A stretch of 64,000 bases of DNA from an uncultured Candidatus Peribacteria bacterium. Lineage in GTDB: Bacteria; Patescibacteriota; Gracilibacteria; Peribacterales; Peribacteraceae. Positions 1 through 64,000 of this stretch are shown in pieces. A model generated the notes under the pieces. That model had not been told where the DNA came from and made no database searches. It saw nothing but the letters and a program-made list of their open reading frames with translations. Made by a program: the position numbers and the translations under genes. How positions within the stretch are numbered: position 1 is the stretch's first letter; each line of letters begins with the position of its first letter. Where the stretch lies: contig CAZHQF010000004.1 in assembly GCA_964534205.1 (NCBI GenBank), positions 109,436 to 173,435 of the forward strand, written 5' to 3'.

Positions 1-578
1 GCATTCTTCGTCATGTACACCTCGCCGGAGATCTCGATGAACTGCGGCGCATCTTTGGGGAGTGACGCGAGTGAGAACTGCAGCGGGATCGCCTCAATCG
101 TCCGCACGGTGTGCGTCACATCTTCCCCTTCTATGCCGTTTCCGCGCGTGACGGCACGGATGAGCGAGTACGTCTTCTCTTTGTCGTCGTGACGGTAGAT
201 GAGCGAGATATTGAGTCCGTCGATCTTCAGCTCGCACAGGTAGCGGAACGCACGCTTGTCATCACCCAGAAAGCGCCGCATCAATTCGAGCCACTCCTCC
301 AGTTCCTCAAAACTGAACGCATCGGTGAGCGATTCCTTGGGGGTGAGGTGCTGTACCTTCGGCAAGCGACCGTCCAAAGGCGCACCCACCCGCTGGGTTG
401 GCGAATCGGGGGTGATGAGATCGGGGAACTCCTTCTCCAGTGCGATCAGCTCCTGCTTGAGCGCATCACGCACATCCTCCGAGACTTCCGTGCGGTTCTC
501 GATGAAGTAGGCCTTGTTCAGCCGTTTGATCTCCTCACGCAACTTGAGGATGCGCTGCTGGGCTTTGTCGCGGTTCAT
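1..578 (-). CDS. ligA: NAD-dependent DNA ligase LigA, N-terminal ~192 aa (gene runs off the left edge)
   Basis: Absent from the ORF track because it is partial. My minus-strand translation from ATG 578..576 gives MNRDKAQQRILKLREEIKRLNKAYF...DSPTQRVGAPL...YLCELKIDGLNISLIY...TRGNGIEGEDVTHTVRTI. This shows the LigA Ia domain, the SPTQRVG motif and the KxDG adenylation motif. Confidence 0.9.
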   Translation of the reverse strand, partial: MNRDKAQQRILKLREEIKRLNKAYFIENRTEVSEDVRDALKQELIALEKEFPDLITPDSPTQRVGAPLDGRLPKVQHLTPKESLTDAFSFEELEEWLELMRRFLGDDKRAFRYLCELKIDGLNISLIYRHDDKEKTYSLIRAVTRGNGIEGEDVTHTVRTIEAIPLQFSLASLPKDAPQFIEISGEVYMTKN

Positions 579-903
579 TGGAGGAAGAATATCAGAAAAC
601 CCGCACTCAGGACGCTGCTTTGACTCCCTCCAGATGAGATCTATGCGAAGCGGAGGGGCCCCGTCGCCGCCCGGGGGCTTGCCCTGAGTGAGTCAGCCGC
701 AGCTGACGAGTCGAAGGGTGAGGCAGACAAAGAAAAGAAGGAGGTATTGCCTGGCCCGCGGCTAGAAAAGCCGCTCCAACATTTGAAGATGGGAGACGAA
801 CCAGTTTCAGAGCGGGTGCCCATTTTTTTATTCTCAGTTCACCAAAAACTATTGAGTAAAGTCTTCTATACAAAACACAACGAATCGGCACGCGTCAGCA
901 AAA

Positions 904-1194
904 ATGTCACTTGCAATCTGTCCTATTTCGGGAAAGATGCACACCATGCCCGTCTCCCACAGTCTCCGCGAACAACTCATCAAACTCGACCAGCAGATCA
1001 TCGATCTCTTCGCTGAGCGGATCAACCTGTGCCAGAAGGCCATGGAAGAGGACGAGGGCGTGTTCGACGATGCCACCCAGAGCGAATTTGTGCATGAATG
1101 GGAGGGCATGGCCGACGAGCAGGGCATGCATGTGGGTTCGGTGAGCGCCATCTGCAAGCTGGTCCTCAAGCTCTGCCGCGTCAGCGCGGAGTAA
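904..1194 (+). CDS. Small chorismate-mutase-like (AroQ/CM_2-like) protein, tentative
   Basis: 96-aa ORF. The LREQLIKLDQQIIDLFAERINLCQKA segment resembles the helix-1 R..ID..D..L..L...R pattern of AroQ chorismate mutases. High GC3. Sits directly upstream of pilT. Confidence 0.4.
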   Translation: MSLAICPISGKMHTMPVSHSLREQLIKLDQQIIDLFAERINLCQKAMEEDEGVFDDATQSEFVHEWEGMADEQGMHVGSVSAICKLVLKLCRVSAE

Positions 1195-1236
1195 AGAGAA
1201 TTTGAAGCCAAAGCCAAAATCTGCTAGAATAGGGAG

Positions 1237-2268
1237 ATGGACAAAAACACAGCAATCACCGTGTTCGAAAAGGCCGCCGAGCTCAAGGCATCGGACGTCC
1301 ATGTGGCCGTGGGTTCCCCGATCCTCTTCCGTATCAACGGAGAGCTCACCCCCCAGACCAAACAGGCGGTCACCGATGCGCAGGCCCAGTCGTTTGCGCA
1401 GGCGGTACTCGGTGACGGGTGGAAGCGGTTCCAGGAGACCCGCGAAGCCGATTGTTCGCTCGGTCTCAGCGACGGCACGCGCCTGCGTATCAACTGCCAC
1501 TTTGAACGCGGCAACGTGAGTATTGCGGCGCGTATCGTCCCCAACGCGATCCCCACCCCGGAGGAACTCGGCCTCGGTGACCTCACCCAGCGCTTTATCC
1601 AGGAGCGCCAAGGGCTCGTGCTCTTCACCGGCCCCACCGGTGCCGGTAAATCCACCTCTCTCGCCTCCATCCTCCAGGCCATCCGCAAGCAGAAGGCCCT
1701 CAATGTCATCACGCTCGAGGACCCCATTGAATTCGTCTTCCCGCCCGAACAGGGCGTGATGCGCCAGCGCGAGTACGGCCAGGACTTCCTCTCCTTCCCC
1801 GAAGCGCTCAAGCACGTCCTGCGCCAGGACCCGGAGATCGTCCTCGTGGGCGAGATGCGCGACCCGGAGACCATCGCCGCAGCCCTGACGCTGGCCGAAA
1901 CCGGCCACCTGATCTTCGCCACTCTCCACACTCCCAACGCCATCCAGACCATCGACCGCATCATCGATGTGTTCCCGCCCCACCAGCAGAGCCAGATCCG
2001 CTCGCAGCTCTCCCTCTCGCTCAAGGCGGTGGTGGCCCAGCGCCTGATGCCCAAAGTGGGCGGCGGACGCGTAGCCGTGCGCGAGGTGCTCATCAATACT
2101 CCCGCGGTGGGCAACATCATCCGCGAGAGCCGCGCGCAGGAACTCACTTCAGTCCTTCAGACGGGCGAATCCGCGGGCATGATCACCTTTGAGAAGGCGG
2201 CCAAGCAGATGCTCAAAGCAGGCACCATCACGCAGGAGACGTATGAGTTGATTGTGAAGTTGTCCTGA
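1237..2268 (+). CDS. pilT: Type IV pilus retraction ATPase PilT
   Basis: 343 aa with Walker A GPTGAGKSTSL, Asp box ITLEDPIEF, Walker B ILVGEMRD and His box ATLHT. Length and motifs are typical of PilT rather than PilB. Confidence 0.9.
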   Translation: MDKNTAITVFEKAAELKASDVHVAVGSPILFRINGELTPQTKQAVTDAQAQSFAQAVLGDGWKRFQETREADCSLGLSDGTRLRINCHFERGNVSIAARIVPNAIPTPEELGLGDLTQRFIQERQGLVLFTGPTGAGKSTSLASILQAIRKQKALNVITLEDPIEFVFPPEQGVMRQREYGQDFLSFPEALKHVLRQDPEIVLVGEMRDPETIAAALTLAETGHLIFATLHTPNAIQTIDRIIDVFPPHQQSQIRSQLSLSLKAVVAQRLMPKVGGGRVAVREVLINTPAVGNIIRESRAQELTSVLQTGESAGMITFEKAAKQMLKAGTITQETYELIVKLS

Positions 2269-2270
2269 GG

Positions 2271-2301
2271 GCGTTCTGTGGGTCCACAGAACGTCTTTTT
2301 T
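2271..2301 (+). terminator. Intrinsic terminator after pilT
   Basis: Stem CGTTCTGTGG (2272-2281) pairs with CCACAGAACG (2284-2293) and is followed by TCTTTTTT. It starts 3 nt after the pilT stop. Confidence 0.7.
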
Positions 2302-2433
2302 GGCTTACAGAAGAGATTTTTACGTTTTTCTTCTTCCAAAAAAGAACAGAGGGCTTGCACTGTGTTACTTGACCATAAAACCAAATTATATCCTGATCTT
2401 TACAGCAGGCTCTAGACTGCGTAGAGTGAGCGT

Positions 2434-4023
2434 TTGTCGATGAACGCCCTCCCCCAAAGCATCGAAACCGCGCTGGAAGAAGCCGGCTTCGCAGGCACGG
2501 AAATCCTCATCCTTAGGAGGCTTCTGGAGGGTGAAGCAATGACGGTACGCGAGATCGCATCCAAGACAGGAAAGAGTACGGGCATCCTGGATCAATCGAT
2601 GAAGAAACTGCTACAGAAAGGTGTGGTGGAAAGGCAGTGGGTGAACGACACGACGCGCTACTCACTGACGTCGCTTGATGCCGTTGCGAAATGGATGGCG
2701 GAAGACATGCGCAAGAAGCACGAACTGATGATTCGCAGGCATCAGAATTTTGAGACATTCATCTCAACACTGAAAATAGACAAGAATCGGCCCGAAGTCC
2801 GCTACTACGATGGCGTTACCGGTATCGCCAGTGCATACAGGGAACTCCTGAAACCCGGCCAGGAACTCCTGTGTTTCTCCCCTGTGGATTCACCGAAAGA
2901 GAATGACCCCCTTCAGGAGTTCCATGCGGAATATTTCCGTGACCGTCGTCGTAAAAATATTTTGCAGCGCGTCATCACGCATGATACGCCACTCGGCAGA
3001 CGCCTCCAGAGCCGAGATCCCTTTGAACACCGCCAGACGGTTCTGGTCTCCCAGGAAGAATTCCCTCTGTCTTTTGAAAAAATTATCGCCGGCGATTACA
3101 TCGCCTGCTTTAACCATCTGGAGAACCGCGCCTGTGTGATGCGGTATCCGGAACTGGCTTCTCTGGAACGCGGCCTCTTTGAATCGCAATGGAGACGCGC
3201 CACAAAGCCCCAGCAGCAACCGGAGATTGTGGAGAGTGCGGTTACACCGCCTCCGGTGATTGCCGCAGAGAAAAAAAGTATGGAGGAGGGTCCACTAAGC
3301 ACGCAGACACTTTCTGAACTCAAGAAGTTCTTCTTCCGCGGGAGAAGTATCGCCGTTCTGGCCGGACTGGCCGTTCTGGCCGCCGGAATTACGTACGGGG
3401 TCTACTACAACAACTACCGGCTGCATGTCCGCCAACTCCAGGAACGCGCACTAGCGATCGTGCAAAACAGTGTGCAGGAGATTGATCCGGCTCTTGTAGA
3501 ACAGATTCATACGTCGGAAGATACGAATAAGCCGGCGTATGCACAACTTCTGAAGACCATTACAACAATTCTGAACCGAAATGCAGGAGCAAAATACGTC
3601 TATATCATGCGCCCCCGTTTTGATATCTCTCCGGATAGTTGGGAGTTTGTTGTCGATGCAGATACAGTTGATACTCAAGAGCCGGGAAATCTCTATAGCG
3701 ATAAGGGTTCACTTCCACAGAGTGCTGCCTCTTTAGAAAAGGCGATATATTTTGAGCCCTTCACAGACGAATGGGGTACATGGATCAGTGCCTATGCTCC
3801 AATTCGTGACGTGTCTGGTAAGGCGATTGCCGTTCTTGGTGCAGACACGGAAGATGCAGAAGCCATACAACTCACGACTCGGTCTTTCTCACTGCTTCTA
3901 AGTTTCGTAGGTCTCTTCCTACTCTTTGTTCTGGTGAGAATGGCGGCATTACATGGAGAATTACTGAGATTAGTGTACAAAGCCGTCAATAAAAAGATGT
4001 ACAACAATTGCATCCAGCATTAG
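2434..4023 (+). CDS. Membrane-bound TrmB-family HTH regulator with an extracytoplasmic Cache/PDC-like sensor domain
   Basis: N-terminal winged HTH (ILILRRLLEGEAMTVREIASKTGKSTGILDQSMKKLLQKGVVER). TM segment IAVLAGLAVLAAGITYGVYY, then YVYIMRP...EFVVDAD...DEWGTWISAYAPIRDVSGKAIAVLGADTE, then a second TM segment LLLSFVGLFLLFVLV. Confidence 0.75.
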   Translation: MSMNALPQSIETALEEAGFAGTEILILRRLLEGEAMTVREIASKTGKSTGILDQSMKKLLQKGVVERQWVNDTTRYSLTSLDAVAKWMAEDMRKKHELMIRRHQNFETFISTLKIDKNRPEVRYYDGVTGIASAYRELLKPGQELLCFSPVDSPKENDPLQEFHAEYFRDRRRKNILQRVITHDTPLGRRLQSRDPFEHRQTVLVSQEEFPLSFEKIIAGDYIACFNHLENRACVMRYPELASLERGLFESQWRRATKPQQQPEIVESAVTPPPVIAAEKKSMEEGPLSTQTLSELKKFFFRGRSIAVLAGLAVLAAGITYGVYYNNYRLHVRQLQERALAIVQNSVQEIDPALVEQIHTSEDTNKPAYAQLLKTITTILNRNAGAKYVYIMRPRFDISPDSWEFVVDADTVDTQEPGNLYSDKGSLPQSAASLEKAIYFEPFTDEWGTWISAYAPIRDVSGKAIAVLGADTEDAEAIQLTTRSFSLLLSFVGLFLLFVLVRMAALHGELLRLVYKAVNKKMYNNCIQH

Positions 4024-4095
4024 TCTTGAACTGCTCAAGATATACTTATACCAAGATCGATTATTATTTAGTGTCCAACGAACTATAATTGCTTA

Positions 4096-4542
4096 TTAAA
4101 TATGTTTCGCAGTGCTTATCGAAATAATTGCAGCACCAAGACCAATGAGTACCCCCCCCACGGCGGTAAACCAAGTGATTTGATTCTTGTTTAAAATTAT
4201 AAAAGTGAAGAGGACTATAAAAAGTGGGTACGAAATTTCAATTATTCCTGCTAGAGCAGCATTCTTGTTTAAAATCGAAAAACCAATACAAAGTTCTGCA
4301 GCAACATAAATTGCTATTGCAAATACAGTCCAAACGCCTAGTTCCTTAGAGAGATTAATTGCTTTAAGATCTGGCAATAATGTTGATTGTGCATACCCGA
4401 TTCCAGCAAATATCAAAAAGGAGAAAAATGAGACGATTGTTAAATAACTCGTAACAGTAATTTTTTCAAACAAAACTTCTTGAATTACATAAGTAAGACC
4501 CCAGAGCATCGAAGCCATTAATGCAAGTAGAACCCAAGTCAC
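4096..4542 (-). CDS. EamA/DMT-family half-size membrane transporter
   Basis: 148 aa with about 5 hydrophobic helices. The N-terminus LLALMASMLWGLTYV is typical of EamA domains. Low-GC gene. Confidence 0.6.
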   Translation of the reverse strand: MTWVLLALMASMLWGLTYVIQEVLFEKITVTSYLTIVSFFSFLIFAGIGYAQSTLLPDLKAINLSKELGVWTVFAIAIYVAAELCIGFSILNKNAALAGIIEISYPLFIVLFTFIILNKNQITWFTAVGGVLIGLGAAIISISTAKHI

Positions 4543-4586
4543 TCATTTAAAGTATAACACAAAAATTGGAAATTTCATAATTAAAA

Positions 4587-5111
4587 CTAATTATTATATT
4601 TGTCAATTTTTTCCTGCAAATACCATGAAAAGTAGCCTCTATTGTTCTTTTGAAACTTTTTGTCTTTCCAAGAATTACCGGATATTTTTTTTCTACACTT
4701 TTTCTCAAGGCAATGGCATTTAAATGGTAGTCCATTGACTTGTGTCATTTCTGTTGTCTCGTAATCAAAACAAATTTCTTCCCCAGCCCTAATATCCCTA
4801 CGAGCAACTAATAGTATCTGACCCTTAATGCCTGCATTAGGGTTGCAGGAGTGGTTAAAATGCTCAGAAGCTTCTAGTAACCTGAAATCTAAAGGAATTA
4901 GGAATAAGTCTTCATAGATCGCTATTGGATGCGCAACAATATGAGGTTTCTTTTGAGCAGCTCTAGATAGCGTATCTTTGTGCCAAATCATACCCCCCCA
5001 AGCAGCAATAAGCTCGCCTTGCTTTATTCTTTTTTTTGCAAAAACACCATAATTATGAATCATGGATTGTTTTTTTGCACATTTCTTTGACAGAAAGGAA
5101 AAGTGATGCAC
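4587..5111 (-). CDS. SET-domain protein (putative protein-lysine N-methyltransferase)
   Basis: YGVFAKKRIKQGELI, FNHSCNPNAG, RDIRAGEEICFDYE, and a post-SET-like Cys cluster CHCLEKKC. Low GC. Confidence 0.85.
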   Translation of the reverse strand: MHHFSFLSKKCAKKQSMIHNYGVFAKKRIKQGELIAAWGGMIWHKDTLSRAAQKKPHIVAHPIAIYEDLFLIPLDFRLLEASEHFNHSCNPNAGIKGQILLVARRDIRAGEEICFDYETTEMTQVNGLPFKCHCLEKKCRKKISGNSWKDKKFQKNNRGYFSWYLQEKIDKYNN

Positions 5112-5179
5112 CTAGAGGAGTTGGAAACCCAGATAAATTTCCGATTACAAAATAACCGACGGTATGCTATAATAATCTG

Positions 5180-6625
5180 ATGTTGAAAGCCACAAAACAA
5201 ATACTTAGGCATACGGTGAAGGTAGGTTTGAATCCTTCTTTTTTGGTATTTTTTCTATGTATAACCATTGCAGTCGGCTGCACATTTTTTCTTCAAAATT
5301 ACACTTCTCAGTTATTAAGAGGACGTCTAAACGAAAGGTTGATTGCGATAGTTTCAACTGCCTCGCTGCAATTTGATGGCAGTGAGATTAGTGAGATCAC
5401 TAGGCTGAAAACAAATGCAGAAAAGACAGATATTTATCGTAAGAATGTTTTAAAGTTACAGGCAATTAGGGCAGCTAATAAAAACATTCGTTATGCCTAC
5501 ATAATTGGTAAAACCCAAGATCCTCTTATTGTGGAATATATCGTTGACGCAGATGCAATGATACTGACGCCAACAATTGATTATACGGGCGATGGTCTCG
5601 TTGATGATGATGACATCAGTATTCCGGGAGAGGAATATGATGCAACAGATGTTCCTGCTATGCAGGGTCCTGCTTTTGAATATTCAACAGTTGATGAAGA
5701 ACTTTCAATCGATGAATGGGGAACGTTTTTGTCTGCGTACGCACCAATTCGGGAAAAAAATGGGGAAGTTGTAGGGGCACTTACAATTGACGTAGAAGTC
5801 AGCGAATTTCAGGCACTCGTTAACACAACATTTGTTCCTTTCTCATTATTCATTGTTGCACTTCTGTTTCTTATCAGCTTCCTCACACTGTTTGTTGTTC
5901 GCATCTGGCAAAGCAGAGTTTCATTGCTTCAAGAGCTTGACCGCCAAAAAGATGAGCTCTTGAGCATTGTCAGCCATCAACTTGCTACACCGATTACTTC
6001 CGTAAAGTGGTACTTGGAAATGCTTGCAAATGGTGACATGGGTGAGCTGAAGAAAGAACAGAAAGACCATGTGAAATCCATGCAAGCGATCGCACTGAAT
6101 CTCGCCGATCTTGTCGGCATGATTCTCGATGTGTCCCGCATTCAGCTCGGTCGCATGAAGATCGATAAGCAGGAACTGAATCTCAATGATTTCTTCAAGG
6201 AAATTCTGAATATTATTGAGCCCAAGGCTATTGAAAAGAATGTGCAGTTTATCAAGAACATGCCTGAGTCCTTGCCTGTGGCTAAGCTAGATAGGCGTTA
6301 CACCCACATGACCATCGAGAACCTCCTCAGCAACGCTATCAAGTACACGCCTGAGGGTGGTGAGGTCATCTTCAATCTGGAGATCCGCAATAACACGATG
6401 TACTGCACAGTAAGGGACACCGGTTGCGGTATCCCCAAGGCTGAACAGGAAAAGATCTTCGGGAAGCTCTTCCGCGCCAGCAACGTCCGTAACAAGGTGG
6501 ACGGCAACGGCTTCGGGCTCTATGTGGCCAAGGGTGCCGTGGAAGCCCAGGGCGGCAAAATCCGCTTTGAGAGCACCGAAGGCAAGGGCACCACGTTCTA
6601 CGTTGAGCTGCCCCTTAATAAGTAA
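5180..6625 (+). CDS. Sensor histidine kinase with extracytoplasmic Cache/PDC-like domain (no response regulator in the window)
   Basis: Two TM segments flank YAYIIGK...EYIVDADA...DEWGTFLSAYAPIREKNGEVVGALTIDVE. H-box LSIVSHQLATPITS, N-box NLLSNAIKYTPEGG, G-boxes DTGCGIP and GNGFGLYVAKG. Confidence 0.9.
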   Translation: MLKATKQILRHTVKVGLNPSFLVFFLCITIAVGCTFFLQNYTSQLLRGRLNERLIAIVSTASLQFDGSEISEITRLKTNAEKTDIYRKNVLKLQAIRAANKNIRYAYIIGKTQDPLIVEYIVDADAMILTPTIDYTGDGLVDDDDISIPGEEYDATDVPAMQGPAFEYSTVDEELSIDEWGTFLSAYAPIREKNGEVVGALTIDVEVSEFQALVNTTFVPFSLFIVALLFLISFLTLFVVRIWQSRVSLLQELDRQKDELLSIVSHQLATPITSVKWYLEMLANGDMGELKKEQKDHVKSMQAIALNLADLVGMILDVSRIQLGRMKIDKQELNLNDFFKEILNIIEPKAIEKNVQFIKNMPESLPVAKLDRRYTHMTIENLLSNAIKYTPEGGEVIFNLEIRNNTMYCTVRDTGCGIPKAEQEKIFGKLFRASNVRNKVDGNGFGLYVAKGAVEAQGGKIRFESTEGKGTTFYVELPLNK

Positions 6626-7364
6626 GAGGCCTTACAGTCATTAACACTTGCTGAAGAATCTTTTCACCTTTTTCGCTAGCCGAAAACCAATATGTCCTTA
6701 TTCGAAAGATAGAATTCCCTGAATGTACGATATACTCTCTGTTATCAAAGAAAGTTGGCATTTCAATTACCGAGCTATCGGTTAAATCGATGCTGCCCAT
6801 ATCAAACAAAATTTCGCATAGCTTTCCGAATTCTTTTCTTGAACGAGCGATCTCTTCTCCAGAACAATAAACTGATTCCACAGGAGGTGATGCTAAACCT
6901 CCAGGAAAATTACATATATTTTGTGCCACAAAAAGCTCAGTCTCATCTGATCTATAAAGGGATTCAATATTTGTATATTTGTATGCAGCATTAATATCTG
7001 ACCAAGTTCTTGAATTAGGAGCATTATAATATATTTGATTGCGAGGATCGCAATTATCGGCATTTAGATAATTTGTAATATCAGTATTTTTTTGCCTAAA
7101 GACATATGCCCCGAATGAAAATTCCCCTTCACCACGAGGACCGGTTTCTTCTCCTGAATTTATGGAAAAAAGCCACCAGCCATTAGGATTTTTTATTACT
7201 TTCATTGATTCAGGAGCAGAAAAAACAATTTTTTCATCCTTAAGAGGAATTTCGCTGAATGGGATTTTCATTCCTGTACCAGTAACTAATTCTGCAGGAG
7301 ACTTCTTAATACCAGATGAGCATCCTAGTAAAATTAGACTGATAAAAAGTAAAAGAGATTTCAT
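6615..7364 (-). CDS. Lipoprotein of unknown function (candidate immunity partner of the upstream CHAP-domain protein)
   Basis: Signal peptide plus lipobox MKSLLLFISLILLGCSSG. Its ATG (7364..7362) overlaps the TGA of the upstream ORF (7363..7361) as ATGA. Low GC. Confidence 0.7.
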   Translation of the reverse strand: MKSLLLFISLILLGCSSGIKKSPAELVTGTGMKIPFSEIPLKDEKIVFSAPESMKVIKNPNGWWLFSINSGEETGPRGEGEFSFGAYVFRQKNTDITNYLNADNCDPRNQIYYNAPNSRTWSDINAAYKYTNIESLYRSDETELFVAQNICNFPGGLASPPVESVYCSGEEIARSRKEFGKLCEILFDMGSIDLTDSSVIEMPTFFDNREYIVHSGNSIFRIRTYWFSASEKGEKILQQVLMTVRPLTY

Positions 7365-10300
7365 TCGTTAATTCGGTAAAGAGTAAAGTTGAGAGTCTGG
7401 TTAAGCTTATTCCAACTAAAGAAATGATAACGCGGTGTTAGGTCATCTGTCTCCGTACCATTTGGTAGTGTTCTGCCTTCGCCAAAATTTGAATCAAAAA
7501 CCCATATTCCCTCTGCTGTAACAGATCCTATAAGGAAAGTGTGCTGATAATTATCGAGTGTATATTGAACCATATCGCCAGTAAGCAATTGCTTGGATTC
7601 TGCGAGTTCACTGAGCACTGTTCCCAGAGTACCCTCATCGCTTTCAGTATGACCAGTTGCTATAGCAATAACATCTGTGTTTGAAACCCACTGATACTGG
7701 GCATTTTCCATATTTTTTCCGATATTAATTCCGACTTCCGGATCTTTTAGAATCAATTGCTGTAACCAATATTTACATTGACCCTCTTGAAAGCTTTCAT
7801 AAGGAGTGCCCACCCATGCGTTCGCCTGAGAATCCCAAATCGCTTTGTGCTCATCGGATGCATTTTGGCCAAGGAAGTGTTCAAGAAGGAACTTGATTGT
7901 CGCTGTTGCTTTTGCGCGATCGGGACTCAGGCCGGTAAATGAAAGTGCTTCGAGCACTCTCTGTTTATCCTGTGCATCCAGCGCATCAAAATCGGCAACA
8001 TACTGTCTGGCGATATCTTCGGTAGCTTGGTCATTTATCGATGCGGTAATAGTGCTCACAGATTGTGGAAACATGACATTCACGAATATTTCTGCCTCAC
8101 GGTTTGTGCCACCACCAAGACCCTCCACATTCTCGCCTGTTGATTGCAAAAGGGCAAGTTTTAGCCTAAAAGCTCCTGCTAAGTTCCCGTTGATGCCAGC
8201 ATAAGCCAGAGACTGCATTGGAATTTTTGCAGTATATCCTCCTTGAAATAGAGGTGTGAGTGCAATGCCTCCCCCTTGATGATTCATGCCAATTTGAAAT
8301 CCAAATTCGCTGAGGAGATAGAATGTTCCACCTGAATACAGATTTGTTGTAGTGCTAAAATTTTGCGGCAAAAGGAGATCAAACTTCACAGGAATCATCG
8401 CATTAGGATCAGTGTGATCAAAAGCACCGAGAATGACTTTAGCAACCTCAGGTTTTTCAGGAGCAATTGACGATGATGCTGTCGAAGGAACAAAAAGATG
8501 ATCAAGTCCGGCTATTGCACAAGTTGTCCAAAAAGTTCTAAAGGAACGCGAAGGATCACTTGTCGTGATAGCAAAATTCGCTTGCAGCAATTCACCTGAC
8601 ACTCCCAATAGTCGCTCAGCAATAGCTATTCGTAGCCGCAATTCCCCAATCGAAGTGTCCGCTGCAGATTGAAATAATCCTGTGAGTATCCTTCCTGCAA
8701 CGGTGTCTGTACGCATTTTTTGTCCTTCAAATTCTAAAGCAGAATTCCTGAACCAGGAGAATGCAATAATCTGCAATTGTGAAAGAGGAAGATTATTCAC
8801 TGCCTCGCGTGCATCAACGAGAGAGATCGTATTTTCACTGGCTTGAGTATCAGTGGCATAACCAACAAGTGAAGATGTAAACCCCAATGTCTGTCTAACT
8901 TGTATCTCTGACGTACCAGTGAATGCCGCCAACTGCCCCCAGGAAAGTTCGCGTCCAACAGACCTTGCATAATTATGGAGCGGTACAATGGCATCAGCGG
9001 GTGCCGCCGCGTGGCTGAGGAGAATCACATTCACTGTATGATTGAACGCCGCATCCGACACCTCATTCGTGTCCGCCGGATCCTCATGTTCACTCACCCT
9101 GTGCGTCCAGTTGAGGATCATCTGGTAATAGGCGGATTCCTCGGCTTTGCGCATCTCCACCGCCGCATTCGCATCTGAGCATCTGCACTCCAGGCACTCC
9201 CGGATCTGCTCTGCGGTGGGGAAGCCCGGATAGGAACACTGGAAGCGGGAGAAATCGAAGATGCCCGGCTCCTCCCCGGCATCGCGTCTCATGAGCCAGG
9301 TGTGGTAATCCGAGGCGGCGTTCAGAAGGCGTTCCGAGGCATCGAAGACCTCGTTCCAGACCTGCTCCTCCTGGAACGCGCCCGGATGCCCACCCAGCGC
9401 ATAGATCTGGGCAAAACGCTGCTGCAGCACCTGGTTCTTTGCGCTTGCGAGCAGCTCATTGGTGAAGGCCAGCAAGCCGACTGCAGACCAGATAGAGGAA
9501 GCGACGTTGCGGGCGATGGAATATTCCCCCACCGTGACAGGCTCGATATGCGGCGCGACGGACATGACGAGCGCGGCACTCTCCGCCTGCGCAACGGCGA
9601 GATCCTCCGCATCAGGAACAACGGCAACATCAATGGATGCATCTAGGAGACGCGGGAAGCTCTCCGGCAGAAGCTGCAGCGTCCGTAAGGCCGGATGCCA
9701 CTGTGCATACAGAGACTCTTCCTCGATACGCTGACCGTCGACGAGGACAGACACGCGATACATGCGGTTGCCATCCATGGTCACCGTGCCATTCATCGTG
9801 CCGTGGAAGGGCACAGAGACCGTGACGAAGGATTGCTCTTCATCACGGGTGACCGTGGCACCGAGTTCGAGGCGCACCCAGCCGCCAGGACCGTTAAGCA
9901 TGATCTCCGGCTGCACTTCCTGACCCTCAAGGACAAAAACTCTCAGGACAAGCTTGTTCCTGTTCACACCGAGAATGGAAACGGTGTTCCGCAGTGGCAC
10001 CTCCGTCTCCTCCCGCGCGAACAGATCCTGCGCTGCGATGAGAGCGTTCTCCAGACGCGTGATCCGATTCGCTGCCCCGTTCATCCTGTTCTGCGCCTGC
10101 TCCACGTCCCAGTCCGTCGCCTGGTTCTGATGACGCCGAACGAGGACCGTGTGTAGTTCCTGCTGAAGGGTGGATAGTGAATTTTCGGCTTCAGTAAGCG
10201 CAAATTCAAGGACAGGAATCGCGTGTGCGGCGGCGAAGCGGTTGCCTTCCGTAAGACCGGAGAGAATCTCCTGAAGCACAGGATTGGATTCCGCTGCCGC

Positions 10301-11737
10301 AAAGGCAGCGGCAATGGCATCACTGGACGGCGGAGCTTCCTCCGGCGGGAGGCCCGGATCGGGGTCGGGCTGGGATGCAGCAGCGATCTCCTCGGGTGTG
10401 GGAGGCAGCGGCTCGGGAAGCGGAGTGGCATTCCGGTACGTCTGGATACCACCCTGGATGGATGCAGACACGATTCCCGGCTGTCCACCGGGGGTGAATG
10501 CACCGACGCTGACACCGATCACCTGCTGGTTGTCCTGCAGGATCTGTGGCGAGCCGAACTCACCATTGCCGAGCCCGGTGAGGACAGAAACGCCTCCCTG
10601 GGTATTGCTCCGCTGCCAGAAGAGCGAGGCGACAAGATCGCGTACGTTGTCCCCGTTGAAATCAACGGCCTTGAGTGTGTAGATATGTTGGCCACCCACG
10701 TTATCGATAGAACCGATGCGCTGCAGCGCGCCACTAGTATTGACGGTGTATGTGACAAGCGTGTGATTCTGCGTGGCGGCAATAACGTACATCTGTCCGT
10801 TTTCCTCATACGCAGTCACTGTGTATCCGAGCGCACCGAGATTCACCGAACCGGCTTGCTGATAGCGACCGTTGCCCGTAGAGAGCAGTGTCATCACCTG
10901 ACCCGTGCGGTGGACGATCACCAGGTCCTCGCGGCCATCATGATTGATATCGATGGCCGCACCGTCGAGCGGGAAATCCCCTACGGGAATCATCTCCTGG
11001 TGGTTGTTTTTGGTTACGGTATAGAGCGCGTCAGCTGATTGATCGACAACAATGGTGTCTGCTCCGCTCTGGCCTGCCGTGCGAGCCAAAAACACACTGC
11101 GGGGGTTACCACCCGCTCCTCCGATGACTTCCGGCTCCTGGAAAGTGCCATCCCCGTTGCCCCGCAGGGTGACGATCTCACCGGAACCGTACATTGCCGT
11201 ATTCACATCGATCTTCCCGTCACCATCCCGATCACCAAATGAAACGGAACGCGCATCGGACCCCGGAAGATCAAAACTCTGATAGGCGGATGGAACGCCT
11301 TGCGACGTGAGGGTCCGGATGTTCACTGTACGGTCGTTACTGATATGTGCGGTCGCGGCCTGACCGTTCTCCAGAATCGTCTGGTCGATCGCCATCGTGT
11401 CCGCGCCACCACCGGTACGGGAACCTGCTTCAAACGTCGGATCCGTAACGGAAGGAGTAATGCGGTCGTCGAGCGATTCCAGGACCATGGACCGCGTTGA
11501 GGTACGCGATTGCTCCACAGCCGGATCAGTGGCGCGACGCAGGAGGATTTCGTACGGCTGTTCCTTCGGAGAGGGGGGGCCGGATCTGTGACGGTCGGGC
11601 GTCATGGGAGGAGGGGGGAAGTTCACCACCAGCAAACTCCCTCCCAAAGACAGCCGGGAGGCCCCGGAAACCATCGAAAAAATGAGTGTTCGACTTTTTG
11701 GCTTACAAAAGAGCTCCTTGGCGTTCTGTGACCCCAC
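7361..11737 (-). CDS. Large FG-GAP/VCBS-repeat protein with C-terminal CHAP-like Cys-His peptidase (putative peptidoglycan hydrolase) domain
   Basis: FG-GAP-type repeats (FGDRDGDGKIDV, IDINHDGREDLV, VDFNGDNVRDLV, GNGDGTFQ, GLGNGEFG), then a Pro-rich linker. The C-terminus has EGQCKYWLQQ ... GDMVQYTLDNYQHTFLIGSVTAEGIWVFDSNFG, matching the CHAP GQC...H...N pattern. The true start is probably internal (for example ATG at 11605, MTPDRH), because the first ~40 codons cross an intergenic repeat. Confidence 0.8.
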   Translation of the reverse strand: MGSQNAKELFCKPKSRTLIFSMVSGASRLSLGGSLLVVNFPPPPMTPDRHRSGPPSPKEQPYEILLRRATDPAVEQSRTSTRSMVLESLDDRITPSVTDPTFEAGSRTGGGADTMAIDQTILENGQAATAHISNDRTVNIRTLTSQGVPSAYQSFDLPGSDARSVSFGDRDGDGKIDVNTAMYGSGEIVTLRGNGDGTFQEPEVIGGAGGNPRSVFLARTAGQSGADTIVVDQSADALYTVTKNNHQEMIPVGDFPLDGAAIDINHDGREDLVIVHRTGQVMTLLSTGNGRYQQAGSVNLGALGYTVTAYEENGQMYVIAATQNHTLVTYTVNTSGALQRIGSIDNVGGQHIYTLKAVDFNGDNVRDLVASLFWQRSNTQGGVSVLTGLGNGEFGSPQILQDNQQVIGVSVGAFTPGGQPGIVSASIQGGIQTYRNATPLPEPLPPTPEEIAAASQPDPDPGLPPEEAPPSSDAIAAAFAAAESNPVLQEILSGLTEGNRFAAAHAIPVLEFALTEAENSLSTLQQELHTVLVRRHQNQATDWDVEQAQNRMNGAANRITRLENALIAAQDLFAREETEVPLRNTVSILGVNRNKLVLRVFVLEGQEVQPEIMLNGPGGWVRLELGATVTRDEEQSFVTVSVPFHGTMNGTVTMDGNRMYRVSVLVDGQRIEEESLYAQWHPALRTLQLLPESFPRLLDASIDVAVVPDAEDLAVAQAESAALVMSVAPHIEPVTVGEYSIARNVASSIWSAVGLLAFTNELLASAKNQVLQQRFAQIYALGGHPGAFQEEQVWNEVFDASERLLNAASDYHTWLMRRDAGEEPGIFDFSRFQCSYPGFPTAEQIRECLECRCSDANAAVEMRKAEESAYYQMILNWTHRVSEHEDPADTNEVSDAAFNHTVNVILLSHAAAPADAIVPLHNYARSVGRELSWGQLAAFTGTSEIQVRQTLGFTSSLVGYATDTQASENTISLVDAREAVNNLPLSQLQIIAFSWFRNSALEFEGQKMRTDTVAGRILTGLFQSAADTSIGELRLRIAIAERLLGVSGELLQANFAITTSDPSRSFRTFWTTCAIAGLDHLFVPSTASSSIAPEKPEVAKVILGAFDHTDPNAMIPVKFDLLLPQNFSTTTNLYSGGTFYLLSEFGFQIGMNHQGGGIALTPLFQGGYTAKIPMQSLAYAGINGNLAGAFRLKLALLQSTGENVEGLGGGTNREAEIFVNVMFPQSVSTITASINDQATEDIARQYVADFDALDAQDKQRVLEALSFTGLSPDRAKATATIKFLLEHFLGQNASDEHKAIWDSQANAWVGTPYESFQEGQCKYWLQQLILKDPEVGINIGKNMENAQYQWVSNTDVIAIATGHTESDEGTLGTVLSELAESKQLLTGDMVQYTLDNYQHTFLIGSVTAEGIWVFDSNFGEGRTLPNGTETDDLTPRYHFFSWNKLNQTLNFTLYRINE

Positions 11738-11743
11738 AGAACG
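11694..11743. repeat. Intergenic repeat: TTTTTGGCTTACA(A/G)AAG(A/G)GCTCC module plus CGTTCTGTG/CACAGAACG hairpin
   Basis: CTTTTTGGCTTACAAAAGAGCTCCTTGG followed by CGTTCTGTGACCCCACAGAACG. Related copies at 2272-2348 and 53423-53494. Module-only copies at 49232-49252, 59172-59190 and 61907-61950. Confidence 0.7.
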
Positions 11744-11758
11744 TACGGAAAGTTCTTT

Positions 11759-12484
11759 TTACTTTTGGGCTCCCAACCTCCTCTGCAACTTCTTCAGCGC
11801 CCAGAGCTCCTTGAACATGTTCACAATCACGTAGAGCTTGGCACCGGTGGGGTTCCCCGCCGTGCGCGGGTAGTGCGGCACATCCACCTGCGCCCACTCG
11901 ATCCCCTGCATCTTGAGGCGCAGGAACATCTCGGTGTTGAAGAGTTTTTCATACCCGACGGTCGGGCGGATGGAAGGCCAGAGGTCCCTGAAGTAACACT
12001 TCATGCCGCAGTTCACATCGCGCACCCAGAGGCCGAGGACGATCCAGTTCATGAGACCGAGCACCTTGCCGAACATGTTGCGGATAAAAGAATCCGCGCG
12101 CTTGCGGCGGCGGCCGGTGGCAAAGCGGTGGGTTTCGAGGAGCGGGAGGAGTTTCTCCAGATCCTCGGGCTTGAACTGTCCGTCGGAATCCATGAAGGCG
12201 ATCACCTCCTTGGTGGCGGTATCGCAGCCGGCGCGGATGGCTCCGCCGTAGCCCTGGTTTTTGGTGTTGTGGATCACGCGCAGGTGCGTGTCCTCTTTCG
12301 CCATGGCATCCAGGAGTGCGCCCGTGCGGTCGCGCGAGCCGTCATCCACGGCGATGACTTCGCCGTCCATCCCTGTGCGCGCAAGCCAGGCAAGGCACGC
12401 GCGGACGGTGACAGGCACATTGTCCTCCTCGTTGTAACACGGGAGGACCAGGGAGAGGGAACGCACGGACATCCGGGGCATCAT
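11759..12484 (-). CDS. Family-2 glycosyltransferase (polyprenyl-phosphate sugar synthase type, DPM1/ArnC/GtrB-like)
   Basis: LSLVLPCYNEEDNV, VIAVDDGSRDRT, GYGGAIRAG and MDSDGQFKPEDL motifs. Confidence 0.9.
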   Translation of the reverse strand: MMPRMSVRSLSLVLPCYNEEDNVPVTVRACLAWLARTGMDGEVIAVDDGSRDRTGALLDAMAKEDTHLRVIHNTKNQGYGGAIRAGCDTATKEVIAFMDSDGQFKPEDLEKLLPLLETHRFATGRRRKRADSFIRNMFGKVLGLMNWIVLGLWVRDVNCGMKCYFRDLWPSIRPTVGYEKLFNTEMFLRLKMQGIEWAQVDVPHYPRTAGNPTGAKLYVIVNMFKELWALKKLQRRLGAQK

Positions 12485-12534
12485 TGCGGATGCAGACGAG
12501 CCGGGTCAACGGTTCTTTCCGCGGGCGGGAGCGC

Positions 12535-14331
12535 TCAGCTGAGCGGAAAAAGGGAGATGATCACGATAAACACCGCCGAAAGGGCGGATAGCACTACAAA
12601 AGGAGTGGAAGCGGCAGGGCGCAGCCACTTGAGCCGCGGGTGCAGGCGGTCGGTGGCGAGGAGGGCAAAGGCCAGGAGCGGCAGCAGGGCCAGGAAGGAA
12701 TACCGGAAATCCTGGGAGGAGGAGTACGGGTACCGGATACGGAAGAACAGGTGACCGAAGAGACACGCACCGGCAACGAGCCACAGCGGCATGGTTTTAC
12801 GGATGTTGCCGAAGAAGGAGACGAGCATCCCGAGCGCCGAGAACAAGGCGGTGAACAGACCCGAGATCAGGATGGCGCTGCTGAGGAGCCGCAGCTGCAG
12901 GCTGAAGGTGAACTCCCCGAAGAACGCGGACCGGAAGAGGTATTCCCAGAAGAACTGACGCCCCGCGTCGTCGCCCCACGGGTTGTTGTACACGATCGTG
13001 GCGATCCGCTGGGGGTTGAAGACCGTTAGATTCTGGAGCGTGTTTTGCACGAGCAACCCGGAGTTGAGGTTGCCGATGTTCCCCACGAGCATCTCGTGCT
13101 CTCCCTGGAACAGACGGAAGGCATAGAGCCATCCGCAGAGAAGGAAGAGGATAAGGAGCATCGATCCCGTGAGGGATGCTTTCCGCTTCCACGGGAGCCT
13201 GGGCCGGAGCAGTAGCGCAAGGAACGCGGCGGGAACGAGCAGCAGGGCGTTGCCTTTGGTGAGGATGCCAAGGCCGATGCAGACGGCAACGGCGCTCCAC
13301 TCCCCGTCTTTGGCGTTCTGCCAGAACCGCAGGAGGAAGTAGAAGGCGGCGGTCATCCACAGCTGCAGGAGCACATCGTTGTTGATGCGCGCGGCAAAGA
13401 GGATGAGTCCGGGGAACGTGGCGACGACCGCAGCGAAGAGCAGCCGTTCCATCCGCTGCCGCTTCAGCGGGAACAGGAGCGGCGCGCACGCGCACGCAAA
13501 GCAGAGCGTGAGAATGCTCGCGATGAGCGCACCGGTCTGGATATCGGTGAGAATCGCCTCGTTGCTGCGACCGAAGAACTCCGCGACCGCCATCCAGCCG
13601 CCGGCGGCGGCGTAGTAGAGAGGAGGCTGATAGAACTGCCAGCCGCCGTGCGGCGGAGGGATGGCCGCGTGGTCGGCCATGTAGCGGATGTACTGGATGT
13701 GCCCGTCGGTATCGTGGCCGCGCAGGGAGTACGGCGTGCCGGTAACATAGAGGATGCGCAGCAGGATGCCGGCACAGAGAAGCGCAACGAAGAGGCCGTC
13801 CGTCTTGCGTGTGCGGATGAGCGGGTACAGCTGCAAAACAAACGCAATCAGGAGCGCGAGCGCCGTGAGGTTGAACGTGAGAGTGACGGGATCGAGAGCC
13901 GCAATGCGCACACTCAGTCCGCCGGGTCCGCCGTCGTTGCGGATTTTCACGGTGATGCTGTTGTCTCCGGTGTGAAGGTAGGGGCCCAGATTGAGCACAC
14001 TGCCCTTGCTGTAATCGCAGAAGGGAATCCCCTGCTCGGTAACAAGGACGCTGTTCACGATGACACTCTCCACGCAGTCATCGGGGATGAACTGATAGTA
14101 CGTGGGCATGAGGGAACCCACCGTGAGCGTGAACGTGGCTTCGGCGGTGCTGTTGCCTTCCGAACTGAAGGAGAGCGGCAGCGTGAAAGGCTGCGCATCG
14201 AACCAACCGTCCATGCGGTAACTGCCGGTCCCGAATTCCGGCACCGCCTGCGACCACAGCGTCAGCAGGAGTGCAAACGCCGCAAGAAAGATGCCCGTGC
14301 AGATGCCGATACGGCGGAACCGCAACGTCAT
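12535..14331 (-). CDS. GT-C fold, PMT/ArnT-like (family 39-like) polyprenyl-phosphate-dependent glycosyltransferase with an extra N-terminal extracytoplasmic domain
   Basis: 598 aa with more than 10 TM helices. First-loop motif GHDTDGHIQYIRYMADHAAIPPPHGGWQFYQPPLYY is typical of PMT_2-type enzymes. About 130 aa of non-membrane sequence lie between TM1 and TM2. Confidence 0.7.
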   Translation of the reverse strand: MTLRFRRIGICTGIFLAAFALLLTLWSQAVPEFGTGSYRMDGWFDAQPFTLPLSFSSEGNSTAEATFTLTVGSLMPTYYQFIPDDCVESVIVNSVLVTEQGIPFCDYSKGSVLNLGPYLHTGDNSITVKIRNDGGPGGLSVRIAALDPVTLTFNLTALALLIAFVLQLYPLIRTRKTDGLFVALLCAGILLRILYVTGTPYSLRGHDTDGHIQYIRYMADHAAIPPPHGGWQFYQPPLYYAAAGGWMAVAEFFGRSNEAILTDIQTGALIASILTLCFACACAPLLFPLKRQRMERLLFAAVVATFPGLILFAARINNDVLLQLWMTAAFYFLLRFWQNAKDGEWSAVAVCIGLGILTKGNALLLVPAAFLALLLRPRLPWKRKASLTGSMLLILFLLCGWLYAFRLFQGEHEMLVGNIGNLNSGLLVQNTLQNLTVFNPQRIATIVYNNPWGDDAGRQFFWEYLFRSAFFGEFTFSLQLRLLSSAILISGLFTALFSALGMLVSFFGNIRKTMPLWLVAGACLFGHLFFRIRYPYSSSQDFRYSFLALLPLLAFALLATDRLHPRLKWLRPAASTPFVVLSALSAVFIVIISLFPLS

Positions 14332-14405
14332 GCGTCACAGTGTAGACGAACAAGACGCTTTCTCAGCAGCTGCAGACCGATGGAAAATGATGTGTATTCG
14401 CTGAA

Positions 14406-14452
14406 CGAAAAAACCGCTGTCACCCTTCGACTACGCTCGGGATGACAGCGGT
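14406..14452 (-). terminator. Intrinsic terminator after the 146-aa gene, built from a REP-like hairpin
   Basis: The minus strand reads ACCGCTGTCATCCCGAGCGTAGTCGAAGGGTGACAGCGGT followed by TTTTTTCG. Confidence 0.6.
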
Positions 14453-14471
14453 GTTGATTGCAAAAAGAAAC

Positions 14472-14912
14472 TTACTGTGCGTCGGTGGCACCCTCGGCAG
14501 CAGCGGGCTGCTGGATCTGCACGGGGACAACATCCAGGATGCGGTCCTGGGAAGGGCTATAGAGGATAGCGCGGTCGGTGGTGACGATGAGGTGATCGCC
14601 GTTCTGCGCCTTGGTGTAGAACGCGTTGCGCTCGCGCAGCTTCTCCACGTCCACGATGGTGGCGACCGTGGGCTCGATATCGGACGGGATATCGATGTGG
14701 CGGCGGACCTTCTCCACGATGGCCTTGGCCTCCTCCTGGTTCTGCTGCTGGTTCTCATCCGTCACCTGACCCAGGCGGACGGAGAGCTGAGCCAGCTGAT
14801 CCTCGGCGGCGCGGCGGCGCATATCGAGGACGAGGACGAGGACGACGAGTCCGAGGACGACGAGGAATCCGAGCGGCTTGGCGCGGGAAGCCTTGGTGGA
14901 AGTGGTCTCCAT
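14472..14912 (-). CDS. Small N-terminally membrane-anchored protein, unknown function
   Basis: 146 aa with one TM segment (LGFLVVLGLVVLVLVL), a Gln/Glu-rich linker and a small globular C-terminus. High GC3. Lies between the glycosyltransferases and the giant gene. Confidence 0.7.
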   Translation of the reverse strand: METTSTKASRAKPLGFLVVLGLVVLVLVLDMRRRAAEDQLAQLSVRLGQVTDENQQQNQEEAKAIVEKVRRHIDIPSDIEPTVATIVDVEKLRERNAFYTKAQNGDHLIVTTDRAILYSPSQDRILDVVPVQIQQPAAAEGATDAQ

Positions 14913-15062
14913 GAAGAACGGGGGAAAAGAGGTTCGGATCTCATCCTACGTTGCTTTCCACCGCAGAGGCAAGCCATCTTCGCAGTGTTGCAATTTATAC
15001 GAATGCAACAGAAAAAATATGTCTGTCAAAAAACGTCAGGTTCAGTGTTCCTTCCCGATCTC

Positions 15063-18000
15063 TCAGGGAGTTACGGGGACGGACTCCTGGGGTGCAGGCG
15101 GTGCAGCCTCGACCGGCTCATCGGTAGCAGACGGTGTTTCCTCCGGGAGAGCAGGCTCTTCCACCGGCTCGTCCCCCGAAGGTTCAACGGAGGGGGATGC
15201 TTCGGGCTCAAGGACGGGTTCCTCTGCAGGAGGAAGATCGGCAGGAACATCCGACGGTGTCTCCTCCGGAGGAGGTGTGTCCGACGGTGTCTCACTCGGA
15301 GGTTCCGTCACCGGTTCCTCCAAAGGAGTCTCCTCAGGAGCCGGCTCCGTGATCTCCTCACTCATTGTCTCCTCCACTCGTGAGTACCCGTCCGGGAGGA
15401 CGAGGAGCGGCGGCGTGGTCTGGGTGTTCCAGGTGAATTCAATCGAGAGATCCGGATGCGTCCAGACATAGTCCTCGTGATACCGGCTGCAGGAGAGCGG
15501 GTTCCCGTCGGCATCCAGCGTCACCTGGTTTCTGATACACGCGTTCCAGACCGCGTTACTGGAGAGCGGAACGCCGGAGGCATCGACCGGGAAGGCGATA
15601 CCCACTGAGGAGGACGAGGAAGAGGACGACGTGAGGGCGGACGGATCGAAGGTGAAGGCACCGAGTGCATGCCAGGAGAAGGTGATGTCCTCCGTGGCCG
15701 GAGCGGCAAGACGGATAGTGAAGCCCGTCATGGTGGCGTTGGAGACGGCATAGAGCACCGGCACATCCGGCGAGGCGGTGACGATGGGCTGTACGGTCGT
15801 GGGCGGATCGAAGGTGATGGTGACAGAGGTACCGGACATCGGGATCTTCGCCATGCCTGCCTGGCGATCGCTCACCTGGAGCTCACCGTGCACCTGCACG
15901 TCACCGAGGAACTGTGCGAGGCCTTCAATGGTGACGGGGCCGAGGACATGCAGCGCATTCCTGACGACGAGGGTGCTGAAGTCGACGGTGGAACCCGAAG
16001 CGAATCCGAGTGTCGCGCCGGAGGCGAGTTCCAGCGAGCCCTGGATCGTGAGCACTCCGCCGATCGTGGCACCGGAGGAGACGGTGAGCGTATCGGCATC
16101 GAGGGAGGACGCGGTGAGCGCGCCGTCGATCGTGACGATGCCCGGGATGAAGAGGCTCGAAACCCTGAGCGTGCCATCGAGCTCCAGATCTCCGGCGATG
16201 CGGGCGTTACTGCCGACGATCAGCGTGTCTTCCACATTGAGCGTGGAGGCGACCAGGTCCGCACTGGTTGTTCCTGTGCCAGCTGAGGAGCCTCCGAGAG
16301 AGGTTTCGAGCTGCGAGATGCGGGCTGCGAGAGCGTTCAGCGCACTGTCGCCGGCAACGGTGACCGTGCCGCCGGAGAGGGAATCGATGCGCGCGTTGAG
16401 AGCGGCAAGGCGCTCCTCGATGGATTGCACGTTGAGAGCGGATACCTGGCGGCTCACTTCCTCGCTGATCGGCTGCATCAGCGTGCCGGACGCGGAGAAC
16501 TGCGCCACGGCCTGCTGGAGCGAAAGCTCGAGCTCATCCTGGATCTTGAGATCCTGGACGGTCTGGAGGACGCGCTCGGAAACGGCTTCGGTGGTGAGGC
16601 TCTGGTTGCGGCGCGAGATGAGCACCTGAATGGTCCCCGTGGTGCCCGTGTTCCCGGTGAGACCCGTGAGCGCGACACCCACCGTGGACTCCCCTGCCAT
16701 CGCCTTGCGGACGTACCCGGACAGCGCGGCGGCGGTGAGACTGTCACCCGGACGGATGACGGAACCCGAGGCGATGACGGCCTTTGCCGGGACCTGACCG
16801 ATAAGACCGACAAGGACGGTGCCGGGAACGGGAACGCCGTCTGCACCGGACATCACGTTACCCACGAAGGACGGGTTGGTGGAGACGATACCGATCACGT
16901 CCGGATCGCCGTCGCCGCGGCACTTGCGCACGCTGTTCTCACGCGTGACATCGATACACACCGCATCACCCGGCACCAGATCGGTGTCGGCGGTGCGGAA
17001 CCACTCGGCGTAGTCGGCACCGGTACCGTTGTAGCTGCCGTCCGAGTACACAGTGCCGTCCGCACGGATACTGAAGACGGGATTATTGGCCGACGTGACG
17101 TTGCTCATGATGCGGAAGGCGTTCACGGCCGAGTCCGTGGTGCCCGTGGTGAGCAGCAGGGCTCCGGAGTTGGCGTTGACCCTGAGCGCATAGGAGAGCG
17201 AGCCGCTCGCGGTGATGGAGGCTCCGCCGACGACATTCATGCCCTGGCCCACCGTGAGCGCGCCGCGGATATCGGTATCGTTGAACACCTGGAGATTCTC
17301 GCGGAAGAGACCGGTGCCTGCCTCAAAACCGCCCACGCCGAGCTGATGGATGTACGTGCCGAAGGCGTTGAGGACGTGCAGTTTGCTGTTGGAGGTATCC
17401 GTCAGATATGCATGCTGACCGAGAACGAACAGCGCACGGGGTACGGACAAACTCGTGGACTCACTATCGACGAAGCTGACCGACGCGGGATTGCTGACGT
17501 CGTATACTCCCAATGTGCCGCCAAGGTTGGTGACGTACATGTATTCGCCCTGCACATACACGGACTCGGGATCACTCATGTTGCTCGTCGTGGTGCTGAT
17601 GTGGACCGGATACGCCGGGTTACTGATATCGTAAATGCTGACGCCGTCATTTCCCTGTGCTGCGATGTATGCGTAGCGGCCCTGGACGTAAATGCCCGTC
17701 GGCAAAGAGGTAAAATTCGTACCGCTCGAAACATACGTGGGCGCGGCGGGATCGCTGACATCGAAGACGTACATGGCGTTGGCTTCGACATCTGCGACGT
17801 AGGCGTAGCGGCCCTGGACGTAAATCGCGTACGGATCGGCGAGGTTGGTGCTGACGACACCGACCCTGATGGGATTTTTGGGGTTGCTGACATCGATGAC
17901 ATTCAGCGTGTCATTGTTGGACACAACGTATGCATACCGGCCCTGGACGTACACGTCTCTGAGAAGACCGGCGAGCGTGACTGAACCTACACTGGTTATG

Positions 18001-21000
18001 CGAGCCGGGTTGGAAACATCCATGATCGTGAGGATGGAAGTATCCTGGTTGGTGACGTACGCGTAACGGCCCTGGACGTAGACGGCCTCGGGCGTAAAGA
18101 GACCGGTGCTGATGCTGAAGATCTGCACCGGATCAGCGGGGTCGCTGACATCAAATGCGTTGAGGGTATGAGCGTAAAGATCGGTGACGTAGGCATAATT
18201 GCCCTGGACGTAGACATCCGACGGATACGAGAGGGCGAGCGTGCTTGCCGAGGAACCGGCGGAACTGTCGCCGCTGCCGGCATCACCGCCGCTGTACGCC
18301 AGGCTGCCTTCCGTGATCCCGCCGCCGCCGAGGGAGCTGGTGTTGCAGAAAATGTTGCCGGAGCTGTCGGTGGCGAGGACGGAACAGTTCGTGAGCCCGC
18401 TGATCTGCACCGTGCTGTCGAAGAAGGCGATGCCGTCGACCTCCAGCGATTGCTCGATAAAGACATCGCTGTAACCGTCGAGCCCGTGGCCGGCCATGCT
18501 GCTGCCATTGGTCGCAAAGAAGCTGTAGGGCACCAGGTTTGACACGCCGCCGACATGGAGGTTGCCGTTGACATCTAGGGTGGCGTTCGGTGCGCTGGTG
18601 TTGATGCCGACCATTCCCATATCCAGAATGCGCATGCGCTCGGTATTGTTGGTACGGAACGCGAGGTGCGTGCCGTCGGTGGTACCGACGAATTGGGCGG
18701 AGGCGTTGATTCCGCTGTTGCCGGTCAGCGCCCAGAAATCGCCGCCGGCCGAACTGGTGTTGCAGTACACATTGCCCGAAACGTCGGTGGCCAGGAACGA
18801 ACAGCTGGTGATCGCGCTGAACGTCAGCGAGTTATCAAAGAATGCGGCGCTGTCCACCTCGAGAGAACCGGAGATGTAGAGGTCATCGGTGGAATCAAGA
18901 TTGGTCGCAACGGAGGAATCGTTGGTGGTGATCTTGTTGTACGAGGCGGAGGTAGTGGCACCGCCGACGATAAAGGTGTGCCCGAGACGTACGCCGGTAT
19001 CGAAGAAGGCATAGCCGTCGACTTCCAGCGCACCGCCGATATACAGGTCATCCGACGTATTGATCTGGTCGGACGCGGTGTGGCTGGCAACGCTGGAATC
19101 GTTGTTGCTGATCAGGTTATAGCCTGCGTTGCTCGTGGTGGATCCGCCGACGACGAAGGTGCCGCCAAGTTTGAGAAGATTGAGAGAGTCGTTATAGAAG
19201 AAATTGGTGTTGTCTTGAGCGAGAACGCCGGAGGGGCCGAGGAAGAGAACGGAGCCTTGCGTACCCGAACCGACAGCATCACCGATCGAGGCGGCACCGC
19301 CACCGTCCGTGCCGCAGGTGAGCACACCGTTGGCCGTTTCCAGGGCGGTACAGTTGGCGTAGTTGTTAAGGTAGGCAAGGCCATCGACGATGAGGGAACC
19401 GGAAGACCGGAGCGAATCCTGTGCGTGCACGGTGCGTCCGGACGCGGTGCCCCTCACTTCCGCGCCGCCTGCACCGGTGAAGTGGAAGCCATCGGAGGAG
19501 TTGTAGCCCATGACCCCCTCGCTGACGGAGGTACCCATATGGACGCTGGTGCCACTGATGTACAGATCCCTCCAGCGATTGGTGTTGGAACCCAGGTCAT
19601 ACGTGGCATCCGCGGTCGGGACCACGTGACCGGTGATGTATGCACCGGACTGCAGGCGTGTGGTGCTGCGGACGATGAGCGTGCCGGAGCTGCGCAGCTG
19701 ATCCTGAGCATGAACGATTGCTCCGGAGACGGTGGTGAACTCAAGGAGAGAACCGGTGATCGTGGTATTCAGTGTGAAGACGTTGCTCGTAAGTGTCAGG
19801 CCGCGGCCGGCGAAGTATGAGGAACCGTCGTCGGTGCCGCAGGTGATGAGACCGTTGACAGTCTCAAGCGCAGTGCAGTTGGCGTAGTTGTTGAAGTACA
19901 CGGCACCGTCCACGAGGAGGGAACCGGATGCACGGAGCTGATCCTGCGCGTGAATCACCCGGCCGGAGGCGGTGCCGATGATCTCCAGCTTGAGGTTGGT
20001 ATCCACCGTGGAGGAACCGATGTTCACGGATCCGAGCAGGTAACTGTTGCCGGCCATCACCGTGAGTGCCGCACCGGAGAGGGTGCCGCGGGTGGTGAGG
20101 TTGCCCTTCACGAGACCGGTGCTCTGGACCACGAGGGTTCCCGAAGAAGCGAGACGGTCCTGGGCGTGGAGGACACGGCCGGAGGCCATGCCGATGATCT
20201 CCAGGGAGACGCCGGTGTCCGCGGCGGACGATCCGAGGTTTCCGTTTGCATTGATGATCATGGCACCGGAGAGGGCCAGACGGGAACCGGGACTGGCCGT
20301 ACCGAGGCCGAGGCGGTAGTTGGTGGTGTCGGTGTAGAGGAGCGGATACGGACGCGTGGTACGGATGACGAGCGCACCGGAGGATTCCAGCTTGTCCTGC
20401 GCGTGTATCACACGGCCGGAAGCGGTACCGATGACCTCCAGCTTGAGGTTGGTATCCACCGTGGAGGAACCGATGTTGACGGAGCCCAAGAGGTAACTGT
20501 TGCCGGCCATCACCGTGAGTGCCGCACCGGAGAGGGTGCCGCGGGTGGTGAGGTTGCCCTTCACGAGACCCGTGCTCTGGACCACGAGGGTGCCGGAGGA
20601 GGCAAGGCGGTCCTGGGCGTGGAGGACACGGCCGGAGGCCATGCCGATGATCTCGAGTTTGACGTTGGTGTCGATGGCGGTGGACCCGAGGTTGAGGGGA
20701 CCCAGGAAGGAGCTGTTGCCGCTCATGATGGTGAGCGCACCGCCGGAGAGCGTGTTGCGGGCGGAGACGTTGGTATTGGCGTACAGGTTGTTGACGGAGA
20801 TGTTATTGGAGAAGTTGCCGTCGACGCTAAAGATGTTCGACCAGCGGTTGGTGGAGTTGCCGAGTGCGTAGCTGTTGTTGGCGGCGGCGAGGATGCTGGT
20901 ATTGGCCGAACCGTTGAAGGAGATGTTGTCACCGGCGGCGTCACCGAGGGAGACGTTGCCGTTGGCAAAGAGGTTGCCGGAGAAGTTGCCGGTACCGGCA

Positions 21001-24000
21001 TAGAGGCCGTTCCAGCGGTTGGAGGTGTTGCCCAGGTCGTAGGTGACGTTGGCGGCGGGCAGGAGGCTCGTGTTGAACAGACCGTTGGCGGCAATGTTAT
21101 CGGAGGTGGCGTCACCGAGACCCACGTTGCCGTTCATGTTCACGTTGCCGGAGAAGTTGCCGGTGTTGGCGTAGAGGTTGTTCCAGCGGAGAGACGTGTT
21201 ACCCAGGTCATACGTGGCATTGGAGGCGGGGATGAAGTTGGTGCTCACGTTGCCGTTGAAGTATGCGCTGCCGTCGACGATGAGGGAGCCGGAGGAACGG
21301 AGGATGTCCTGGGCGTGGAGGATGCGGCCGGAGGCGACGCCGAGGACTTCAAAGAGGATGCCGGAATCGAGGAAGGCGGTGCCGTTGCCGGAGCGGATGA
21401 TGAGACCGCCGGTCATGGTGTCACCGGAGACGTTCACGTACCTGCTGTCTGCGGTGGTCTGGGAGAGGCCGCCGGCCGAGCCGCAGGAGAGGGCACCGGC
21501 GGAATCGGTCTGGAGGGCAGAGCAGTTGGTGAGGGACTTGAAGGTGACGCCGCTCTGGACCACGAGGGTGCCGGAGGAGGCAAGGCGGTCCTGGGCGTGG
21601 AGGACACGGCCGGAGGCCATGCCGATGATCTCGAGCTTGATGTTGGAATCGTAGTTGGTGGACCCAAGGTTGAGGGGGCCCAGAAACGAGCTGTTGCCCG
21701 CCATGATGGTGAGCGCACTGCCGGAGAGGGTGTTGCGGGCGGAGATGTTGGTCGCCGTGACATTGGTGGCGAAGTTGCCATTCACCGCGTACAGGGTGGC
21801 CCAGCGGTTGGAGCTGTTGCCGAGGTCGTATGAGTTGTTTGCAGCGAGGAGGATGCTGGTGTTCGCAAGACCGTTGAAGGAAACGTTGTCGGCTGCTCCG
21901 TCACCGAGACCCACGTTGCCGTTCATGTTCACGTTGCCGGAGAAGTTGCCGGTGTTGGCGTAGAGGCCGTTCCAGCGGTTGGAGGTGTTGCCCAGGTCGT
22001 ACGTGACGTTGGCGGCGGGCAGGAGACTCGTGTTGAACAGACCGTTGGCGGCAATGTTGTCGGAGGTGGAGTCGCCCAGGGAGATGTTGCCCTGGAGGAA
22101 GGAGTTGCCTTCCACGGCGAGAGCGCCGGAGGAACGCAGGAGGTCCTGCGCATGAACGGTTGCACCGGAGACCGTTGTAAATTCAAGGAGAGAACCGGTG
22201 ATCGTTGTGTTCAGAGTGAAGACGTTGGAACTGACGGTGAGCCCCCTGCCTGCAAGGTAGGTGGTACCGTCGTCAGTGCCACACGTGACAAGGCCGTTGA
22301 CGGTCTCGAGAGAGGTGCAGTTTGCGTAGTTGTTGAAGTACACGGCACCGTCGACGAGGAGGGAGCCGGACGCACGGAGAACATCCTGGGCGTGGAGGAC
22401 GCGGCCGGAGGCGGTGCCGATGATTTCCAGGGCAAGACCTGTATCAGCTGTCATGCCCGTCGTGCCGGTGGAATTAATGATCATGGCGCCGGAAAGCGCG
22501 AGCTTGCTGCCAGGTGCATTGGTATTGATACCAATGTTGTCGGTGGAAGCATCCAAGAAGAACAGGTTGGACTTGGTGTCACCCTCGATGCGGAAGTCAG
22601 TGTTGCCGGCGTCGTTATTGAAGACGATTTCGGACGTACCTAGGTCCATAAGGTTGACTGTCGTGCTGTACGCGTTTGTGGAGTTGTATAGGACAAAAGT
22701 CCCGCTTGCCTCAATGCGCCAGCTGTTATTGCCATTGTTGCGATTGAAATCAATATACGAAGTGTGGCCGTTGGTGCCGTGCAACGTGAGCTTGGGAATC
22801 CCGGTGGATGCGATGGTGAGATCCGACGTCGGAGCGGCTGTCCCGATACCGACGCGCCCATTGGTGACATCGGTATAGAGGACCGGATTTGTCGTAGTAG
22901 AGCGCACGACGAGCGCACCGGAGGCTTCCAGCCTGTCCTGGGCGTGGAGGATGCGGCCGGAGGCGGTGCCGATGATCTCGAGCTTGAGGTTGGAATCAAC
23001 GGTGCTGGAGCCGAGGTTGAGGTTTCCGAGGAGGTAGCTGTTGCCGGCCATCACCGTGAGTGCTGCACCGGAGAGGGTGCCGCGGGTGGTGAGGTTTCCT
23101 TTGATGAGACCAGTGGTATCGACGACGAGTGAGCCGGAGCTCCGTAGCTGGCTGCGGGCATACACCGTCATGCCGGAGAGGGTCTGGAAGTTGACGAGCG
23201 AACCGGTGATCGTGGTGTTGAGACGGAAGCCCGTGCCGGTGAGGGTGAGGCCTTGGCCGGCGCTGTAGGAAGAGCCGTTATCCGTACCGCAGGTCACAAG
23301 ACCGTTGACGGTCTCGAGCGCGGTACAGTTTGCGTAGTTGTTGAGGTACACGACCCCATCGACGAGGAGAGAGCCGGAGGAGCGGAGCTGGTTCTGCGCA
23401 TGGATCGTGCGGCCGGAAGCGGTACCGATGACTTCGAGACCCTCCTGGATGAAGACATCGGCATCGTCGAAGTATCCGGACCAGGCGACGGCCCCCGTGG
23501 CGGTGGCGTAGATGCCGTAGGCCGCCGAGCCGGGGCTGTTGAGGTCTTCGGCCATCGCGGCCCCAAAGTAACCGCCATAGACGAGATCGATACCGTTGCC
23601 GGTCCGGCCCGCCATGGTCATCACGGCGGTGGCGTCGATACCGTAGACCTTGCGGTTCACGGCCGATCCCACGCCCGATGTCGTGGCATCCCCGACATGA
23701 GAGGCGGACACGGAGATGCCCGCCTGAACCATCGTATGCAGAGACCCTTCGTCGACGGAAAGCGTACGCTGGCTATCGCTGTTCACATACAGGCCGTAGT
23801 CTGTGGGGCCGAAATTCGTCGTCGTCACCTCTTCCGGCATGTCCGCATCGATGTACACCCCCGTCAGCCCGCTGTCATAGGTGCCCGGCAGCTGATTCTG
23901 CGTGCTGACGTAGAGCAAGCCGTCGTCCGGCATGGCGGTACCGATGCCGACCCTCTTGTTGGTGGCGTCGTACACGAGACCGTTGGTATCGACCACGAGA

Positions 24001-27000
24001 GTGTTGCCGGTGTTGGTGCCGGAGCGCTTCTTGATGGCGAGCGCGCCGGTCATGGTGTCTCCGGAAACGTTGACGTACCGGGAATCGAAGGATGCGCGCA
24101 GTGATCCGGTGGAAGTGAAGAGCACCCCGTAATCCTCCAGTGAGCTGACATCTCCGCATTCCACGCTTCCGGCATCGTCGGTGATCAGCAGCGGGCAACT
24201 GACAAAGACGGAATCCAGGAGGCGGAATCCGTTCTCGATCGCAAGGTTGTAGATGTAAGCCCCGCTGTTGAGGTACGCGTTACCGTCCACCGCGAGCACT
24301 CCGCTGGAGGCGAGTCTGTTGTTGGCGAAGAGTGTGGAACCGGAGACGGTGGTGAATTCGAGGAGGGAGCCGGTGATGGTGGTGTTCAGGGTGAAGACGT
24401 TGCTCGTGAGGGTGAGGCCGCGGCCGGCGACGTACGACGTTCCGCCATCATCCGTGCCACAGACGATCTGACCGTTGGAAGTTTCCAGAGAGGTGCAGTT
24501 TGCGTAGTTGTTGAAGTACACGGCACCGTCGACGAGGAGGGAGCCGGAGGCGCGGAGCTGATCCTGGGCATGGAGAACACGGCCGGAAGCGGTGCCGATG
24601 ATCTCGAGCTTGAGGTTGGAATCAACGGTGCTGGAGCCGAGGTTGAGGTTTCCGAGGAGGTAGCTGTTGCCGGCCATCACCGTGAGTGCTGCACCGGAGA
24701 GGGTGCCGCGGGTGGTGAGGTTTCCTTTGATGAGACCAGTGGTATCGACGACGAGTGAGCCGGAGCTCCGTAGCTGGCTGCGGGCATACACCGTCATGCC
24801 GGAGAGGGTCTGGAAGTTGACGAGCGAACCGGTGATCGTGGTGTTGAGACGGAAGCCCGTGCCGGTGAGCGTCAGACCCTGCCCTGCCCCGTACTGCGAA
24901 TTGGAGTCGGTGCCGCAGACGAGGTCGCCGTTGGAGTTGGTATCGAGCGTGTTGCAGTTGGTGAGAGCGGTCAGACGGACGGTACCCTGCAGGAAGGAAT
25001 TGCCTTCAACGGCGAGGACACCGGAGGAAGCAAGGCGGTTGTTTGCGGTGACTGTAGAGCCGGAGATGGTCTGGAATGTGAGGGAGGAGCCGGTGATGGT
25101 GGCGTTGAGTCTGAATGACGTTCCGTTGAGCGTCAGGCCCTGGGCGGCGGTGTAGGTGGTGTTGTCGTCGGTGCCGCAGACGAGATCGCCGTCCGCGTCG
25201 GTCTCAAGCGCGGTGCAGCCGAAGAAACTGGCGTTGAGGAGCTTGATCGGGGCGCTGCTGCCTGCATTGATCGTGCCACCGAAGAAGGAGTTGCCTTCGA
25301 CCGCAAGAACTCCGGAGGAGGTGAGACGGTCAGTGGCAGAGACGAGGGAGCCGGAGACAGTGGTGAATTCCAGGAGCGAACCGGTAATTGTCGTGTTGAG
25401 CGTAAAGACACCGGCGGTGAGCGTGAGTCCCCTGCCGGCGAAGTACGACGTTCCGCCATCGTCCGTGCCACAGACAATCTGACCGTTGGAGGTTTCCAGA
25501 GCGGTGCAGTTTGCGTAGTTGTTGAAGTACACGGCACCGTCCACGAGGAGAGAGCCGGAGGAACGGAGCTGATCCTGTACATGAACGATGCGGCCGGAAG
25601 CCGTACCGAGAACCTCGAGGAGAACACCGGCATCGACTGTGACAGTGCCGTTACCGGAGCGGATCGCGAGAGCTCCGGTCATCGTGTCGCCGGAGACGTT
25701 CACGAAACGGTTATCGAAGTAGGTCGTGAGCGAGCCGGTACCGAACGATGCGCCGCCTGCACCCGTATCATCCGTGCCGCAGACAATCTGGCCGTTGGAG
25801 GTCTCAAGCGCGGTACAGTTCTGATAGTTATTGAGGTACACAACGCCGTCCACAAGCAACGAGCCCGACGAGCGGAGACTGTCTTGGGCGTGCAGAACGC
25901 GTCCGGAAGCCGTTCCAAGAACATTCAGACCGCCATCGAGCTGCACGGATCCATCCACCTCCAGTGATCCTTCGATGAAGAGATCGTCGTCGGAATCGAT
26001 GACATCGGTGTGGCTTGCGCTGCCCGAATCGGAAATGATGTTGTAGGCCCGGGCTCCGACACCTCCCACATTATAGGTACCAACGACTGCGATACCGGAA
26101 GCGAAGTTCACGGAGTTGTCGTAGTAACTGATGCCATCGACCTCGATGGTGCCGGCGATGAAGAGATCATCATCGGAATCGAGGCCGCCGCCGCCCGCGT
26201 GGGAGGCCGCGCCGGAATCACTGATGATGTTGTAGACCTGCGAGGCGGCGCCGCCGACATTGAAAGCACCTTCGACCGTGAGGGATCCGGACGACAGAAG
26301 ATTCGTACGCGCAAAGACGCTGGAACCGGAAACCGTCGTGAAATTCACCAGGGAACCGGTGATTGCGCCATTGAGACGGAATGCCGTGCCGTTGAGCGTG
26401 AGGCCCTGAGCCGCCGAGTATGTGGTGCCCTCGTCGGTGCCGCAGACCAGATTGCCGCTGGGATCGGTATCGAGCGAATTACAGTTCGTAAGAGCGGCGA
26501 GGCGGACCGTCCCCTGGAGATACGAGGTGCCTTCCACGGCGAGAACGCCGGAGGACGTGAGGCGGTTGGCGGCGGAGATCGTGGAACCGGAGACTGTCTG
26601 GAACGAGACGAGAGAACCCGTGAGCGTGCCGTTGAGGCGGAAGACGTTTCCGGTGAGACCGATCCCCTGGCCCGCAACGTACGTGGAACCTTCGTCCGTG
26701 CCGCAGCTGAGGTTGCCGTTGGCATCGGTATCGAGCGTGTTGCAGTTCTTGAGTGTGGAGACGGTGAGTGTTGCACCGGAGAGGTTGCCGCGGGTGGTAA
26801 GGTTGCCCTTGAAGAGACCGGTCGTCTGAACGATGAGCGAACCGGAAGAGCGCAGGGTGTTGTTTGCAAACAACGTGGTACCGGACACGGTCTGGAAATT
26901 CACAAGCGAACCGGAAATCGAGGAGGCGAGGCGGAAGCTGTTGGACGTGAGCACGAGGCCCTGGGCGGCGGTGTACGTGGTGCCTTCGTCCGTGCCGCAG

Positions 27001-28574
27001 ACCAGGTCACCGCTGGAGTTGGTATCCAGTGTGTTGCAGTTGGTGAGCGACGTGATGCGGACGGTTCCCTGGAGGAAGGAATTGCCTTCAACGGCGAGGA
27101 CACCGGAGGAGGTGAGGCGGCTGTTTGCGGTGATCGTGGAGCCGGAGATCGTCTGGAAGGTGAGAGAGGAACCGGTGAGCGTCGTGTTCAGCGTGATGAC
27201 GGTGCCGTTGAGGGTCAGGCCGCGGCCCACGCTGTACGTGGTGTCGGAGTCTGAACCGCAGACGAGGTCGCCATCAGCATCGGTCTCAAGGGCGGTGCAG
27301 CCGAAGAAATCGGAATGGAGAAGCTTGAGACCGGCGGCCAGCGTGGTGTTGCCGGTGACGGCAAGGGTGCCGCCGAGGAAGGAGTTGCCTTCGACCGCGA
27401 GTGAACCGGAGAGCGACGTGGCGCCTTCCACGAGGAGCACACCCGAGGACCGGAGAACCGTCTGCGCGTGAACGACGGAACCGGAGACCGTCGTGAATTC
27501 CAGGAGGGAGCCGGTGATCGTGGAGTTGAGCGTGAACGTGTTCGTGATCGTGTTGAGCGTGAGACCCTGGCCGGCGCGGTAGCTGGAGCCGGCACCGCCC
27601 TCGTCCGTGCCGCAGACAAAGTTGCCGTCGGCATCGGTATCGATCGTGTTGCAGTTCTTGAGTCCGGAGATCGTGAGCGTGGCACCGCTGAGGTTGCCGT
27701 GGACGACTGCATCGCCGGCGACGATCAGATCACCGCTGCTCGTGAGGAGCTGCTCGGCGTGGAGGACGGATCCGGAGATCGTGCCCGTGACATTGAGGCC
27801 GAGTCCGTCGACGAGGATGTTGAGGAGCCCCGTCATCGTGTCGCCGGGAACGTTCACATAGCGGCCGTCGGCATCACTCTGGGAGAGACCGCCCGTACCG
27901 CCCGTGCCACCGGAATTGCCGCTGTCACCGCCGCCGCCTCCGCCGCCGTAGCTGCGCTGCACCGGACCCGACTCACCGCCGGAACTGCCGCCGACCGGGA
28001 ACGGGCGGCGGCCGAGACCGGGACTGTAGACTCCGGGGAAATCTTTCCAGACGGCTTTGCCGTTCTCGATCATCAGAATCTGGCCTTCCCTGCCGTCATC
28101 CGGGAAGCGCAGCGCGGAGACGCGCTGGCCGAATTCGCTGCGGGTCTGCACGGTGGGGACGGCTGTGCGGAGGACCGGAGCACCGAACCACGTGGGCTCG
28201 GGAATCGCGGGGACCGCAACTGCCGCAGCGGCCGGAGACGTGCGGGGCGAAGGCGAACCGAACCACGTGGGCTCGGGAATGCTCTCCGTGCGCGGGCTCG
28301 CCTGCGTCACGCGTACGCGCGTAGAAGAAAACACCGATGCCTGCTGCGTGGAAACGACAGCGTTCGTTGCGGATGTCTGTGCGGGACGCGGAGACGGCGC
28401 AAGCACGCCGAACGTGGCACGCAGGAACACGTCCCCGATCACCGATGCCCTGGACGCGTGTCCCGAACCGGTCAGCAGCAGCAACGCGAGAGCCACCACG
28501 CCCGCGGCAAACACGCGGCGATGCACGCTGCGTTTCCGTCCTGCCGTGTTGGTGTTGGAAAGTGGCTCCGGCAT
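15063..28574 (-). CDS. Giant (4503 aa) anchored surface fibre protein: concatenated tail-fibre-like modules, 7-repeat LVIVD region and a C-terminal beta-helix module
   Basis: Uninterrupted 13.5 kb ORF. N-terminal signal/anchor VFAAGVVALALLLLTG. Recurrent Y(V/L)NVSGDTMTG, (R/N)VGIGT..P, IIGTASGR.LHAQD.LRSSG, YDLGN.SNRWN.LYA and NC..L.T...G...CGTD units. YVQGRYAYV repeats. See findings. Confidence 0.9.
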   Translation of the reverse strand: MPEPLSNTNTAGRKRSVHRRVFAAGVVALALLLLTGSGHASRASVIGDVFLRATFGVLAPSPRPAQTSATNAVVSTQQASVFSSTRVRVTQASPRTESIPEPTWFGSPSPRTSPAAAAVAVPAIPEPTWFGAPVLRTAVPTVQTRSEFGQRVSALRFPDDGREGQILMIENGKAVWKDFPGVYSPGLGRRPFPVGGSSGGESGPVQRSYGGGGGGGDSGNSGGTGGTGGLSQSDADGRYVNVPGDTMTGLLNILVDGLGLNVTGTISGSVLHAEQLLTSSGDLIVAGDAVVHGNLSGATLTISGLKNCNTIDTDADGNFVCGTDEGGAGSSYRAGQGLTLNTITNTFTLNSTITGSLLEFTTVSGSVVHAQTVLRSSGVLLVEGATSLSGSLAVEGNSFLGGTLAVTGNTTLAAGLKLLHSDFFGCTALETDADGDLVCGSDSDTTYSVGRGLTLNGTVITLNTTLTGSSLTFQTISGSTITANSRLTSSGVLAVEGNSFLQGTVRITSLTNCNTLDTNSSGDLVCGTDEGTTYTAAQGLVLTSNSFRLASSISGSLVNFQTVSGTTLFANNTLRSSGSLIVQTTGLFKGNLTTRGNLSGATLTVSTLKNCNTLDTDANGNLSCGTDEGSTYVAGQGIGLTGNVFRLNGTLTGSLVSFQTVSGSTISAANRLTSSGVLAVEGTSYLQGTVRLAALTNCNSLDTDPSGNLVCGTDEGTTYSAAQGLTLNGTAFRLNGAITGSLVNFTTVSGSSVFARTNLLSSGSLTVEGAFNVGGAASQVYNIISDSGAASHAGGGGLDSDDDLFIAGTIEVDGISYYDNSVNFASGIAVVGTYNVGGVGARAYNIISDSGSASHTDVIDSDDDLFIEGSLEVDGSVQLDGGLNVLGTASGRVLHAQDSLRSSGSLLVDGVVYLNNYQNCTALETSNGQIVCGTDDTGAGGASFGTGSLTTYFDNRFVNVSGDTMTGALAIRSGNGTVTVDAGVLLEVLGTASGRIVHVQDQLRSSGSLLVDGAVYFNNYANCTALETSNGQIVCGTDDGGTSYFAGRGLTLTAGVFTLNTTITGSLLEFTTVSGSLVSATDRLTSSGVLAVEGNSFFGGTINAGSSAPIKLLNASFFGCTALETDADGDLVCGTDDNTTYTAAQGLTLNGTSFRLNATITGSSLTFQTISGSTVTANNRLASSGVLAVEGNSFLQGTVRLTALTNCNTLDTNSNGDLVCGTDSNSQYGAGQGLTLTGTGFRLNTTITGSLVNFQTLSGMTVYARSQLRSSGSLVVDTTGLIKGNLTTRGTLSGAALTVMAGNSYLLGNLNLGSSTVDSNLKLEIIGTASGRVLHAQDQLRASGSLLVDGAVYFNNYANCTSLETSNGQIVCGTDDGGTSYVAGRGLTLTSNVFTLNTTITGSLLEFTTVSGSTLFANNRLASSGVLAVDGNAYLNSGAYIYNLAIENGFRLLDSVFVSCPLLITDDAGSVECGDVSSLEDYGVLFTSTGSLRASFDSRYVNVSGDTMTGALAIKKRSGTNTGNTLVVDTNGLVYDATNKRVGIGTAMPDDGLLYVSTQNQLPGTYDSGLTGVYIDADMPEEVTTTNFGPTDYGLYVNSDSQRTLSVDEGSLHTMVQAGISVSASHVGDATTSGVGSAVNRKVYGIDATAVMTMAGRTGNGIDLVYGGYFGAAMAEDLNSPGSAAYGIYATATGAVAWSGYFDDADVFIQEGLEVIGTASGRTIHAQNQLRSSGSLLVDGVVYLNNYANCTALETVNGLVTCGTDNGSSYSAGQGLTLTGTGFRLNTTITGSLVNFQTLSGMTVYARSQLRSSGSLVVDTTGLIKGNLTTRGTLSGAALTVMAGNSYLLGNLNLGSSTVDSNLKLEIIGTASGRILHAQDRLEASGALVVRSTTTNPVLYTDVTNGRVGIGTAAPTSDLTIASTGIPKLTLHGTNGHTSYIDFNRNNGNNSWRIEASGTFVLYNSTNAYSTTVNLMDLGTSEIVFNNDAGNTDFRIEGDTKSNLFFLDASTDNIGINTNAPGSKLALSGAMIINSTGTTGMTADTGLALEIIGTASGRVLHAQDVLRASGSLLVDGAVYFNNYANCTSLETVNGLVTCGTDDGTTYLAGRGLTVSSNVFTLNTTITGSLLEFTTVSGATVHAQDLLRSSGALAVEGNSFLQGNISLGDSTSDNIAANGLFNTSLLPAANVTYDLGNTSNRWNGLYANTGNFSGNVNMNGNVGLGDGAADNVSFNGLANTSILLAANNSYDLGNSSNRWATLYAVNGNFATNVTATNISARNTLSGSALTIMAGNSSFLGPLNLGSTNYDSNIKLEIIGMASGRVLHAQDRLASSGTLVVQSGVTFKSLTNCSALQTDSAGALSCGSAGGLSQTTADSRYVNVSGDTMTGGLIIRSGNGTAFLDSGILFEVLGVASGRILHAQDILRSSGSLIVDGSAYFNGNVSTNFIPASNATYDLGNTSLRWNNLYANTGNFSGNVNMNGNVGLGDATSDNIAANGLFNTSLLPAANVTYDLGNTSNRWNGLYAGTGNFSGNLFANGNVSLGDAAGDNISFNGSANTSILAAANNSYALGNSTNRWSNIFSVDGNFSNNISVNNLYANTNVSARNTLSGGALTIMSGNSSFLGPLNLGSTAIDTNVKLEIIGMASGRVLHAQDRLASSGTLVVQSTGLVKGNLTTRGTLSGAALTVMAGNSYLLGSVNIGSSTVDTNLKLEVIGTASGRVIHAQDKLESSGALVIRTTRPYPLLYTDTTNYRLGLGTASPGSRLALSGAMIINANGNLGSSAADTGVSLEIIGMASGRVLHAQDRLASSGTLVVQSTGLVKGNLTTRGTLSGAALTVMAGNSYLLGSVNIGSSTVDTNLKLEIIGTASGRVIHAQDQLRASGSLLVDGAVYFNNYANCTALETVNGLITCGTDDGSSYFAGRGLTLTSNVFTLNTTITGSLLEFTTVSGAIVHAQDQLRSSGTLIVRSTTRLQSGAYITGHVVPTADATYDLGSNTNRWRDLYISGTSVHMGTSVSEGVMGYNSSDGFHFTGAGGAEVRGTASGRTVHAQDSLRSSGSLIVDGLAYLNNYANCTALETANGVLTCGTDGGGAASIGDAVGSGTQGSVLFLGPSGVLAQDNTNFFYNDSLNLLKLGGTFVVGGSTTSNAGYNLISNNDSSVASHTASDQINTSDDLYIGGALEVDGYAFFDTGVRLGHTFIVGGATTSASYNKITTNDSSVATNLDSTDDLYISGSLEVDSAAFFDNSLTFSAITSCSFLATDVSGNVYCNTSSAGGDFWALTGNSGINASAQFVGTTDGTHLAFRTNNTERMRILDMGMVGINTSAPNATLDVNGNLHVGGVSNLVPYSFFATNGSSMAGHGLDGYSDVFIEQSLEVDGIAFFDSTVQISGLTNCSVLATDSSGNIFCNTSSLGGGGITEGSLAYSGGDAGSGDSSAGSSASTLALSYPSDVYVQGNYAYVTDLYAHTLNAFDVSDPADPVQIFSISTGLFTPEAVYVQGRYAYVTNQDTSILTIMDVSNPARITSVGSVTLAGLLRDVYVQGRYAYVVSNNDTLNVIDVSNPKNPIRVGVVSTNLADPYAIYVQGRYAYVADVEANAMYVFDVSDPAAPTYVSSGTNFTSLPTGIYVQGRYAYIAAQGNDGVSIYDISNPAYPVHISTTTSNMSDPESVYVQGEYMYVTNLGGTLGVYDVSNPASVSFVDSESTSLSVPRALFVLGQHAYLTDTSNSKLHVLNAFGTYIHQLGVGGFEAGTGLFRENLQVFNDTDIRGALTVGQGMNVVGGASITASGSLSYALRVNANSGALLLTTGTTDSAVNAFRIMSNVTSANNPVFSIRADGTVYSDGSYNGTGADYAEWFRTADTDLVPGDAVCIDVTRENSVRKCRGDGDPDVIGIVSTNPSFVGNVMSGADGVPVPGTVLVGLIGQVPAKAVIASGSVIRPGDSLTAAALSGYVRKAMAGESTVGVALTGLTGNTGTTGTIQVLISRRNQSLTTEAVSERVLQTVQDLKIQDELELSLQQAVAQFSASGTLMQPISEEVSRQVSALNVQSIEERLAALNARIDSLSGGTVTVAGDSALNALAARISQLETSLGGSSAGTGTTSADLVASTLNVEDTLIVGSNARIAGDLELDGTLRVSSLFIPGIVTIDGALTASSLDADTLTVSSGATIGGVLTIQGSLELASGATLGFASGSTVDFSTLVVRNALHVLGPVTIEGLAQFLGDVQVHGELQVSDRQAGMAKIPMSGTSVTITFDPPTTVQPIVTASPDVPVLYAVSNATMTGFTIRLAAPATEDITFSWHALGAFTFDPSALTSSSSSSSSVGIAFPVDASGVPLSSNAVWNACIRNQVTLDADGNPLSCSRYHEDYVWTHPDLSIEFTWNTQTTPPLLVLPDGYSRVEETMSEEITEPAPEETPLEEPVTEPPSETPSDTPPPEETPSDVPADLPPAEEPVLEPEASPSVEPSGDEPVEEPALPEETPSATDEPVEAAPPAPQESVPVTP
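20611..21568. repeat. About 0.96 kb block nearly identical to 34744-35701 in the second giant gene (offset 14133)
   Basis: Read directly. The same DNA runs from tcctgggcgtggaggacacggccggaggccatgccgatgatctcgagtttgacg onward. The antisense ORFs 20723..21115 and 34856..35248 translate identically. I saw only isolated mismatches, for example near 21514. Confidence 0.85.
22965..23243. repeat. About 279 bp repeat, no mismatch seen by eye, with 24591-24869 inside the 4503-aa gene (offset 1626)
   Basis: Identical text from ggtgccgatgatctcgagcttgaggttggaatcaacgg to cccgtgccggtgag in both places. The protein segment ...LSGMTVYARSQLRSSGSLVVDTTGLIKGNLTTRGTLSGAALTVMAGNSYLLGNLNLGSSTVDSNLKLEIIGTASGR occurs twice. 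Confidence 0.85.
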
Positions 28575-28766
28575 TGGGTTTTTGTGTGATTTCGGTGTGT
28601 CCCCAAAATCTATCTATTTTACCGGAAAAGAGGCTCCCTCCTCAATGGTCAGCACCATAAAAATGCAGTTACGCAAGTACCATTTTCGAACCGATTTTAT
28701 CGCCCTGGCAACTAAAATCTTGGCTTCCATTAGCCAAAGTTCACATTAATTTTTTTAACACAAAAA

Positions 28767-31700
28767 TCATTCCTGTCCACTTTCGGGCACCGGCTCGCTC
28801 GATGCAGGCGCAGCTTCCGGCTGCGCTGAACCCTCTCCTGCATCGGAGGTTGTCACCGGCTCGGCGGGAGCCTCCGATATCTCCTCGGGTTCTTCTGCGG
28901 GAGTGTCCGTCGTCGCAGTGTCTTCCGTCGGCAATTCCTCAACAGGTGTCTCCGTAGCAGGCTCTTCCGTTGTCACGGGAACCTCATCCGCCGGAGCATC
29001 ATCAGACGGAACGGACAGCCCGTCGGTGATCACAGGAATCTGCACGGTGGCTGCGTAGCCGTCTGGCAAAAGCAGGAGCGGCGGTGTGGTCTGCGTGTTC
29101 CACGTGAAGGTGATCTCAAGATCCGGATGCGTCCACACATAGTCGGTGTGGTAGCGGCTGCACGAGAGCGGATTTCCGTCGGTATCGAGCGTGACGAGAT
29201 TTCTGATACAGGAATTCCAGACGTTATTGCTCGAGAGCGGCACACCGAAGGCATCCACCGGGAAGGCAATCGAGTTTTCCGCATCTGTAACGGCAGATCC
29301 GCTGGCACTCATCTGCGGGTCGTTGGCGAGGATCGCGGTCCAGGCAAAGTCATAATTCTCGGCAGCGGGATTTTTGAGTTCGATCGTGAAGCCCGTGGAC
29401 GTCGCCGGCGTGATCCTCCACGGACCTTCCACGAAGCTCAGCGGCGTGACATTCACGACCGGCGCGAGCGTGAGATCGTGCGTGAAACGCACGGTGACCA
29501 TGGTCTGACCGGTACCGATGCGGGCGAAGCCCGCGTGGCGGTTGCTGACGCGGAGTTCACCGGAAATTTCGACATCACCGAGGAACTGTGCGAGACCATC
29601 GATGGTGATGGGCCCAAGCACGTGGAGCGCGTTTTTGACGACCAGGTTGCCGAAGTCCACGGTGGAACCGGAGGCGAAGTTGAGCAGAGCGCCGGATGCC
29701 AGATCGAGTGAGCCCTGGATCAGGAGCGTGCCGCCGATCGTGGCACCGGAGGAGACGGAGAGGTGATCCGTATCAACGGACGACGCGGTGAGTGCGCCAT
29801 CGATCGTCACGATGCCCGGGATGAAGAGGCTCTGCACCTGCAGCACTCCGTCGAGCGCAAGATCACCGGCGATGCGTGCATCCCCGCCGACCATGAGCGT
29901 GTCCTCCACGTTGAGCGTGGAGGCGGTGAGATCGGAAACGCGTGCCGCAGAACCGGAGAGCGGGTTTTCTACCCGCGGATCGGAAGCAATAATTTGGCTT
30001 CCTGTAGCGGTTTCCTGACTGTCCACAAGAGCCCCCGAGAGCGCGGCTACCTGCTCGCTCAACGTGGTCAGCCTGGAAGACAGGTCTGCAATGTTGAGTG
30101 CGGCGACCTGGCGGTTCACCTCTTCACTGATCGGGAGCATCAGCGTGCCCGAGGCGGAGAAGTTCTCCACGGCCTCCTTGAGCGAGAGTTCAATCTCGTC
30201 CTCGATGCGCAGATCCTTCACCGCCTGCAACACGCGGTCCGTGACGGCTTCCGTGGTGAGCGAACCGTTGCGGCGCGCCACAAGGACACTGATGAGCCCC
30301 GTGGTTCCCTCGGGACCATCGAGGCCTTCAAGAGCCACACCGACCGTCGGCTCCCCTGCCTCGGCACGGCGCGCGTAGCCCGGTGTGAGAGCGGGGGTGA
30401 GCGAATCTCCCGGACGGATCACCGCACCGGATTCCACAATGACTTTGGCCGGGATCTGACCGATGAGACCGACGAGCGTGTATCCCGGCACCGGCAGACC
30501 TTCCTTGAACATCGAGAACCAGCCGCCACCCGTCACGTCGTTACCCACGAAGGACGGGTTGGTGGTGACGATACCCATCACATTCGGGTCGGCCGACCCG
30601 CGGCAGCGCTGGACGGTGCTGCTCTTGGTGGCATCGATACAGACCAATTCGCCGCTCTTGAGGTCGCTGTCCGAGGCTTTGAACCACTCGGCGTAGTCGG
30701 CACCGGGGGCGACATGCGTGGTGTCGGCAGCCGGGTAGAAGTAGAACTTGGTGAGTTCCAGGTGATAGTTTGAGCTGGAGGCGTTCTTGGTGTTCACGAC
30801 ACCCTTGAGGATGTGGTAACCATCACCCGTGATCGTGACGGTATCTGTTTTCACCACGTTGTAGGTGGTGGACGCCGTGTACCAGTCTTGTCCGGTTTCC
30901 ACGAGAACCCCGTCGATGTACCAGTCCACTTTGGCGGAGGCGTTGGTTGTCGCTCCGAGAGCGGCGAACGTGTAGCTACCGGCCCGGAGATAGAAACCGT
31001 TCGTAAACGCATTGCCGTCGGCAGGGGTTGTATGGCGGTTAAAGCTGGCATACTGCTGGCTGCTGTCCGTGCGTGATGTCATTGCCGATCCTGCCACGGA
31101 GATACTTTCCTGATGCCACATCACGGCACGGTCCGGGTACGTGGTGCCCGTTCCGGTGCCCACCTGCACCATCCTCCAGCCTTTCTTGCCCGTACTGTCA
31201 CCGACAAGGTTACCCATATTGACGTAGGCAAAGCCGCGCTTGTTATCGAGGTAGAGCGAGCCCGTGCTGGCCTGCACAAGGTTGTACGGCGTGCCGGAAC
31301 CGGAGTAGATGCCGGCGTTGCGGTTGTACGTGTTGTCGTTCAGACGGATGAACTCGCTGCGGTTCGCGCGGCTGATGACGGCGCCGGAGGAGAGGCGGAG
31401 CACCTGGCCGGACATGGTGCCGACCACCTCGAGCTTCACATTGGAATCGATCGACGTGGCGCCGAGAACGAGGTTATCGCTGGTGTCGTTCAGGAGCACA
31501 AAGGCACCGGCATCGCTGAAGGGCGAAGCTCCCGCCGTGTTATCGATCTGCATCACCGTCATCGTCGGGCGGGCTTCCGTGGTGGTATCCGTGCTGGCAC
31601 CGCCATCGATGTAGACGTACATTTCCAGGTAATCTCCGGCAACAAGATCGAATGTGTCGACCACTGTGGCAGTCACCTGATAGCCGGAACTGCGAGCGAG

Positions 31701-34700
31701 GTCGTAACGTACGAGTGATCCGTTCTTGTAGATGTACGAGACGATGGCTCCGTTGGCAAGGCCTGTGGCATCGGACCACGATGCCGTCACGAGGTACTTG
31801 CCGGACTTCTTGATATCGAAGCGATCGTTGGTACTGTAATCGGCAATGCTGCCGATGTCGTACGCCTCGCCATCGAAGGCAATTTTGGTGACGGTAGCAG
31901 TCGTAATACTCTGTGCTGCAGCCCTGTGCATCCTGGCCATGTGCACTGAGCCTGAGCCCGTTGCAAGAGAGGACCAGACCGTTCCCCCATTTTCATTCTT
32001 CCAGATGGTTCCGGTGTCGGTGGCGAAGTAGAGCGAGGCGCGGTTGCCGGAGACACTACCGTTCGGATTACCAGTGCCGGTTTTGAGCATGACGGAGCCG
32101 CCGTTGGCGCTGTCTTCGAGGAGGAGGTTTCCTGAGGCAGAGACCCCGCGGGAGAGTGTGAGCGCGCCGCTCAAGTTCAGGATTCCGCGGGAGACGCGTG
32201 TGAGCGCCGTATCGTACACGCCACCGGAACCGAACAGGATGTGTGCGGCCCCCTTCGTCGCCAGGCGCAGCGCACCCGTGCCCGTGGTACTCGGTCCGGC
32301 GAGGATGCTGATATCCAGACCGCTCTTCTGCGCCGAGAGATCACGGAGGAAGAACAGTGCACCGGAGCCGGTACCCCCGGAAGCCGGGTTGACGATCTTG
32401 AACGAGTTATCGGAAGACGTGAGCTGGATCATGGCATCGCCGCCGTCAAGGTCGTTGAGATATGCGTCGCGGAGCGTGGTACCAGTGGCGGCACCGCCGA
32501 GGAAGCTCTGGTCGGTTGTCGGCGAGAACCACATCTTTGTCAGCGCGATCGCGTAGCTGCTGGAACTGGCGTGCTTGCCATTCACCGTGCCCTTAAGCAC
32601 GTGGTAACCGCTGGTAGGAATCGTAACCGTCGCTGTCTTCACGGTGTTATAGCCAAGCGAGGTGTACCAGTCCTGACCAGTGACGATTGCGACACCGTCG
32701 ACCGTCCAGTCGATGATACCGTTGTTGGTATTGGTGATACCGAGGACGGAGAATGTGTATGTGCCCGCCTTGAGCATGAATCCTTGCGTGAAGGCATCTC
32801 CGTTGGCGGGTGTCGCCTGCTGGGTAAACGTGTAATAGATCTGGTTCGCATTGGTGAAGTTGGTGAGTGCGGTACCCGCCGTCTTCGTGCTCTCGCTGTG
32901 CCACATCGTGGCGCGGCTCGGGACTACGTTGCCGGACGCGGAACCGCCGCTTCCTTCGGCATCCGTGCCACAAGTGAGCAGACCATTGACGGTTTCAAGG
33001 GCGGTACAGTTGGCGTAGTTGTTGAAGTACGCGTTGCCGTCGACAATGAGGGAACCGGAGGAACGGAGGATGTCCTGGGCGTGGAGGACGCGGCCGGAGG
33101 CGGTGCCGATCACTTCCAGTTTCACGCCGGTATCGATGGTGATGGCGCCGATGGCGAGACCGTCGGAAGTATCATTGAGGTAAGCGAAGGAACCACCATC
33201 AATGAACGGCGACGCACCGGCGCCATCCATCTGTACCACAGAGAGTCGCGGACGAAGATCAGAGCTGGCATCTGTGTTCACCGCATTCGAGCTATAGACG
33301 TACATTTCAATATAATCGCCTACCACAAGATCAAGGACTTCGGTTGCTACTGGCAACGTGGAAGATCCTCCGCCGCCAGCCATCACGCGAGAGCCATTTT
33401 TGTAAATCGACGTCATGGTTGTCGCACCGGGGTTCGGACTGTACCAGTACGCCGTCACGAGATATTTGCCGGCTTTCTTAATATCAATACGGCTGTTGGT
33501 GGTATTTGCCATGCCACCCACATCAATTTCTGTAGTGTTAAGGCTGATTTTTGTATGCGCCGCAGCCCCAATACTTTGGGCAGTGGAACGAGTCATCTTT
33601 GCCATCAGTACTCCCGATCCCGACATGAGTTCCACCCACTGCGTACCGTTGTTGTTGTTCTTCCAGATCTTGCCGGTATCGGTGGCGAAGTAGAGAGAGG
33701 CCCTGCCGCCGCGGATCACCCCGTTCGGGTCGCCGGTGCCGCTGAAGAAGCCGACGGTAGTGTTGTTCGTGGAGTCCTTGAGTGTCAGGAAGCTGGAATT
33801 GGGAGCCTGACGGATCTGCAGCGCACCGCTCAGGGAAAGGACGTTGGAGCCCGTGCGGGACAGGGACACGTTATAGGTGCTTCCCGTGCCGAACAGGATG
33901 TGTGCCGCGCCCTTGGTGGCAAGACGGAGTGCGCCGCTGCTGTTATTGAGGATGCCGGCCCTGATGCTGATATCGAGCCCGCTCTTCTGACTGGAGAGAT
34001 CGCGGATGAAGAACAGCGCACCGGAGCCCGTGCCGTTGCTGGACGGGTTCACGATCTTGAACGAGTTGTCGGAGGACGTGAGCTGGATCATGGCATCGCC
34101 GCCGTCAAGGTCGTTGAGATATGCGTCGCGGAGCGTGGTACCAGTGGCGGCACCGCCGAGGAAGCTTTGATCGGTTGCAGGCGAGAACCACATTTTTGTG
34201 AGAACCATGCAGTACGATGAGGCGCTCGCGTTCTTGCCGTTCACCACACCCTTGAGCACGTGGTAACCGCTGCTGCTGACCGTGACGGAGGCAGTCTTCG
34301 GCGTATTGAAGTTTGCCGCTGCGGCGTACCAGTCCTGCTGCGACACGGCGAGCACTCCGTCGATGTACCAATCGATGATACCGCGATTGGAACTGGGAAT
34401 GCCAAGCACGGAGAAGGTGTACGTTCCCGCCTTGAGGAGGAACCCGTTGGTGAACGAGTCGGAGTTCGTACATGTGCTCTGGAACATAGCCTGTTGATAG
34501 GCTTGCGAACCGACGTTGCTGGAATCCTGACTGAGTGATCCTCCGGTGATAACCTTGCTCTCGTCATGCCACATCGTGGCGCGGCTGGGCACCACGTTGC
34601 CGGAAGCCGAACCGCCGCCGCTTCCTTCGGCGTCCGTGCCACAAGTGAGCAGACCGTTGACGGTTTCAAGGGCGGTACAGTTGGCGTAGTTGTTGAAGTA

Positions 34701-37700
34701 CACAAGACCGTCGGCAATGAGCGAGCCCGAGGAGCGAAGGATGTCCTGGGCGTGGAGGACACGGCCGGAGGCCATGCCGATGATCTCGAGTTTGACGTTG
34801 GTGTCGATGGCGGTGGACCCGAGGTTGAGGGGACCCAGGAAGGAGCTGTTGCCGCTCATGATGGTGAGCGCACCGCCGGAGAGCGTGTTGCGGGCGGAGA
34901 CGTTGGTATTGGCGTACAGGTTGTTGACGGAGATGTTATTGGAGAAGTTGCCGTCGACGCTAAAGATGTTCGACCAGCGGTTGGTGGAGTTGCCGAGTGC
35001 GTAGCTGTTGTTGGCGGCGGCGAGGATGCTGGTATTGGCCGAACCGTTGAAGGAGATGTTGTCACCGGCGGCGTCACCGAGGGAGACGTTGCCGTTGGCA
35101 AAGAGGTTGCCGGAGAAGTTGCCGGTACCGGCATAGAGGCCGTTCCAGCGGTTGGAGGTGTTGCCCAGGTCGTAGGTGACGTTGGCGGCGGGCAGGAGGC
35201 TCGTGTTGAACAGACCGTTGGCGGCAATGTTATCGGAGGTGGCGTCACCGAGACCCACGTTGCCGTTCATGTTCACGTTGCCGGAGAAGTTGCCGGTGTT
35301 GGCGTAGAGGTTGTTCCAGCGGAGAGACGTGTTACCCAGGTCATACGTGGCATTGGAGGCGGGGATGAAGTTGGTGCTCACGTTGCCGTTGAAGTATGCG
35401 CTGCCGTCGACGATGAGGGAGCCGGAGGAACGGAGGATGTCCTGGGCGTGGAGGATGCGGCCGGAGGCGACGCCGAGGACTTCAAAGAGGATGCCGGAAT
35501 CGAGGAAGGCGGTGCCGTTGCCGGAGCGGATGATGAGACCGCCGGTCATGGTGTCACCGGAGACGTTCACGTACCTGCTGTCTGCGGTGGTCTGGGAGAG
35601 GCCGCCGGCCGAGCCGCAGGAGAGGGCACCGGCGGAATCGGTCTGGAGAGCGGAGCAGTTGGTGAGGGACTTGAAGGTGACGCCGCTCTGGACCACGAGG
35701 GTTCCCGAAGAAGCGAGGCGGTCCTGGGCGTGGAGGACACGGCCGGAGGCCATGCCGATGATCTCGAGACGGACGTTACTGTCGATGCTGGTGTTGCCGA
35801 TATTCACGAAGCCGGCAGTGACGTTCTGGGAGAAGTTGCCGTTGACGGAGAAGATGTCTGCCAAACGGTTACTGGTGTTGGCGAGGTTGTATGAGTTGTT
35901 GGCAGCGAGGAGGATGCTCGTGTTCACGAGACCGTTGAAGGAGACGTTGTCGGCTGCTCCGTCACCGAGGGCGACGTTGCCGTTGGCAAAGAGGTTGCCG
36001 GAGAAGTTGCCGGTGTTGGCGTACAGAACATTCCAACGGAGGGAGCTGGCGCCAAGGTCATACGTGACGTTCAAGCTGGGAGTGACGTGGCCGGAGAAGT
36101 TTCCGGAGGCGGCAGTGATGTTGCCCGAGAAGTTACCCACGTTGGCGAAAAGGTTGTTCCAGCGGTTACTGGAGTTGCCAAGGTCGTATGTGGCATTCTG
36201 TGAGGGAACGAAGCTGGTGTTGATGAGGCCGTTGAAGTACGCGTTGCCGTCGACGATGAGGGAACCGGAGGAACGGAGGATGTCCTGGGCGTGGAGGATG
36301 CGACCGGAAGCGGTACCGATGATTTCGAGCTTCGCGTCCCCTGCCAGTGCCGCACCGATGGCCACATTGCCTGTCTGGGCGATGGAGAAGAAATCCTCGG
36401 AACCGATGCCGCCATCGGCGGAGATCACGAGCGTGTCCGAGGCGCTACCGTGGTTCGCGATGGTCCACTTGTTCGTGCCCGCTTCCTTGAGCGTGAATCC
36501 GGCATAGCCGTTTGCGCCAGAATCCAAATAGACAAATGCATTGCTTGTATCGGATTCCACGACTATGTCGGTAGAGGCGGAACCGTTGTACAGATGGAGC
36601 TGGGCGAAGGGATTGGTGGTGCCGATACCCACGTAGTTATCGGCGCTGTCGACGTACAGAGTGGAACCATCGAGGTACGTATCCCCTTCCACAAGGAGGG
36701 TGCCGGAGGAGCGGAGGATGTCCTGGGCGTGGAGGATGCGGCCGGAGGCGGTGCCGATGACTTCAAGCTTTGCATTTGCGACATCGCCGAACAGGTTGTC
36801 TCCCATAGTGATATTGCCGCTGGAGTCCACCTGCATTTTGATCTCACTTCCCCTGTAAAAGTAGATCGGGGCGGCCTCCTGATTGCCAATGGAAAGTGAT
36901 GTGCCATTGACTTCCAGGAACGAACCGTCTGTGGACGCCGTTCCCGTCCAGGCGTTGGTCAAGAGGAGACGCGCGGGAGTGGTGATAGATGAAGAGTGAA
37001 TTTGTACTGGGGCGGCGGGCTCTGCAATACCCACGCCAACACGCTTATTGGAAGCGTCGTACACGAAGCCCGCTGTATCTATAACAAGAATGTTTCCTGT
37101 GGAAGTCCCTGCATATTTCTTGACTACAAGGGCACCGGAGGAAAGGAGAGAGTTTCTGGCAAAGACGGTGGCACCGGAAACGGTGGTGAACTCGAGGAGA
37201 GAACCGGAGATGGTGGTGTTGAGGGCGAGAGCGCCGTTGAGGGTCCTGAGACCCTGGCCGACGGAGATGGAACCCGTGTCATCCGTACCACAGACAATCT
37301 GACCGTTGGAGGTTTCCAGAGCGGTGCAGTTGGCGTAGTTGTTTAGGTACACAGCACCGTCGACGAGGAGGGAGCCACTGGAACGGAGGATGTCCTGCGC
37401 GTGGAGAATGCGACCGGAGGCGGTGCCGATCACCTCAAGTTTGGTGTCCGCACTGAATGCGCCCATGGAGATGTTGCCGTCACCGCCAACACGGAGCATG
37501 GGGCTGGTGCCAGCGCCGTTCATCACAATCAGGCCGTAATCGGAAGCATTGGTTCCTCCGTAGATGCGCACACCGGAACCGAGCGTGGAATAGACATCGA
37601 GACCCAGGTATCCGGCGGTGGTAGTAATGATCTCAAGACCGCTCTTATTGGTGGGAGCGGTGATACTCATGGCAAAATTGCTGTTGGTAGCCCCGATACC

Positions 37701-37763
37701 CACCACGTCATTTGTACTGTCGACGATGAGCGTTGTGCCATCGATGTTCGCGGAACCCTCCAC
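28767..37763 (-). CDS. C-terminal ~3000 aa of a giant surface fibre gene (no signal peptide of its own; continues the 37784..45916 ORF after a frameshift)
   Basis: The ORF-track start is a GTG inside the repeat consensus (..SSGSLIVEGSANIDG). Same module types as the 4503-aa protein, plus tandem jelly-roll-like and C1q/TNF-like domains. The C-terminal ~650 aa are paralogous to the 4503-aa protein. Confidence 0.85.
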   Translation of the reverse strand: MEGSANIDGTTLIVDSTNDVVGIGATNSNFAMSITAPTNKSGLEIITTTAGYLGLDVYSTLGSGVRIYGGTNASDYGLIVMNGAGTSPMLRVGGDGNISMGAFSADTKLEVIGTASGRILHAQDILRSSGSLLVDGAVYLNNYANCTALETSNGQIVCGTDDTGSISVGQGLRTLNGALALNTTISGSLLEFTTVSGATVFARNSLLSSGALVVKKYAGTSTGNILVIDTAGFVYDASNKRVGVGIAEPAAPVQIHSSSITTPARLLLTNAWTGTASTDGSFLEVNGTSLSIGNQEAAPIYFYRGSEIKMQVDSSGNITMGDNLFGDVANAKLEVIGTASGRILHAQDILRSSGTLLVEGDTYLDGSTLYVDSADNYVGIGTTNPFAQLHLYNGSASTDIVVESDTSNAFVYLDSGANGYAGFTLKEAGTNKWTIANHGSASDTLVISADGGIGSEDFFSIAQTGNVAIGAALAGDAKLEIIGTASGRILHAQDILRSSGSLIVDGNAYFNGLINTSFVPSQNATYDLGNSSNRWNNLFANVGNFSGNITAASGNFSGHVTPSLNVTYDLGASSLRWNVLYANTGNFSGNLFANGNVALGDGAADNVSFNGLVNTSILLAANNSYNLANTSNRLADIFSVNGNFSQNVTAGFVNIGNTSIDSNVRLEIIGMASGRVLHAQDRLASSGTLVVQSGVTFKSLTNCSALQTDSAGALSCGSAGGLSQTTADSRYVNVSGDTMTGGLIIRSGNGTAFLDSGILFEVLGVASGRILHAQDILRSSGSLIVDGSAYFNGNVSTNFIPASNATYDLGNTSLRWNNLYANTGNFSGNVNMNGNVGLGDATSDNIAANGLFNTSLLPAANVTYDLGNTSNRWNGLYAGTGNFSGNLFANGNVSLGDAAGDNISFNGSANTSILAAANNSYALGNSTNRWSNIFSVDGNFSNNISVNNLYANTNVSARNTLSGGALTIMSGNSSFLGPLNLGSTAIDTNVKLEIIGMASGRVLHAQDILRSSGSLIADGLVYFNNYANCTALETVNGLLTCGTDAEGSGGGSASGNVVPSRATMWHDESKVITGGSLSQDSSNVGSQAYQQAMFQSTCTNSDSFTNGFLLKAGTYTFSVLGIPSSNRGIIDWYIDGVLAVSQQDWYAAAANFNTPKTASVTVSSSGYHVLKGVVNGKNASASSYCMVLTKMWFSPATDQSFLGGAATGTTLRDAYLNDLDGGDAMIQLTSSDNSFKIVNPSSNGTGSGALFFIRDLSSQKSGLDISIRAGILNNSSGALRLATKGAAHILFGTGSTYNVSLSRTGSNVLSLSGALQIRQAPNSSFLTLKDSTNNTTVGFFSGTGDPNGVIRGGRASLYFATDTGKIWKNNNNGTQWVELMSGSGVLMAKMTRSTAQSIGAAAHTKISLNTTEIDVGGMANTTNSRIDIKKAGKYLVTAYWYSPNPGATTMTSIYKNGSRVMAGGGGSSTLPVATEVLDLVVGDYIEMYVYSSNAVNTDASSDLRPRLSVVQMDGAGASPFIDGGSFAYLNDTSDGLAIGAITIDTGVKLEVIGTASGRVLHAQDILRSSGSLIVDGNAYFNNYANCTALETVNGLLTCGTDAEGSGGSASGNVVPSRATMWHSESTKTAGTALTNFTNANQIYYTFTQQATPANGDAFTQGFMLKAGTYTFSVLGITNTNNGIIDWTVDGVAIVTGQDWYTSLGYNTVKTATVTIPTSGYHVLKGTVNGKHASSSSYAIALTKMWFSPTTDQSFLGGAATGTTLRDAYLNDLDGGDAMIQLTSSDNSFKIVNPASGGTGSGALFFLRDLSAQKSGLDISILAGPSTTGTGALRLATKGAAHILFGSGGVYDTALTRVSRGILNLSGALTLSRGVSASGNLLLEDSANGGSVMLKTGTGNPNGSVSGNRASLYFATDTGTIWKNENGGTVWSSLATGSGSVHMARMHRAAAQSITTATVTKIAFDGEAYDIGSIADYSTNDRFDIKKSGKYLVTASWSDATGLANGAIVSYIYKNGSLVRYDLARSSGYQVTATVVDTFDLVAGDYLEMYVYIDGGASTDTTTEARPTMTVMQIDNTAGASPFSDAGAFVLLNDTSDNLVLGATSIDSNVKLEVVGTMSGQVLRLSSGAVISRANRSEFIRLNDNTYNRNAGIYSGSGTPYNLVQASTGSLYLDNKRGFAYVNMGNLVGDSTGKKGWRMVQVGTGTGTTYPDRAVMWHQESISVAGSAMTSRTDSSQQYASFNRHTTPADGNAFTNGFYLRAGSYTFAALGATTNASAKVDWYIDGVLVETGQDWYTASTTYNVVKTDTVTITGDGYHILKGVVNTKNASSSNYHLELTKFYFYPAADTTHVAPGADYAEWFKASDSDLKSGELVCIDATKSSTVQRCRGSADPNVMGIVTTNPSFVGNDVTGGGWFSMFKEGLPVPGYTLVGLIGQIPAKVIVESGAVIRPGDSLTPALTPGYARRAEAGEPTVGVALEGLDGPEGTTGLISVLVARRNGSLTTEAVTDRVLQAVKDLRIEDEIELSLKEAVENFSASGTLMLPISEEVNRQVAALNIADLSSRLTTLSEQVAALSGALVDSQETATGSQIIASDPRVENPLSGSAARVSDLTASTLNVEDTLMVGGDARIAGDLALDGVLQVQSLFIPGIVTIDGALTASSVDTDHLSVSSGATIGGTLLIQGSLDLASGALLNFASGSTVDFGNLVVKNALHVLGPITIDGLAQFLGDVEISGELRVSNRHAGFARIGTGQTMVTVRFTHDLTLAPVVNVTPLSFVEGPWRITPATSTGFTIELKNPAAENYDFAWTAILANDPQMSASGSAVTDAENSIAFPVDAFGVPLSSNNVWNSCIRNLVTLDTDGNPLSCSRYHTDYVWTHPDLEITFTWNTQTTPPLLLLPDGYAATVQIPVITDGLSVPSDDAPADEVPVTTEEPATETPVEELPTEDTATTDTPAEEPEEISEAPAEPVTTSDAGEGSAQPEAAPASSEPVPESGQE

Positions 37764-37783
37764 GATGAGGGAACCCGAAGATC

Positions 37784-40700
37784 TCAGCTGGTCCTGAGCG
37801 TGGACCGTTGCACCGCTGACAGTCGTGAACTCAAGGAGTGAACCGGTGATGGTGGAGCTGAGACGGAAGCCCGTGCGGTGAGAGTAAGACCCTGACCTGC
37901 GGCATACTGGGTACCTGCGGTGTTGCTGGAACAGACGAGGTTGCCGGAGCTGTCGGTGGTCAGGCGGCCGCAGTTGTTGAAGCCGCCGGAGGTGAGGCGG
38001 AGGCCGGACTGCAGATATGTCTGTCCTTCGACGGAGAGTGAGCCGGATGAGAGCAGCTGGCTGCGGGCGAAGAGCGTGGAGCCCGAGACCGTCGTGAACT
38101 TAAGCAGGGAGCCGCTGATGGTGGAGCTGAGGCGGAAGCCCGTGCCGGTGAGAGTAAGACCCTGGCCGGCGGAGTAGCTCTTGCCGACGCTCGTGGCAGC
38201 GGAGCAGACGAGGTTGCCGGAAGAGTCGGTGGTGAGGACGCCGCAGTTGTTGAAACCCGAAACGATGCGAATACCCGAATTGGCCTGCAGCATGTCGTCG
38301 CCAGCAAAGAAGCCGTCGCCGTAGATGCGCCCGTCGCCATCGACTCCCAGTTCAGTTATGCCGTCGTAGCGAACATCAAGAACATACGTAGCTGGATCAT
38401 CAGCAGCCATATCGAGCACGAGTGCTGTCGTGGCATCCGAATTGTAAATGGTCATCGCAACATCGTTGTCTGAGACAACACTTACCTGACCTTGCAGATA
38501 GGTTTCCCCCTCCACGGACAAGGTTCCACTGGAGGTCAGTCTGCTCTTCGCGGTCACTGTTGAACCGGAAACCGTCTGGAAGCGAACGAGCGAGCCGGTG
38601 ATGGTGGAGTTCAGCTTGAAGCCCGTGCCGGTGAGAGTAAGACCCTGGCCGGCGGAGTAGCTCTTGCCGACGCTCGTGGCAGCGGAGCAGACGAGGTTGC
38701 CGGAAGAGTCGGTGGTGAGGACGCCGCAGTTGTTGAAGCCGCCCGAAGCGAGACGGAGGCCGCCCTGGAGGAAGGTGTTGCCGTCGACGGCGAGGACGCC
38801 GGAGGAGGTCAGACGGTTCGTAGCAGAGACCGTCGCACCGGAGACGGTTGTGAACTCAAGGAGGGAACCCGTGATCGTGGCGTTCAGTCTGAATGACGTA
38901 CCGTTCAAGGTCAGACCCTGAGCGGCGGTATACGTGGTGTTATCGTCGGTGTCACAGACCACGTCTCCATCGGCATCGGTGGAAAGTGCCGTGCAGTTGT
39001 TGAATCCACCGGAGGCGAGCTTGAGGCCGGAAGAGAGAGTCGTGTTGCCGGTGACCGCGACAGTCCCCTGCAGGAAGGAATTGCCTTCCACTGCGAGGAT
39101 GCCGGAGGAGGTCAGACGGTTCGTTGCGGAAACCGTTGCACCGGAGACAGTGGAAAATTCGAGGAGAGAGCCGGTGATGGTGGTGTTCAGCGTGAAGACG
39201 TTGCCCGTGAGTCCAAGACCGCGACCTGCGGCGTACGTGGTGTTGTCATCAGTGCCACAGACCACATCACCATCAGCATCGGTCTCGAGGGTGGAGCAGT
39301 TGTTAAAGCCACCAGAGGAAAGCTTGAGGCCGTTCTGCAGGTAGGTGTTCTGCATGACGGCAAGCGTGCCGGAGACGGAGAGGTTGCCCTTCAGGATAGA
39401 GTTGTTCTCCACGACGAGAGCGCCGGAGGAACGCAGATAGTTGGCAGCGAAGACCTGGGAACCGGAGACGGTCTGGAAACGGACAAGGGAGCCGGTGATC
39501 GTGGCATTGAGACGGAAGCTGGTGCCGTTGAGGGTCAGGCCCTGGGCTGCGGTATAGGTTGTGTTGTCGTCGGTGTCACACGTGATGTTTCCAGAGGAAT
39601 CCGTGGAGAGTGCCGTGCAGGAATTGAATCCGCCGGAAGCGAGACGCAGACCAGACTGCAGAATCGAATTGCCCTCGACGAGGAGCGTGCCGGAGCTGCG
39701 CAACTGATCCTGCGCGTGCACAGTCGCGCCAGAGACCGTGACAAATTCGAGGAGGGAGCCGGTGATCGTCGCGTTGAGACGGAAGCTCGTGCCGTTCAGA
39801 GTCAGGCCCTGTGCAGCGGTGTACGTCGTGTTGTCATCCGTGTCACAGACGATGTCACCGGACGAGTTGGTGGAGAGAGCTGTGCAGGAGTTGAAGCCGC
39901 CGGACGCGAGCCTGAGGCCGCCCTGGAGGAAGGCGTTGCCATCGACGGCGAGAACGCCGGAGGAAGTGAGACGGTTTGCTGCACTGACGAGAGAACCCGA
40001 GACCGTCTGGAAATTCACGACGGAACCGGTGAGGGTTGTGTTGAGAGTGATGACTGTGCCGTTGAGTGTGAGGCCGCGACCGACGGAGTACGTGGTGTTG
40101 TCATCGGTGTCACACGTCACGTTGCCGGAGGAATCCGTGGCAAGAGCGGTGCAACCGTTGAAGCCGCCGGAAGCGAGGCGCAGACCAGAGTTCAGATAGG
40201 CGGTGCCGTCGATGGCCAGAGCGCCGCTGGACTGGAGCGTGTTCTGGGCATGGACGGTAGCGCCGGAGACGAGAGCGAATTCGAGGGTGGAACCGGTGAT
40301 GTTTGCGGAGAGACGGAAGCCGGTGCCCGTGAGGGTGAGGCCCTGCGCAGCGGAGTACTGCGTATTTGTATCTGCATCCGTACCGCACACGAGGTCACCG
40401 TTAGAGTTGGTATCGAGCGTGTTGCAGTTGGTGAGAGCGGTCAGACGTACCGTGCCCTGCAGGAACGCATTGCCGTCGACTGCGAGGACTCCGGAAGACG
40501 TCAGACGATCGGTAGCTGACACTGTTGCACCACTGACCGTAATGAATTCCACAAGCGATCCCGTGATCGTGGCATTCAGCCTGAAGCTCGTACCGTTCAA
40601 GGTCAGACCCTGAGCGGCGGTATACGTGGTGTTATCGTCGGTATCACAGACCACGTCACCATCGGCATCGGTGGAGAGTGCCGTGCAGTTGTTGAAGCCG

Positions 40701-43700
40701 CCGGAGGCAAGCTTGAGGCCGGAAGAGAGAGTCGTGTTGCCGGTGACTGCGACAGTCCCCTGCAGGAACGAGTTCCCTTCAACCGCGAGGACACCAGAGG
40801 AGCTCAGGCGGTTGGCAGCAGCGATCGTGGTACCGGAAACGGTCTGGAACGACACGAGGGAACCGGTGAGAATGCCGTTGAGACGGAAGACGTTGCCATT
40901 GAGCGTGACACCCTGACCGGCGACGTACGTGGTGTCGGAGTCCGAACCGCAAACCAGGTCACCATCAGCATCGGTCTCCAGAGCCGTACAACCGTTAAAG
41001 CCGCCGGAGGCGAGCTTGAGGCCACCCTGAAGGAAAGTATTGCCGTCGACAGCGAGCACTCCGGAGGAAGTCAGACGATTGGTGGCGGAAACCGTTGCGC
41101 CGGAGACAGATGCAAATTCAAGGGTCGAACCTGTGATGTTGAGCGAGAGACTGAAGCCTGTACCCGTGAGGGTGATGCCCTGACCAGCTGCGTACCTTGT
41201 GTTGGTATCGACCACAGCCGTGGAACAGACAAGATCGCCATCGGCGTCCGTCGTAAGCATTCCACAAGCGTTGAATCCGCCGGAGGCGAGCTTGAGGCCA
41301 CCCTGAAGGAAAGTATTGCCGTCGACGGCGAGGACTCCGGAGGAGGTGAGGCGATTTGCAGCGGCCACAGTAGAGCCCGAGACCGTGGTAAAGTTCACGA
41401 GAGAACCCGTGATGGTCGTGTTGAGTGTAATCGTGGTGCCGTTGAGCGTGAGGCCGCGACCGACGTTGTATGTCGTGTCTGCGTCAGTACCGCACGTGAT
41501 GTTTCCGGACGAATCTGTCTCCAGAGACGTGCAGGAGTTAAAGCCGCCAGAAGCGAGGCGCAGGCCCGACTGAAGAATCGAATTACCTTCGACGAGAAGT
41601 GTACCGCTGGAGCGCAGCTGATCCTGTGCGTGGACGGTTGCACCGGAGACGGTGGTGAACTCAAGGAGTGAACCCGTGATCGTGGCGTTCAGTCTGAATG
41701 ACGTACCGTTCAAAGTCAGACCCTGGGCTGCGGTGTATGTGGTGTTATCGTCGGTATCACAGACCACGTCACCATCGGCATCCGTGGAGAGTGCTGTGCA
41801 GTTGTTGAATCCACCGGAGGCGAGCTTGAGGCCGGAAGAGAGAGTCGTGTTGCCGGTGACTGCGACAGTCCCCTGCAGGAACGAGTTCCCTTCAACGGCG
41901 AGAACACCGGAGGAAGTCAGGCGGTTGGCAGCGGCGATTGTGGAGCCGGAGACGGTCTGGAAGTTGAGGAGAGAACCGGTGAGAGTTGTGTTGAGCGTGA
42001 TGACCGTGCCGTTGAGCGTGAGCCCGCGGCCGACGGAATACGTGGTGTTGTCGTCCGTGTCACAGATGACATCACCATCCGCATCCGTTGCGAGCGCTGT
42101 GCAGCCGTTAAAGCCGCCCGAGGCGAGCTTGAGACCGGACTGAAGGACAGAATTGCCTTCCACAAGCAGCGTGCCGCTGGAACGAAGTTCATCCTGTGCA
42201 TGGAACACGCGGCCGGAAGCGGTACCGAGAACTTCGAGCAGCACACCGTTATCCACAACGACCGTGCCGTTGCCGTTACGGATAGCCAACGCGCCGGTCA
42301 TCGTGTCGCCGGAAATATTCACATAGCGGGTATCGGCAGTGCCGATATCGAGGCCGCTTGCGGCTGTCTCATCCACGCCGCAGACAAAGTTGCCGGAAGC
42401 ATCGGTATCGATCGTGTTGCAGTTACGCAGGCTCGAGACGGTGATGGTGGCACCGGAGAGGTTGCCCCGCGTTGTCAGGTTGCCCTTCACGAGACCGGTG
42501 CTCTGGACGACGAGGGTGCCGGAGGAAGCGAGTGACGTTTTGGCGAAGAGTGTGGAACCGGAAATGGTCTCAAATTTGAGGAGCGAGCCCGTGACGGTGG
42601 CATTCAGGCGGAACGTGGTGCCGTTGAGCGAAAGACCCTGACCGGCGGAGTACGTGGTGTTGGTGTCGTCATCCGTACCGCACACCACATCGCCGTCGGC
42701 ATCGGTCTCGAGCGCTGTGCAGCCGTTAAAGCCGCCGCTCGCGAGCTTCAGACCGGAGTTGAGGTACGTGTTGCCATCAACAGCCAGGACTCCGGAGGAG
42801 CTCAAACGGTTCGTGGCAGAGACAGACGCACCGGAGACACTGGCGAACTCAAGTGTGGAACCGGTGATGTTGGTGTTCAGACTGAAACCTGTACCCGTGA
42901 GCGTGAGGCCCTGACCGGCAGCGTATCTCGTGTTTGTGTCGACGACTGCAGAGGAACAGACAAGGTTCCCGGAAGAGTCCGTTGTCAGAGCACCGCAGGA
43001 ATTGAATCCGCCGCTCGCCAATCTCAAACCGGAGTTGAAGTATGCCGTGCCATCGATGGCCAAAGCACCCGAGGACTGCAGAGTATCTTGGGCATGGACG
43101 GTTGCACCGGAAACAGTGGTGAACTCAAGGAGGGAACCGGTGATCGTCGCGTTCAGTCTGAACGACGTGCCGTTCAGGGTCAGGCCTTGTGCTGCGGTGT
43201 ACGTGGTGTTGTCATCGGTGTCGCAGACCACGTCTCCGTCAGAATCAGTGGAGAGAGCCGTGCAGTTGTTGAATCCACCGGAGGCAAGCTTGAGGCCGGA
43301 AGAGAGAGTCGTGTTGCCGGTGACCGCGACAGTTCCCTGCAGGAAGGAGTTCCCTTCAACTGCGAGGACACCAGAGGAGCTCAAACGGTTTGCCGCAGCG
43401 ATCGTGGAACCGGAGATGGTCTGGAAGCTCACGAGCGAACCCGTGAGAATGCCGTTGAGGCGGAAGACATTGCCGTTGAGCGTGACACCCTGGCCTGCGA
43501 CATACGCCGAACCGCCATCCGTGCCGCAGATCAAGTTGCCGTTGCCGTCGGTATCGAGCGTGTCACAGTTTTTGAGAGAGGAGACAGTAAGCGTTGCACC
43601 GGAGAGGTTGCCACGCGTGGTGAGGTTGCCTTTCACGAGGCCGTTGCCCTGAATGACAAGACTTCCAGACGAACGGAGCGAGTTCTGGGCAAACAGTGTC

Positions 43701-45916
43701 GAACCGGAGACTGTCTGGAAACTTGCGAGTGAACCTGTGAGCGTGGTGCTGAGTCTGAACGTCGTGGAGTTGAGCACAATTCCCTGACCGGCCGTATACG
43801 TGGTTCCTTCATCGGTCCCGCACACCAGATCTCCGTTAGAGTTGGTATCGAGCGTGTTGCAATTGGTGAGCGAGGTGATACGGACAGACCCCTGGAGGAA
43901 AGTGGCACCATCAACCGCCAGGACTCCGGAAGAACTGAGACGGTTATTGGCGAAGACCGTGGTTCCGGATACGGAACCGAATTCGAGTGTGGCACCGGTG
44001 ATGTTTGTGTTCAGACTGAAACCCGTGCCCGTGAGGGTGATGCCCTGACCGGCGGCGTAGCGGGTGTTTGTATCAACCGGAGCGGAGGAGCACACCAGGT
44101 CGCCATCGGGGTCGGTAGTCAGCATGCCGCAACCGTTAAAGCCGCCACTCGCGAGCTTCAGGCCGCCCTGCAGGAAGGTGTTGCCTTCCACCGCGAGCGA
44201 GCCGGACGAGCGGAGCACACTGTTCGCAAACAGTGTGGAACCAGAAACCGTCTGGAAGGAGAGGACAGAACCCGTGAGTGTGGAACCCAGGCGGAAGGTG
44301 GTGCCGTTCAGGACGATTCCCTGACCGGCGGTGTACGTGGTGTTGGTATCGGCATCGGTTCCGCAGACCAGGTCTCCGTTGGCGTCGGTATCGAGCGAAT
44401 CACAGTTGGTAAGAGCCGTGAGGCGCACGCCGCTCTGGAAGTACGCGTTCCCCTCTATAGAGAGGATGCCGGAGGAAGTCAGGCGGGTGCCGGCGGTGAC
44501 CGTCCGTCCCGAGAGCGTCTGATACGAGGCGAGCGCACCGGTAATCGTGGAGTTGAGAGAGAAGGTGGAGGTAATGGTGTTGAGCGTCAGACCCTGGCCC
44601 GCCTTATAGGTGGAGCCCACTCCCCCTTCATCCGTGCCGCAGACAAAATTGCCGGAAGCATCGGTATCGATGCTATTGCAGTTCTTGAGTGCGGAAACCG
44701 TGAGCGTTGCGCCGGAGAGGTTGCCGCGTACAACCGCAGAACCGGCCACAAGCAGGTTGCCGCTTGTCGAGAGAAGAGAGGAGGCGTGGATCGTGGAACC
44801 GGAGATCGTGCCGGACACGTTGAGTGCAAGCCCGTCGACGAGGATGTTCAGGAGGCCGGTCATGGTGTCGCCAGTCACGTTCACAAAACGCGCATCGGCC
44901 CCGTTCTGATCGAGGCCGCTCTGCACGAGGGTGGTTTCGGTGGAGCCGCCACCGCCTCCCCCGCCTCCGCGTGACGGACGTTCAGCCACGCCACCGCCGG
45001 ATGGAAGCGGTGCAATACCGCGGCCCGGCTGGTACACACCCGGGAAATCCTTCCATACCGCTTTGCCGTTCTCGATCATGAGAATCTGACCGTTCTTGCC
45101 GCCGTTGGGGAGTTTGAGTGCGGCAATGCGGAGATTGAACTCGTTCTGCGTCTGGGCGGTGGACGTGGCGGACTTGAGCACCGGCCACCCGAACCACGTG
45201 GGCTCGGGGATGAACGGCACGGAAGAAGCGGCCTGCACAAGCCTGCGGGACGAGACGGAGGACGACGAACGGGACGATGCTGCCGACGAACGGGAAGAGG
45301 CGGCAGACGAGACGACGGACGAGCGGGACGAAGACGACGCAGCCACCTGGGCAACAACAATGCGGGAAGACGAACTCTGTGCTGCGGCAACGCGGCCAGC
45401 GGAAGACGAAGACGAGCGGACAGCGACGGTGTTCGTTTGCGTGAACGTGGCAATGAGCGACGACGTGAGGTCCCTGCCGTACGGCAGGAAGAACAGGGCA
45501 ATGAGCACGGCGACACCAGCGAGCACCGGTGTGGTGTGGCGCGGCATCGGAGCGGAGAGCACGGTCGACGCGACCGGGTGCTGCTGCGCATGACGGTAGA
45601 GCGCGATCTGGCGCTCGATGTGCGGGAGCGAGTAGGCAGTGGCCCTGGCGATATACTGGCGTACCGTGCCTTTCTCCTCGCGGGAGAGTGACTCGTAGTG
45701 CAGCTGTGAGAGAACACGGGAAATCCACCGGAGCTTCTCCGCACCCGTCAACGCCGACATGTCCTGCGCCGCCGCCTGGTTGTCCAGGACGGAACGCATG
45801 TGGGCCAGTGTCGGAATGTTGGTGTGCACGTGAGTCTGTGTGTTTGTTGTGTTTCCGCGATTCCGCACCCGCGCGCGAAATCTCATGATTTTAGCGATCT
45901 GCTGCAAAAAGCTCAA
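37784..45916 (-). CDS. N-terminal ~2700 aa of the same giant surface fibre gene (cytoplasmic N-domain, TM anchor, Ser-rich spacer, about 25 repeats of ~90 aa)
   Basis: The track start is TTG at 45916. Alternative ATGs lie at 45886 and 45547 (MPRHTTPVLAGVAVLIALFFLPY). The last ~30 codons (ARASVSAPPSPVHSLSSRLSAVQRSTLRTS) are out-of-frame repeat sequence. Confidence 0.85.
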   Translation of the reverse strand: MSFLQQIAKIMRFRARVRNRGNTTNTQTHVHTNIPTLAHMRSVLDNQAAAQDMSALTGAEKLRWISRVLSQLHYESLSREEKGTVRQYIARATAYSLPHIERQIALYRHAQQHPVASTVLSAPMPRHTTPVLAGVAVLIALFFLPYGRDLTSSLIATFTQTNTVAVRSSSSSAGRVAAAQSSSSRIVVAQVAASSSSRSSVVSSAASSRSSAASSRSSSSVSSRRLVQAASSVPFIPEPTWFGWPVLKSATSTAQTQNEFNLRIAALKLPNGGKNGQILMIENGKAVWKDFPGVYQPGRGIAPLPSGGGVAERPSRGGGGGGGGSTETTLVQSGLDQNGADARFVNVTGDTMTGLLNILVDGLALNVSGTISGSTIHASSLLSTSGNLLVAGSAVVRGNLSGATLTVSALKNCNSIDTDASGNFVCGTDEGGVGSTYKAGQGLTLNTITSTFSLNSTITGALASYQTLSGRTVTAGTRLTSSGILSIEGNAYFQSGVRLTALTNCDSLDTDANGDLVCGTDADTNTTYTAGQGIVLNGTTFRLGSTLTGSVLSFQTVSGSTLFANSVLRSSGSLAVEGNTFLQGGLKLASGGFNGCGMLTTDPDGDLVCSSAPVDTNTRYAAGQGITLTGTGFSLNTNITGATLEFGSVSGTTVFANNRLSSSGVLAVDGATFLQGSVRITSLTNCNTLDTNSNGDLVCGTDEGTTYTAGQGIVLNSTTFRLSTTLTGSLASFQTVSGSTLFAQNSLRSSGSLVIQGNGLVKGNLTTRGNLSGATLTVSSLKNCDTLDTDGNGNLICGTDGGSAYVAGQGVTLNGNVFRLNGILTGSLVSFQTISGSTIAAANRLSSSGVLAVEGNSFLQGTVAVTGNTTLSSGLKLASGGFNNCTALSTDSDGDVVCDTDDNTTYTAAQGLTLNGTSFRLNATITGSLLEFTTVSGATVHAQDTLQSSGALAIDGTAYFNSGLRLASGGFNSCGALTTDSSGNLVCSSAVVDTNTRYAAGQGLTLTGTGFSLNTNITGSTLEFASVSGASVSATNRLSSSGVLAVDGNTYLNSGLKLASGGFNGCTALETDADGDVVCGTDDDTNTTYSAGQGLSLNGTTFRLNATVTGSLLKFETISGSTLFAKTSLASSGTLVVQSTGLVKGNLTTRGNLSGATITVSSLRNCNTIDTDASGNFVCGVDETAASGLDIGTADTRYVNISGDTMTGALAIRNGNGTVVVDNGVLLEVLGTASGRVFHAQDELRSSGTLLVEGNSVLQSGLKLASGGFNGCTALATDADGDVICDTDDNTTYSVGRGLTLNGTVITLNTTLTGSLLNFQTVSGSTIAAANRLTSSGVLAVEGNSFLQGTVAVTGNTTLSSGLKLASGGFNNCTALSTDADGDVVCDTDDNTTYTAAQGLTLNGTSFRLNATITGSLLEFTTVSGATVHAQDQLRSSGTLLVEGNSILQSGLRLASGGFNSCTSLETDSSGNITCGTDADTTYNVGRGLTLNGTTITLNTTITGSLVNFTTVSGSTVAAANRLTSSGVLAVDGNTFLQGGLKLASGGFNACGMLTTDADGDLVCSTAVVDTNTRYAAGQGITLTGTGFSLSLNITGSTLEFASVSGATVSATNRLTSSGVLAVDGNTFLQGGLKLASGGFNGCTALETDADGDLVCGSDSDTTYVAGQGVTLNGNVFRLNGILTGSLVSFQTVSGTTIAAANRLSSSGVLAVEGNSFLQGTVAVTGNTTLSSGLKLASGGFNNCTALSTDADGDVVCDTDDNTTYTAAQGLTLNGTSFRLNATITGSLVEFITVSGATVSATDRLTSSGVLAVDGNAFLQGTVRLTALTNCNTLDTNSNGDLVCGTDADTNTQYSAAQGLTLTGTGFRLSANITGSTLEFALVSGATVHAQNTLQSSGALAIDGTAYLNSGLRLASGGFNGCTALATDSSGNVTCDTDDNTTYSVGRGLTLNGTVITLNTTLTGSVVNFQTVSGSLVSAANRLTSSGVLAVDGNAFLQGGLRLASGGFNSCTALSTNSSGDIVCDTDDNTTYTAAQGLTLNGTSFRLNATITGSLLEFVTVSGATVHAQDQLRSSGTLLVEGNSILQSGLRLASGGFNSCTALSTDSSGNITCDTDDNTTYTAAQGLTLNGTSFRLNATITGSLVRFQTVSGSQVFAANYLRSSGALVVENNSILKGNLSVSGTLAVMQNTYLQNGLKLSSGGFNNCSTLETDADGDVVCGTDDNTTYAAGRGLGLTGNVFTLNTTITGSLLEFSTVSGATVSATNRLTSSGILAVEGNSFLQGTVAVTGNTTLSSGLKLASGGFNNCTALSTDADGDVVCDTDDNTTYTAAQGLTLNGTSFRLNATITGSLLEFTTVSGATVSATNRLTSSGVLAVDGNTFLQGGLRLASGGFNNCGVLTTDSSGNLVCSAATSVGKSYSAGQGLTLTGTGFKLNSTITGSLVRFQTVSGSTVTAKSRLTSSGTLSVEGETYLQGQVSVVSDNDVAMTIYNSDATTALVLDMAADDPATYVLDVRYDGITELGVDGDGRIYGDGFFAGDDMLQANSGIRIVSGFNNCGVLTTDSSGNLVCSAATSVGKSYSAGQGLTLTGTGFRLSSTISGSLLKFTTVSGSTLFARSQLLSSGSLSVEGQTYLQSGLRLTSGGFNNCGRLTTDSSGNLVCSSNTAGTQYAAGQGLTLTARASVSAPPSPVHSLSSRLSAVQRSTLRTS
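37871..37878 (-). other. Frameshift site: 1-nt deletion joining or splitting the 2710-aa and 2998-aa ORFs
   Basis: cgtgcggtgag here versus cgtgccggtgag in sister repeats (for example 38141-38152 and 38621-38632). Restoring the missing C gives ...AGQGLTLTGTGFRLSSTITGSLLEFTTVSGATVHAQDQLRSSGSLIVEGSANIDG, which is continuous with the downstream ORF. Confidence 0.8.
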
Positions 45917-46065
45917 TGCACCGAGACCCCCCTACCCCCTCAAAACCACTGAAAATAGTATATTTATGAAACATTTTTTCCTTTTTGGAACCCCCTCAGG
46001 CCATTCCATTTTCAAAAAAATATTTTATAATATACTACTAAAATTCTGCAATCATTCGGCTTTTG

Positions 46066-46113
46066 GCAAATGATGGTGAACATCATCGTCCCGGCGCAGC
46101 AAATGATGGTGAA
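46066..46113. promoter_or_regulatory. Two exact 15-nt direct repeats GCAAATGATGGTGAA in the divergent region between the giant gene and purC
   Basis: Copies at 46066-46080 and 46099-46113, spaced 33 nt start to start, in an AT-rich non-coding stretch. Confidence 0.3.
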
Positions 46114-46317
46114 GGTCAACGGTCGTTTTCCCCTGTTTTTTCACGTCCGGAACACCATCAAAAATAAAGGAAACTACTTTCCAGAAATTTCAAGTCCTTC
46201 ACTTTTCCGGTCCTGGCCCCCTCCCGGCAAAACCGCAAAATCATTTTTGAAAAATGAGAAAAGTGCCTCCCTCACGGATCCGATTTTCACCCTCATCGCG
46301 TCTGCTATCCTCGCCCC

Positions 46318-47292
46318 ATGCACTCCCCCGACACCCTCAAACCCTTTCTCACGACCACCCTCGACCGCACGGATTTCAAGGATCTGGGGAAGAAATACGG
46401 GGGAAAGGTGCGTGATGTGTACGACCAGGGCGAGAACATCATCCTGATCGCCACAGACCGCCAATCGGCGTTTGATAAGCAATGGTGCACGATTCCGTTG
46501 AAAGGACAGGTATTGAATCAGCTCAGCAACTGGTGGTTTGAACAGGTCAAAGACGTGATGCCGACCCACGTGATCGCGACCCCGGACCCGAATGTGACGA
46601 TTGCAAAGAAGCTCAAGATGGTGAAAGTGGAGGTGGTGGTGCGTGCGTACCTGACCGGATCGACTTCCACCTCGGTCTGGGTGAACTACCAGAACGGCAG
46701 CCGCAATTTCTGCGGAAATCCGCTCCCGGACGGCATGAAAAAGAACCAGAAGCTCCCGGAGACCATCTTTACCCCGTCGACAAAGCCCGAATCCGGCCAT
46801 GATGAATCCATGAGCCCGGAGGAGCTGATAGCCCGCGGTGATACGACGCGGGAGGAGATCGATCAGATCAAGACGCTTGCGCTCAAGCTCTTCAAGCGCG
46901 GACAGGAAGTGGCCGCCAAGCGCGGGCTCATCCTCGTGGATACCAAGTACGAGATGGGCTACGACGCGGAGGGAAACCTGTGTGTGGGAGACGAGGTGCA
47001 CACCCCCGATTCCTCCCGCTACTGGGTGGCTGCGAGTTACGATCAGCGCATGGCCGAGGGCAAAGAGCCGGAGAGCCTGGATAAGGAGTTCTTCCGTCTG
47101 TGGCTCAAGAGCGCGGGCTACACCGGTGACGACGGCCCGCAGCCGGAGGTCACCGACGAGGTGCGCGTGATGCTTGGCAGCAAGTACATCGGCCTCTACG
47201 AAAAGATGACCGGCCAGGACTTTGTCATTCCGGCAGATGCAGATGTCGTAGGCCGGATTGAGAAGAACATCCGTGCGTACCTCAAGAAGTAA
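46318..47292 (+). CDS. purC: Phosphoribosylaminoimidazole-succinocarboxamide (SAICAR) synthase, long form
   Basis: GKVRDVYD, ILIATDRQSAFD, VVVRAYLTGS, FTPSTK and LVDTKYEMG motifs. 324 aa. Confidence 0.9.
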   Translation: MHSPDTLKPFLTTTLDRTDFKDLGKKYGGKVRDVYDQGENIILIATDRQSAFDKQWCTIPLKGQVLNQLSNWWFEQVKDVMPTHVIATPDPNVTIAKKLKMVKVEVVVRAYLTGSTSTSVWVNYQNGSRNFCGNPLPDGMKKNQKLPETIFTPSTKPESGHDESMSPEELIARGDTTREEIDQIKTLALKLFKRGQEVAAKRGLILVDTKYEMGYDAEGNLCVGDEVHTPDSSRYWVAASYDQRMAEGKEPESLDKEFFRLWLKSAGYTGDDGPQPEVTDEVRVMLGSKYIGLYEKMTGQDFVIPADADVVGRIEKNIRAYLKK

Positions 47293-47406
47293 ATTCAAAG
47301 CACGAATTTCGAAATCCGAAGGAATGGCAAAATTGAAAATTCGAATTTCTTTCGGATTTAGTGCTTAGGATTTCGAATTTTTTGTGAAAATATGTGCATT
47401 TCCTTT

Positions 47407-47910
47407 TTACAGTTTTAACCTCCATCCTGTCTTGATCCCCCAGTCCGCAACCGTCCCCGCGGGCAGTTCCAGCGCGTAGAGCGCAAATGTTGCGGAAAGA
47501 TACGTACGGCACGGATCCTGCGTGCACGGCTCCATCGTCGCTGCGGAGACAAAGTTCCCTTCAGCGTCGAAGTAGACGATATCCAGGGGGATCAATGTGT
47601 TTTTCATCCAGAAGGAAAGCTGCTGCTCGCTCTCAAACGTGAAGAGCATGCCCGTGCCTTCCGGCAGGACCGTGCGGCCCATGAGTCCGCGCATCTGCTC
47701 CTCCGGTGTGCGCGCATGTTCCACGGTGACAACGGCGGCCTTGTTCTCGGGCGAGAGCAGTTCGATGGTGTTGTCCGCCTGAACATCAGCATCAACGGAA
47801 GACGTCGGTGTGGATCCGGTTTCCGACGGCAGCAGTTCCGTGACGGGCGCAGCTCCACAGGCCGTGAGGAGCAGAGCAAACCCGATGAGAAATGAATGAT
47901 GCTTCATCAT
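47407..47910 (-). CDS. DUF192-family lipoprotein
   Basis: Lipobox LLLTACGA. MRGLMGR..LPEGTGMLF and FWMKNTLIPLDIVYFD motifs. The start overlaps the rpe stop by 4 nt. Confidence 0.8.
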   Translation of the reverse strand: MMKHHSFLIGFALLLTACGAAPVTELLPSETGSTPTSSVDADVQADNTIELLSPENKAAVVTVEHARTPEEQMRGLMGRTVLPEGTGMLFTFESEQQLSFWMKNTLIPLDIVYFDAEGNFVSAATMEPCTQDPCRTYLSATFALYALELPAGTVADWGIKTGWRLKL

Positions 47911-48554
47911 GAGCCACGCAGAACTTTGATCGCCCCGGCGCGGTCGGGGGTGGAGAAAATGAAGCTGGCGGAAACCAGACTGTTGGCACCGGCCTCGCGG
48001 CAGAGCGGAGCGGTATCGGCATCGATGCCGCCATCCATCTGGATTGTGAGCGCGGGGTGTTTCGCACGCAGTTCCCTGACCTTCTGCAAAACATCTCCCA
48101 TGAACGCCTGGCCGGAGAACCCGGGAACGACGGACATCACAAGCACGAGATCGACATCGTTGACCACGTCATCGATGGCAGAGACGGGCGTGGAAGGATT
48201 GATGGCGATGCCGGCCGTGGCCTTCCCTTTCCGGATTTCTGCAATCAACGCCTTGCGGTCCGCAGTGGACGTGACGGCTTCTGCATGGAACGTGATGTGC
48301 TTGGCCTTCACCTTCAGGAACTCCTGGACGCGCGAGGCGGGGTTACTGACCATCAGGTGAATATCCAGAAGCAGATTGGTCTCGATGCACTTGAGCACCG
48401 GCGCCCCGAACGTGAGATTGGGGACAAAATGCCCGTCCATCACATCCACCTGGATGCCGTCGGCGTAGTCTTCGATACTCTCAATCTCCTCCTGCAGCCG
48501 CCCGAGATCGGCGGAGAGGATGGAAGGGACGACGGCGATCTTCGGAGATGGCAT
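47907..48554 (-). CDS. rpe: Ribulose-phosphate 3-epimerase
   Basis: PSILSADLGRLQEE, VDVMDGHFVPNLTFG, HLMV and VMSVVPGFSGQAF motifs. Confidence 0.9.
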   Translation of the reverse strand: MPSPKIAVVPSILSADLGRLQEEIESIEDYADGIQVDVMDGHFVPNLTFGAPVLKCIETNLLLDIHLMVSNPASRVQEFLKVKAKHITFHAEAVTSTADRKALIAEIRKGKATAGIAINPSTPVSAIDDVVNDVDLVLVMSVVPGFSGQAFMGDVLQKVRELRAKHPALTIQMDGGIDADTAPLCREAGANSLVSASFIFSTPDRAGAIKVLRGS

Positions 48555-48697
48555 GGCTGGATGATACGGCTAAAACAGCACGGCAACTATGGGAGGATTA
48601 AAAGAAGAATGCAAATACCGCACTGAGGAGAACAGATGTACCCGAATTCTATATATAGATAGACCGCGAAGCGACGGGTCTCGTGGGTCCCGTCGAT

Positions 48698-48762
48698 GAG
48701 CGCTCCTCTTTAGGGAAGGGTGGGCCCGTGGGAGGGACACCGTAGGTGGCCCTTCCGCGAAT
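48698..48762 (-). repeat. Conserved element immediately after the rpiB stop; second copy at 62792-62855 after the rpsI stop
   Basis: Shared 37-nt core CCGTGGGAGGGACACCG(T/G)AGGTGGCCCTTCCGCGAAT (48726-48762 and 62819-62855), plus weaker upstream similarity (GAGCGC...GGAAGGG). Confidence 0.75.
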
Positions 48763-49232
48763 TACTCGAGATCTTTGATCCTCCGCTCATGCCTGCCACC
48801 CTCAAACGGCGTCTCTAAAAAGATATCGACGATCTTCAGCGCGAGCTCGGGTTTTGTGAGACGTCCGCCCATACTCAGCACGTTCGCATCGTTATGACTG
48901 CGCGCGAGCTTCGCCGTCTCCTCGCTGTAGCAGAGCGCCGCGCGGATGCCGCGGACCTTGTTGGCAGCCATCGCCTCGCCGTTGCCGCTGCCACCGAAGA
49001 TGATGGCCGGTGCCCCGATCTCGAGTGCACGTGCGCACGCCTTGCGGATGATGCCCGGATAATCCACCGGCTCCTCGGAGAACGTGCCTTCATCGAGGAC
49101 ATCGATTTTTTTGGAGAGCAGATGCTTTTTCACGATCTCCTTTAACGCGTATCCGGCGTGATCGGTACCAAGGACGATGCGGGCGGGGGTGGACATACGT
49201 AAAGCGTAGCAGGAAACAGTGATAGATGACAT
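48762..49232 (-). CDS. rpiB: Ribose-5-phosphate isomerase B (RpiB/LacAB family)
   Basis: IVLGTDHAGYALKE and GGSGNGEAMAANKVRGIRAAL motifs. The likely real start is the ATG at 49196 (MSTPARIVLG). Confidence 0.9.
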   Translation of the reverse strand: MSSITVSCYALRMSTPARIVLGTDHAGYALKEIVKKHLLSKKIDVLDEGTFSEEPVDYPGIIRKACARALEIGAPAIIFGGSGNGEAMAANKVRGIRAALCYSEETAKLARSHNDANVLSMGGRLTKPELALKIVDIFLETPFEGGRHERRIKDLE

Positions 49233-49327
49233 TTTGGCTTACAGAAGGGCTCATCAAAGGTTTCCCGGCTGTTTCTTAGGCGACAGATACCTCCGGTTTT
49301 ATACTGGCCGCGTTCCCCCCTAATATT

Positions 49328-49981
49328 GTGAATTCTTCTTCTCAGTATCAGGAAAGCGATGAAATCGTCAGCTATGACGTTTCACCCGGAACCGATGCCA
49401 CACACATAGAGAGGGGTGATATGGCGAAGACTGCCCTGGAGGTGAATGCCAAACCGACAGAAGCCGCACTGGATTCGATGGCGATAACCGCCACAGACAT
49501 CAATCTGCAGATTCTGGCGCTCACAAAAAACATTCCAGCCGAAAATCCGCCGAAACGTGCTGCCTTCAGCGATTGGCACGACCCGTACGTCACGTATCCC
49601 GGAGAAAGGAGAATCACGAGTGACAACGCCACCGAGCTTGAGGAAATCCTGTTTCACAACTGCGCGATCAGATTGGAATCCAGTTACACCGAAAATATTA
49701 AAAAGCGAATCGATGCCGGCGACCTTGAGCGACTGTATACCGAATATCCGTTTGCGCACCGCACTATCCGTATCCGCTGCCTTGCGCGCCAGCCGGAAGC
49801 ACAGAATCTACGAAAGAGGCTCGCAACGAAGGAAGCCTACTCATTCGGAGACAGATTGTTCACGGTCCAATCCTGCAAGGAGGTCCGCGAAGCGTTTTAC
49901 ACGGAAAAGGGGGACAACGGTGTTGATACGCTCCTCGAAGCCGAAATCGAACTGATCCCCGGGGCCATTGTTCTTGAATAA
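49328..49981 (+). CDS. Hypothetical protein
   Basis: 217-aa ORF with a non-ATG start in the track. An internal ATG (MAKTALEV) is possible. No motif recognised. Confidence 0.5.
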   Translation: MNSSSQYQESDEIVSYDVSPGTDATHIERGDMAKTALEVNAKPTEAALDSMAITATDINLQILALTKNIPAENPPKRAAFSDWHDPYVTYPGERRITSDNATELEEILFHNCAIRLESSYTENIKKRIDAGDLERLYTEYPFAHRTIRIRCLARQPEAQNLRKRLATKEAYSFGDRLFTVQSCKEVREAFYTEKGDNGVDTLLEAEIELIPGAIVLE

Positions 49982-50077
49982 GGAGAAAACAGGGTATGCT
50001 CACCGCGTGACCCCCCGCCCCTTCATTGCCCCTCGACGGGCTCGGGGCCTTTACCCGCTTTCCGTGTTTAGAGCTCT

Positions 50078-50785
50078 ATGACGAAAAAGAACATGTTGAT
50101 AGCGGCAAACTGGAAAATGAACCCCGCTCCGGACGGATTCAACCGGAGTGATTCTGTGTATCGCGCGACGAAGAGCGTCGATGTGGTCGTCTTTCCCACG
50201 TACCTGGATCTCCATGAATGCATCGCGGCCGCACTCACCACCGGCGCGCAGCACGGACGCGCGCAGGAGAAAGGTGCCTTTACCGGAGACGTGAGCATGA
50301 AGATGCTCAGGGACAAAGGCTGCACGTACGTCCTCTGCGGACACTCGGAACGGAGGCGTGAGCACGGCGAGACGGACGAGGACGTGGCATCACAGGTACA
50401 AGCGGCGCTTGCGGCAGGGCTGATCCCGATTGCCTGCGTGGGGGAGACCGTGGAAGACCGGACGGCAGGCAGACATCAGGACACGGTAAAGAAACGCCTT
50501 TCTGCTCTACCCGTTGCGGAAAAGTTGATCATCGCCTATGAGCCCTTCTGGGCCATCGGCAACGGGAAGAGCGCCACACCCGCCGATGCGGAGGAAATGC
50601 ACGCGTTCATCCGCAGTATTCCCCAGTGGAAAAATGCCCGCATCCTCTATGGTGGTTCACTGAATGCCGGGAACGCAGAAGCAATCCTGAGGCAGAAAGA
50701 TGTGGATGGTGCGCTCATCGGCGGCGCATCGCTCCGCCCGGAAGAGTTCGCGAAAATTGTGGAGATCGCAGCGAAGAAGTCCTAA
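50078..50785 (+). CDS. tpiA: Triosephosphate isomerase
   Basis: AANWKMN, CGHSERR, AYEPFWAIGNG and YGGSL motifs. Confidence 0.9.
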   Translation: MTKKNMLIAANWKMNPAPDGFNRSDSVYRATKSVDVVVFPTYLDLHECIAAALTTGAQHGRAQEKGAFTGDVSMKMLRDKGCTYVLCGHSERRREHGETDEDVASQVQAALAAGLIPIACVGETVEDRTAGRHQDTVKKRLSALPVAEKLIIAYEPFWAIGNGKSATPADAEEMHAFIRSIPQWKNARILYGGSLNAGNAEAILRQKDVDGALIGGASLRPEEFAKIVEIAAKKS

Positions 50786-50895
50786 GGCCTGCCCTGAGCG
50801 ACCTCTTAGCTACCACAAGCCTTGATTGTGCATAAACGGGGAAATATTTGTGTCGAAGGGCTGGAAAAAAGAAGTGAAGGGTGTAGCGTGAAGGC

Positions 50896-51660
50896 ATGGA
50901 ACTCCTTGTCTTTCTTCCGTTTGCGATCCCGGTCCTTATTCTCCTGTTCTCCCTGATCCGTCAGGTGGACCAGTACGAAAAAGGTCTGCTCTTCACGATG
51001 GGAAAGTTCAGCAAGATCTGGGCACCGGGCTGGCACCTGATCATCCCCGTGTTCCAGCGTCTCGTGAAAGTCGACGTACGCGTCAAAGCCGTGGACGTGC
51101 CGGACCAGGAAGCCATCACCAAGGACAACATTCCCATCCGCATCAACGCGGTCATCTATTACAAGATCGCCGATGCGGCCAAAGCGGTGATCGAAGTGGA
51201 GAACTTCATCGTGGCCGTGGATCAGCTCGCGCAGACCACCATGCGCAACGCCGTGGGTGAGGTGAAGCTTGATGAGCTCCTCAGCAACAAGCAGCAGGTC
51301 AGCGAGAGCATCAAACTGCATGTGGACAGGGTCTCCGATGCGTGGGGTATCGACGTGCAGAGTGTGGAACTCAAAGACATCGTGCTCCCCGATTCCCTCA
51401 AGCGCACCATCGCCAAAGTCGCCGAGGCGGACCGTGAGAAGCAGGCCGTGATCATCAATTCCGAAGGTGAACTTGCCGCCGCCGAGAACGTCTCCAAGGC
51501 GGCACAGATGCTGGCAAGCACTCCCGGCGCTCTCCACCTGCGCACGCTCCAGAGCATCAATGACATCAGCTCCGACCAGAGCAACACGACGGTCTGGATG
51601 GTGCCGATCGAAGCCCTGAAGGCCCTGGAAGGCCTGGGTGAACTGATCAAGAAGAAGTGA
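50896..51660 (+). CDS. SPFH/band-7 (stomatin-like) membrane protein
   Basis: N-terminal TM segment, then EKGLLFTMGKF...PGWHLIIPVFQRLVKVDVR...ITKDN...AVIYYKI...R(E/D)K.A.I..AEGE-type signature. Confidence 0.85.
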   Translation: MELLVFLPFAIPVLILLFSLIRQVDQYEKGLLFTMGKFSKIWAPGWHLIIPVFQRLVKVDVRVKAVDVPDQEAITKDNIPIRINAVIYYKIADAAKAVIEVENFIVAVDQLAQTTMRNAVGEVKLDELLSNKQQVSESIKLHVDRVSDAWGIDVQSVELKDIVLPDSLKRTIAKVAEADREKQAVIINSEGELAAAENVSKAAQMLASTPGALHLRTLQSINDISSDQSNTTVWMVPIEALKALEGLGELIKKK

Positions 51661-51852
51661 TTTTTGGCCTAGGAAAGCCAATAATTCTTCCTCTTTTTTG
51701 TCATATTTGCATAAACGAAGAAAGAATGTACGCTCTTACTTGTCTGTTCGTTTCCGAAGGGGGGCGAACAGCAGAAGAGGCGGCCATGAGGCCACCCCGC
51801 AAATCCTCACTGGTCCTTCGGATCAGTGAGTTTTTTTGTATACTGAGGAGCT

Positions 51853-52215
51853 ATGGTCCTGGTAGAAGCCGTACAACGATGGCATGCAGAAGGAAAACTG
51901 AATGCCGAATACGGGAAGCTGGAAGAAATCCTGACAGCAAGAACATTCACGCGTGATCAGGTCCGGTTCTGCTTCGAGAATATGCTGCCGGGTATTGCAC
52001 TGTTGTGCGCTATGGAAACAAATACGCTGAAGCTGGAAACATTCCGGAAACGCCTGGAGTCGTTGTTCGCCGACGAAGTGCAGATTGTGGAATCCTGCGC
52101 ATCCATCGTCACGATGATGGACAAGTCTGAGCCCGAACTTCTGGAAGAGTTCAAGCGCACCGTTGAGAACAGGCTCTGGCAACGGGGACAACGCGATGAG
52201 GATGGAACATCTTGA
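51853..52215 (+). CDS. Hypothetical protein
   Basis: 120-aa ORF between SPFH and dprA. No motif recognised. Confidence 0.45.
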   Translation: MVLVEAVQRWHAEGKLNAEYGKLEEILTARTFTRDQVRFCFENMLPGIALLCAMETNTLKLETFRKRLESLFADEVQIVESCASIVTMMDKSEPELLEEFKRTVENRLWQRGQRDEDGTS

Positions 52216-52249
52216 GTTTCGTCATTCTTCATCCGCCATTCGCGATTAT

Positions 52250-53353
52250 TCATCCCCGCACCCACATCCCCCCTCCCAGATTCCGCGCACCTCCCGCGAG
52301 TTCCATCATGGTGAGGGCGGAGCTGACTCGCGCGGCATCGAGACCGGTTTTTTCCACCAGTGCATCAATGCGCTGCGGCATGGCGGTGAGCATGCGGTAC
52401 GTGATGTCCTCATCTTCGCCCTGCGGCGCAAAGAGCGGGAGCGGAACTGCGTCGGCACCGCGGTCGACGATATTGAGCAGCCTGAGCACATCACCCGCCG
52501 ATGCGGCAAGGTGCGCACGGTTACCGGCGATGAGTGCGTGGCAGCCCGCGTAGTGACCATCGAAGATCGGACCGGGGACGGCAAACACATCACGTGAGTA
52601 CTCGAGCGCGAGATCGGCGGTGATGATGGCCCCGCTGCCCTCCGGAGCTTCGAGAACCACGGTGGCGGAACAGAGCCCCGCGATGATGCGGTTGCGTGCC
52701 GGGAACGTGTATTTGCCCGGTTCCAGTTTCATCGGGTATTCGGAGATGAGGAGTCCGCCGGCCTTCACAATGCGCTCGGCAAGTTTCGCGTTCGCCGGCG
52801 GATAGATGCCCTGCAATCCGTGCCCGAGCACGGCCACCGTTCTGCCGCCGGCCTTGAGGGTGCGTTCGGCCACGACCGAATCGATCCCGTGTGCCAGCCC
52901 GCTGACCGTGACAACACCCGCACGCACCAGCGGATCCACAAACTCTTCGGCCACCCGGCGACCGTACGCGGACATCTCGCGCGTGCCCACGAGCCCGATG
53001 CACGTCTGATCCAGAATACGGATATCCCCCTGGAGATACAGAAACGGCGGAGCATCACCGATCTCGTAGAGCATCGCGGGGTATTCCTCGTCAGTGAGCA
53101 TGAGGAAGCGGATCCCCCGCTTTTTCAGATGCTCTTCCTCTTTCACGGGATCAAACTCCTCCAGACGGTTGAGCGCGCCAAGCACGGTCTCCTCCTTACA
53201 ACCGAGCCTGCGTAAAAACTCCTCATCCACCAGCGGTGCGGCGGCGGCAAGTGACCCAAAGACCTTGAGTACCGCCTCGTACCGCTCGCGGGAAAGCACG
53301 TTGAGCGTGGACCAGAGGAGGGCCGCCTGAAATTCGGTAAGAGTGGCTTGCAT
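52250..53353 (-). CDS. dprA: DNA-processing protein DprA (Smf)
   Basis: GLVGTREMSAYG, VSGLAHGIDS, FPARNRIIAGL and VLEAPEGSGAIITA motifs. I moved the start to the ATG at 53353 (MQATLTEF), because the track extension to 53506 reads through the intergenic repeat. Confidence 0.85.
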   Translation of the reverse strand: MQATLTEFQAALLWSTLNVLSRERYEAVLKVFGSLAAAAPLVDEEFLRRLGCKEETVLGALNRLEEFDPVKEEEHLKKRGIRFLMLTDEEYPAMLYEIGDAPPFLYLQGDIRILDQTCIGLVGTREMSAYGRRVAEEFVDPLVRAGVVTVSGLAHGIDSVVAERTLKAGGRTVAVLGHGLQGIYPPANAKLAERIVKAGGLLISEYPMKLEPGKYTFPARNRIIAGLCSATVVLEAPEGSGAIITADLALEYSRDVFAVPGPIFDGHYAGCHALIAGNRAHLAASAGDVLRLLNIVDRGADAVPLPLFAPQGEDEDITYRMLTAMPQRIDALVEKTGLDAARVSSALTMMELAGGARNLGGGMWVRG

Positions 53354-53565
53354 ACGAGAGAACGCTATCTCTGAAGACTGCGACCGGGGAGGCCCTTGCA
53401 AACATTTTCTCGGGACTTTCTGTTTTTTTGGCTTCAGGAAGGGCTCCTGGCGTTCTGTGGGGTGGCAGAACGCCTTGGCCTTCCTTGCCAAAACCCCTTG
53501 TCCCAAGCGCCCGTTTGCCGCATGCTCTTCCGGCTCTTGTTCTTTTCGACTCTCAGGAAAAAAAT

Positions 53566-53641
53566 GCCGCTGTAGCTCAGCTGGTAGAGCGACGGTATCG
53601 TAAACCGTAGGTCACCGGTTCAAACCCGGTCAGCGGCTCCA
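53566..53641 (+). tRNA. tRNA-Thr (anticodon CGU), CCA encoded
   Basis: Hand-folded cloverleaf. Acceptor stem GCCGCTG/CAGCGGC. D arm GCTCAGCTGGTAGAGC. Anticodon stem ACGGT/ACCGT with loop ATCGTAA. T arm ACCGGTTCAAACCCGGT. Ends in TCCA. Confidence 0.9.
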
Positions 53642-53644
53642 CAC

Positions 53645-56600
53645 TCACTTCCCCAACTTCCGCAGGCTACCGAAGACCTTTTGCACTGCGCCCCTGCCCA
53701 TACTGACAAGCGAGGAGACCACACTTGTTTTGGATACAGACATCTCGGCTGTGACGACAGACTCAGGTGCAGCAGGCTGAACGCCTGTATCCCGCACCGT
53801 GGGGATGATCATGATCGGGTGCATGCGGTCACCGCCTGCCTCATATGTCTGGAGTTCGCGCATCTCAAAATCTACATCGAGGCCGTGCTCTTTCTTGAGC
53901 GTCTCACGCGCTTTTTCCAGGTGGCGCTGGAAGTGGCCGTCCGCGAAGAATTTGTACGATGTTTTTTCGCGAGCCTGCAGATACAGGGGCGTCATCTCCT
54001 TTTTGGAAAGATAGTTCTGCATGTAGAGATCCAGAAACGCCTGCACGATGCGCCCGCCCGCAAGCTGGCCCTCCTTGGCCGCAGCGCTCTCAGAAGCAGA
54101 AGCTGCCTGCTCCTTTTTTGCGGCAAAGGAGGCGAGGTCGGCGATGTACACCACCTTCTGTCCTTTCCATTCCCTGAGCTGCGATGCATCCGCGATATCT
54201 CTTTGGGTCACCGCACCTTCGTAGGCAAGGATATATGCCTGCAGGATGCCGTCCTTTTCGTATTTGAGTGTCATATTCGGTCTCTTCTTCTTGGAGTTAT
54301 TGATGTCTTTGGCAATGAGCATGTTCTCCATTTTCTGGAGATAGAACATCAGCTCCTTGTTGTCGTACGCCTTGCCCTCCAGGTAGGACATCGGGAGCGT
54401 GTCGTGGTAATCGGCGTACGAGACTCCACGGACACGGATGGGCGTCTGTACTGGCGGAGCGGGCACGGGCTCTTCGATGATTTTGCACGGAAAATCCGGA
54501 GACGGCTTCTCCAGGTCCAGCATAAACACTGCATTTTCTTTTTTGTCGGTATACCCCACCGGAGCCTCGGGAGCATACGTATTGGGTACTTTCGGCAGCT
54601 GCGTCAGTGTGTCACCGAATCCTGTGCCGATCGGCAGTTTGGTGGGATCAAAGTTGAGCTGCCCACCAAAACGCTTCATGTATTCCTGAAAGAATTTACG
54701 GTAGACGGCTTCATAAATCTGATCGAACTCGGCAGATTTGTGCGTGGGTGCCACTTCAATGTTATCCGGACAGGCATAGGCTTTGCTCTGCGCGAGAATA
54801 TCCGGCGGCAAGACCTCACTGAGATTCTTCTGTCCGCTCTGGAGCTCTTTGATTACCTCGGGAATCAGCTTCTTAATATCGCGGTCCCGCGTCATCACGC
54901 TCTGCGCGATCGTGCGATTGCCCTCAGGGGTTTCCAGCTGCACCGTGAACTGACAGGTATTCAGGTTGTAGTCGTAAATGAGCTTTTTGCCCGAACCGAA
55001 GGGCATGCAGCAGACGGTATCGTCACCGGCGAGCACCGCTTCCGGATCGCTCTTCAGGTTCATTTTCACGATGAGCGTGTACGTCTCGGGCTGCGGAATG
55101 CCGTACTCCGGATGGCTCACGAGTGATCGGATTTTGTCTTCTGCCTCGGCCGGTACGGTTTTGCCGGCGATGTATTCCTGCACCGTGCATCCGTGCTCTT
55201 TGAGGAGTTTCGCCGCTTCCCCGAAAATCTTTTCGTGCTTTTTTGCCTTGGGAGCACGCTTTTCTTTCCGGGATCCCAACGCCTGGTTAAGGAGAACGCG
55301 GAGATCCTGATCGGAAGTTCTCGTCTCGAACTTTCCGTCGCGCGGCACCGTCATGCGCATCGTGAGCGGCGGGAAGGCCTGCATAGCATCCAGGTCTCCT
55401 TCCGGCAGAGCGTCGCGCAGCTCTTCAGCCGTGAGATCGAGGAGCGGCATGGCAGTATAGTTCGATGGCTTCTTGGAGTTCTGGATCGCATCCGGCGTGT
55501 GTCCGTCCAGACGTGCAAGGAACTGTTCCGGCTTTCCCAAAAAATCGAGAACGGCGGACATATCCACCTTGCTGGTCTTGTGGAAGCCGAGCGTGCTGAT
55601 AAAACGATAGAGCTTCTCTTTGCCTTTCTTCTTTTTCAGCTGCGCCAGCTGATCGAGCACTTCCTTCTTCCCAAGAAGACGCTGGAGTTCAGCATATTTC
55701 TTCAGATTCTTCCACGAAGCGAAGATTTTTTTGGGTTCCGAAAAGACCGTGACGATTTCCTTGAGCTCGTCAATCTCGCCGTAGTCCTCAACCTGCTGGG
55801 CGACGGCGGCGAAATCGGTGTCCAATGACCGGGCAATGCGATTGAAGACATGATGCGCCGTTCCCTCGGGATAGGAAGCGCCATCGGCGGATACCTGGCG
55901 CAGGATCACCCTGTCGAATTCCGCCGGGGTCAGGCCGGAGCATCCATACAGATGACGAATACGGTCAAAGGCAAACAAGGCATCGTGCTTGGTGAGATTC
56001 TCGCGTGCGACGTATGCGAGCATTGTTTTTGTACCGAACACCTCCGCACCCCTGCGGAACGGCCCGAGAACGTTCTCCTCGTCGGTCCAGCCGCGGCAGT
56101 GCACCGAGGAAAGAGCGGTCGCGATTGATACGGGTGCAGGTTCATCCTCGAAGTTGTAATGAGGACTTGCCGCTTCCCGGCGAGCTTCCTCGAGTGCCTT
56201 TGCCTCATCAAAGCGGAAGCCGCCGCGCTTCGCCATTTCGCATTCGTAGAGCGAGAGCTTAAATTTTTTGAGGAGAGGAATGTCCTCTTTTGTCAGGGCA
56301 AGCGGCTCGTTCTTTCGGAACGAAAGCTCGTCTCTCAGCGCCTCATTGTCTTTCAAAAAATCATACAGATCATCCAGTTTCCGGATAGACCACAGGTCAA
56401 TAAGACTATCGAGGGCTACATATTTCCCCTGAAGATCACTGAACTGGATCCCGAAGAACTCCGCCCGTTCTTTGGCGACAGTTGCAGGAAACATCTGTTC
56501 AGATTTCCACACGTTCTCGACGCAGTTTTCCCGTACCTCATCCACAATCGCCGGATTGGTTTTCAGATCCTCAAAATCAAACTGCTTGATCAGGTCCATG

Positions 56601-58189
56601 ACCGTGAAGAGATCGTATTCCCCAAGAGCCTTGAAGACTCCTGCACGCGCAGCCTTGCGCACCTCCGCATCCTGAAGGATGTTCTCCGGAAGATCGCGGT
56701 ACACGGTCGTTCCGGCTCCTCTTTTTCCATCGGCAAGCGCGACTGTAAAACCTTCAACACTGAGTTCGCGGTAGCGCGCTGTATCCATGCCGTACCGCGT
56801 GGCGAGTTCTGAAGCAATCCTCAGGTGGCTATCCACGGGTGACTTGGTCAACCGTTCCACAGTTTCGAATGCAACCTTTTTTGCGAGCGAAACGGGAATG
56901 ATGTGCTGGGTCTCCATGTCGTACAACAGACTGAGATCGTGATCGTTGTTGATAGGCCTTTTTTCCGTAAAAAACGGCTCGAGGGCCTCCGCAATCTCCT
57001 CTTCCGACATTCCAAAAATTACCCTGATGACCGGCATCGCCTCCCCGGCCTCCACAACATTGTCCAATTCACAGGCATTGAAGATTTTTGCCACGATGGA
57101 AGTGCGTGCAGGTCCCTCCAGACATTTTGGTACGCGCTCCTTCAATAGGAGTAACTCCTGCATCATGTCTATTCCATAGGTCGTACGGGCCGGATCCGCA
57201 GTAAAATTTCCGCAGATAACCGATGCCTGTCTCTTCGCTGTTTCAATCACTTCGGGATCATTCCAGAGCATCTTCACATCCGTCGCCTTCTCCCAACGAT
57301 CGATCACAGCAATCGACTCCATGCCCAGACTCAAAATGCGTGTCATGTTTTTTCTGACCGTCCCGGAAAATTCTTCGTCGGTCAACGCGTACCGCTCTTT
57401 GATTTTTTTGGGTTCGGCAAAATCCCTTTTATAGCTTTCAGCCATGGCGACGAAAATCAGGGATGCTGCATGATCGCGTACGGCAGGGTCCTCCAAAGCA
57501 ACACTGACAAGCTTGTCGTTCTGGAGAGCGGCCGCCGGAGCATCGAAGAAATGCCCGGCAACATACTTGTGGAGCGCCTCTTTTGAAACGGCAAATGCCC
57601 GTGCAAAGCGGACAGCCTGTTCCGGATATTTTTCCGTAAATGTCTCAAAACGTTTTGACGCGCTCTCCTTCATTTTCTCCGTAAGCGGGGTGCCATACAT
57701 CTCCTGCAGAACAAGCGAGCGCTGAACAGGGGCATATTTCCACGAGCGGCCGCGGTCGGTCATATGCTCATTGCAGAGCAGGTCTTCAATACCTTTCTGG
57801 ATCTGCTGCCGGATGACGGACTCGATATCGTGATCCGCCATCCAGTCGGGGAACCGGGACAGCCACTGCCTCAGCGCCGTGAGCGTTGCGTTCACCTCTT
57901 CAGGCGTTTTTGTCGCGACAAATTTGTGCAGGTTTTCGTTGCATCCGTACCAGACATCCCAGGTACCGACATTGGAGTCCGCGCCGTGCTCCCGAAGCCA
58001 GGCAACCGGATCTTTCTCGTCCAGCCACCGGATGCCATCGTGAAACACACGCCTGTCTGTGTCGTAGATGTCAGCCCAATCGATGTCATCACCCGGTTCG
58101 CTTGGCATCACCCGCCACACGTCCTCCTTCTCATTGGGATCAGGGGGAATCTCGCGCGGTGAAGAGGGGGTTTCTGAAGGAGGCATCAA
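53645..58189 (-). CDS. Large (1514 aa) hypothetical protein, apparently cytoplasmic; possible GNAT-like fold near the C-terminus
   Basis: Uninterrupted 4.5 kb ORF with no TM or signal sequence. The only weak resemblance is VVYIADLASF...GGRIVQAFLDLY (acetyltransferase-like). The stop lies 4 nt from the tRNA 3-prime end. Confidence 0.8.
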   Translation of the reverse strand: MMPPSETPSSPREIPPDPNEKEDVWRVMPSEPGDDIDWADIYDTDRRVFHDGIRWLDEKDPVAWLREHGADSNVGTWDVWYGCNENLHKFVATKTPEEVNATLTALRQWLSRFPDWMADHDIESVIRQQIQKGIEDLLCNEHMTDRGRSWKYAPVQRSLVLQEMYGTPLTEKMKESASKRFETFTEKYPEQAVRFARAFAVSKEALHKYVAGHFFDAPAAALQNDKLVSVALEDPAVRDHAASLIFVAMAESYKRDFAEPKKIKERYALTDEEFSGTVRKNMTRILSLGMESIAVIDRWEKATDVKMLWNDPEVIETAKRQASVICGNFTADPARTTYGIDMMQELLLLKERVPKCLEGPARTSIVAKIFNACELDNVVEAGEAMPVIRVIFGMSEEEIAEALEPFFTEKRPINNDHDLSLLYDMETQHIIPVSLAKKVAFETVERLTKSPVDSHLRIASELATRYGMDTARYRELSVEGFTVALADGKRGAGTTVYRDLPENILQDAEVRKAARAGVFKALGEYDLFTVMDLIKQFDFEDLKTNPAIVDEVRENCVENVWKSEQMFPATVAKERAEFFGIQFSDLQGKYVALDSLIDLWSIRKLDDLYDFLKDNEALRDELSFRKNEPLALTKEDIPLLKKFKLSLYECEMAKRGGFRFDEAKALEEARREAASPHYNFEDEPAPVSIATALSSVHCRGWTDEENVLGPFRRGAEVFGTKTMLAYVARENLTKHDALFAFDRIRHLYGCSGLTPAEFDRVILRQVSADGASYPEGTAHHVFNRIARSLDTDFAAVAQQVEDYGEIDELKEIVTVFSEPKKIFASWKNLKKYAELQRLLGKKEVLDQLAQLKKKKGKEKLYRFISTLGFHKTSKVDMSAVLDFLGKPEQFLARLDGHTPDAIQNSKKPSNYTAMPLLDLTAEELRDALPEGDLDAMQAFPPLTMRMTVPRDGKFETRTSDQDLRVLLNQALGSRKEKRAPKAKKHEKIFGEAAKLLKEHGCTVQEYIAGKTVPAEAEDKIRSLVSHPEYGIPQPETYTLIVKMNLKSDPEAVLAGDDTVCCMPFGSGKKLIYDYNLNTCQFTVQLETPEGNRTIAQSVMTRDRDIKKLIPEVIKELQSGQKNLSEVLPPDILAQSKAYACPDNIEVAPTHKSAEFDQIYEAVYRKFFQEYMKRFGGQLNFDPTKLPIGTGFGDTLTQLPKVPNTYAPEAPVGYTDKKENAVFMLDLEKPSPDFPCKIIEEPVPAPPVQTPIRVRGVSYADYHDTLPMSYLEGKAYDNKELMFYLQKMENMLIAKDINNSKKKRPNMTLKYEKDGILQAYILAYEGAVTQRDIADASQLREWKGQKVVYIADLASFAAKKEQAASASESAAAKEGQLAGGRIVQAFLDLYMQNYLSKKEMTPLYLQAREKTSYKFFADGHFQRHLEKARETLKKEHGLDVDFEMRELQTYEAGGDRMHPIMIIPTVRDTGVQPAAPESVVTAEMSVSKTSVVSSLVSMGRGAVQKVFGSLRKLGK

Positions 58190-58277
58190 AAGAGAGGTAT
58201 CGTGGAATTATAGCAGAAAAACGGTACTTTTCCTATACGGTCTGCGGGAAAACAGGCATACTCGGCAGCCGGTTCCC

Positions 58278-58679
58278 ATGTCCGAACACCTCTCTCCTGC
58301 GGCCCAGTCCGTACAGCGATTTCTGGAAACGGAAAGTACGTGGGTTGTGGTCCACGATCAGCGGGAGGCGATCAGAACAGAGGCACTGGTATTGCTCACA
58401 CGGTCAAAGACCCTGAACGAAAAAACGGTCTACGCGAACCTGCATGCGTTGCAGGTGCGATCCCGGGGAAGGCTGTTCTTTGAAACCAAGCAGGAACAGA
58501 TCGCCTATGCGGAGAAACAGGTACACAAGGCCTGTGAAATCGACGGGAGGAGAGGGACTATTGAAGGCGTGACGATCACCGGGCACATCAAAGTACGCTT
58601 TTCCGACGGGGTAAAACCGTCTCTAAAGACCTATAACCTCAAAACTGTGACCATTCTTGCCGATGAAGAGAAACCCTGA
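58278..58679 (+). CDS. Hypothetical protein (133 aa from ATG 58278)
   Basis: The track ORF 58068..58679 overlaps the start of the 1514-aa gene. The internal ATG at 58278 (MSEHLSPAAQ) removes the overlap. Confidence 0.5.
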   Translation: MSEHLSPAAQSVQRFLETESTWVVVHDQREAIRTEALVLLTRSKTLNEKTVYANLHALQVRSRGRLFFETKQEQIAYAEKQVHKACEIDGRRGTIEGVTITGHIKVRFSDGVKPSLKTYNLKTVTILADEEKP

Positions 58680-58814
58680 GAAGAACCGGCTGTTTTCTTT
58701 ACAGAAATCGAAAAAGGATTTAAAAAATATTATTGTCATGAAAAATGAGACCCGCCTCGAGACCCGGCAGGAATTGTCGCAATTGGAGGAGCTTGAACAG
58801 CTGGCTCTGCCCCT

Positions 58815-58958
58815 TCAGCGCCGATCGAACAATGCACGCATGGCCGTCTTGGCATCCTCACGGTTCAGCAGACGCAGGTAGCAGTGCCGGAACACCGCGT
58901 CGGCATGGTCATCGTAGGCCTGCAGGAATTCCGCTCTGGTGACTTTCCTGTGGGGCAT
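58815..58958 (-). pseudogene. 47-codon fragment resembling the N-terminus (region 2 start) of an ECF-type sigma-70 factor
   Basis: My translation is MPHRKVTRAEFLQAYDDHADAVFRHCYLRLLNREDAKTAMRALFDRR*. The F..AY..H...V(F/Y)R.....L.....A(E/K)D pattern is typical of ECF sigma N-termini. No continuation in any frame. Confidence 0.35.
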
Positions 58959-59181
58959 AAACGGGAAGAAAACGAAACGGTACGAAGAACGCTAACACAG
59001 TGAAATTTCGCAATCCAGAGCGGACTCTTACCGATTTATTCTTGCTTTTGTGTCGAGAACATTTTCTTTGGTTCTTCGGCGATTCTGCACTTAGAACACA
59101 ACTCTATTGCCGATTTGTGATGATCGAGGGGTTGACCGGACGGGAGAAAGGCGTAAACTGCCCGAGCCCTGTTTTTGGCTT

Positions 59182-59364
59182 ATGGTGCTCTTCCGCGACG
59201 ATATCGACGGCTTCGACTATAGGATCAATACGATCTCAGGCACTGAACGTGTCCACCCGCTGGAAGAAAAGCGGTCTCTCGACTATCCGGTTTCTGCGCT
59301 GTGCTTCAAATCCTGGGAAAAGGCACAGGAACTGATGCGCAGCTTTGAAGGATACGCAGACTGA
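59182..59364 (+). CDS. Small hypothetical protein (60 aa)
   Basis: ATG at 59182 inside the TTTTTGGCTTATGG repeat module. No motif recognised. Confidence 0.3.
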   Translation: MVLFRDDIDGFDYRINTISGTERVHPLEEKRSLDYPVSALCFKSWEKAQELMRSFEGYAD

Positions 59365-59374
59365 ATTTTCCTGA

Positions 59375-61300
59375 TTACCGCACCGGCAGCTGTCGCAACA
59401 TCTGCTGTGCCGCGGCGTTCTGGGGCTGGAGCCTGAGGACCGCTTCCGCCTGCGCGCGTGCATCACTCGCGCGGCCCGCACGTGCGTAGAGAAGAGCGAG
59501 GTTCAGGCGCGCGGGAACGAACTGCGGCACGGTAGAGAGCAACTGCTCGTACTCACGGATGGCACCTTCCTCATCGCCGTCCTGCGAGAGCGCGAGCGCC
59601 AGGTTGTAGCGTGCCTCGGGGAAGAACGGATTGATGAGCAGACCTTTCCTGCACGCCTCTGCGGCGGCCTTGAGGTCGTTCATCTTCATGTAGGTGACGC
59701 ACATGTTGGTGTACGCCTCCTCGTAGAGAGGATCATCGTTGAGTGCGAGCTGATACTCGGCGATCGCCTCGGCGTACTTCAGTTCATCACTGAGGATCAG
59801 GCCCATGCCGAAGTGTGCATCACGGTTATTGGGGCTCAGTGCGAGTGCACGTTCAAAATCTTTCCGGGCACCTTTGCGGTCACCCATTTTGCGCTTGGTG
59901 GCCCCCAGGTTACTCAGCACTTTGGGGTGCACGCGCACGGCGAGACCCTTCTCATACGCTTCAATTGCTTTGGGCAGATCCCCCTGGATGCGGTAGACGT
60001 TGCCCAGGTTGTTGTACGCCACGTGCGAGGCATCGGGGTACTCCACGATGACGTTTGTGAAGAGCGTTTCGGTATTGGTCCACACGTGTGACTGCGCATA
60101 CGCCTTGATGGACGCAAGGACCAGAATGACCGCCGCGCCGCCGTAGACCACCTCGCGCTTGAGCCTGAGCATGTCCCAGAGCCAGGCAACAACGAGAATG
60201 ACGGCAAGCAAGATGCCAAACGATCCCAGGTACGCGTAGCGGTCGGAGGCGAAGTAGGTATCCAGATCCCCTTTGGAGGAGTTGATGAACGAGGGGCCGG
60301 TGGTGATGAGGAAGAACAGGAAACAGAAGAGCGGCCAACGCGTGCGCTTCCATAGCATCACAGTTACCACTGTGATCGTGATCAAGATCATGAGCGGCAC
60401 GTAAAAATCCGGCGACGCGAGCGTGATCTCCTTTGTGTACGGATAGAGGAGCGAAAGATGCAGCGGCAGCAGGGTCTGCTTGATATAGAAAACCGCACTT
60501 AAAAACGCGACGGTGATTTTGGTGGTGAGTGGTGACGATTCCAGCACTCCCGTTTTTCCGTAGAGGGCGATGATGCCGAAGATGATCGCAACGACGAAAT
60601 ACGGGATTTTATCCGTGAACATCGAGCGGTCGAACCTGCGGCGCTGCAGGACATCGATGAGCAGCAGAATGACGGGCAGCGGGATGATCATCACCTTGGC
60701 GAGGAGCCCGAGCGTGAAGGCGGCCACCCCGCTCCAGTAGAGGAGAGTTGTCTGGCGTTCGCGGCCGTAGAGATAGAGGATCACGGACGCAAAAAAGAAG
60801 AACGCGGAGAGCACGTCTTTGCGCGCGGAGACCCACATGACGGCTTCCGTATGCAGCGGATGCACGGCAAACAGGAGCCCGAGCACGATGCCGATCCAGC
60901 CCTTTTTGGAGAGCAGAAAGGCTATCCAGCCGCACAGGAGCGCATTGAGGGTGTGGAGGATCAGGTTGCCCAGATGGAACGGGAACGGCGATCCCCCGCC
61001 TACCGCGTAATCGAACTGATACGTGAGGAAGGTGAGCGGGATGTAGAGCTCGGGATCGTAGTGGGTGAACACGTACGCAACCGTCTGCGGCGTGATCTGC
61101 CGCACGGCGAGGTTCTCATACACAAGCAGGCCGTCATCCCACCGGACGAAAGGGTTATTGAGCCCCCAGCCGTAGAGCGCAAACGTGGCTGCAAAGAAGC
61201 CCGCGATGATCCAGAGGAGGGTCTTGCGCGGTGGAAGCGATGGTAATGACGCTGACTCGTCCATGGAATGAACTGTAGAGGAGAGGGTGAAAAGGTTCAA
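59375..61300 (-). CDS. GT-C-type membrane protein with C-terminal TPR repeats (TMTC/PMT-like putative protein O-glycosyltransferase)
   Basis: N-terminus FVRWDDGLLVYENLAVR...YIPLTFLTYQFDY...FPFHLGNLILHTLNALL, about 10 TM helices, then about 6 TPR units (AYNNLGNVYRIQGDLPKAIEAYEKGL and others). Confidence 0.75.
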   Translation of the reverse strand: MNLFTLSSTVHSMDESASLPSLPPRKTLLWIIAGFFAATFALYGWGLNNPFVRWDDGLLVYENLAVRQITPQTVAYVFTHYDPELYIPLTFLTYQFDYAVGGGSPFPFHLGNLILHTLNALLCGWIAFLLSKKGWIGIVLGLLFAVHPLHTEAVMWVSARKDVLSAFFFFASVILYLYGRERQTTLLYWSGVAAFTLGLLAKVMIIPLPVILLLIDVLQRRRFDRSMFTDKIPYFVVAIIFGIIALYGKTGVLESSPLTTKITVAFLSAVFYIKQTLLPLHLSLLYPYTKEITLASPDFYVPLMILITITVVTVMLWKRTRWPLFCFLFFLITTGPSFINSSKGDLDTYFASDRYAYLGSFGILLAVILVVAWLWDMLRLKREVVYGGAAVILVLASIKAYAQSHVWTNTETLFTNVIVEYPDASHVAYNNLGNVYRIQGDLPKAIEAYEKGLAVRVHPKVLSNLGATKRKMGDRKGARKDFERALALSPNNRDAHFGMGLILSDELKYAEAIAEYQLALNDDPLYEEAYTNMCVTYMKMNDLKAAAEACRKGLLINPFFPEARYNLALALSQDGDEEGAIREYEQLLSTVPQFVPARLNLALLYARAGRASDARAQAEAVLRLQPQNAAAQQMLRQLPVR

Positions 61301-61479
61301 AAGGGCAAAAATGGGTAAAAGGTGTCCTGACGCTGCCTTTTGTGGGCGTTCTTTTTTGCCCTTTTCTCCCTTTTAACCCTTTTCAACCTTCTCGTTATTC
61401 CGCAAGTCCTCGCATCTTCAACAAACCCCCGATTTCTGCTATCATATCCTGATTTACCAAACACACCCCAACACACATC

Positions 61480-61842
61480 ATGACCATCGAAGCCTGCATC
61501 GCCCACGCCATCCACTCCGACCTCGATGTCCTCGAGGCCCTGCCCGAAGTGGAGCAGCTTCCGGTGGAGGAGCTCGAGACGTACGTCGAGCGCTTTGTGC
61601 TGGATGTGCAGGAGTCGCTGCGCAACATCATCACCCACCGCGGTGAGCGCTTCATCCGCTCGCGCGATGCCGCAGGCCTGTGTGCCACGTGCCTCGAGGC
61701 GGGAGTGAGCCTCCCCCCGGGCATGCTCCTCAGGATGTGCCAGACCATCGTCCAGCTCTCCGAAATGGACGCCAAATTCATCCTGGATACCGAAGACGGC
61801 CGCAGCCTCTATTACATCAAGATGAACGTCACGATGGCGTAA
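61480..61842 (+). CDS. Hypothetical protein
   Basis: 120 aa with strong GC3 bias in this frame. The overlapping minus-strand ORF 61297..61854 is judged spurious. Confidence 0.55.
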   Translation: MTIEACIAHAIHSDLDVLEALPEVEQLPVEELETYVERFVLDVQESLRNIITHRGERFIRSRDAAGLCATCLEAGVSLPPGMLLRMCQTIVQLSEMDAKFILDTEDGRSLYYIKMNVTMA

Positions 61843-62188
61843 ATGTGCATCCACCTGATGTACTACCTGTCATCCTGAGCGAAGTCGAAGGAGGGTTGTT
61901 TGAACCTTTTTTTGGCTCTATAAAGGGAAAATAGTTCCCTGGCGTCCGAAAATATTCAGCACTCGTTGACTGCGAGTGATAGTGTGCTATCCAATGTCCG
62001 ATAGATCGGTATTGGAGTGGTACACCCACATTGATAACGACACTCAGGCAGATGCTCATTAACATAGCCTGATCAAGTGGCGTCCAGAAGAGAGCCTGCG
62101 ACGAGAAACGCGAAAAATCCCGTGTGACGTGTTTCATATTGCCGTCTCAAATCCCGATTCCACTGCACCATTTCCCCCTTCATCCATC

Positions 62189-62353
62189 ATGGATGACATT
62201 GCCCTGCTGCCCGACCCTCGGGTGGCACCAGCATTACGAGAACTAGGTTTCGTCCTGCCGGGGCCCATCAACCTAGACGACATCGATCCTCTTAAGATCG
62301 TTGTCAAAAAGAAGAGGCCAATGCTTCGTCGCTTTGGCCCTTCACACACCTAA
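62189..62353 (+). CDS. Small hypothetical protein (54 aa from MDDIALL; the track ORF starts at 62129)
   Basis: The ORF is followed 7 nt later by a strong terminator hairpin. Confidence 0.35.
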   Translation: MDDIALLPDPRVAPALRELGFVLPGPINLDDIDPLKIVVKKKRPMLRRFGPSHT

Positions 62354-62360
62354 GCGCTGA

Positions 62361-62385
62361 GACCGGCCTAATAGGCCGGTCTTTT
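62361..62385 (+). terminator. Intrinsic terminator
   Basis: Perfect palindrome GACCGGCCTA-A-TAGGCCGGTC followed by TTTT. Confidence 0.75.
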
Positions 62386-62486
62386 GCGATGACGAAAGTA
62401 TTACAAAAGACTGTACTGAAAACAACTTTCACCTCGAGAAATTTTATGTCAAAAGAGGACTGCTCAAACCTCTATTCTGAATAGAT

Positions 62487-62733
62487 TCCTTCTTTCTTTT
62501 CTTGTCTGCCCGACAAGAAAAGAAACAAAAGAAGCGCACCGCCGCCGACCCTCCTCCACCCGGCACCGACTCTCCTCGCCGGACCTTCCAAGGCTTCAGG
62601 CCCGTCTCGTCGAGAGAAACGCGCACTGCGGTGCGCGCGGTGCCTTCCCCTTCACCCCCGGGCGGCGGCGGGGCCCCTCCGCTTCGCATAGATCACACTA
62701 TTCTGTATAGCAAAACAGTGTCCTGAACGAAGG
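62487..62733 (+). repeat. Intergenic element sharing both ends with 601-744 (minus orientation) but carrying a different, larger GC-rich core
   Basis: 5-prime block TTCCTTCTTTCTTTTCTTGTCTGCC. 3-prime block CCCCCGGGCGGCGGCGGGGCCCCTCCGCTTCGCATAGATC, then AAAACAGTGTCCTGAACG. The counterparts are the reverse complements of 722-744, 638-677 and 601-621. Confidence 0.75.
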
Positions 62734-62766
62734 ATGCTCACGTTGTGCGAAGCAATCAGATGAGTG

Positions 62767-62790
62767 CGCGAAAACCGGCTCCGCCGGTTT
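62767..62790 (-). terminator. Intrinsic terminator of the rplM-rpsI transcript
   Basis: The minus strand reads AAACCGGCGGAGCCGGTTTTCG. Confidence 0.65.
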
Positions 62791-62857
62791 GGAGCGCCAC
62801 CTTGCCGGAAGGGAGGGTCCGTGGGAGGGACACCGGAGGTGGCCCTTCCGCGAATGT

Positions 62858-63265
62858 TTAACGCTTGCTGAATTGAGGCGCTCTGCGGGCCCTCTTGAGA
62901 CCCGGCTTCTTGCGCTCTTTGATGCGTGCGTCGCGGCGGAGGAAGCCTGCGCGCTTGAGATCGGGGCGGACCTCCGGCTTGAGGAGAAGCATTACGCGGG
63001 AGAGCCCGTGGCGGACGGCATCGGACTGGGAGGCCTTGCCACCACCGACCACACGGACTTCGACATCGACATCGGACTTGGCCTGTCCGGACACGACGAG
63101 CGGGGACATGGCGTTCTCGATGGCCGTACCGTGGAAGTACTTCTTGATCTCGAGACCGTTCACCGTGAACTCACCGGCACCATCCTGGTACACCTTTACG
63201 CGGGCAATGGCGGTCTTGCGCTTGCCGACGGCTGCGATGTACGGACGCTTGGTCTGGGTGGCCAT
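62858..63265 (-). CDS. rpsI: 30S ribosomal protein S9
   Basis: GKRKTAIARV, GGGKASQSDAVRHGLSR and the C-terminal KKPGLKRARRAPQFSKR. Confidence 0.95.
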   Translation of the reverse strand: MATQTKRPYIAAVGKRKTAIARVKVYQDGAGEFTVNGLEIKKYFHGTAIENAMSPLVVSGQAKSDVDVEVRVVGGGKASQSDAVRHGLSRVMLLLKPEVRPDLKRAGFLRRDARIKERKKPGLKRARRAPQFSKR

Positions 63266-63277
63266 GGGAGTCTGAGG

Positions 63278-63706
63278 TTAGGCGGAGAGGGTGTAAGGCT
63301 TGGGCTTCTGCGGGGCGTAGGGGTGCTTGTCGTCCACAAAGACGTGCAGGCGCTTCATCATCTGGAGGCGCAGGCGGTTGCGCGGGAGCATGCCGTACAC
63401 AGCCTTCTCGATGACCTTCTCCGGGCTCTTCTCCATCATTTTACCGAGGGACGTGAACGAGATGTGACCGAAGTAACCGGTGTGGTCCACGTAGGTCTTG
63501 CGGCCTTTCTTCTCGGGGGTGACGCCAAGTTTGGCGGCGTTGATCACGATCACCTGATCTCCGCACAGCTGGTGCGGGGAGAACGACGGCTTGTGCTTCC
63601 CGCGCAGGAGCATGGAGATCTCTGCAGCCAGACGGCCGAAGGACTGATTCGTGGCATCGATGACGAGCCAAGCGGGAGCCGAAACGGGGACAGTCGTGGT
63701 CTTCAT
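63278..63706 (-). CDS. rplM: 50S ribosomal protein L13
   Basis: WLVIDATNQSFGRLAAEISMLLRGKHKP, VIVINA and GMLPRNRL motifs. Confidence 0.95.
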   Translation of the reverse strand: MKTTTVPVSAPAWLVIDATNQSFGRLAAEISMLLRGKHKPSFSPHQLCGDQVIVINAAKLGVTPEKKGRKTYVDHTGYFGHISFTSLGKMMEKSPEKVIEKAVYGMLPRNRLRLQMMKRLHVFVDDKHPYAPQKPKPYTLSA

Positions 63707-63708
63707 GA

Positions 63709-64000
63709 TCAGGCGGCGGAGGAAACGGGCTCGGCGGACTTTTTCTTTTTGCTCTTCGCCTGCCCTGAGCTCGTCGAAGGGGTCTTCGTCTCCACCGGCT
63801 GCGTTTCTGCATCCACGAGCTCGAACTTCACCATTTCTGCACCGTCACCGTGGCGTGCGCCGAGCGGGACGATGCGGGTGAAACCGGACGGGCGGGAGGC
63901 GTAGCGGACGCTCAGGACCTGGATCAGCTTGCGGCAGGCGTTCTTGTCGAGCACGTACGCGTTGATGGCGCGGATCGTGGCGGCATCCTGCTTTTTCTTG
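63709..64000 (-). CDS. rplQ: 50S ribosomal protein L17, C-terminal part (N-terminus beyond the right edge)
   Basis: The frame is open to the window edge: ..KKQDAATIRAINAYVLDKNACRKLIQVLSVRYASRPSGFTRIVPLGARHGDGAEMVKFELVD, plus a Lys/Ser-rich tail. Confidence 0.9.
   Translation of the reverse strand, partial: KKKQDAATIRAINAYVLDKNACRKLIQVLSVRYASRPSGFTRIVPLGARHGDGAEMVKFELVDAETQPVETKTPSTSSGQAKSKKKKSAEPVSSAA

Follow-up and report, generated by a model that had tools for sequence, protein, structure and literature searches.

A 39-kb surface locus of a Candidatus Peribacteria bacterium, read as two neighboring modules: giant anchored fibers with a putative glycosylation set and an effector/immunity-like pair

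A 39-kb block of genes in the chromosome of a Candidatus Peribacteria bacterium, a member of the CPR, is best read as two adjacent modules rather than as one unit. We propose, with somewhat better than even confidence, that glycosylated, membrane-anchored fibers are encoded there beside a polymorphic effector/immunity pair (Table 1). Eight ORFs, all on the minus strand, span positions 6615 to 45916 of the window, that is, of the whole 64,000-nucleotide stretch of DNA that was analyzed, and the ORF list agrees with the gene content, strand, and gene order described in an earlier, sequence-only reading of this DNA. The long plus-strand ORFs in the same interval are shadow ORFs of 60% GC DNA. To our knowledge, no member of the class Peribacteria has been cultured and no host is known for any, and the Peribacteria sequences found here were metagenome-assembled genomes throughout. 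The source bacterium is probably cell attached. The episymbiotic or predatory lifestyle that had been suggested for it fits its membership of this CPR class, for which an earlier study already infers symbiosis (PMC4736985).

Table 1. Coordinates of the modules, genes, and sequence features within the window
Feature	Position	Strand	Basis or remark
Module 1	11.76-45.9 kb	minus	two paralogous giant fibers, p146, GT-C, GT2
Fiber AB 5' part, ORF A (2710 aa)	37784..45916	minus	ORF list
Frameshift site, 1 nt, ORF A to ORF B	37870..37880	minus	repeat continuity
Fiber AB 3' part, ORF B (2998 aa)	28767..37763	minus	ORF list
Fiber gene C (4503 aa)	15063..28574	minus	ORF list
1,050-nt tract in fiber C	20586..21635	minus	98.7% identical to 34719-35768 of AB (blastn)
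LVIVD beta-propeller in fiber C	17340..18227	minus	residues ~3450-3745; Pfam LVIVD
Peptidase_G2-type intramolecular chaperone (IMC) domain of fiber C	16605..17072	minus	PF11962, AF2, Foldseek
Conserved C-terminal region after IMC	15375..16604	minus	homologs, alignments, AF2 secondary structure
Acidic P/E/T tail of fiber C	15066-15374	minus	
p146, single-pass membrane protein (146 aa)	14472..14912	minus	ORF list
GT-C glycosyltransferase, PMT_2/ArnT-like (598 aa)	12535..14331	minus	Pfam PMT_2
GT2, GtrB/ArnC/PgfS-like (241 aa)	11759..12484	minus	Pfam Glycos_transf_2
Conserved intergenic element	11695..11742	minus	conserved in L003, L009, L010
Module 2	6.6-11.6 kb	minus	effector/immunity-like pair: modular effector and lipoprotein
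Modular effector (1,414 aa from M45; ORF 1458 aa, 7361-11737)	7361..11605	minus	ORF list, homologs
FG-GAP propeller of effector	10418-11440	minus	
Effector conserved central region	8933-10399	minus	
Effector variable low-GC C-terminal region	7364-8932	minus	
C-terminal papain-like (CHAP/NlpC-clan) domain, putative	7364..7855	minus	Cys/His motif, below-threshold profiles
Lipoprotein (249 aa), lipobox LLG-C15	6615..7364	minus	ORF list, lipobox

The block is flanked in the window by purC, DUF192, rpe, dprA, kinase, and pilT genes. Among related loci, which we designate by L numbers, L010 shares the adjoining purC, with the fiber gene and purC in divergent orientation, and a purC/DUF192/rpe/dprA neighborhood resembling that of the window occurs in L007. 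The junction of low-GC and high-GC DNA in the window was found again in two independent Logan assemblies, and the contig is therefore not chimeric at this point. The low GC is not limited to the effector cassette but reaches into the kinase, SET, and EamA-like genes; horizontal exchange is therefore not specifically proven by the GC break.

The first fiber gene, AB, is split between two frames. A repeat unit, '...GQGLTLTA|TGFRLSSTITGSLLEFTTVSG', runs from the frame of positions 37784 to 45916 into that of positions 28767 to 37763 at about 37870 to 37880, and the unit GLTLTA|TGFRLSS is unbroken across the frames of ORF A and ORF B, consistent with one missing base. Bridging this 1-nt frameshift yields a fused protein of 5,717 aa, so that the frameshifted fiber gene of about 5,700 codons recognized earlier is real in sequence. 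No slippery heptamer is present at the site; mutation and assembly error are candidate causes. ORF A encodes, in order, a cytoplasmic N-terminal region of ∼120 aa, a transmembrane (TM) anchor (residues 126 to 150), a Ser-rich stretch, and Cys-pair repeats of 90 to 100 aa, whose pattern has 28 matches in the fused protein, 25 of them in ORF A. The N-terminal region is HTH-like and conserved in frame with the L010 fiber; L007 has a separate HTH gene. ORF B continues with tail-fiber 'DLGNxxNRW' repeats, an autochaperone (ADYAEWF at 30681 to 30704), a conserved C-terminal region, and an acidic P/E/T tail. It also contains three similar CBM/jelly-roll-like modules, as read by eye, and a Pfam match to CBM_35_2 (E = 9.5e-7).

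Fiber C, with its TM anchor at 28467 to 28514, is a paralog of AB: the two proteins are 43 to 64% identical across long stretches and 56% identical over the last 650 aa at the C terminus. By blastn, the genes are 64 to 74% identical outside the 1,050-nt tract listed in Table 1, and the near identity of that tract indicates that the paralogs recently exchanged a module or underwent gene conversion. The LVIVD propeller of fiber C (Pfam, 112 bits, E = 5.9e-33, six repeats) lies ∼90 residues upstream of the autochaperone and is a candidate distal binding domain. In seven other Peribacteria fibers, FG-GAP propeller segments occur in frame upstream of the C-terminal module. The fibers also contain long segments rich in Ser or in Pro/Glu/Thr, as is typical of O-glycosylated linkers.

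Sequence and structure comparisons point to a phage-type autochaperone at the fiber end. The Peptidase_G2 profile PF11962 scores just under threshold on fiber C (24.3 bits versus a cutoff of 25, E = 2.4e-5), matches 5 of 17 fiber family members (best E = 2.1e-7), and is a precomputed annotation on many fiber homologs. D3854 and E3857, in 'GADYAEWF', are invariant across 17 sequences and occupy what we take to be the position of the catalytic residues of Peptidase_G2 autocleavage. An AF2 model of the C-terminal segment has a mean pLDDT of 79, with values mostly of 85 to 97 over the IMC segment and dips to ∼71 to 78. Foldseek against the PDB ranked first 3gqh_A, the C-terminal fragment of phi29 gp12 (E = 1.3e-4, probability 1.0, target TM score 0.53); BFVD gave 86 matches at E ≤ 0.001, including preneck appendage (E ∼1e-9) and tail proteins, and the ADYAEWF segment is matched by 328 viral loci. 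The structural search of a fiber module recommended earlier thus returned a phage fiber fold, and this fold, the Peptidase_G2 domain, the viral relatives, the tail-fiber motifs visible in the giant proteins, and the TM anchors together bear out the view that these proteins are tail fiber-like and membrane anchored.

The region that follows the IMC domain comprises a coiled coil, a beta-helix, an Ig-like domain, and a small Cys domain, with Bactofilin-type beta-helix matches in 5 of the 17 family members, and is specific to the Peribacteria fiber family. The C-terminal module is encoded at 445 genome loci, the best 80 of which are nearly all labeled Peribacteria/Peregrinibacteria. We conclude that the fiber family is abundant in Peribacteria.

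Downstream of the fibers lie p146 and two glycosyltransferase genes. p146 has one hydrophobic helix (residues 8 to 36), a conserved domain of ∼65 aa (EPTVATIVDVE..NPFY.KAENGD.LIVT..RAILY..ILDVVPVQ), and 40 homologs; Pfam, NCBIfam, PDB, and PHROG searches with it all returned no match. Its gene follows the fiber gene in 38 of 71 loci, including all 17 with GT2, and p146 may be a fiber-linked accessory protein. GT-C matches PMT_2 (PF13231) with 43 bits against a cutoff of 26.1 and, weakly, ArnT and Agl23; it is multispanning, with at least 10 hydrophobic segments and a nonhydrophobic stretch near the N terminus (residues ∼32 to 140). GT2 matches Glycos_transf_2 (PF00535) with 117.6 bits and the PHROG 'GtrB-like O-antigen conversion' family (E = 3.9e-23). 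Its NCBIfam matches, all far under the equivalog cutoffs, are to ArnC (E = 3.4e-20), PgfS (8.3e-17), and Dol-P hexose transferase (7e-12), with PgaC/IcaA marginally ahead (1.6e-20). A hydrophobic-segment scan found none in its 241 aa, and the C-terminal TM helices of GtrB/ArnC are absent. These profile matches uphold the identities first assigned to the two enzymes, and GT2 is a putative polyprenyl-phosphate sugar synthase.

Among the 54 fiber loci with enough downstream sequence, GT2 follows the fiber in 17, GT-C in 14, and both in 13. About a quarter of fiber genes thus have the two genes after them; another acceptor is possible. GtrB/ArnC/CsbB-type pairs usually modify lipopolysaccharide (LPS), lipid A, or teichoic acids, and the pair described here, with p146, might likewise act on proteins other than the fibers or on a glycopolymer of the wall or membrane, its adjacency to fibers reflecting a general 'surface' neighborhood. 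The low count of 13 of 54 loci would agree with such an acceptor, as would the ∼8 dolichol-phosphate-mannose-synthase-like genes reported for earlier Peribacteria genomes (PMC4736985). Against it, the pair recurs directly after fiber and p146 genes even where the fibers share only 40 to 57% identity, and the fibers contain the linker-like segments noted above. There is also precedent for a GT2 and a GT-C beside an adhesin substrate: in Streptococcus mutans, PgfS and PgfM1/M2 adjoin the adhesin gene cnm, and PgfS is among the matches of GT2. We regard a nonfiber acceptor as possible but rather unlikely.

The effector begins most likely at M45 (nucleotide 11605), since in the closest relative the extension ahead of M45 is not in frame. 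Its leader, 'LESLDDRITPS', contains a conserved 'LExLxxRIxP' motif found also at the N termini of 8 of 118 FG-GAP proteins. The propeller that follows matches FG-GAP_3 (Pfam, 55.7 bits), and with the LVIVD match in fiber C this confirms both kinds of repeat named by the sequence-only reading. A hydrophobicity scan found no signal peptide or TM helix, and Pfam and NCBIfam searches found no trafficking domain; export of the effector is therefore an assumption.

The C-terminal end of the effector had been called a CHAP hydrolase. Candidate catalytic residues are C1321 (7775 to 7777, in GQCKYW), H1399 (7541 to 7543, in QHT), and D1415/N1417 (in VFDSN), which follow the Cys...His...polar residue order and spacing of papain-like amidases. 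The GxCKYW...QHT...GIWVFDSN Cys/His/Asp-Asn motif is kept in three homologous C termini (aligned with L010, read in L089 and L090), whose domains are 35 to 40% identical to that of the window. Pfam gave no CHAP (PF05257) match on the effector. Amidase_6, presumably of the same papain-like clan as CHAP, matched below threshold (E = 0.007, 16.9 bits versus a cutoff of 23.2), as did CHAP on the L090 homolog (E = 0.0029, 18.5 bits versus 26); the L010 homolog gave no match, and a PDB profile search with the C-terminal domain gave no match. A single-sequence AF2 model of the domain (pLDDT 56) places the Cys at a helix N terminus and the His/Asp on adjacent strands, a topology compatible with a papain-like fold, and Foldseek returned nothing for it at E ≤ 0.001. 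Thus, the conserved papain-like Cys/His motif holds, but CHAP/NlpC profiles score under every curated threshold, and we treat the domain as a putative peptidoglycan hydrolase.

Both ends of the effector are exchanged among relatives. The closest homolog (P0002) is 64% identical over residues 45 to 1091 (query numbering) and unrelated beyond, ending in Peptidase_M23 (39.6 bits) where the window protein has the CHAP-like motif. In L009 and L010, two NPCBM domains take the place of FG-GAP; L009 has the central region in common with the effector and L010 the C-terminal domain, and L010 and L090 join other bodies to the same C-terminal type. At the C-terminal region, GC drops from ∼0.60 to 0.33 to 0.45 in the window, L003, L010, and L090. 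No orphan toxin cassettes were found.

The gap between GT2 and the effector contains a conserved element that lies 17 nt past the GT2 stop and has its 3' end ∼90 nt ahead of the toxin ATG. It consists of a palindrome, GTTCTGTG-GGGT-CACAGAAC, then GAGCTCT, then AAGCCAAAAA, and two hairpin pairs show compensatory changes. L003, L009 (two copies), and L010 have the element ahead of their toxin genes, and in the window it also precedes dprA and rpiB. It may mark a terminator and/or a promoter-operator boundary. Because the element common to the effector and dprA also precedes rpiB, a link to competence is only a lead.

These arrangements bear on whether the block is a single functional unit, as was originally proposed with synteny in relatives as a check. 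The linkage of fiber, p146, and GT2/GT-C genes does recur across Peribacteria. The effector pair, in contrast, adjoins GT2 only in L003, L009, and L010, the three closest relatives found, of which two are among the 54 loci surveyed and L003 is additional; it has its own upstream element and behaves like an effector/immunity cassette open to exchange. The toxin does adjoin the glycosyltransferase genes throughout the closest clade (four genomes), and functional coupling of the two modules is possible. Indeed, the whole 39 kb could be one apparatus in which a partner cell is held by glycosylated fibers that have the FG-GAP hydrolase as their dedicated payload. The single orientation of the eight ORFs, the order of GT-C, GT2, and a large hydrolase-type protein kept in the window, L003, L009, and L010, the effector-like FG-GAP propellers inside the fibers of seven other Peribacteria loci, and the CPR host all agree with this proposal. 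We nevertheless judge it unlikely, since the effector accompanies 2 of 54 fiber loci versus 13 to 17 for the glycosyltransferase genes, since the palindromic, promoter-like element shared with dprA and rpiB separates it from GT2, and since its N- and C-terminal domains are both swapped among relatives while the fibers and glycosyltransferases stay.

A more speculative and quite improbable extension is that the fibers are a phage-derived host recognition organ acting together with the neighboring effector. Their tips (LVIVD, FG-GAP, CBM) would bind a partner cell, the HTH-like cytoplasmic N terminus would relay contact to transcription, and the propeller-bearing hydrolase would open the partner wall, possibly within a dprA-linked program of DNA or nutrient acquisition, a link that the element common to the effector, dprA, and rpiB might provide. 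If this is true, CPR bacteria would have a contact-dependent attack system of a new kind.

The effector and lipoprotein genes overlap by 4 nt, at the stop of the former and the start of the latter. The protein has a signal peptide and lipobox (MKSLLLFISLILLG-C15); only 7 homologs were found among 1.84 billion representatives, and 5 of the 6 fetched have lipoboxes. Directly after each of the four genes with a CHAP-like end comes a lipoprotein gene that overlaps or abuts it, which is positional evidence, and these partners belong to at least three sequence families. In L003, six intact lipoprotein genes and one split copy lie downstream of the M23-type toxin. Two of the encoded lipoproteins are 36 to 39% identical (E ∼1e-40) to the L010 lipoprotein, the partner of a CHAP-like end, making their genes orphan copies of that family. 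The lipoprotein had been paired with the hydrolase; its position and the L003 orphan copies suggest that it is best read as a putative cognate immunity protein rather than as a coeffector.

Papain-like and M23 hydrolases commonly have lipoprotein partners in cell division, and the FG-GAP protein might accordingly be an autolysin that remodels the producer's own wall, with the lipoprotein as its regulator or activator. We find this very improbable. CHAP-like and M23 ends are swapped between 64%-identical homologs, unlike in a housekeeping enzyme; the lectin-like targeting domains, FG-GAP versus NPCBM, are exchanged as well; the lipoprotein genes form arrays of six or seven diverse members, including orphan copies of another variant's partner; and the lipoprotein family has only the 7 relatives counted above among 1.84 billion representatives. 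That the locus is a degraded prophage, with tail fibers, a Gtr-type serotype conversion pair, and a lysis cassette of endolysin plus spanin-like or exclusion lipoprotein, can be all but dismissed despite the phage-type autochaperone, the GtrB-like PHROG match of GT2, and the resemblance of hydrolase and lipoprotein to an endolysin/spanin pair: capsid, portal, terminase, tail-tube, and integrase genes are absent; the fibers have TM anchors and are 4.5 to 5.7 thousand aa long; the purC neighborhood is common to the window and L010, with a similar one in L007; the fiber family occupies its 445 chromosomal loci; PHROGs gave no structural matches at the locus (only weak ones on the fibers, to families of unknown function, and none on the effector, lipoprotein, p146, or GT-C); and IMG/VR and GenBank phages contain no relative of the effector C-terminal domain.

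We therefore return to two neighboring modules. Module 1 would build very long cell surface fibers from two paralogous proteins, each anchored in the membrane through a helix near its N terminus. Cys-pair repeats of 90 to 100 aa and phage-tail-fiber motifs would form the stalk, and the distal binding domains would be an LVIVD propeller on one fiber and CBM/jelly-roll-like modules on the other. The phi29 gp12-type chaperone at the fiber end would drive trimer folding and may then self-cleave. GT2 is predicted to load sugar onto polyprenyl phosphate in the cytoplasm and GT-C to transfer it outside the membrane, plausibly to Ser/Thr/Pro-rich parts of the fibers. The effector of module 2 would bind its target through the FG-GAP propeller and carry, after a conserved core, an exchangeable peptidoglycan hydrolase at its C terminus, and the translationally coupled lipoprotein, on the outer side of the membrane, would protect the wall of the producer.

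The locus gives testable candidates for how Peribacteria touch and damage other cells. The analysis identifies a very abundant family of tail fiber-like surface proteins with exchangeable tip domains, a recurrent fiber-linked glycosylation set that includes an uncharacterized 146-aa protein, and a putative wall-hydrolase effector family with lipoprotein immunity, its ends and targeting domains swapped between close relatives. The fibers indicate that CPR bacteria have taken over phage autochaperone-type architecture for structures of their own cell surface, and their tips could act as baits for host finding.

The sequence-only reading knew of no described system with this composition, which is too strong, as each module has close known analogs: phage-type autochaperone fibers, Gtr/Pgf/PMT-type glycosylation beside adhesin genes, and polymorphic toxin/immunity loci. 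Giant Omnitrophota proteins are reportedly multi-TM. A preprint implicates giant Omnitrophota genes in prey adhesion and wall degradation and describes proteins far larger (>30,000 aa) than the fibers here (bioRxiv 10.1101/2023.11.21.568195). Likewise, large extracellular proteins and FG-GAP proteins were noted in Peribacteria in 2016 (PMC4736985), and huge proteins are enriched in Peregrinibacteria (PMC11573180). Peribacteria, Peregrinibacteria, and Omnitrophota share with our case small-celled, probably host-dependent bacteria with very large, strain-variable surface proteins; the passages and abstracts searched in the three sources do not mention the tail-fiber/autochaperone architecture, the fiber-p146-GT2-GT-C linkage, or the effector/immunity cassette.

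The best structural match to the fibers, the preneck appendage gp12 of phi29 (MEROPS G2, PDB 3gqh), also has a C-terminal autochaperone with a D-x-x-E 'DYAE' motif, placed behind the receptor-binding portion of a fiber. The fibers here differ in being chromosomal, cellular, membrane anchored, and 4.5 to 5.7 thousand aa long, with ∼450 more conserved residues after the chaperone domain, no virion genes, and a Pfam score slightly below the cutoff. Two-enzyme extracytoplasmic glycosylation is known from phage/Shigella GtrB and GtrC, ArnC and ArnT, actinobacterial Ppm1 and Pmt, and S. mutans PgfS and PgfM1/M2. Our locus resembles these systems in setting a GtrB/ArnC/PgfS-type GT2 beside a PMT/ArnT-type GT-C and adjacent to a gene whose product is a long, Ser/Thr-rich protein of the surface, but its GT2 is short and has no TM helices, there is no GtrA-type flippase, the conserved set adds the novel 146-aa protein, and the fibers are only putative acceptors.

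In the fratricide of Streptococcus pneumoniae, CbpD is a secreted CHAP-type murein hydrolase and ComM the self-protection protein. The effector pair described here would likewise join a putative CHAP-type murein hydrolase with targeting domains to a candidate self-protection partner, and the sequence element in common with dprA is a lead in the same direction; however, ComM is a polytopic membrane protein whereas the partner here is a lipoprotein, and CbpD is not polymorphic. Tae/Tai are amidase effector/immunity pairs of the T6SS. Polymorphic toxin systems include Tox-NlpC/P60 ends, and lipoprotein immunity was found in them for only one family (Zhang et al. 2012, PMC3482391). Our pair differs from these systems in several respects. 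The effector lacks a recognized trafficking domain (RHS, filamentous hemagglutinin, WXG, PAAR, or a Sec signal), orphan toxin cassettes did not turn up, lipoproteins take the candidate immunity role, the targeting domain at the N terminus varies too (FG-GAP or NPCBM), and the host is a CPR bacterium. It nevertheless shares with them a conserved N-terminal/central body with exchangeable C-terminal toxin domains, a small gene directly downstream that covaries with the toxin end, possible arrays of orphan immunity-type genes, atypical cassette GC, lectin-like adhesion domains, a predicted peptidoglycan target, and an extracytoplasmic candidate immunity protein.

The minus-strand genes that the sequence-only reading reported for the block at 6615-45916 were borne out in the window, as eight open reading frames (ORFs) at the coordinates listed below. 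Pfam assigned FG-GAP_3 to the 1458-aa protein (the putative effector), Glycos_transf_2 to the 241-aa protein (GT2), and PMT_2 to the 598-aa protein (GT-C), and it found six LVIVD repeats and a weak End_tail_spike match in the 4503-aa protein (fibre C) and a weak CBM_35_2 match in the 2998-aa ORF. The 249-aa protein carries a lipobox (LLG-C15), and one transmembrane (TM) helix is present in p146, as is one at the N terminus of each fibre. The window proteins are also recorded on a 205,908-bp NCBI contig and in Logan assemblies from two or more runs (SRR12404957 and SRR16481182). Among the rival explanations, an origin as a prophage remnant was rejected; the block belongs to the chromosome and is not a mobile element. 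The gene purC adjoins the fibre genes both in the window and in the related locus L010, in which purC and the fibre gene are divergently oriented, and a 64-kb ENA contig (L007) has a similar purC/DUF192/rpe/dprA neighborhood with a short 879-aa fibre ~5 kb away. An Rfam scan gave tRNA as its sole match. Elsewhere in the window, a 1,514-aa ORF (53645-58189, minus strand) lies between dprA/tRNA-Thr and a TPR protein; neither Pfam nor PHROGs matches it, and it lacks hydrophobic segments.

Features of the block, the low-GC tract, and the conserved intergenic element
Feature	Coordinates	Strand	Remarks
EamA-like gene	4096-4542		within low-GC tract
SET-domain gene	4587-5111		within low-GC tract
Sensor kinase	5180-6625		within low-GC tract
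Lipoprotein ORF	6615-7364	minus	249 aa
Effector ORF	7361-11737	minus	1458-aa FG-GAP protein
GT2 ORF	11759-12484	minus	241 aa
GT-C ORF	12535-14331	minus	598 aa
p146 ORF	14472-14912	minus	146 aa
Fibre C ORF	15063-28574	minus	4503 aa
Fibre AB 3' ORF	28767-37763	minus	2998 aa
Fibre AB 5' ORF	37784-45916	minus
Element, window copies	11695-11742, 53425-53471, ~49252	minus
Element, L003	1242-1290
Element, L009	~8664-8724 and ~9594-9654
Element, L010	~15398-15458

A scan of species-representative genomes returned 445 loci that match the fibre C-terminal module. Almost all of the best 80 are labelled Candidatus Peribacteria, Peribacteraceae, or Peregrinibacteria, the other labels among them being Patescibacteria, Gracilibacteria, and unclassified bacterium, and their identity is at most 57%. 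Complete fibre ORFs in other genomes measure 891-3,919 aa (median, ~2,000), and many are given as >4,000 aa. Linkage was surveyed by tblastn of the window proteins at 78 non-redundant fibre loci, which were counted where downstream sequence sufficed. A p146 homologue lies 3' of the fibre gene in 38 of 71 loci, while GT2 (≥40% identity), GT-C, and the two together do so in 17, 14, and 13 of 54 loci, respectively; every locus with GT2 also has p146. On the strength of these counts and of that co-occurrence, we conclude that fibre, p146, GT2, and GT-C form a recurrent module. The p146 family is well conserved (40 members) and has no match in Pfam, the PDB, or PHROGs, NCBIfam giving only chance-level sub-threshold matches. 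GT2 matches ArnC, PgfS, and Dol-P hexose transferase in NCBIfam and a 'GtrB-like' PHROG family; a search for TM helices in it found none, and GT-C matched nothing in PHROGs. Judging from their Ser-rich and P/E/T-rich segments and from the precedent of PgfS/PgfM beside cnm, the fibres are a plausible, putative acceptor of the GT2/GT-C sugar.

The effector was present in only 2 of the 54 fibre loci of this wider survey, and a conserved element separates GT2 from the effector gene. We conclude that the block is best read as two modules, and their adjacency is clade specific. The proposal that it is a single functional unit was not supported as stated; the tail-fibre-like part of that interpretation was. 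The two modules may still be functionally connected. GT-C, GT2, and a large effector are adjacent in the window and in the three closest related loci (L003, L009, and L010). An apparent absence of glycosyltransferase genes upstream of the L003 toxin proved wrong: tblastn finds the GT-C 3' end (62%) and GT2 (87%) there on the toxin's strand (plus). At L003 1-1225, the collection's gene calls (two minus-strand 'genes') are placed on the wrong strand; at 60% GC, shadow ORFs can make a check of synteny misleading.

The element consists of the palindrome GTTCTGTG-N4-CACAGAAC (GTTC-N12-GAAC) followed by GAGCYCT and then AAGCCRAAAA, and its 3' end lies ~90 nt ahead of the effector ATG. Each of the four genomes (the window, L003, L009, and L010) carries it ahead of the effector gene, and the other 80 Peribacteria loci lack it. 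L009 has another copy ahead of a small gene inserted there, and in the window further copies precede dprA and rpiB, the rpiB copy lacking the palindrome. Because a promoter/terminator consensus scan gave counts equal to those of shuffles, we only infer that the element marks a boundary of transcription, as a terminator or as a promoter/operator. Another copy of the palindrome lies after pilT (2273-2292) and is followed by a T-run in the manner of an intrinsic terminator.

The two upstream fibre ORFs are a single gene, fibre AB, split by a one-base frameshift near 37870-37880, where the repeat unit GLTLTA/TGFRLSSTITGSLLEFTTVSG crosses from one frame to the other; after bridging, the protein has 5,717 aa. 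A slippery site was looked for at this position and is absent, so programmed frameshifting was judged unlikely; mutation or assembly error may account for the break. Fibres AB and C are paralogous: their identity is 43% for the N-terminal 1,500 aa, 64% for a central portion, and 56% for the C-terminal 650 aa. A 1,050-nt tract (20586-21635 in fibre C and 34719-35768 in fibre AB) is 98.7% identical, versus 64 to 74% in the other aligned regions, which points to recent exchange between the two genes, and an intragenic 312-nt repeat (22933-23243 and 24558-24869) is 98% identical. Recent gene conversion or shuffling of modules could account for these near-identical tracts, or else they may mark a risk of assembly collapse.

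From the N terminus, the fibres run from the TM anchor through Ser-, Pro-, or Gly-rich linkers to Cys-pair repeats of ~90 to 100 aa each (28 matches to the Cys-pair pattern in AB and 18 in C), then to the classic tail-fibre motifs SRYVNVSGDTMTG and TYDLGNxSNRWxxLY, and on to distal globular domains: an LVIVD propeller in fibre C and, read by eye, three similar CBM/jelly-roll-like modules in fibre AB. A GADYAEWF segment comes next, and the C-terminal end comprises a coiled coil, a beta-helix, an Ig-like domain, a small Cys domain, and an acidic P/E/T tail. With Peptidase_G2, the GADYAEWF segment reaches 24.3 bits (cut-off, 25), and the profile is matched by 5 of 17 family members. When the last 604 structured residues were modelled with AlphaFold2 (48 sequences; mean pLDDT, 79), the best PDB match was 3gqh_A, the autochaperone C-terminal fragment of phage phi29 gp12 (E = 1.3e-4; prob 1.0), followed by phage decoration proteins, the phi29 head-fibre base, H-type lectins, and the R2 pyocin fibre. 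A BFVD search yielded 86 matches at E ≤ 0.001, among which are proteins named 'preneck appendage protein' and 'Peptidase G2 IMC'. In IMG/VR, 328 loci match, the best loci listed covering essentially only the first ~110 residues around ADYAEWF; tblastn of the autochaperone segment against GenBank phages gave no match. The description of these proteins as tail-fibre-like is therefore supported for the sequence motifs and the autochaperone, and the C-terminal region beyond the autochaperone is specific to these CPR bacteria. If it works as in phi29 gp12, the autochaperone domain would fold the fibre trimer and might then be cleaved, leaving the propeller or CBM domains exposed as the fibre tip.

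In fibre AB, the TM helix is preceded by ~115 aa that form a cytoplasmic N-terminal region (residues ~11-125; window 45530-45886). This region is kept in frame in the L010 fibre (4811-5200), where it has a weak HTH_28 match (E = 0.004), and in L007 a separate HTH_28/HTH_32 gene (9228-10007) overlaps the fibre start. With this region, the giant surface protein may carry a DNA-binding domain tethered to the membrane. FG-GAP propeller segments, 25 to 31% identical to the effector N-terminal domain, occur in frame inside the fibres at seven loci (L022, L026, L044, L071, L072, L075, and L080); five of these have several copies, the last lying 0.1 to 0.5 kb upstream of the C-terminal module.

The upstream extension of the 1458-aa effector ORF, 44 residues long, is out of frame in the closest relative, L003; it was therefore rejected as a signal peptide, and the predicted true start is M45 (nt 11605). 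Neither a signal peptide nor a TM helix was found in the effector. The motif LESLDDRITPS (residues 86-96; window 11450-11482) lies ~40 residues from the true N terminus and is conserved in L003, L009, and L010, and L090 has a looser version of it. A similar sequence, LExLExRxLLS, stands at the N termini of 8 of 118 unrelated FG-GAP proteins, and the motif may serve as an export signal of an uncharacterised type.

The closest effector homologue (P0002, at L003) is 64% identical over query residues 45-1091 and unrelated beyond, ending in Peptidase_M23 (39.6 bits). At the same position after GT2, L009 and L010 have a gene with two NPCBM domains in place of FG-GAP; the L009 protein shares the window effector's central region (29% identity), and the L010 protein shares its C-terminal domain (26 to 40%). 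A homologue search with the variable C terminus (7364-8932) returned zero matches, missing even an identical sequence, P0001, that the full-length query found; relatives of this domain were obtained via loci instead. A metagenome scan found it twice more, in L089 and L090, the latter with a weak CHAP match (E = 0.0029). GxCKYW, (Q/G)HT, and G(I/V)WVFDSN are common to the window and L010 (aligned) and to L089 and L090 (read in translations). The claimed CHAP domain of the window protein itself was not reported by Pfam, the sole match of that kind being a below-threshold Amidase_6 (E = 0.007), a family of the same papain-like clan as CHAP. The single-sequence AlphaFold2 model of the hydrolase fold was poor, Foldseek and PDB profile searches were uninformative, and the effector matched nothing in NCBIfam or PHROGs, nor did its hydrolase domain in GenBank phages (tblastn) or in the IMG/VR scan.

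In the window, L010, L089, and L090, a lipoprotein gene overlaps or abuts the 3' end of the hydrolase gene, and these lipoproteins belong to at least three families. Among 1.84 billion representative proteins, the family of the window lipoprotein has just 7 relatives, with lipoboxes in 5 of the 6 fetched, and the lipoprotein has no match in NCBIfam or PHROGs. In L003, the M23 gene is followed (5732-9423) by six intact lipoprotein genes and one split copy (7337-7826), neighbors overlapping or abutting; they represent at least three families, all of low GC (~0.33 to 0.44, versus ~0.6 in the flanks), and two show 36 to 39% identity (E ~1e-40) with the lipoprotein that accompanies the CHAP-like end in L010. 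GC falls from ~0.60 to 0.33-0.45 where the variable region starts in the window, L003, L010, and L090. The low-GC tract of the window (3800-9000; 0.31 to 0.46, versus ~0.60 elsewhere) covers the effector C-terminal region, the lipoprotein, and sequence beyond, and the same kinase, SET, and EamA-like genes flank the L003 variable region. A chimeric contig could produce such a GC break; this explanation was rejected on finding an identical junction in two Logan assemblies. Taken together, the swapped C termini, adjoining lipoproteins, arrays, and GC drop appear to match polymorphic toxin/immunity logic.

Available passages of earlier work describe Peribacteria as having large extracellular proteins that vary between strains, FG-GAP proteins, and many GT genes of DPM-like type (Anantharaman et al., PMC4736985), count Peregrinibacteria with the bacterial phyla that show the strongest enrichment in proteins of >5,000 aa, called uncharacterised (PMC11573180), and report a polymorphic Rhs-type toxin with a neighboring immunity gene in a Saccharibacterium (PMC6031116). 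The autochaperone-type fibre family, the fibre-p146-GT2-GT-C set, and the effector family were not found described in those passages. Both modules resemble known kinds of system, and neither is a new category; the effector module is akin to polymorphic toxin/immunity loci (PMC3482391), here with a peptidoglycan hydrolase as the predicted payload.

Follow-up and report, generated by a model that had tools for sequence, protein, structure and literature searches.

A polymorphic-toxin-like locus with an exchangeable 3′ cassette and an overlapping lipoprotein gene in a probable Peribacteria-like bacterium

The stretch of DNA analysed here (the window, 64,000 nt) contains a gene for a giant modular protein, the 3′ part of which belongs to an exchangeable cassette: a pre-tip linker and a spacer lead to a catalytic tip, and an overlapping lipoprotein gene follows. 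The arrangement resembles a polymorphic toxin/immunity pair built from families absent from Pfam and NCBIfam, and the locus probably represents a polymorphic-toxin-type effector with its partner lipoprotein. The features are listed in Table 1.

Table 1. Features of the locus and its surroundings in window coordinates.
Feature	Position	Strand	Description and basis
Giant modular protein gene	7361..11605	-	1414 aa from M45; longest ORF extends to 11737
N-terminal leader motif VLESLDDRITPS	11450..11485	-	read directly in sequence
FG-GAP/VCBS beta-propeller of backbone	10448..11233	-	Pfam FG-GAP_3 and FG-GAP matches
Last conserved backbone motif YYQMILNWTHRV	9095..9130	-	recombination boundary just downstream
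Low-GC pre-tip linker module	8480..8989	-	M23-ended homologue and many other family members share it (25-40% identity)
Conserved spacer domain between linker and catalytic tip	8033..8479	-	covered by P0080-P0084, P0094, P0119, P0123 and P0125 matches
C-terminal 223-aa CHAP-like papain-fold tip	7364..8032	-	alignment, AF2 model, Foldseek; predicted to cut peptidoglycan as amidase or endopeptidase
Tip catalytic codons	Cys 7775-7777, His 7541-7543, Asp 7493-7495, Asn 7487-7489	-	
ATGA overlap, giant gene stop / lipoprotein start	7361..7364	-	sequence
Lipoprotein gene, 249 aa, starts MKSLLLFISLILLGC	6615..7364	-	predicted cognate immunity protein
Lipobox LLGC, codons 12-15	7320-7331	-	translation
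Histidine kinase gene	5180-6625	+	in low-GC island; Pfam
SET-domain gene	4587-5111	-	in low-GC island; Pfam
EamA-like fragment	4096-4542	-	in low-GC island; Pfam
Low-GC island	3600..9000	.	GC 0.30-0.46 in a genome of ~0.59; composition profiles

According to the ORF list and translation, the longest ORF comprises 1458 codons and begins with GTG, and the same gene was called elsewhere at 1422 and 1437 aa. M45 is the likely true start, since the homologue P0003 begins at the aligned MTPERD. The protein looks like a surface-type protein: a leader at the N-terminus is followed by an FG-GAP propeller and a conserved central region, and the C-terminal region is exchangeable. The leader is 'LExLExRxLLS'-like and is not preceded by a hydrophobic signal peptide; similar motifs were present near the N-termini of P0079, P0080, P0082, P0084, P0099, P0105, P0108 and P0125, with no match among NCBIfam models. 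The propeller produced an FG-GAP_3 match of 55.7 bits (Pfam cut-off 26.9), and this region was 65–88% identical to P0003. Neither a signal peptide nor a known trafficking domain was found in the giant protein from the sequence, Pfam and NCBIfam, which counts against a toxin.

P0003, the closest homologue, originates from another assembly. Over the first ~835 aa the identity is 72%, and the two proteins then diverge at the GC step. In the 40-codon block past YYQMILNWTHRV, identity to P0003 decreased from 0.88 to 0.38, and GC3 went from 0.80 via 0.40 to 0.30 between positions 9100 and 8860; the GC step lies at ~8985–9100. The BLASTP alignment with P0003 extended to ~aa 1055, thus into the linker, for which the representative-search matches (P0003, P0082, P0113, P0125) spanned query residues 4–170. 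The C-terminus of P0003 is a Peptidase_M23 domain (39.6 bits against a Pfam cut-off of 28.7), and six lipoprotein genes follow it. The preliminary description had proposed a displaced C-terminal module and a compositional step in the giant ORF, and both were recovered: the computed step coincides with the position where P0003 turns to its M23 tip. GC content was 0.597 at 8990–11605, 0.435 at 7364–8989 and 0.352 in the lipoprotein gene (GC3 0.68, 0.34 and 0.24, respectively). The low GC reported earlier for the last ~540 codons corresponds to a z of -5.4 against the 552 equally long windows outside the island (mean GC 0.59, sd 0.029, minimum 0.515).

Abrupt change of GC inside an ORF of a metagenome-derived contig is also what an assembly or binning chimera, fusing a high-GC and a low-GC organism, would generate. 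The probability of such an artefact is negligible, however, as the reading frame stays open across 542 low-GC codons, high-GC sequence returns beyond the island, and the junction recurs in two Logan assemblies from other runs (L001, 100% identical; L002, 99.3%). Furthermore, the break in GC and identity is found at the same position of the gene in the independent assembly GCA_034680565.1 (locus L003), and ten other family members from different samples have the same junction.

The preliminary description had paired the low-GC C-terminus with an equally low-GC lipoprotein gene. Both are low, but the tract is not confined to them: the island holds the exchangeable region, the lipoprotein gene, and according to Pfam matches the histidine kinase, the SET-domain gene and the EamA-like fragment. 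The kinase and SET genes have orthologues in L003 (62% and 52%) that are equally low in GC. As low GC covers the neighbouring genes, composition does not delimit the cassette in this window, which counts against the toxin reading, whereas in L084 and L090–L093 the drop was limited to the tip and the lipoprotein. It was present in all family loci, even at 30% tip identity, and low GC is thereby a persistent trait of the family, from which the 'recent' displacement suggested earlier does not follow.

The tip contains the Cys-His motifs read previously from the sequence (EGQCKYW, NYQHTFLIGSV, GIWVFDSN), and a search with the last 223 aa collected a family of 51 representatives at E≤1e-3. In an alignment of 24 relatives, C, K, W, D and N, including the Cys and the Asp-x-Asn of the active site, were invariant and H nearly so (one exception); His-to-Asp spacing was exactly 16 in all members, and the motifs CK.W and GIWVFDSN were invariant in, and specific to, the family. 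The confident AlphaFold (AF2) model (pLDDT 93.6, pTM 0.90) has a papain-like fold, in which Cys occupies the N-terminal end of a helix, with His and Asp on neighbouring strands. CHAP endolysins, Gsp amidase and T6SS Tse1/Tae were the best structural matches (Foldseek; PDB, BFVD), and the nearest solved structures, Tse1, Ly7917 and PlyGRCS among them, are CHAP/NlpC-type enzymes that cleave peptidoglycan. On an absolute scale the matches were weak (best PDB E = 3e-3, TM ~0.35), which counts against the toxin reading. So does the fact that the Pfam thresholds for CHAP and Amidase_6 were not reached in the family: the window tip gave only a sub-threshold Amidase_6 match (17.5 bits, cut-off 23.2), and among the 24 members such sub-threshold matches were to Amidase_6 in 14 and to CHAP in seven. 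The CHAP identity claimed earlier thus stands for the fold and its top matches and fails at the Pfam threshold. On alignment and model, the tip is a predicted divergent CHAP-like papain-fold Cys-His-Asp hydrolase, CHAP by resemblance and outside Pfam membership. Pfam and NCBIfam hold no entry for the tip family or for the lipoprotein families.

The closest known domains, CHAP (PF05257) and Amidase_6 (PF12671), share with the tip a Cys placed where a helix begins, a His located on a strand and, 16 residues on, an acidic-x-Asn. We take the His...acidic-x-Asn of the tip to match the H...E-x-N arrangement of CHAP. The best PDB/BFVD matches were Ly7917 (5d74), PlyGRCS (8xyf) and E. coli Gsp amidase (3a30). 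Unlike these domains, the tip has an extra N-terminal three-helix leader (domain residues 1–55) and an insertion (67–87 aa) that separates Cys from His.

In every family member the domain lies at the extreme C-terminus, behind mutually unrelated backbones (FG-GAP, WD40, LamG, NPCBM, coiled-coil). A second and sharper junction was identified between P0089, with a CHAP-like tip, and P0125: the two are 97% identical over 69 aa, beyond which P0125 diverges completely and carries an M23-like tip. This junction is at the C-terminal end of the segment equivalent to the spacer. The cassette has been transferred from one backbone to other, unrelated ones through recombination at two sites, ~9100 (backbone/linker) and ~8032 (spacer/tip). 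M23 is a family of peptidoglycan endopeptidases, and its alternation with the CHAP-like tip at one position suggests the same substrate.

CHAP/NlpC and M23 enzymes with lipoprotein regulators are common in normal wall growth, and the window has a single copy of the locus; the giant protein might accordingly be a housekeeping autolysin that remodels the cell's own wall under regulation by the lipoprotein, with low GC as mere local composition. This is very improbable, given the non-homologous tips on orthologous backbones, the occurrence of the tip on many unrelated backbones, the foreign composition of the cassette in every genome, and the rare and patchy distribution of the family. A search of 185,579 species genomes gave no relatives of the backbone. 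The backbone is shared with only one other genome, the second strain sampled has an identical locus, and neither orphan tips nor extra lipoprotein genes were found within the window, all of which count against the toxin reading.

The earlier assignment of the next gene as a low-GC lipoprotein with lipobox LLGC, started by an ATGA overlap, was confirmed in the sequence. The same 4-nt overlap occurs in L084, L085, L087, L088, L090, L091 and L092, and in 10 of 11 loci the gene after the tip encodes a lipoprotein with a lipobox; in the eleventh (L093) the partner is an SLH-anchored relative. The window lipoprotein has four conserved Cys and a CNFPGG motif, and returned no match against Pfam or NCBIfam. 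Homologous lipoproteins (30–33% identity, E ~1e-21) were found only with the three tips that are most alike (window, L084, L085), where homologous pairs of tip and lipoprotein are on unrelated backbones, and this lipoprotein clique was also the top tip clique (chance 1 in 120 triples). Co-variation, predicted earlier, held for these three loci and not in general: L086 and L091 have similar tips (0.41) and unrelated lipoproteins, and the overall Mantel correlation was 0.12 (p = 0.2), both counting against the toxin reading. The L003 lipoproteins (family B) were 36–41% identical to the lipoprotein coupled to a CHAP-like tip in L092; the own tip of L003 is M23, a pattern expected of orphan immunity genes. 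The three points on which the preliminary description had staked its interpretation (fold with catalytic residues, co-variation, compositional step) all came out on its side, and it is supported in the main points, recency excepted, with immunity as the predicted role of the lipoprotein.

An obligate partner would also display tight gene coupling and joint inheritance, and the giant protein has neither anchor nor signal peptide, so the lipoprotein could be an anchor, chaperone, export partner or activator holding the tip at the membrane surface, and no inhibitor; the SLH wall-anchoring domains of the L093 partner agree with this. We regard such a role as improbable, because one conserved tip family is accompanied by several unrelated lipoprotein families, as is typical of fast-evolving inhibitors and not of assembly factors, and because tandem paralogous arrays beside a single effector make little sense for an anchor. 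The low-confidence fold model of the lipoprotein had weak matches among PsbP/Mog1-like proteins, one of them Tsi3, an immunity protein of the T6SS, which likewise hints at an inhibitor.

For a polymorphic-toxin-type effector, the tip would cleave peptidoglycan at its peptide or amide bonds, outside the cytoplasm, and the lipoprotein, presumably tethered to the membrane on its outer side and disulfide-stabilised, would bind and block its cognate tip and so spare the producer's own wall. The extra lipoprotein genes of L003 may be leftovers of earlier swaps or a shield from the tips of neighbours. A Peribacteria-like CPR bacterium is the probable producer, and it may be aimed at relatives that compete with it or at the cell that carries it. 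The last option has a separate, unlikely version in which the giant protein is a host-directed weapon of an episymbiont: exposed on the CPR cell, it would breach or remodel the wall of the carrier bacterium. In this version, tip swaps would fit the enzyme to differing host wall chemistries, and the lipoprotein would only shield the producer's wall. The group of the probable producer is predicted to be symbiotic, with large strain-variable surface proteins (PMC4736985), and the adhesion-type backbone modules (FG-GAP, WD40, LamG, NPCBM) and the difference between the two tip types in the peptidoglycan bonds cut are in line with a weapon against the host. The strings of extra lipoproteins in L003, related to partners in other genomes, better fit defence against the toxins of neighbours.

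Hallmarks of polymorphic toxins are the toxin-then-immunity order, 3′ strings of immunity genes and toxin tips of the NlpC/P60 clade, such as the peptidase tip of Hoch_2166 of Haliangium (Zhang, de Souza, Anantharaman, Iyer & Aravind 2012, PMC3482391). The present locus is alike in the recombination of the tip onto different N-terminal architectures, in an immunity-type gene directly 3′ of the toxin (in strings in L003), and in a papain-like tip predicted to degrade the target wall. It differs in lacking RHS, filamentous-haemagglutinin, LXG, WXG, PAAR or other recognised trafficking modules, in having beta-propellers, LamG or NPCBM as backbones, in tip and lipoprotein families outside Pfam and NCBIfam, in the absence of standalone tip cassettes from the window, and in its probable CPR lineage. 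A literature search found nothing tying polymorphic toxins to CPR.

Like the Rhs/CdiA systems, the locus has a core whose conservation ends at a short boundary motif, with a variable tip and an immunity gene beyond it; its tip is also poorer in GC than the core, as is known of Rhs/CdiA tips. However, the boundary motif is YYQMILNWTHRV in place of PxxxxDPxGL or VENN, a YD-repeat shell and two-partner secretion are absent, and with linker and spacer counted in, a larger unit (~540 aa) is exchanged. The T6SS pairs Tse1/Tae1-Tsi1, Tae2 and Tse3-Tsi3 likewise combine a papain-like Cys-His peptidoglycan hydrolase with an adjacent extracytoplasmic immunity gene, and Tse1 and Tae2 were among the structural matches of the tip, as was Tsi3 among the weak ones of the lipoprotein model. 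Those effectors are small, stand-alone and delivered through the T6SS of diderms, whereas here the hydrolase is the tip of a >1400-aa protein, no T6SS genes were found within the window, and the likeness is at the fold level only (TM ~0.35, 10–12% identity). Among monoderms, the cell-envelope-targeting LXG toxin TelC of Streptococcus is neutralised outside the cytoplasm by the membrane-tethered surface lipoprotein TipC; TelC is a lipid II phosphatase with type VII export and has no sequence or fold relation to the tip.

In favour of a Peribacteria-like producer, a PilT synteny block was common to the window and Peribacteria MAGs, and Ca. Peribacter has a GC content of 58.5% and large FG-GAP surface proteins (PMC4736985).

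The C-terminal part of the giant gene was found to depart sharply in composition from the rest of its reading frame, as GC content was 0.597 (GC3 0.68) at 8990-11605, 0.435 (GC3 0.34) at 7364-8989, and 0.352 (GC3 0.24) in the adjoining lipoprotein gene. In reference to 552 equal-length windows outside the low-GC island (mean 0.59, sd 0.029, lowest value 0.515), the C-terminal region has a GC z-score of -5.4. The compositional break that the preliminary description placed inside the 1458-aa ORF was thereby confirmed, and the Cys and His motifs at the C-terminus, the ATGA stop/start overlap and the low-GC gene for a 249-aa product with a lipobox were all recovered in the sequence or its translation. 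The low-GC tract is wider than was described there: it extends over ~3600-9000 and takes in SET-domain and histidine kinase genes along with an EamA-like fragment. Its left edge is likewise intragenic, located in a TrmB/HTH-like ORF in which GC falls from ~0.55 to 0.37 in the 3′ part; a full-length TrmB/HTH-like protein is kept beside PilT in Peribacteria MAGs (40-53% identity). The start of the giant gene is probably at 11605, with a predicted product of 1414 aa, because P0003, the closest homologue, begins at the residue aligned with M45 (MTPDRH/MTPERD).

An assembly chimera was rejected. The locus was present, 100% identical, in a Logan assembly of another sequencing run (L001) and in a further one (L002) with 99.3% identity, in which every difference falls outside the locus, and a GC break was observed at the homologous gene position in the independent NCBI assembly GCA_034680565.1 (L003, the locus of P0003).

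Positions of the features in the window and in the compared loci
Feature	Sequence	Position	Strand	Remark
TrmB/HTH-like ORF	window	2434-4023	+	529 aa
Left edge of low-GC island	window	3450-4023		3′ part of TrmB/HTH-like ORF
SET-domain gene	window	4587-5111	-	inside low-GC island
HisKA/HATPase kinase gene	window	5180-6625	+	inside low-GC island
Lipoprotein gene	window	6615-7364	-	249 aa
ATGA stop/start overlap	window	7361-7364	-
Giant ORF	window	7361-11737	-	1458 codons from GTG
Tip	window	7364-8032	-	last 223 aa
Spacer	window	8033-8479	-
Linker	window	8480-8989	-
Motif before the identity drop	window	9095-9130	-
LExLExRxLLS-like motif	window	11450-11485	-
Segment differing in L002	window	13027-17352
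Three tandem giant ORFs	window	15063-45916	-	4503, 2998 and 2710 aa
400-nt repeat	window	about 16000; 29529-29925		80% identical
Large ORF	window	53645-58189	-	1514 aa
Six lipoprotein genes	L003	5756-9423
Frameshifted third family A copy	L003	7337-7627; 7611-7826
SET and kinase orthologues, second SET gene	L003	10097-12536
Segment with upstream synteny and two NPCBM genes	L092	1-15451
SLH-protein gene	L093	10502-11539

A search with the N-terminal 872 aa returned one true relative besides the query, P0003 (1464 aa, 72% identical over the whole query), while the remaining matches share FG-GAP repeats only; no relatives were found when the backbone alignment was scanned over GTDB species genomes and JGI metagenomes. 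In blocks of 40 codons, identity to P0003 was 0.6-0.88 as far as aa 834 and then 0.38, with the drop just past the motif YYQMILNWTHRV; it stayed at 0.25-0.40 for a further ~195 residues and at 0.12-0.28 beyond. Over the same 250 bases GC3 falls from 0.80 to about 0.30. The window's giant protein (P0002) and P0003 are two proteins 72% identical over ~835 aa, of which the former ends in a CHAP-like tip and the latter in Peptidase_M23 (39.6 bits, Pfam cut-off 28.7). Six lipoprotein genes, mostly overlapping and in the family order A, A, B, A, B, C, lie 3′ of the P0003 gene; family A products terminate in the conserved EMA(K/Q)QIFESFRWT(E/K), and the third copy is frameshifted. Beyond them follow an EamA-like gene, and kinase and SET genes with 62% and 52% identity to those of the window. 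The two loci are therefore orthologous on either side of a middle that has been replaced. L003 also carries a second, divergent SET gene; SET-domain methyltransferase genes adjoin a toxin-type locus in a CPR genome.

Several HMMER matches share the linker and spacer yet carry other ends. P0119 terminates in M23 (36.4 bits, Pfam cut-off 28.7), and M23-like motifs were recognised by inspection in P0123, P0125 and P0094. The partial protein P0089, with a CHAP-like tip in which Gln occupies the catalytic His position, shares 97% identity with P0125 over 69 residues, past which no similarity is left. Because this identity ends where the M23-like tip of P0125 begins, a second recombination boundary is placed by the alignment at the spacer/tip junction, equivalent to window ~8032, the first being at the backbone/linker junction, ~9100. 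The C-termini have been swapped as modules at these boundaries, and conserved cores with unlike tips (P0002/P0003 and P0089/P0125) are a trait of polymorphic toxins. Since two peptidoglycan-hydrolase folds alternate at one position, the substrate of the tip may be argued to be peptidoglycan, with a predicted amidase or endopeptidase activity.

When 1.84 billion representatives were searched exhaustively by HMMER with the 542-aa region, 51 proteins were obtained at E≤1e-3, and the last 223 aa aligned at the extreme C-terminus of the matches without exception. Many members are 1200-1950 aa long with dissimilar N-terminal parts (WD40 propellers, LamG, NPCBM, coiled coils); as in polymorphic toxins, one tip is found on FG-GAP, WD40, LamG, NPCBM and other backbones among the 51 representatives. 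Residues C86, K87, W89, W115, G152, Q156, G175, W177, D180 and N182 are invariant in the alignment of 24 tips, H164 occurs in at least 90% of them, and Asp follows His at a distance of exactly 16 residues throughout the family. The conserved catalytic Cys and His and the third polar residue of CHAP and Amidase_6 domains are present in the family.

The AlphaFold2 model of the tip, calculated from the 24-sequence alignment (pLDDT 93.6, pTM 0.90), places Cys86 at the opening of helix 86-95, His164 in strand 162-171 and Asp180 in the neighbouring strand 175-181, a papain-like arrangement as modelled. Foldseek ranked the CHAP endolysin Ly7917 first in the PDB, followed by PlyGRCS, the CHAP domain of the E. 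coli Gsp amidase, Tse1/Tae1, Tae2 and other papain-like peptidases, and CHAP/Peptidase C51 endolysins predominated among the viral models of BFVD, with modest scores (E 3e-3 in PDB, 9e-5 in BFVD; TM about 0.35-0.47). The window tip reached 17.5 bits for Amidase_6, below the cut-off of 23.2, and left CHAP unmatched; taken singly, 14 of the 24 members matched Amidase_6 and 7 CHAP, all weakly (best E = 2.5e-4), and searches of the PDB at sequence level, whether by one sequence or by the family profile, yielded chance matches only. Owing to these Pfam and Foldseek scores the tip is designated CHAP-like, outside the CHAP family proper. The earlier assignment as a CHAP C-terminus therefore stands for the modelled papain-like fold, its Cys, Asp and Asn invariant and its His nearly so, and for the structural neighbours, but not for the Pfam thresholds. 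The family is undescribed and widespread. A wall hydrolase could also serve its own cell, and the giant protein would then be a housekeeping autolysin; beside one tip carried on so many unlike backbones, we regard this as hardly credible.

The product of the gene directly 3′ begins with MKSLLLFISLILLGC, a standard lipoprotein signal with a lipobox and Cys at position 15. Lipoboxes (consensus [LVI][ASTVI][GAS]C) were detected in 10 of 11 genes downstream of tips (window and ten other CHAP-like-tipped loci, L084-L093), and the 4-nt stop/start overlap in 8 of these 10 (7 of 9 among L084-L093), including L088, where the overlapping start had been overlooked by the gene caller. A small immunity-type gene directly 3′ of the toxin gene is likewise a polymorphic-toxin trait. 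The exception, L093, has instead a gene whose product is similar to the L090 lipoprotein in its N-terminal part and carries SLH (S-layer homology) domains at the C-terminus; here the lipid anchor appears to have given way to a wall anchor. At 1.6 kb past this gene lies a separate gene for M23.

The tips nearest to that of the window, P0079 (52% identical) and P0080, have downstream genes for homologues of the window lipoprotein (33% and 30% identity; E about 1e-22 and 1e-21); CNFPGG is invariant among the three lipoproteins, which also share four conserved Cys. The respective backbones are mutually unrelated (FG-GAP in the window, WD40, and coiled coil), and, with ten loci, the sole lipoprotein clique would match the top tip clique by chance in 1 of 120 cases. 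Among these closest relatives the lipoprotein gene has been transferred jointly with the tip. The co-variation of C-terminus and lipoprotein expected in the preliminary description holds for this clique but is imperfect outside it: more distant tips are paired with other lipoprotein families, the similarity of tips and that of lipoproteins showed no significant Mantel correlation (r = 0.12, p = 0.2), and L086 and L091 have similar tips with unrelated lipoproteins. Family B lipoproteins of L003, where the tip is M23, are 36-41% identical to the lipoprotein of L092, which is coupled to a CHAP-like tip, a pattern analogous to that of orphan immunity genes in polymorphic toxin loci (PMC3482391).

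Homologues of the window lipoprotein were obtained solely via the neighbourhoods of related tips, when a word-indexed homology search returned only the query. Pfam gave no accepted match for the lipoproteins, with one weak PsbP_2 match for that of L092, and profile comparison tied the window family weakly to some others, not to family B. The AlphaFold model from three sequences is of low confidence (pLDDT 56) and, together with the weak Pfam match, hints at a PsbP/Mog1-like sandwich; the weak structural matches of the model include the T6SS immunity protein Tsi3. Inhibition of the tip by the lipoprotein is what we infer from this arrangement. The SLH domains in L093 and the tight coupling of the genes would also fit a lipoprotein that acts as an anchor or chaperone; as several unrelated lipoprotein families are paired with one tip family, that role is judged distinctly improbable. 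Genes of the Lgt/Lsp processing machinery were not found within the 64-kb window, and lipoprotein annotations have been reported in Ca. Peribacter (PMC4736985).

In all loci examined, GC falls from 0.55-0.70 to ~0.35-0.45 over the terminal 0.7-1.6 kb of the large gene together with the lipoprotein gene, and host-level GC resumes directly past the latter in L084, L091, L092 and L093; the L090 contig stops too early to show this. Because low GC is common to tips only 30% identical, and to the orthologous kinase and SET genes in both the window and L003, it is a lasting property of the cassette pool, not a clock. Displacement of the C-terminus is thus upheld, but its dating as recent is unsupported. 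Promoter and terminator scans remained at chance level.

The site as a whole, not the tip alone, is variable, since L092 keeps the upstream glycosyltransferase (GT2, 72% identical to the window's) but has a toxin-type gene with an NPCBM backbone at the equivalent site. Upstream synteny of L092 with the window comprises a giant LamG protein, a 149-aa gene, a PMT-like gene and GT2, and a second NPCBM protein gene (1700 aa) lies 1.7 kb downstream. Apart from this pair, the 64 kb of the window contain no tip, M23 domain or lipoprotein homologue, nor any standalone tip cassette or orphan immunity gene; L003 has its six lipoprotein genes of three families. No orphan tip was placed in a genomic context. 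The window PilT is 68% and 58-59% identical to PilTs of Candidatus Peribacteria MAGs, in which the flanking genes (a 170-aa ORF and the TrmB-like regulator) are syntenic; in view of this synteny, a planctomycete origin was discarded. Ca. Peribacter genomes are small, with 58.5% GC, and encode "large extracellular proteins", some annotated as FG-GAP, that vary between strains (PMC4736985).

Neither a signal peptide nor a trafficking domain of Pfam or NCBIfam is present in the giant proteins, and in this they lack the trafficking module of polymorphic toxins. A LExLExRxLLS-like motif, which we take to resemble the "LEPR-XLL" annotation, occurs in the first ~90 residues of P0079, P0080, P0082, P0084, P0099, P0105, P0108 and P0125, and in the window, in each case without a preceding hydrophobic signal peptide. 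An NCBIfam scan of the N-terminal leaders matched no model, and the motif may represent an uncharacterised export leader.

On the basis of these results, the locus probably encodes an effector of polymorphic-toxin type, in which the exchangeable peptidoglycan-hydrolase tip would be the active end and the surface lipoprotein would shield the producer from its cognate tip; substrate, target cell and export route are in this respect inferred. Polymorphic toxins as surveyed by Zhang et al. 2012 (PMC3482391) have the same design, but here it comes without a known trafficking or repeat scaffold, and the tip and partner families are undescribed. No relevant report of polymorphic toxins in Patescibacteria was found in the literature searched. 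The main rival reading accepts the same anatomy and takes the host of the episymbiont as the target, which we hold to be rather unlikely. Similarly tentative is the broader proposal that the giant proteins are contact weapons of Peribacteria-type CPR episymbionts, a module of parasitism and not of kin competition. A LExLExR-type leader would then direct Sec-independent export, the backbone, a propeller or lectin, would attach to the partner cell and the CHAP-like or M23 tip would open its wall; tip swaps would follow host wall chemistry, and the lipoprotein would provide self-protection. If true, such a module of parasitism would have gone unrecognised so far.

To our knowledge, little is understood of the ways in which CPR/Patescibacteria attack other cells, attach to them or compete around them, and we know of no function assigned to any of their many giant surface proteins. 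With the effector reading, one class of these proteins gains a concrete and testable biochemical role. Absent from current databases are the papain-fold family of predicted cell-wall hydrolases, with its clean catalytic signature and confident model, several lipoprotein families that are candidate inhibitors of it, and the two recombination boundaries for tip exchange. The polymorphic-toxin design would be feasible on propeller or lectin backbones without a known secretion module, which indicates an undiscovered export route, and the putative enzyme-inhibitor pairs could serve as lytic enzymes with matched off-switches.

Upstream of the giant gene lie three tandem giant ORFs and, further on, another large ORF. 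A PKS/NRPS identity of these neighbours was dropped, as Pfam found no domain in the 2710-aa and 1514-aa ORFs. A C-terminal motif, TWNTQTTPPLL(V/L)LPDGY, is common to the 4503-aa and 2998-aa products, in which it precedes acidic tails rich in Pro/Glu. A 400-nt repeat joins two sites in this region. L002, from a second strain (SRR12404957), matches the window exactly from 791 to about 13000 and then shows 119 differences at 10-53 per kb, indels included, in the PMT-like gene, a gene of 146 aa and the C-terminus of the 4503-aa protein. So sharp a boundary is suggestive of recombination at strain level in the genes of giant surface proteins.

What the first reader, a model, noticed from the sequence alone, without database searches (positions are those of the whole stretch)
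15063..28574. The 4503-aa protein reads as many phage-tail-fibre-like modules fused head to tail
Seen in sequence: after the anchor, the chain repeats a limited vocabulary. The (R/N)(Y/F)VNVSGDTMTG(A/G)L motif occurs at least 4 times. N(K/G)RVGIGT..P...L occurs at least 5 times. (L/I)E(I/V)(I/L)GTASGR(V/I)(L/I)HAQD.LRSSGSL(L/I)VDG occurs more than 20 times. Runs of YDLGN(T/S)SNRWN.LYA.TGNFSGN are present. Cys pairs occur in N(Y/C)(A/N)NCT.LET.NG...CGTDD. Established (from memory of families, to be verified): Y.P.SGGTMTG, GNVGIGT..P..KL.V and LG....RW..(V/L)Y motifs are hallmarks of phage and giant-virus tail-fibre or fibre-like proteins. Inference: this is a multi-micrometre-scale modular fibre, stabilised by disulfide knobs and therefore extracellular. 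It was built by repeated duplication of fibre cassettes rather than by a single simple repeat.
Basis: partly seen in the sequence, partly recalled or inferred. Interest (0 to 1): 0.75.

Follow-up and report, generated by a model that had tools for sequence, protein, structure and literature searches.

The report
Giant phage-fibre-like surface fibre gene
A tiny, probably host-dependent bacterium (Peribacteria, candidate phyla radiation) encodes a 4,503-residue surface protein built from the modules that phages, giant viruses and predatory Bdellovibrio use for three-stranded attachment fibres, so it is a strong candidate for host attachment.

Summary
The fibre reading is largely supported. The GDTMTG motif matches a T4-type long tail fibre, and the 'YDLG..RW' motif matches phage fibre ends. 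The 'VGIGT..P...L' domains are homologues of Bdellovibrio MAT trimeric beta-helices (E 1e-13). The C-terminal part carries a Peptidase_G2 self-cleaving chaperone domain like that of phi29 gp12; this rests on Pfam, on Foldseek and on a conserved cleavage motif. The commonest module, a roughly 90-aa Cys-hairpin cassette, has no match in PDB, Pfam or PHROGs and links to the rest only by profile comparison. The gene sits among housekeeping genes of a Peribacteria genome, not in a prophage. It belongs to a large lineage-wide family of mosaic proteins, some over 5,000 aa. A frameshifted 5.7-kaa paralogue lies just upstream. 'Multi-micrometre' is wrong; about 0.15-0.4 um is realistic. Trimer formation, self-cleavage and host binding are inferred, not shown.

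The parts
15063..28574 (-). Whole gene 'A': 4,503-aa modular fibre protein
   Evidence: Intact ORF. The identical protein is in NCBI, unnamed, on a 205,908-bp contig.
28455..28574 (-). aa 1-40: basic tail (RKRSVHRR), hydrophobic stretch VFAAGVVALALLLL, then TGSGHA|S. This is either a Sec signal peptide or an N-terminal membrane anchor.
   Evidence: Read directly from the sequence. No signal-peptide predictor was available.
28011..28205 (-). aa 124-188: conserved membrane-proximal segment (GQILMIENGKAVWKDFPG)
   Evidence: 69% identical to the paralogue B and found in many family members.
18687..27878 (-). aa 233-3296: fibre shaft. It is a mosaic of Cys-hairpin/Q/H cassettes (12 complete copies), 4 GDTMTG cassettes, 26 H motifs, 6 W motifs, capping-loop beta-helix domains and 4 D modules.
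   Evidence: Landmark map. Cys-pair to Q to H spacing is fixed at 0, +27 and +55.
26235..27677 (-). aa 300-780: first array of five Cys-hairpin/GQGL/H cassettes (about 87-98 aa each)
   Evidence: No PDB match. Profile match to the GDTMTG cassette: hhalign probability 98.4%, E 7e-15.
22440..22892 (-). aa 1895-2045: beta-helix domain bounded by two capping loops (VGIGTAAPTSDL ... IGINTNAPGSKL). Similar domains lie at aa 1530-1715 and 3297-3441.
   Evidence: Profile A6 against PDB: Bdellovibrio MAT fibres Bd2133 (8ond, 1.8e-13), Bd3182 (8ojn, 3.1e-11), Bd1334 (8oml, 1.7e-8). phrog_9942 tail fiber at 1e-7 and 3e-8. Loop consensus from PMC10769870.
20775..22127 (-). aa 2150-2600: two runs of 57-aa units ending in YDLGN.SNRW..LYA, with a GDTMTG cassette between them
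   Evidence: Profile A4 against PDB: cyanophage P-SCSP1u fibre gp28 at 1.1e-7, with weaker hits to T5 L-shaped tail fibre and an endosialidase. tblastn hits to cyanophage and roseophage tail fibres. PHROG tail-fibre and tail-spike hits.
17370..18227 (-). aa 3450-3735: seven-bladed LVIVD beta-propeller, the likely binding head
   Evidence: Pfam PF08309, 112 bits, 6 matched stretches. Seven 'VYVQGRYAYV' blades are visible in the sequence.
16605..17357 (-). aa 3740-3990: stalk plus the Peptidase_G2-type intramolecular-chaperone/autocleavage domain
   Evidence: PF11962 scores 26.7 bits against a cutoff of 25. AlphaFold2 pLDDT is 80-97 here. Best Foldseek PDB hit is 3gqh, the phi29 gp12 C-terminal fragment (E 3.2e-4, TMt 0.52). 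101 BFVD hits include 'preneck appendage' and 'Peptidase G2 IMC' proteins.
16998..17021 (-). aa 3852-3859: GADYAEWF. Predicted self-cleavage between Ala3853 and Asp3854.
   Evidence: Aligns with phi29 gp12 W-S691|D692-FAEYF. Mature gp12* ends at residue 691 (PMC6542822). The motif was found in 66 of the 85 CPR homologues listed, many of which are partial, and also occurs in the PBCV-1 fibre P22.
15375..16592 (-). aa 3995-4400: conserved C-terminal cassette. It comprises helical (coiled-coil-like) segments, a bactofilin-like beta-helix, a beta-sandwich and a Cys-pair domain.
   Evidence: AlphaFold2 gives helices at model residues 216-313, and pLDDT 94-97 for model residues 460-530 and 550-621. 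Foldseek matches H-type lectins and the R2 pyocin fibre foot. A putative tail fibre, 9cuy, matches at 1.7e-4. The cassette is conserved in 207 loci.
15066..15347 (-). aa 4410-4503: Pro/Glu-rich tail (28 P and 22 E in 94 aa)
   Evidence: Composition.
28767..45916 (-). Paralogue 'B': two ORFs (2,710 + 2,998 aa) that form one gene of about 5,716 aa, broken by a missing G at 37865-37882. Same N- and C-terminal cassettes as A, 23 Cys-hairpin cassettes, and three CBM35-like repeats in place of the LVIVD head.
11759..14331 (-). PMT_2-family glycosyltransferase (12535-14331) and GT2 (11759-12484), directly downstream on the same strand. They are candidates for glycosylating the fibre.
   Evidence: Pfam. 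A GT2 homologue lies near the fibre gene in 22 of 80 related loci, and PMT_2 in 9.

Best explanation
Gene A encodes a secreted or N-terminally anchored cell-surface fibre of a Peribacteria (Patescibacteria/CPR) bacterium. The fibre is most likely a homotrimer.

The shaft (about 3,000 aa) is a mosaic of cassettes of the kind found in phage tail fibres and Bdellovibrio MAT fibres, interspersed with hairpins that are probably disulfide-stapled. Near the far end sit an LVIVD beta-propeller head and a short stalk. Next comes a Peptidase_G2-type intramolecular chaperone, which would set the register of the three chains from the C-terminus and then cut itself off at Ala3853|Asp3854, as in phi29 gp12. 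This would detach, or leave non-covalently bound, a conserved 650-aa piece made of helices, a beta-helix and lectin-like domains.

The proposed function is recognition of and attachment to a host cell or surface glycan. Specificity would be diversified by cassette shuffling and by swapping heads: LVIVD in A, CBM35-like repeats in paralogue B.

Shown here: module homologies, the chaperone fold and its motif, the chromosomal context, and the size and mosaicism of the family.
Inferred: trimer formation, cleavage, disulfides, glycosylation and the adhesin role.
For: - Several module types match solved obligate-trimer fibres. GDTMTG matches a T4-type long tail fibre proximal subunit (9f4a, E 1.7e-6). 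The YDLG..RW unit matches cyanophage fibre gp28 (8i4m, 1.1e-7), with weak matches to the C-terminal ends of the solved T5 L-shaped tail fibre and endosialidase chains. The capping-loop domains match four MAT fibres (1.8e-13 to 7.8e-5). Those beta-helices are intertwined trimers (PMC10769870).
- The chaperone domain passes three tests: Pfam PF11962 above its cutoff, a Foldseek top hit to the phi29 gp12 C-terminal fragment, and a conserved D-[FY]-A-E-[YW]-F cleavage motif. The same module occurs in the homotrimeric chlorovirus fibre P22/Vp260 (PMC9617893).
- The gene is cellular, not viral. Its neighbours include DprA, a type II/IV secretion ATPase, TIM, RpiB, ribulose-phosphate epimerase and a tRNA.
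- The family is large. The C-terminal cassette occurs in 207 loci, and the 80 listed are nearly all titled Peribacteria or Peregrinibacteria MAGs. Shaft length before the cleavage motif varies from 131 to more than 3,400 aa, and the motif order differs from gene to gene. The Cys-hairpin cassette has 1,037 cluster representatives, some 4,000-5,357 aa long.
- CPR bacteria are known to carry giant membrane proteins thought to mediate host attachment (PMC8080830).
Against: - No trimer prediction could be run.
- The monomer AlphaFold2 model of shaft aa 2040-2480 was poor (mean pLDDT 56, mostly coil) and gave no Foldseek hit.
- The dominant Cys-hairpin cassette and the D modules match nothing in PDB, Pfam or PHROGs.
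- The motif-level matches to phage fibres are short (27-35 residues).
- PF11962 did not appear when the whole protein was scanned, only when the segment was scanned alone.
- The piece after the predicted cleavage site is 650 aa, much larger than phi29's roughly 160-aa chaperone, and strongly conserved. This fits a retained functional tip better than a discarded chaperone, so cleavage may not occur or may serve another purpose.
- There is no expression or localisation data.
- Whether the N-terminus is cleaved or acts as an anchor is undecided.
Confidence: 0.65

Rival explanations
1. A monomeric beta-solenoid or 'beads on a string' adhesin, like filamentous haemagglutinin or RTX-type giant adhesins. 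It would share only short sequence motifs with phage fibres.
For: One source names a homologue 'Filamentous hemagglutinin'. There are weak bactofilin-like (single-chain beta-helix) Pfam hits at aa 259-305 and 4111-4187, and a Foldseek bactofilin match (rank 38). Motif matches to phage fibres are short.
Against: No TPS or haemagglutinin Pfam domain was found at E <= 0.1. The capping-loop domains match MAT beta-helices over about 110 residues at E 1e-11 to 1e-13, and those helices are built from three intertwined chains. The chaperone domain belongs to a family known from trimeric spikes.
Confidence: 0.15
2. A tail-fibre gene of a prophage, tailocin or huge phage that happens to lie in this contig, rather than a cellular surface protein.
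For: The modules and the chaperone are typical of virion fibres. Some shorter homologues have tail-fibre-like N-termini and sit on contigs of 140-190 kb.
Against: The Pfam scans of the flanking ORFs returned only cellular families and no phage family: DprA, TIM, RpiB, epimerase, histidine kinase, glycosyltransferases, plus a tRNA. The ORFs without a Pfam hit were not scanned against PHROGs. The protein starts with a signal or anchor segment, which virion fibres lack. There are two tandem paralogues and several copies per genome across related MAGs.
Confidence: 0.05
3. An assembly artefact: a chimera of, or a cross-join between, repeated genes, so that the 4,503-aa product does not exist as written.
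For: A 1,050-bp stretch is 98.7% identical between A (20586-21635) and B (34719-35768), and 312 bp are 98% identical within A. The neighbouring paralogue has a 1-nt frameshift. Many homologues lie at contig ends.
Against: All other repeats are 73-89% identical, too diverged to collapse. An uninterrupted 13.5-kb ORF is not expected by chance. A mis-join at the shared stretch would only swap the distal halves of A and B, still giving two full giant genes of about 4,646 and 5,573 aa with proper N- and C-terminal cassettes. Complete homologues of 2,400-3,900 aa, and cluster representatives of 4,000-5,357 aa, exist elsewhere.
Confidence: 0.07

Closest known systems
Bdellovibrio bacteriovorus MAT (mosaic adhesive trimer) fibres (Bd2133, Bd3182, Bd1334, Bd2439; PMC10769870)
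   Same: Cell-encoded, surface-displayed, phage-like fibres of a bacterium that lives on other bacteria. Homologous beta-helix domains with V-G-G/N-pi-x-x-P-x-x-x-L capping loops. Mosaic tips, many paralogues, and a C-terminal self-cleaving chaperone in many members.
   Different: The MAT constructs described reach about residue 1,150, whereas this protein has 4,503 aa. MATs end in an S74 chaperone (SDxxxK) or a non-S74 tip; this protein has a Peptidase_G2-type domain followed by 500 more conserved residues. The Cys-hairpin cassette, the LVIVD head and the Pro/Glu tail were not seen in the parts of the MAT paper read here. The organisms differ too: a monoderm-like CPR bacterium versus a Gram-negative predator.
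Bacteriophage phi29 gp12 pre-neck appendage (tail spike) with its C-terminal autochaperone (MEROPS/Pfam Peptidase_G2; PDB 3gqh, 3suc)
   Same: Same fold for the chaperone domain (Foldseek E 3.2e-4), the same D-[FY]-A-E-[YW]-F motif at the cleavage point, and the shared GL(I/L)GQ(V/I) strand.
   Different: gp12 has 854 aa, is part of a virion, and its chaperone forms the extreme C-terminus (about 160 aa). Here the domain is internal and is followed by helical, beta-helix and lectin-like domains. Sequence identity is only about 17%.
S74-type phage fibres and spikes: T5 L-shaped tail fibre pb1 (4uw7/4uw8), endosialidases (4hiz), cyanophage P-SCSP1u fibre gp28 (8i4m)
   Same: The 'p..n.tYdLG....RW..vY' unit is the same element. 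In the solved T5 and endosialidase chains it lies at the C-terminal end. From my own knowledge, that end abuts the S74 chaperone cleavage site. The overall layout of propeller head, stalk and chaperone parallels K1F endosialidase (own knowledge).
   Different: Here the unit is used six times as an internal, tandemly repeated shaft element and is not followed by an S74 domain. No PF13884 hit was found.
Chlorovirus PBCV-1 capsid fibre P22 (A122/123R, Vp260; PDB 8h2i; PMC9617893)
   Same: A homotrimeric, glycosylated surface fibre carrying the same 'GADYAE' chaperone module (profile E 5.6e-7).
   Different: A eukaryotic giant-virus capsid protein of 1,343 aa. No shared shaft cassettes were detected.
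Giant membrane proteins of CPR predators and epibionts (e.g. Vampirococcus lugosii, 1,392-4,163 aa; PMC8080830)
   Same: Ultrasmall CPR bacteria with very long membrane or surface proteins proposed to mediate host recognition.
   Different: Those proteins were described by WD40, PKD, integrin and fibronectin-type domains. No phage-fibre modules or intramolecular chaperone were reported in the passages read.

Membership tests
MAT fibre family (Bdellovibrio) | Trimeric beta-helix domain bounded by capping loops V-G-G/N-pi-x-x-P-x-x-x-L | tested here: met
   Profile A6 hits 8ond at 1.8e-13, 8ojn at 3.1e-11, 8oml at 1.7e-8 and 8on4 at 7.8e-5. Five loop motifs are present. The consensus is taken from PMC10769870. 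This is sequence homology only; the trimer state was not tested.
MAT fibre family (Bdellovibrio) | [quoted passage not shown] | not tested
   A signal-like N-terminus and a family-conserved juxtamembrane segment exist. No MAT N-terminal sequences were available for comparison.
MAT fibre family (Bdellovibrio) | C-terminal S74 peptidase/chaperone with an SDxxxK motif (S74 subgroup) | tested here: not met
   No PF13884 hit in the whole-protein or segment scans. A Peptidase_G2-type domain is present instead.
Peptidase_G2 intramolecular chaperone (PF11962; phi29 gp12 type) | Profile match above Pfam's gathering score | tested here: met
   26.7 bits against a cutoff of 25, E 4.4e-6, aa 3835-3907, when the segment was scanned alone. 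Not listed in the whole-protein scan. Many homologues carry a precomputed PF11962 annotation.
Peptidase_G2 intramolecular chaperone (PF11962; phi29 gp12 type) | Fold of the gp12 C-terminal autochaperone | tested here: met
   AlphaFold2 pLDDT is 80-97 in this domain. Foldseek rank 1 is 3gqh_A (E 3.2e-4, probability 1.0, TMt 0.52), and 3suc is also listed. BFVD hits include 'preneck appendage' and 'Peptidase G2 IMC' proteins down to 3e-10.
Peptidase_G2 intramolecular chaperone (PF11962; phi29 gp12 type) | Cleavage-site motif x|D-[FY]-A-E-[YW]-F | tested here: met
   GA|DYAEWF at aa 3852-3859 aligns with gp12 WS691|D692FAEYF. Mature gp12* ends at residue 691 (PMC6542822).
Peptidase_G2 intramolecular chaperone (PF11962; phi29 gp12 type) | Actual autoproteolysis and release of the C-terminal fragment | not testable with these tools
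   Needs protein expression and mass spectrometry.
Phage tail fibre proteins | Shared shaft motifs (GDTMTG; YDLG..RW..vY) | tested here: met
   A5 against 9f4a at 1.7e-6. A4 against 8i4m at 1.1e-7. PHROG tail-fibre families at 1e-3 to 3e-8. tblastn hits to annotated tail fibres.
Phage tail fibre proteins | Encoded in a phage genome as part of a virion | tested here: not met
   The neighbours with a Pfam hit are housekeeping and other cellular genes. The protein has an N-terminal signal or anchor segment.
LVIVD repeat beta-propeller (PF08309) | Repeated LVIVD units above the gathering score | tested here: met
   112.4 bits against a cutoff of 20.2, with 6 stretches.
Filamentous haemagglutinin / two-partner-secretion adhesins | N-terminal TPS domain and haemagglutinin repeats | tested here: not met
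   No such Pfam family at E <= 0.1 in the whole protein, or at E <= 5 in the segments.

The most novel reading that the evidence does not exclude
The family is more than a passive adhesin: it acts as a contact device. One version is that Peptidase_G2 self-cleavage releases the conserved 650-aa trimeric piece (helices, beta-helix, lectin-like domains) as a separate host-binding or signalling unit. Another is that, in members such as paralogue B, a conserved cytoplasmic N-terminal domain links binding at the fibre tip to gene regulation inside the cell. That domain is a bona fide helix-turn-helix in some distant members. Either version would make these fibres the host-recognition and host-sensing apparatus of Peribacteria.
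Probability: 0.12. Interest if true: 0.85.

Novelty: new variant of a known kind. Interest (0 to 1): 0.6.

Why it matters
How ultrasmall CPR/Patescibacteria find and hold on to their hosts is largely unknown; type IV pili are the main documented factor so far. This gene suggests that one CPR lineage (Peribacteria and Peregrinibacteria) carries a large, fast-shuffling family of very long phage-fibre-like proteins, with swappable binding heads and a virus-type folding chaperone. That parallels the MAT fibres of predatory Bdellovibrio.

It supplies concrete candidates for host-range determinants. It also supplies a cleavage site that can be tested directly, and a new repeat module, the Cys-hairpin cassette, with no solved structure. 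Finally, it adds a case of the same fibre-building toolkit being shared between phages, giant viruses and cells.

Tried and rejected
- A homologue search with the full 4,503-aa protein timed out, so shorter segments were used.
- The exact-sequence contig look-up for A found nothing. A was later found as an unnamed NCBI singleton.
- tblastn of the chaperone domain against phage records found nothing. The link to phi29 needed profiles and structure.
- PDB profile searches with the Cys-hairpin cassette (A1) and the D module (A7) gave only chance-level hits or none.
- AlphaFold2 on aa 2040-2480, with an alignment of 45 repeat fragments, gave mean pLDDT 56 and no Foldseek match. It is uninformative about the shaft fold and was not used as evidence for disorder.
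- Literature searches for a prior description of phage-fibre-like or MAT-like proteins in Patescibacteria found none in the held library. The library is incomplete, so this is weak evidence of novelty.
- The haemagglutinin annotation of a homologue was rejected for lack of any TPS or haemagglutinin domain.
- A helix-turn-helix in paralogue B's own N-terminus could not be confirmed: no Pfam hit for B, 0.05 for a relative, and significant only in the distant member P0032.
Full report
**1. The observation**

The window holds an uninterrupted ORF at 15063..28574 on the minus strand, 4,503 aa.
- [YF]VNV[SP]GDTMTG occurs 4 times.
- The literal N(K/G)RVGIGT occurs twice. The looser loop motif [VLI]G[ILGN][GN]T..P...L occurs five times.
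- The long LEIIGTASGR..HAQD.LRSSGSL motif occurs 10-13 times in strict form. Only its degenerate core reaches 26 copies.
- YDLGN..NRW occurs 6 times.
- All 40 cysteines form 20 pairs spaced 12-16 residues apart.

None of these motifs appears in 300 composition-preserving shuffles. For the Cys pairs, 20 are observed against a shuffle mean of 2.

A landmark map shows a combinatorial architecture rather than one repeat. The core unit is a cassette of Cys-hairpin (C), then either AGQGLTL (Q) or GDTMTG (Y), then SG....A...L.SSG.L (H), with fixed spacing of 0, +27 and +55. Other module types are interspersed with it.

At the DNA level the repeats are 73-89% identical, so they are old duplications and not collapsed assembly repeats. 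The exceptions are a 1,050-bp stretch that is 98.7% identical to the neighbouring gene and a 312-bp stretch that is 98% identical within the gene.

**2. Context**

The two ORFs upstream (37784..45916 and 28767..37763, minus strand) are one paralogous gene of about 5,716 aa. It is split by a single missing G at 37865-37882; six in-frame sister cassettes read CTCACCGGCACGGGCTTC at the equivalent place. This paralogue has the same membrane-proximal and C-terminal cassettes as A and 23 Cys-hairpin cassettes. Where A has an LVIVD propeller, it has three CBM35-like repeats.

The surrounding genes are cellular: DprA, a type II/IV secretion ATPase, a histidine kinase, triosephosphate isomerase, RpiB, ribulose-phosphate epimerase and tRNA-Thr. 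This is therefore not a prophage.

Directly downstream on the same strand lie a PMT_2-family glycosyltransferase and a GT2 enzyme. A GT2 homologue lies near the fibre gene in 22 of 80 related loci.

Homologues come from Candidatus Peribacteria and Peregrinibacteria and from other Patescibacteria. The protein itself is an unnamed NCBI entry on a 205,908-bp contig.

**3. What the modules are**

- *Y module.* A profile of the GDTMTG cassette hits a solved 'long tail fiber proximal subunit' (9f4a, 'ADGRYVKKAGDTMTGNLNINS', E 1.7e-6). Two other phage tail fibres match more weakly.
- *W module.* The 57-aa YDLG..RW unit hits cyanophage P-SCSP1u fibre gp28 (8i4m, 1.1e-7). At lower significance it hits the C-terminal ends of the solved T5 L-shaped tail fibre and endosialidase chains. 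From my own knowledge, those ends abut the S74 chaperone in the full-length proteins. tblastn finds the same element in annotated cyanophage and roseophage tail fibres.
- *G domains.* These are regions of 110-150 aa bounded by two 'VGIGT..P...L' loops. They are clear homologues of the Bdellovibrio MAT fibre beta-helices: Bd2133 at 1.8e-13, Bd3182 at 3.1e-11 and Bd1334 at 1.7e-8. The MAT paper defines exactly this loop as a capping-loop consensus on an intertwined trimeric beta-helix (PMC10769870). PHROG tail-fibre families agree.
- *C-Q-H cassette.* This is the commonest module. It has no match in PDB, Pfam or PHROGs. Profile-profile comparison aligns it along its length with the C-Y-H cassette (probability 98.4%, E 7e-15), so it looks like a diverged sister of the phage-type cassette.
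- *D modules.* These remain unassigned.

A monomer AlphaFold2 run on aa 2040-2480 gave low confidence (pLDDT 56). It did place both Cys pairs in that segment at the ends of short beta-hairpins. One hairpin has pLDDT about 86; the other has only about 50. The model gave no Foldseek hits.

**4. The C-terminal end**

- aa 3450-3735 form a seven-bladed LVIVD propeller (PF08309, 112 bits).
- aa 3835-3907 match Peptidase_G2, the 'IMC autoproteolytic cleavage domain' (26.7 bits against a cutoff of 25).
- With a 48-sequence alignment, AlphaFold2 models this domain at pLDDT 80-97.
- Its best PDB match is the phi29 gp12 C-terminal fragment (3gqh, E 3.2e-4, TMt 0.52).
- 101 viral models match at E <= 1e-3. 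They include 'preneck appendage' and 'Peptidase G2 IMC' proteins, and also chlorovirus and marseillevirus fibre proteins.
- The motif GA|DYAEWF (aa 3852-3859) aligns with gp12 WS691|D692FAEYF. Mature gp12* ends at residue 691 (PMC6542822).
- The motif was found in 66 of the 85 CPR homologues listed, many of which are partial. It is also present in the homotrimeric PBCV-1 fibre P22/Vp260 (PMC9617893).

Downstream of this domain the model shows helical segments, a lower-confidence beta-helix, and two confident small domains. Those two resemble H-type lectins and the R2 pyocin fibre foot. A Pro/Glu-rich tail follows.

**5. The family**

The C-terminal cassette occurs in 207 loci of species-representative genomes, often several per genome. 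The 80 listed are nearly all titled Peribacteria or Peregrinibacteria MAGs. The distance from the cleavage motif to the stop codon is roughly constant. The part before the motif varies from 131 to more than 3,400 aa and shows different orders of the same motifs.

The Cys-hairpin cassette has 1,037 cluster representatives at E <= 1e-3, including proteins of 4,000-5,357 aa. This is a mosaic, rapidly rearranging family, comparable in its logic to the MAT fibres.

**6. Mechanism**

The best-supported model is a homotrimeric cell-surface fibre whose register is set from the C-terminus by a virus-type intramolecular chaperone. It has a swappable binding head and is used for attachment to a host cell or glycan.

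The trimer state follows from homology to elements that exist only as intertwined trimers. It was not tested directly. Cleavage at Ala3853|Asp3854 is predicted from motif and fold. However, the 650-aa conserved piece beyond that site is unlike phi29's small discarded chaperone, so its fate is open.

*Length.* MAT tips measure 6 nm per 135 aa and about 14-15 nm per 370 aa (PMC10769870), or about 0.04 nm per residue. Other trimeric fibres reach about 0.05-0.09 nm per residue (own knowledge). That gives roughly 0.15-0.4 um for this protein. Even a fully stretched chain would be about 1.5 um, so 'multi-micrometre' is rejected.

*Other inferences.* Disulfides and an extracellular location are plausible, given the paired cysteines and the N-terminal signal or anchor. 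Glycosylation by the neighbouring PMT_2 and GT2 enzymes is an inference from recurrent gene neighbourhood and from the protein's 22% Ser+Thr content.

**7. Rivals**

- *Monomeric solenoid adhesin.* Supported only by weak bactofilin-like hits and one homologue's 'haemagglutinin' label. No TPS or haemagglutinin domain is present.
- *Phage gene.* Contradicted by the gene neighbourhood and by the signal or anchor segment.
- *Assembly chimera.* Only the 98.7% stretch shared with the paralogue is a risk. A mis-join there would still leave two giant genes.

**8. Novelty**

Phage-like trimeric fibres on bacterial cells are known from Bdellovibrio (2024), and CPR giant surface proteins are known in outline (PMC8080830). 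I found no description of this Peribacteria family in the held library. The same holds for its G2-type chaperone in a cellular fibre and for the Cys-hairpin cassette. I rate it a new variant of a known kind, of moderate to good interest.

Noticed in passing
window 28767-45916 (-), frameshift at 37865-37882: The two ORFs upstream of the finding are one paralogous gene of about 5,716 aa, broken by a single missing G. Six in-frame sister cassettes read CTCACCGGCACGGGCTTC; this copy reads CTCACCG-CACGGGCTTCC. It could be a recent pseudogene, a phase-variable site or a sequencing error.
   Followed up: partly
window 29700-34600 (-), aa ~1060-2340 of ORF 28767-37763: Paralogue B carries three units of about 550 aa, each with a CBM35-like domain (PF18099, 29.3 bits), where gene A carries the LVIVD propeller. 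The two tandem fibres thus have different putative binding heads.
   Followed up: partly
window 20586-21635 and 34719-35768: A 1,050-bp stretch is 98.7% identical between the two paralogues, while the rest of their repeats are 73-89% identical. This could be recent gene conversion or a possible assembly cross-join point.
   Followed up: partly
window 11759-14331 (-): A PMT_2-family (protein-mannosyltransferase/ArnT-like) gene and a GT2 glycosyltransferase lie directly downstream of the fibre gene. A GT2 homologue lies within a few kb of the fibre gene in 22 of 80 related loci, and PMT_2 in 9. This suggests the Ser/Thr-rich fibre is glycosylated.
   Followed up: partly
window 45500-45916 (-), N-terminus of paralogue B; proteins P0139, P0015, P0008, P0032: B-type family members have a conserved cytoplasmic domain of about 125 aa before the membrane segment. 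In the distant member P0032 this position holds a bona fide HTH_28/HTH_23 domain. For B itself there is no Pfam hit. This is a possible link between the fibre and gene regulation.
   Followed up: partly
window 4000-8000: A low-GC island (0.37-0.42, against about 0.6 elsewhere) contains a SET-domain ORF (4587-5111, -) and a histidine kinase (5180-6625, +). It may be horizontally acquired.
   Followed up: no
window 7361-11737 (-) and 53645-58189 (-): Two further large ORFs are present: a 1,458-aa protein with FG-GAP repeats in the same gene string as the fibres, and a 1,514-aa protein with no Pfam hit. The region is rich in large putative surface proteins.
   Followed up: no
window 15375-15860 (-), aa 4239-4400: The two confidently modelled C-terminal domains resemble trimeric H-type lectins (Helix pomatia agglutinin, SLL-2) and the R2 pyocin fibre foot in Foldseek (E 0.007-0.02, TMt about 0.5). 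They may form a second carbohydrate-binding tip beyond the predicted cleavage site.
   Followed up: partly
window 12000-46000: There is strong positive GC skew on the + strand across the whole giant-gene block (up to +0.26), meaning the coding strand is C-rich. This probably reflects the Thr/Ser/Ala/Leu-rich codon content of the repeats.
   Followed up: no
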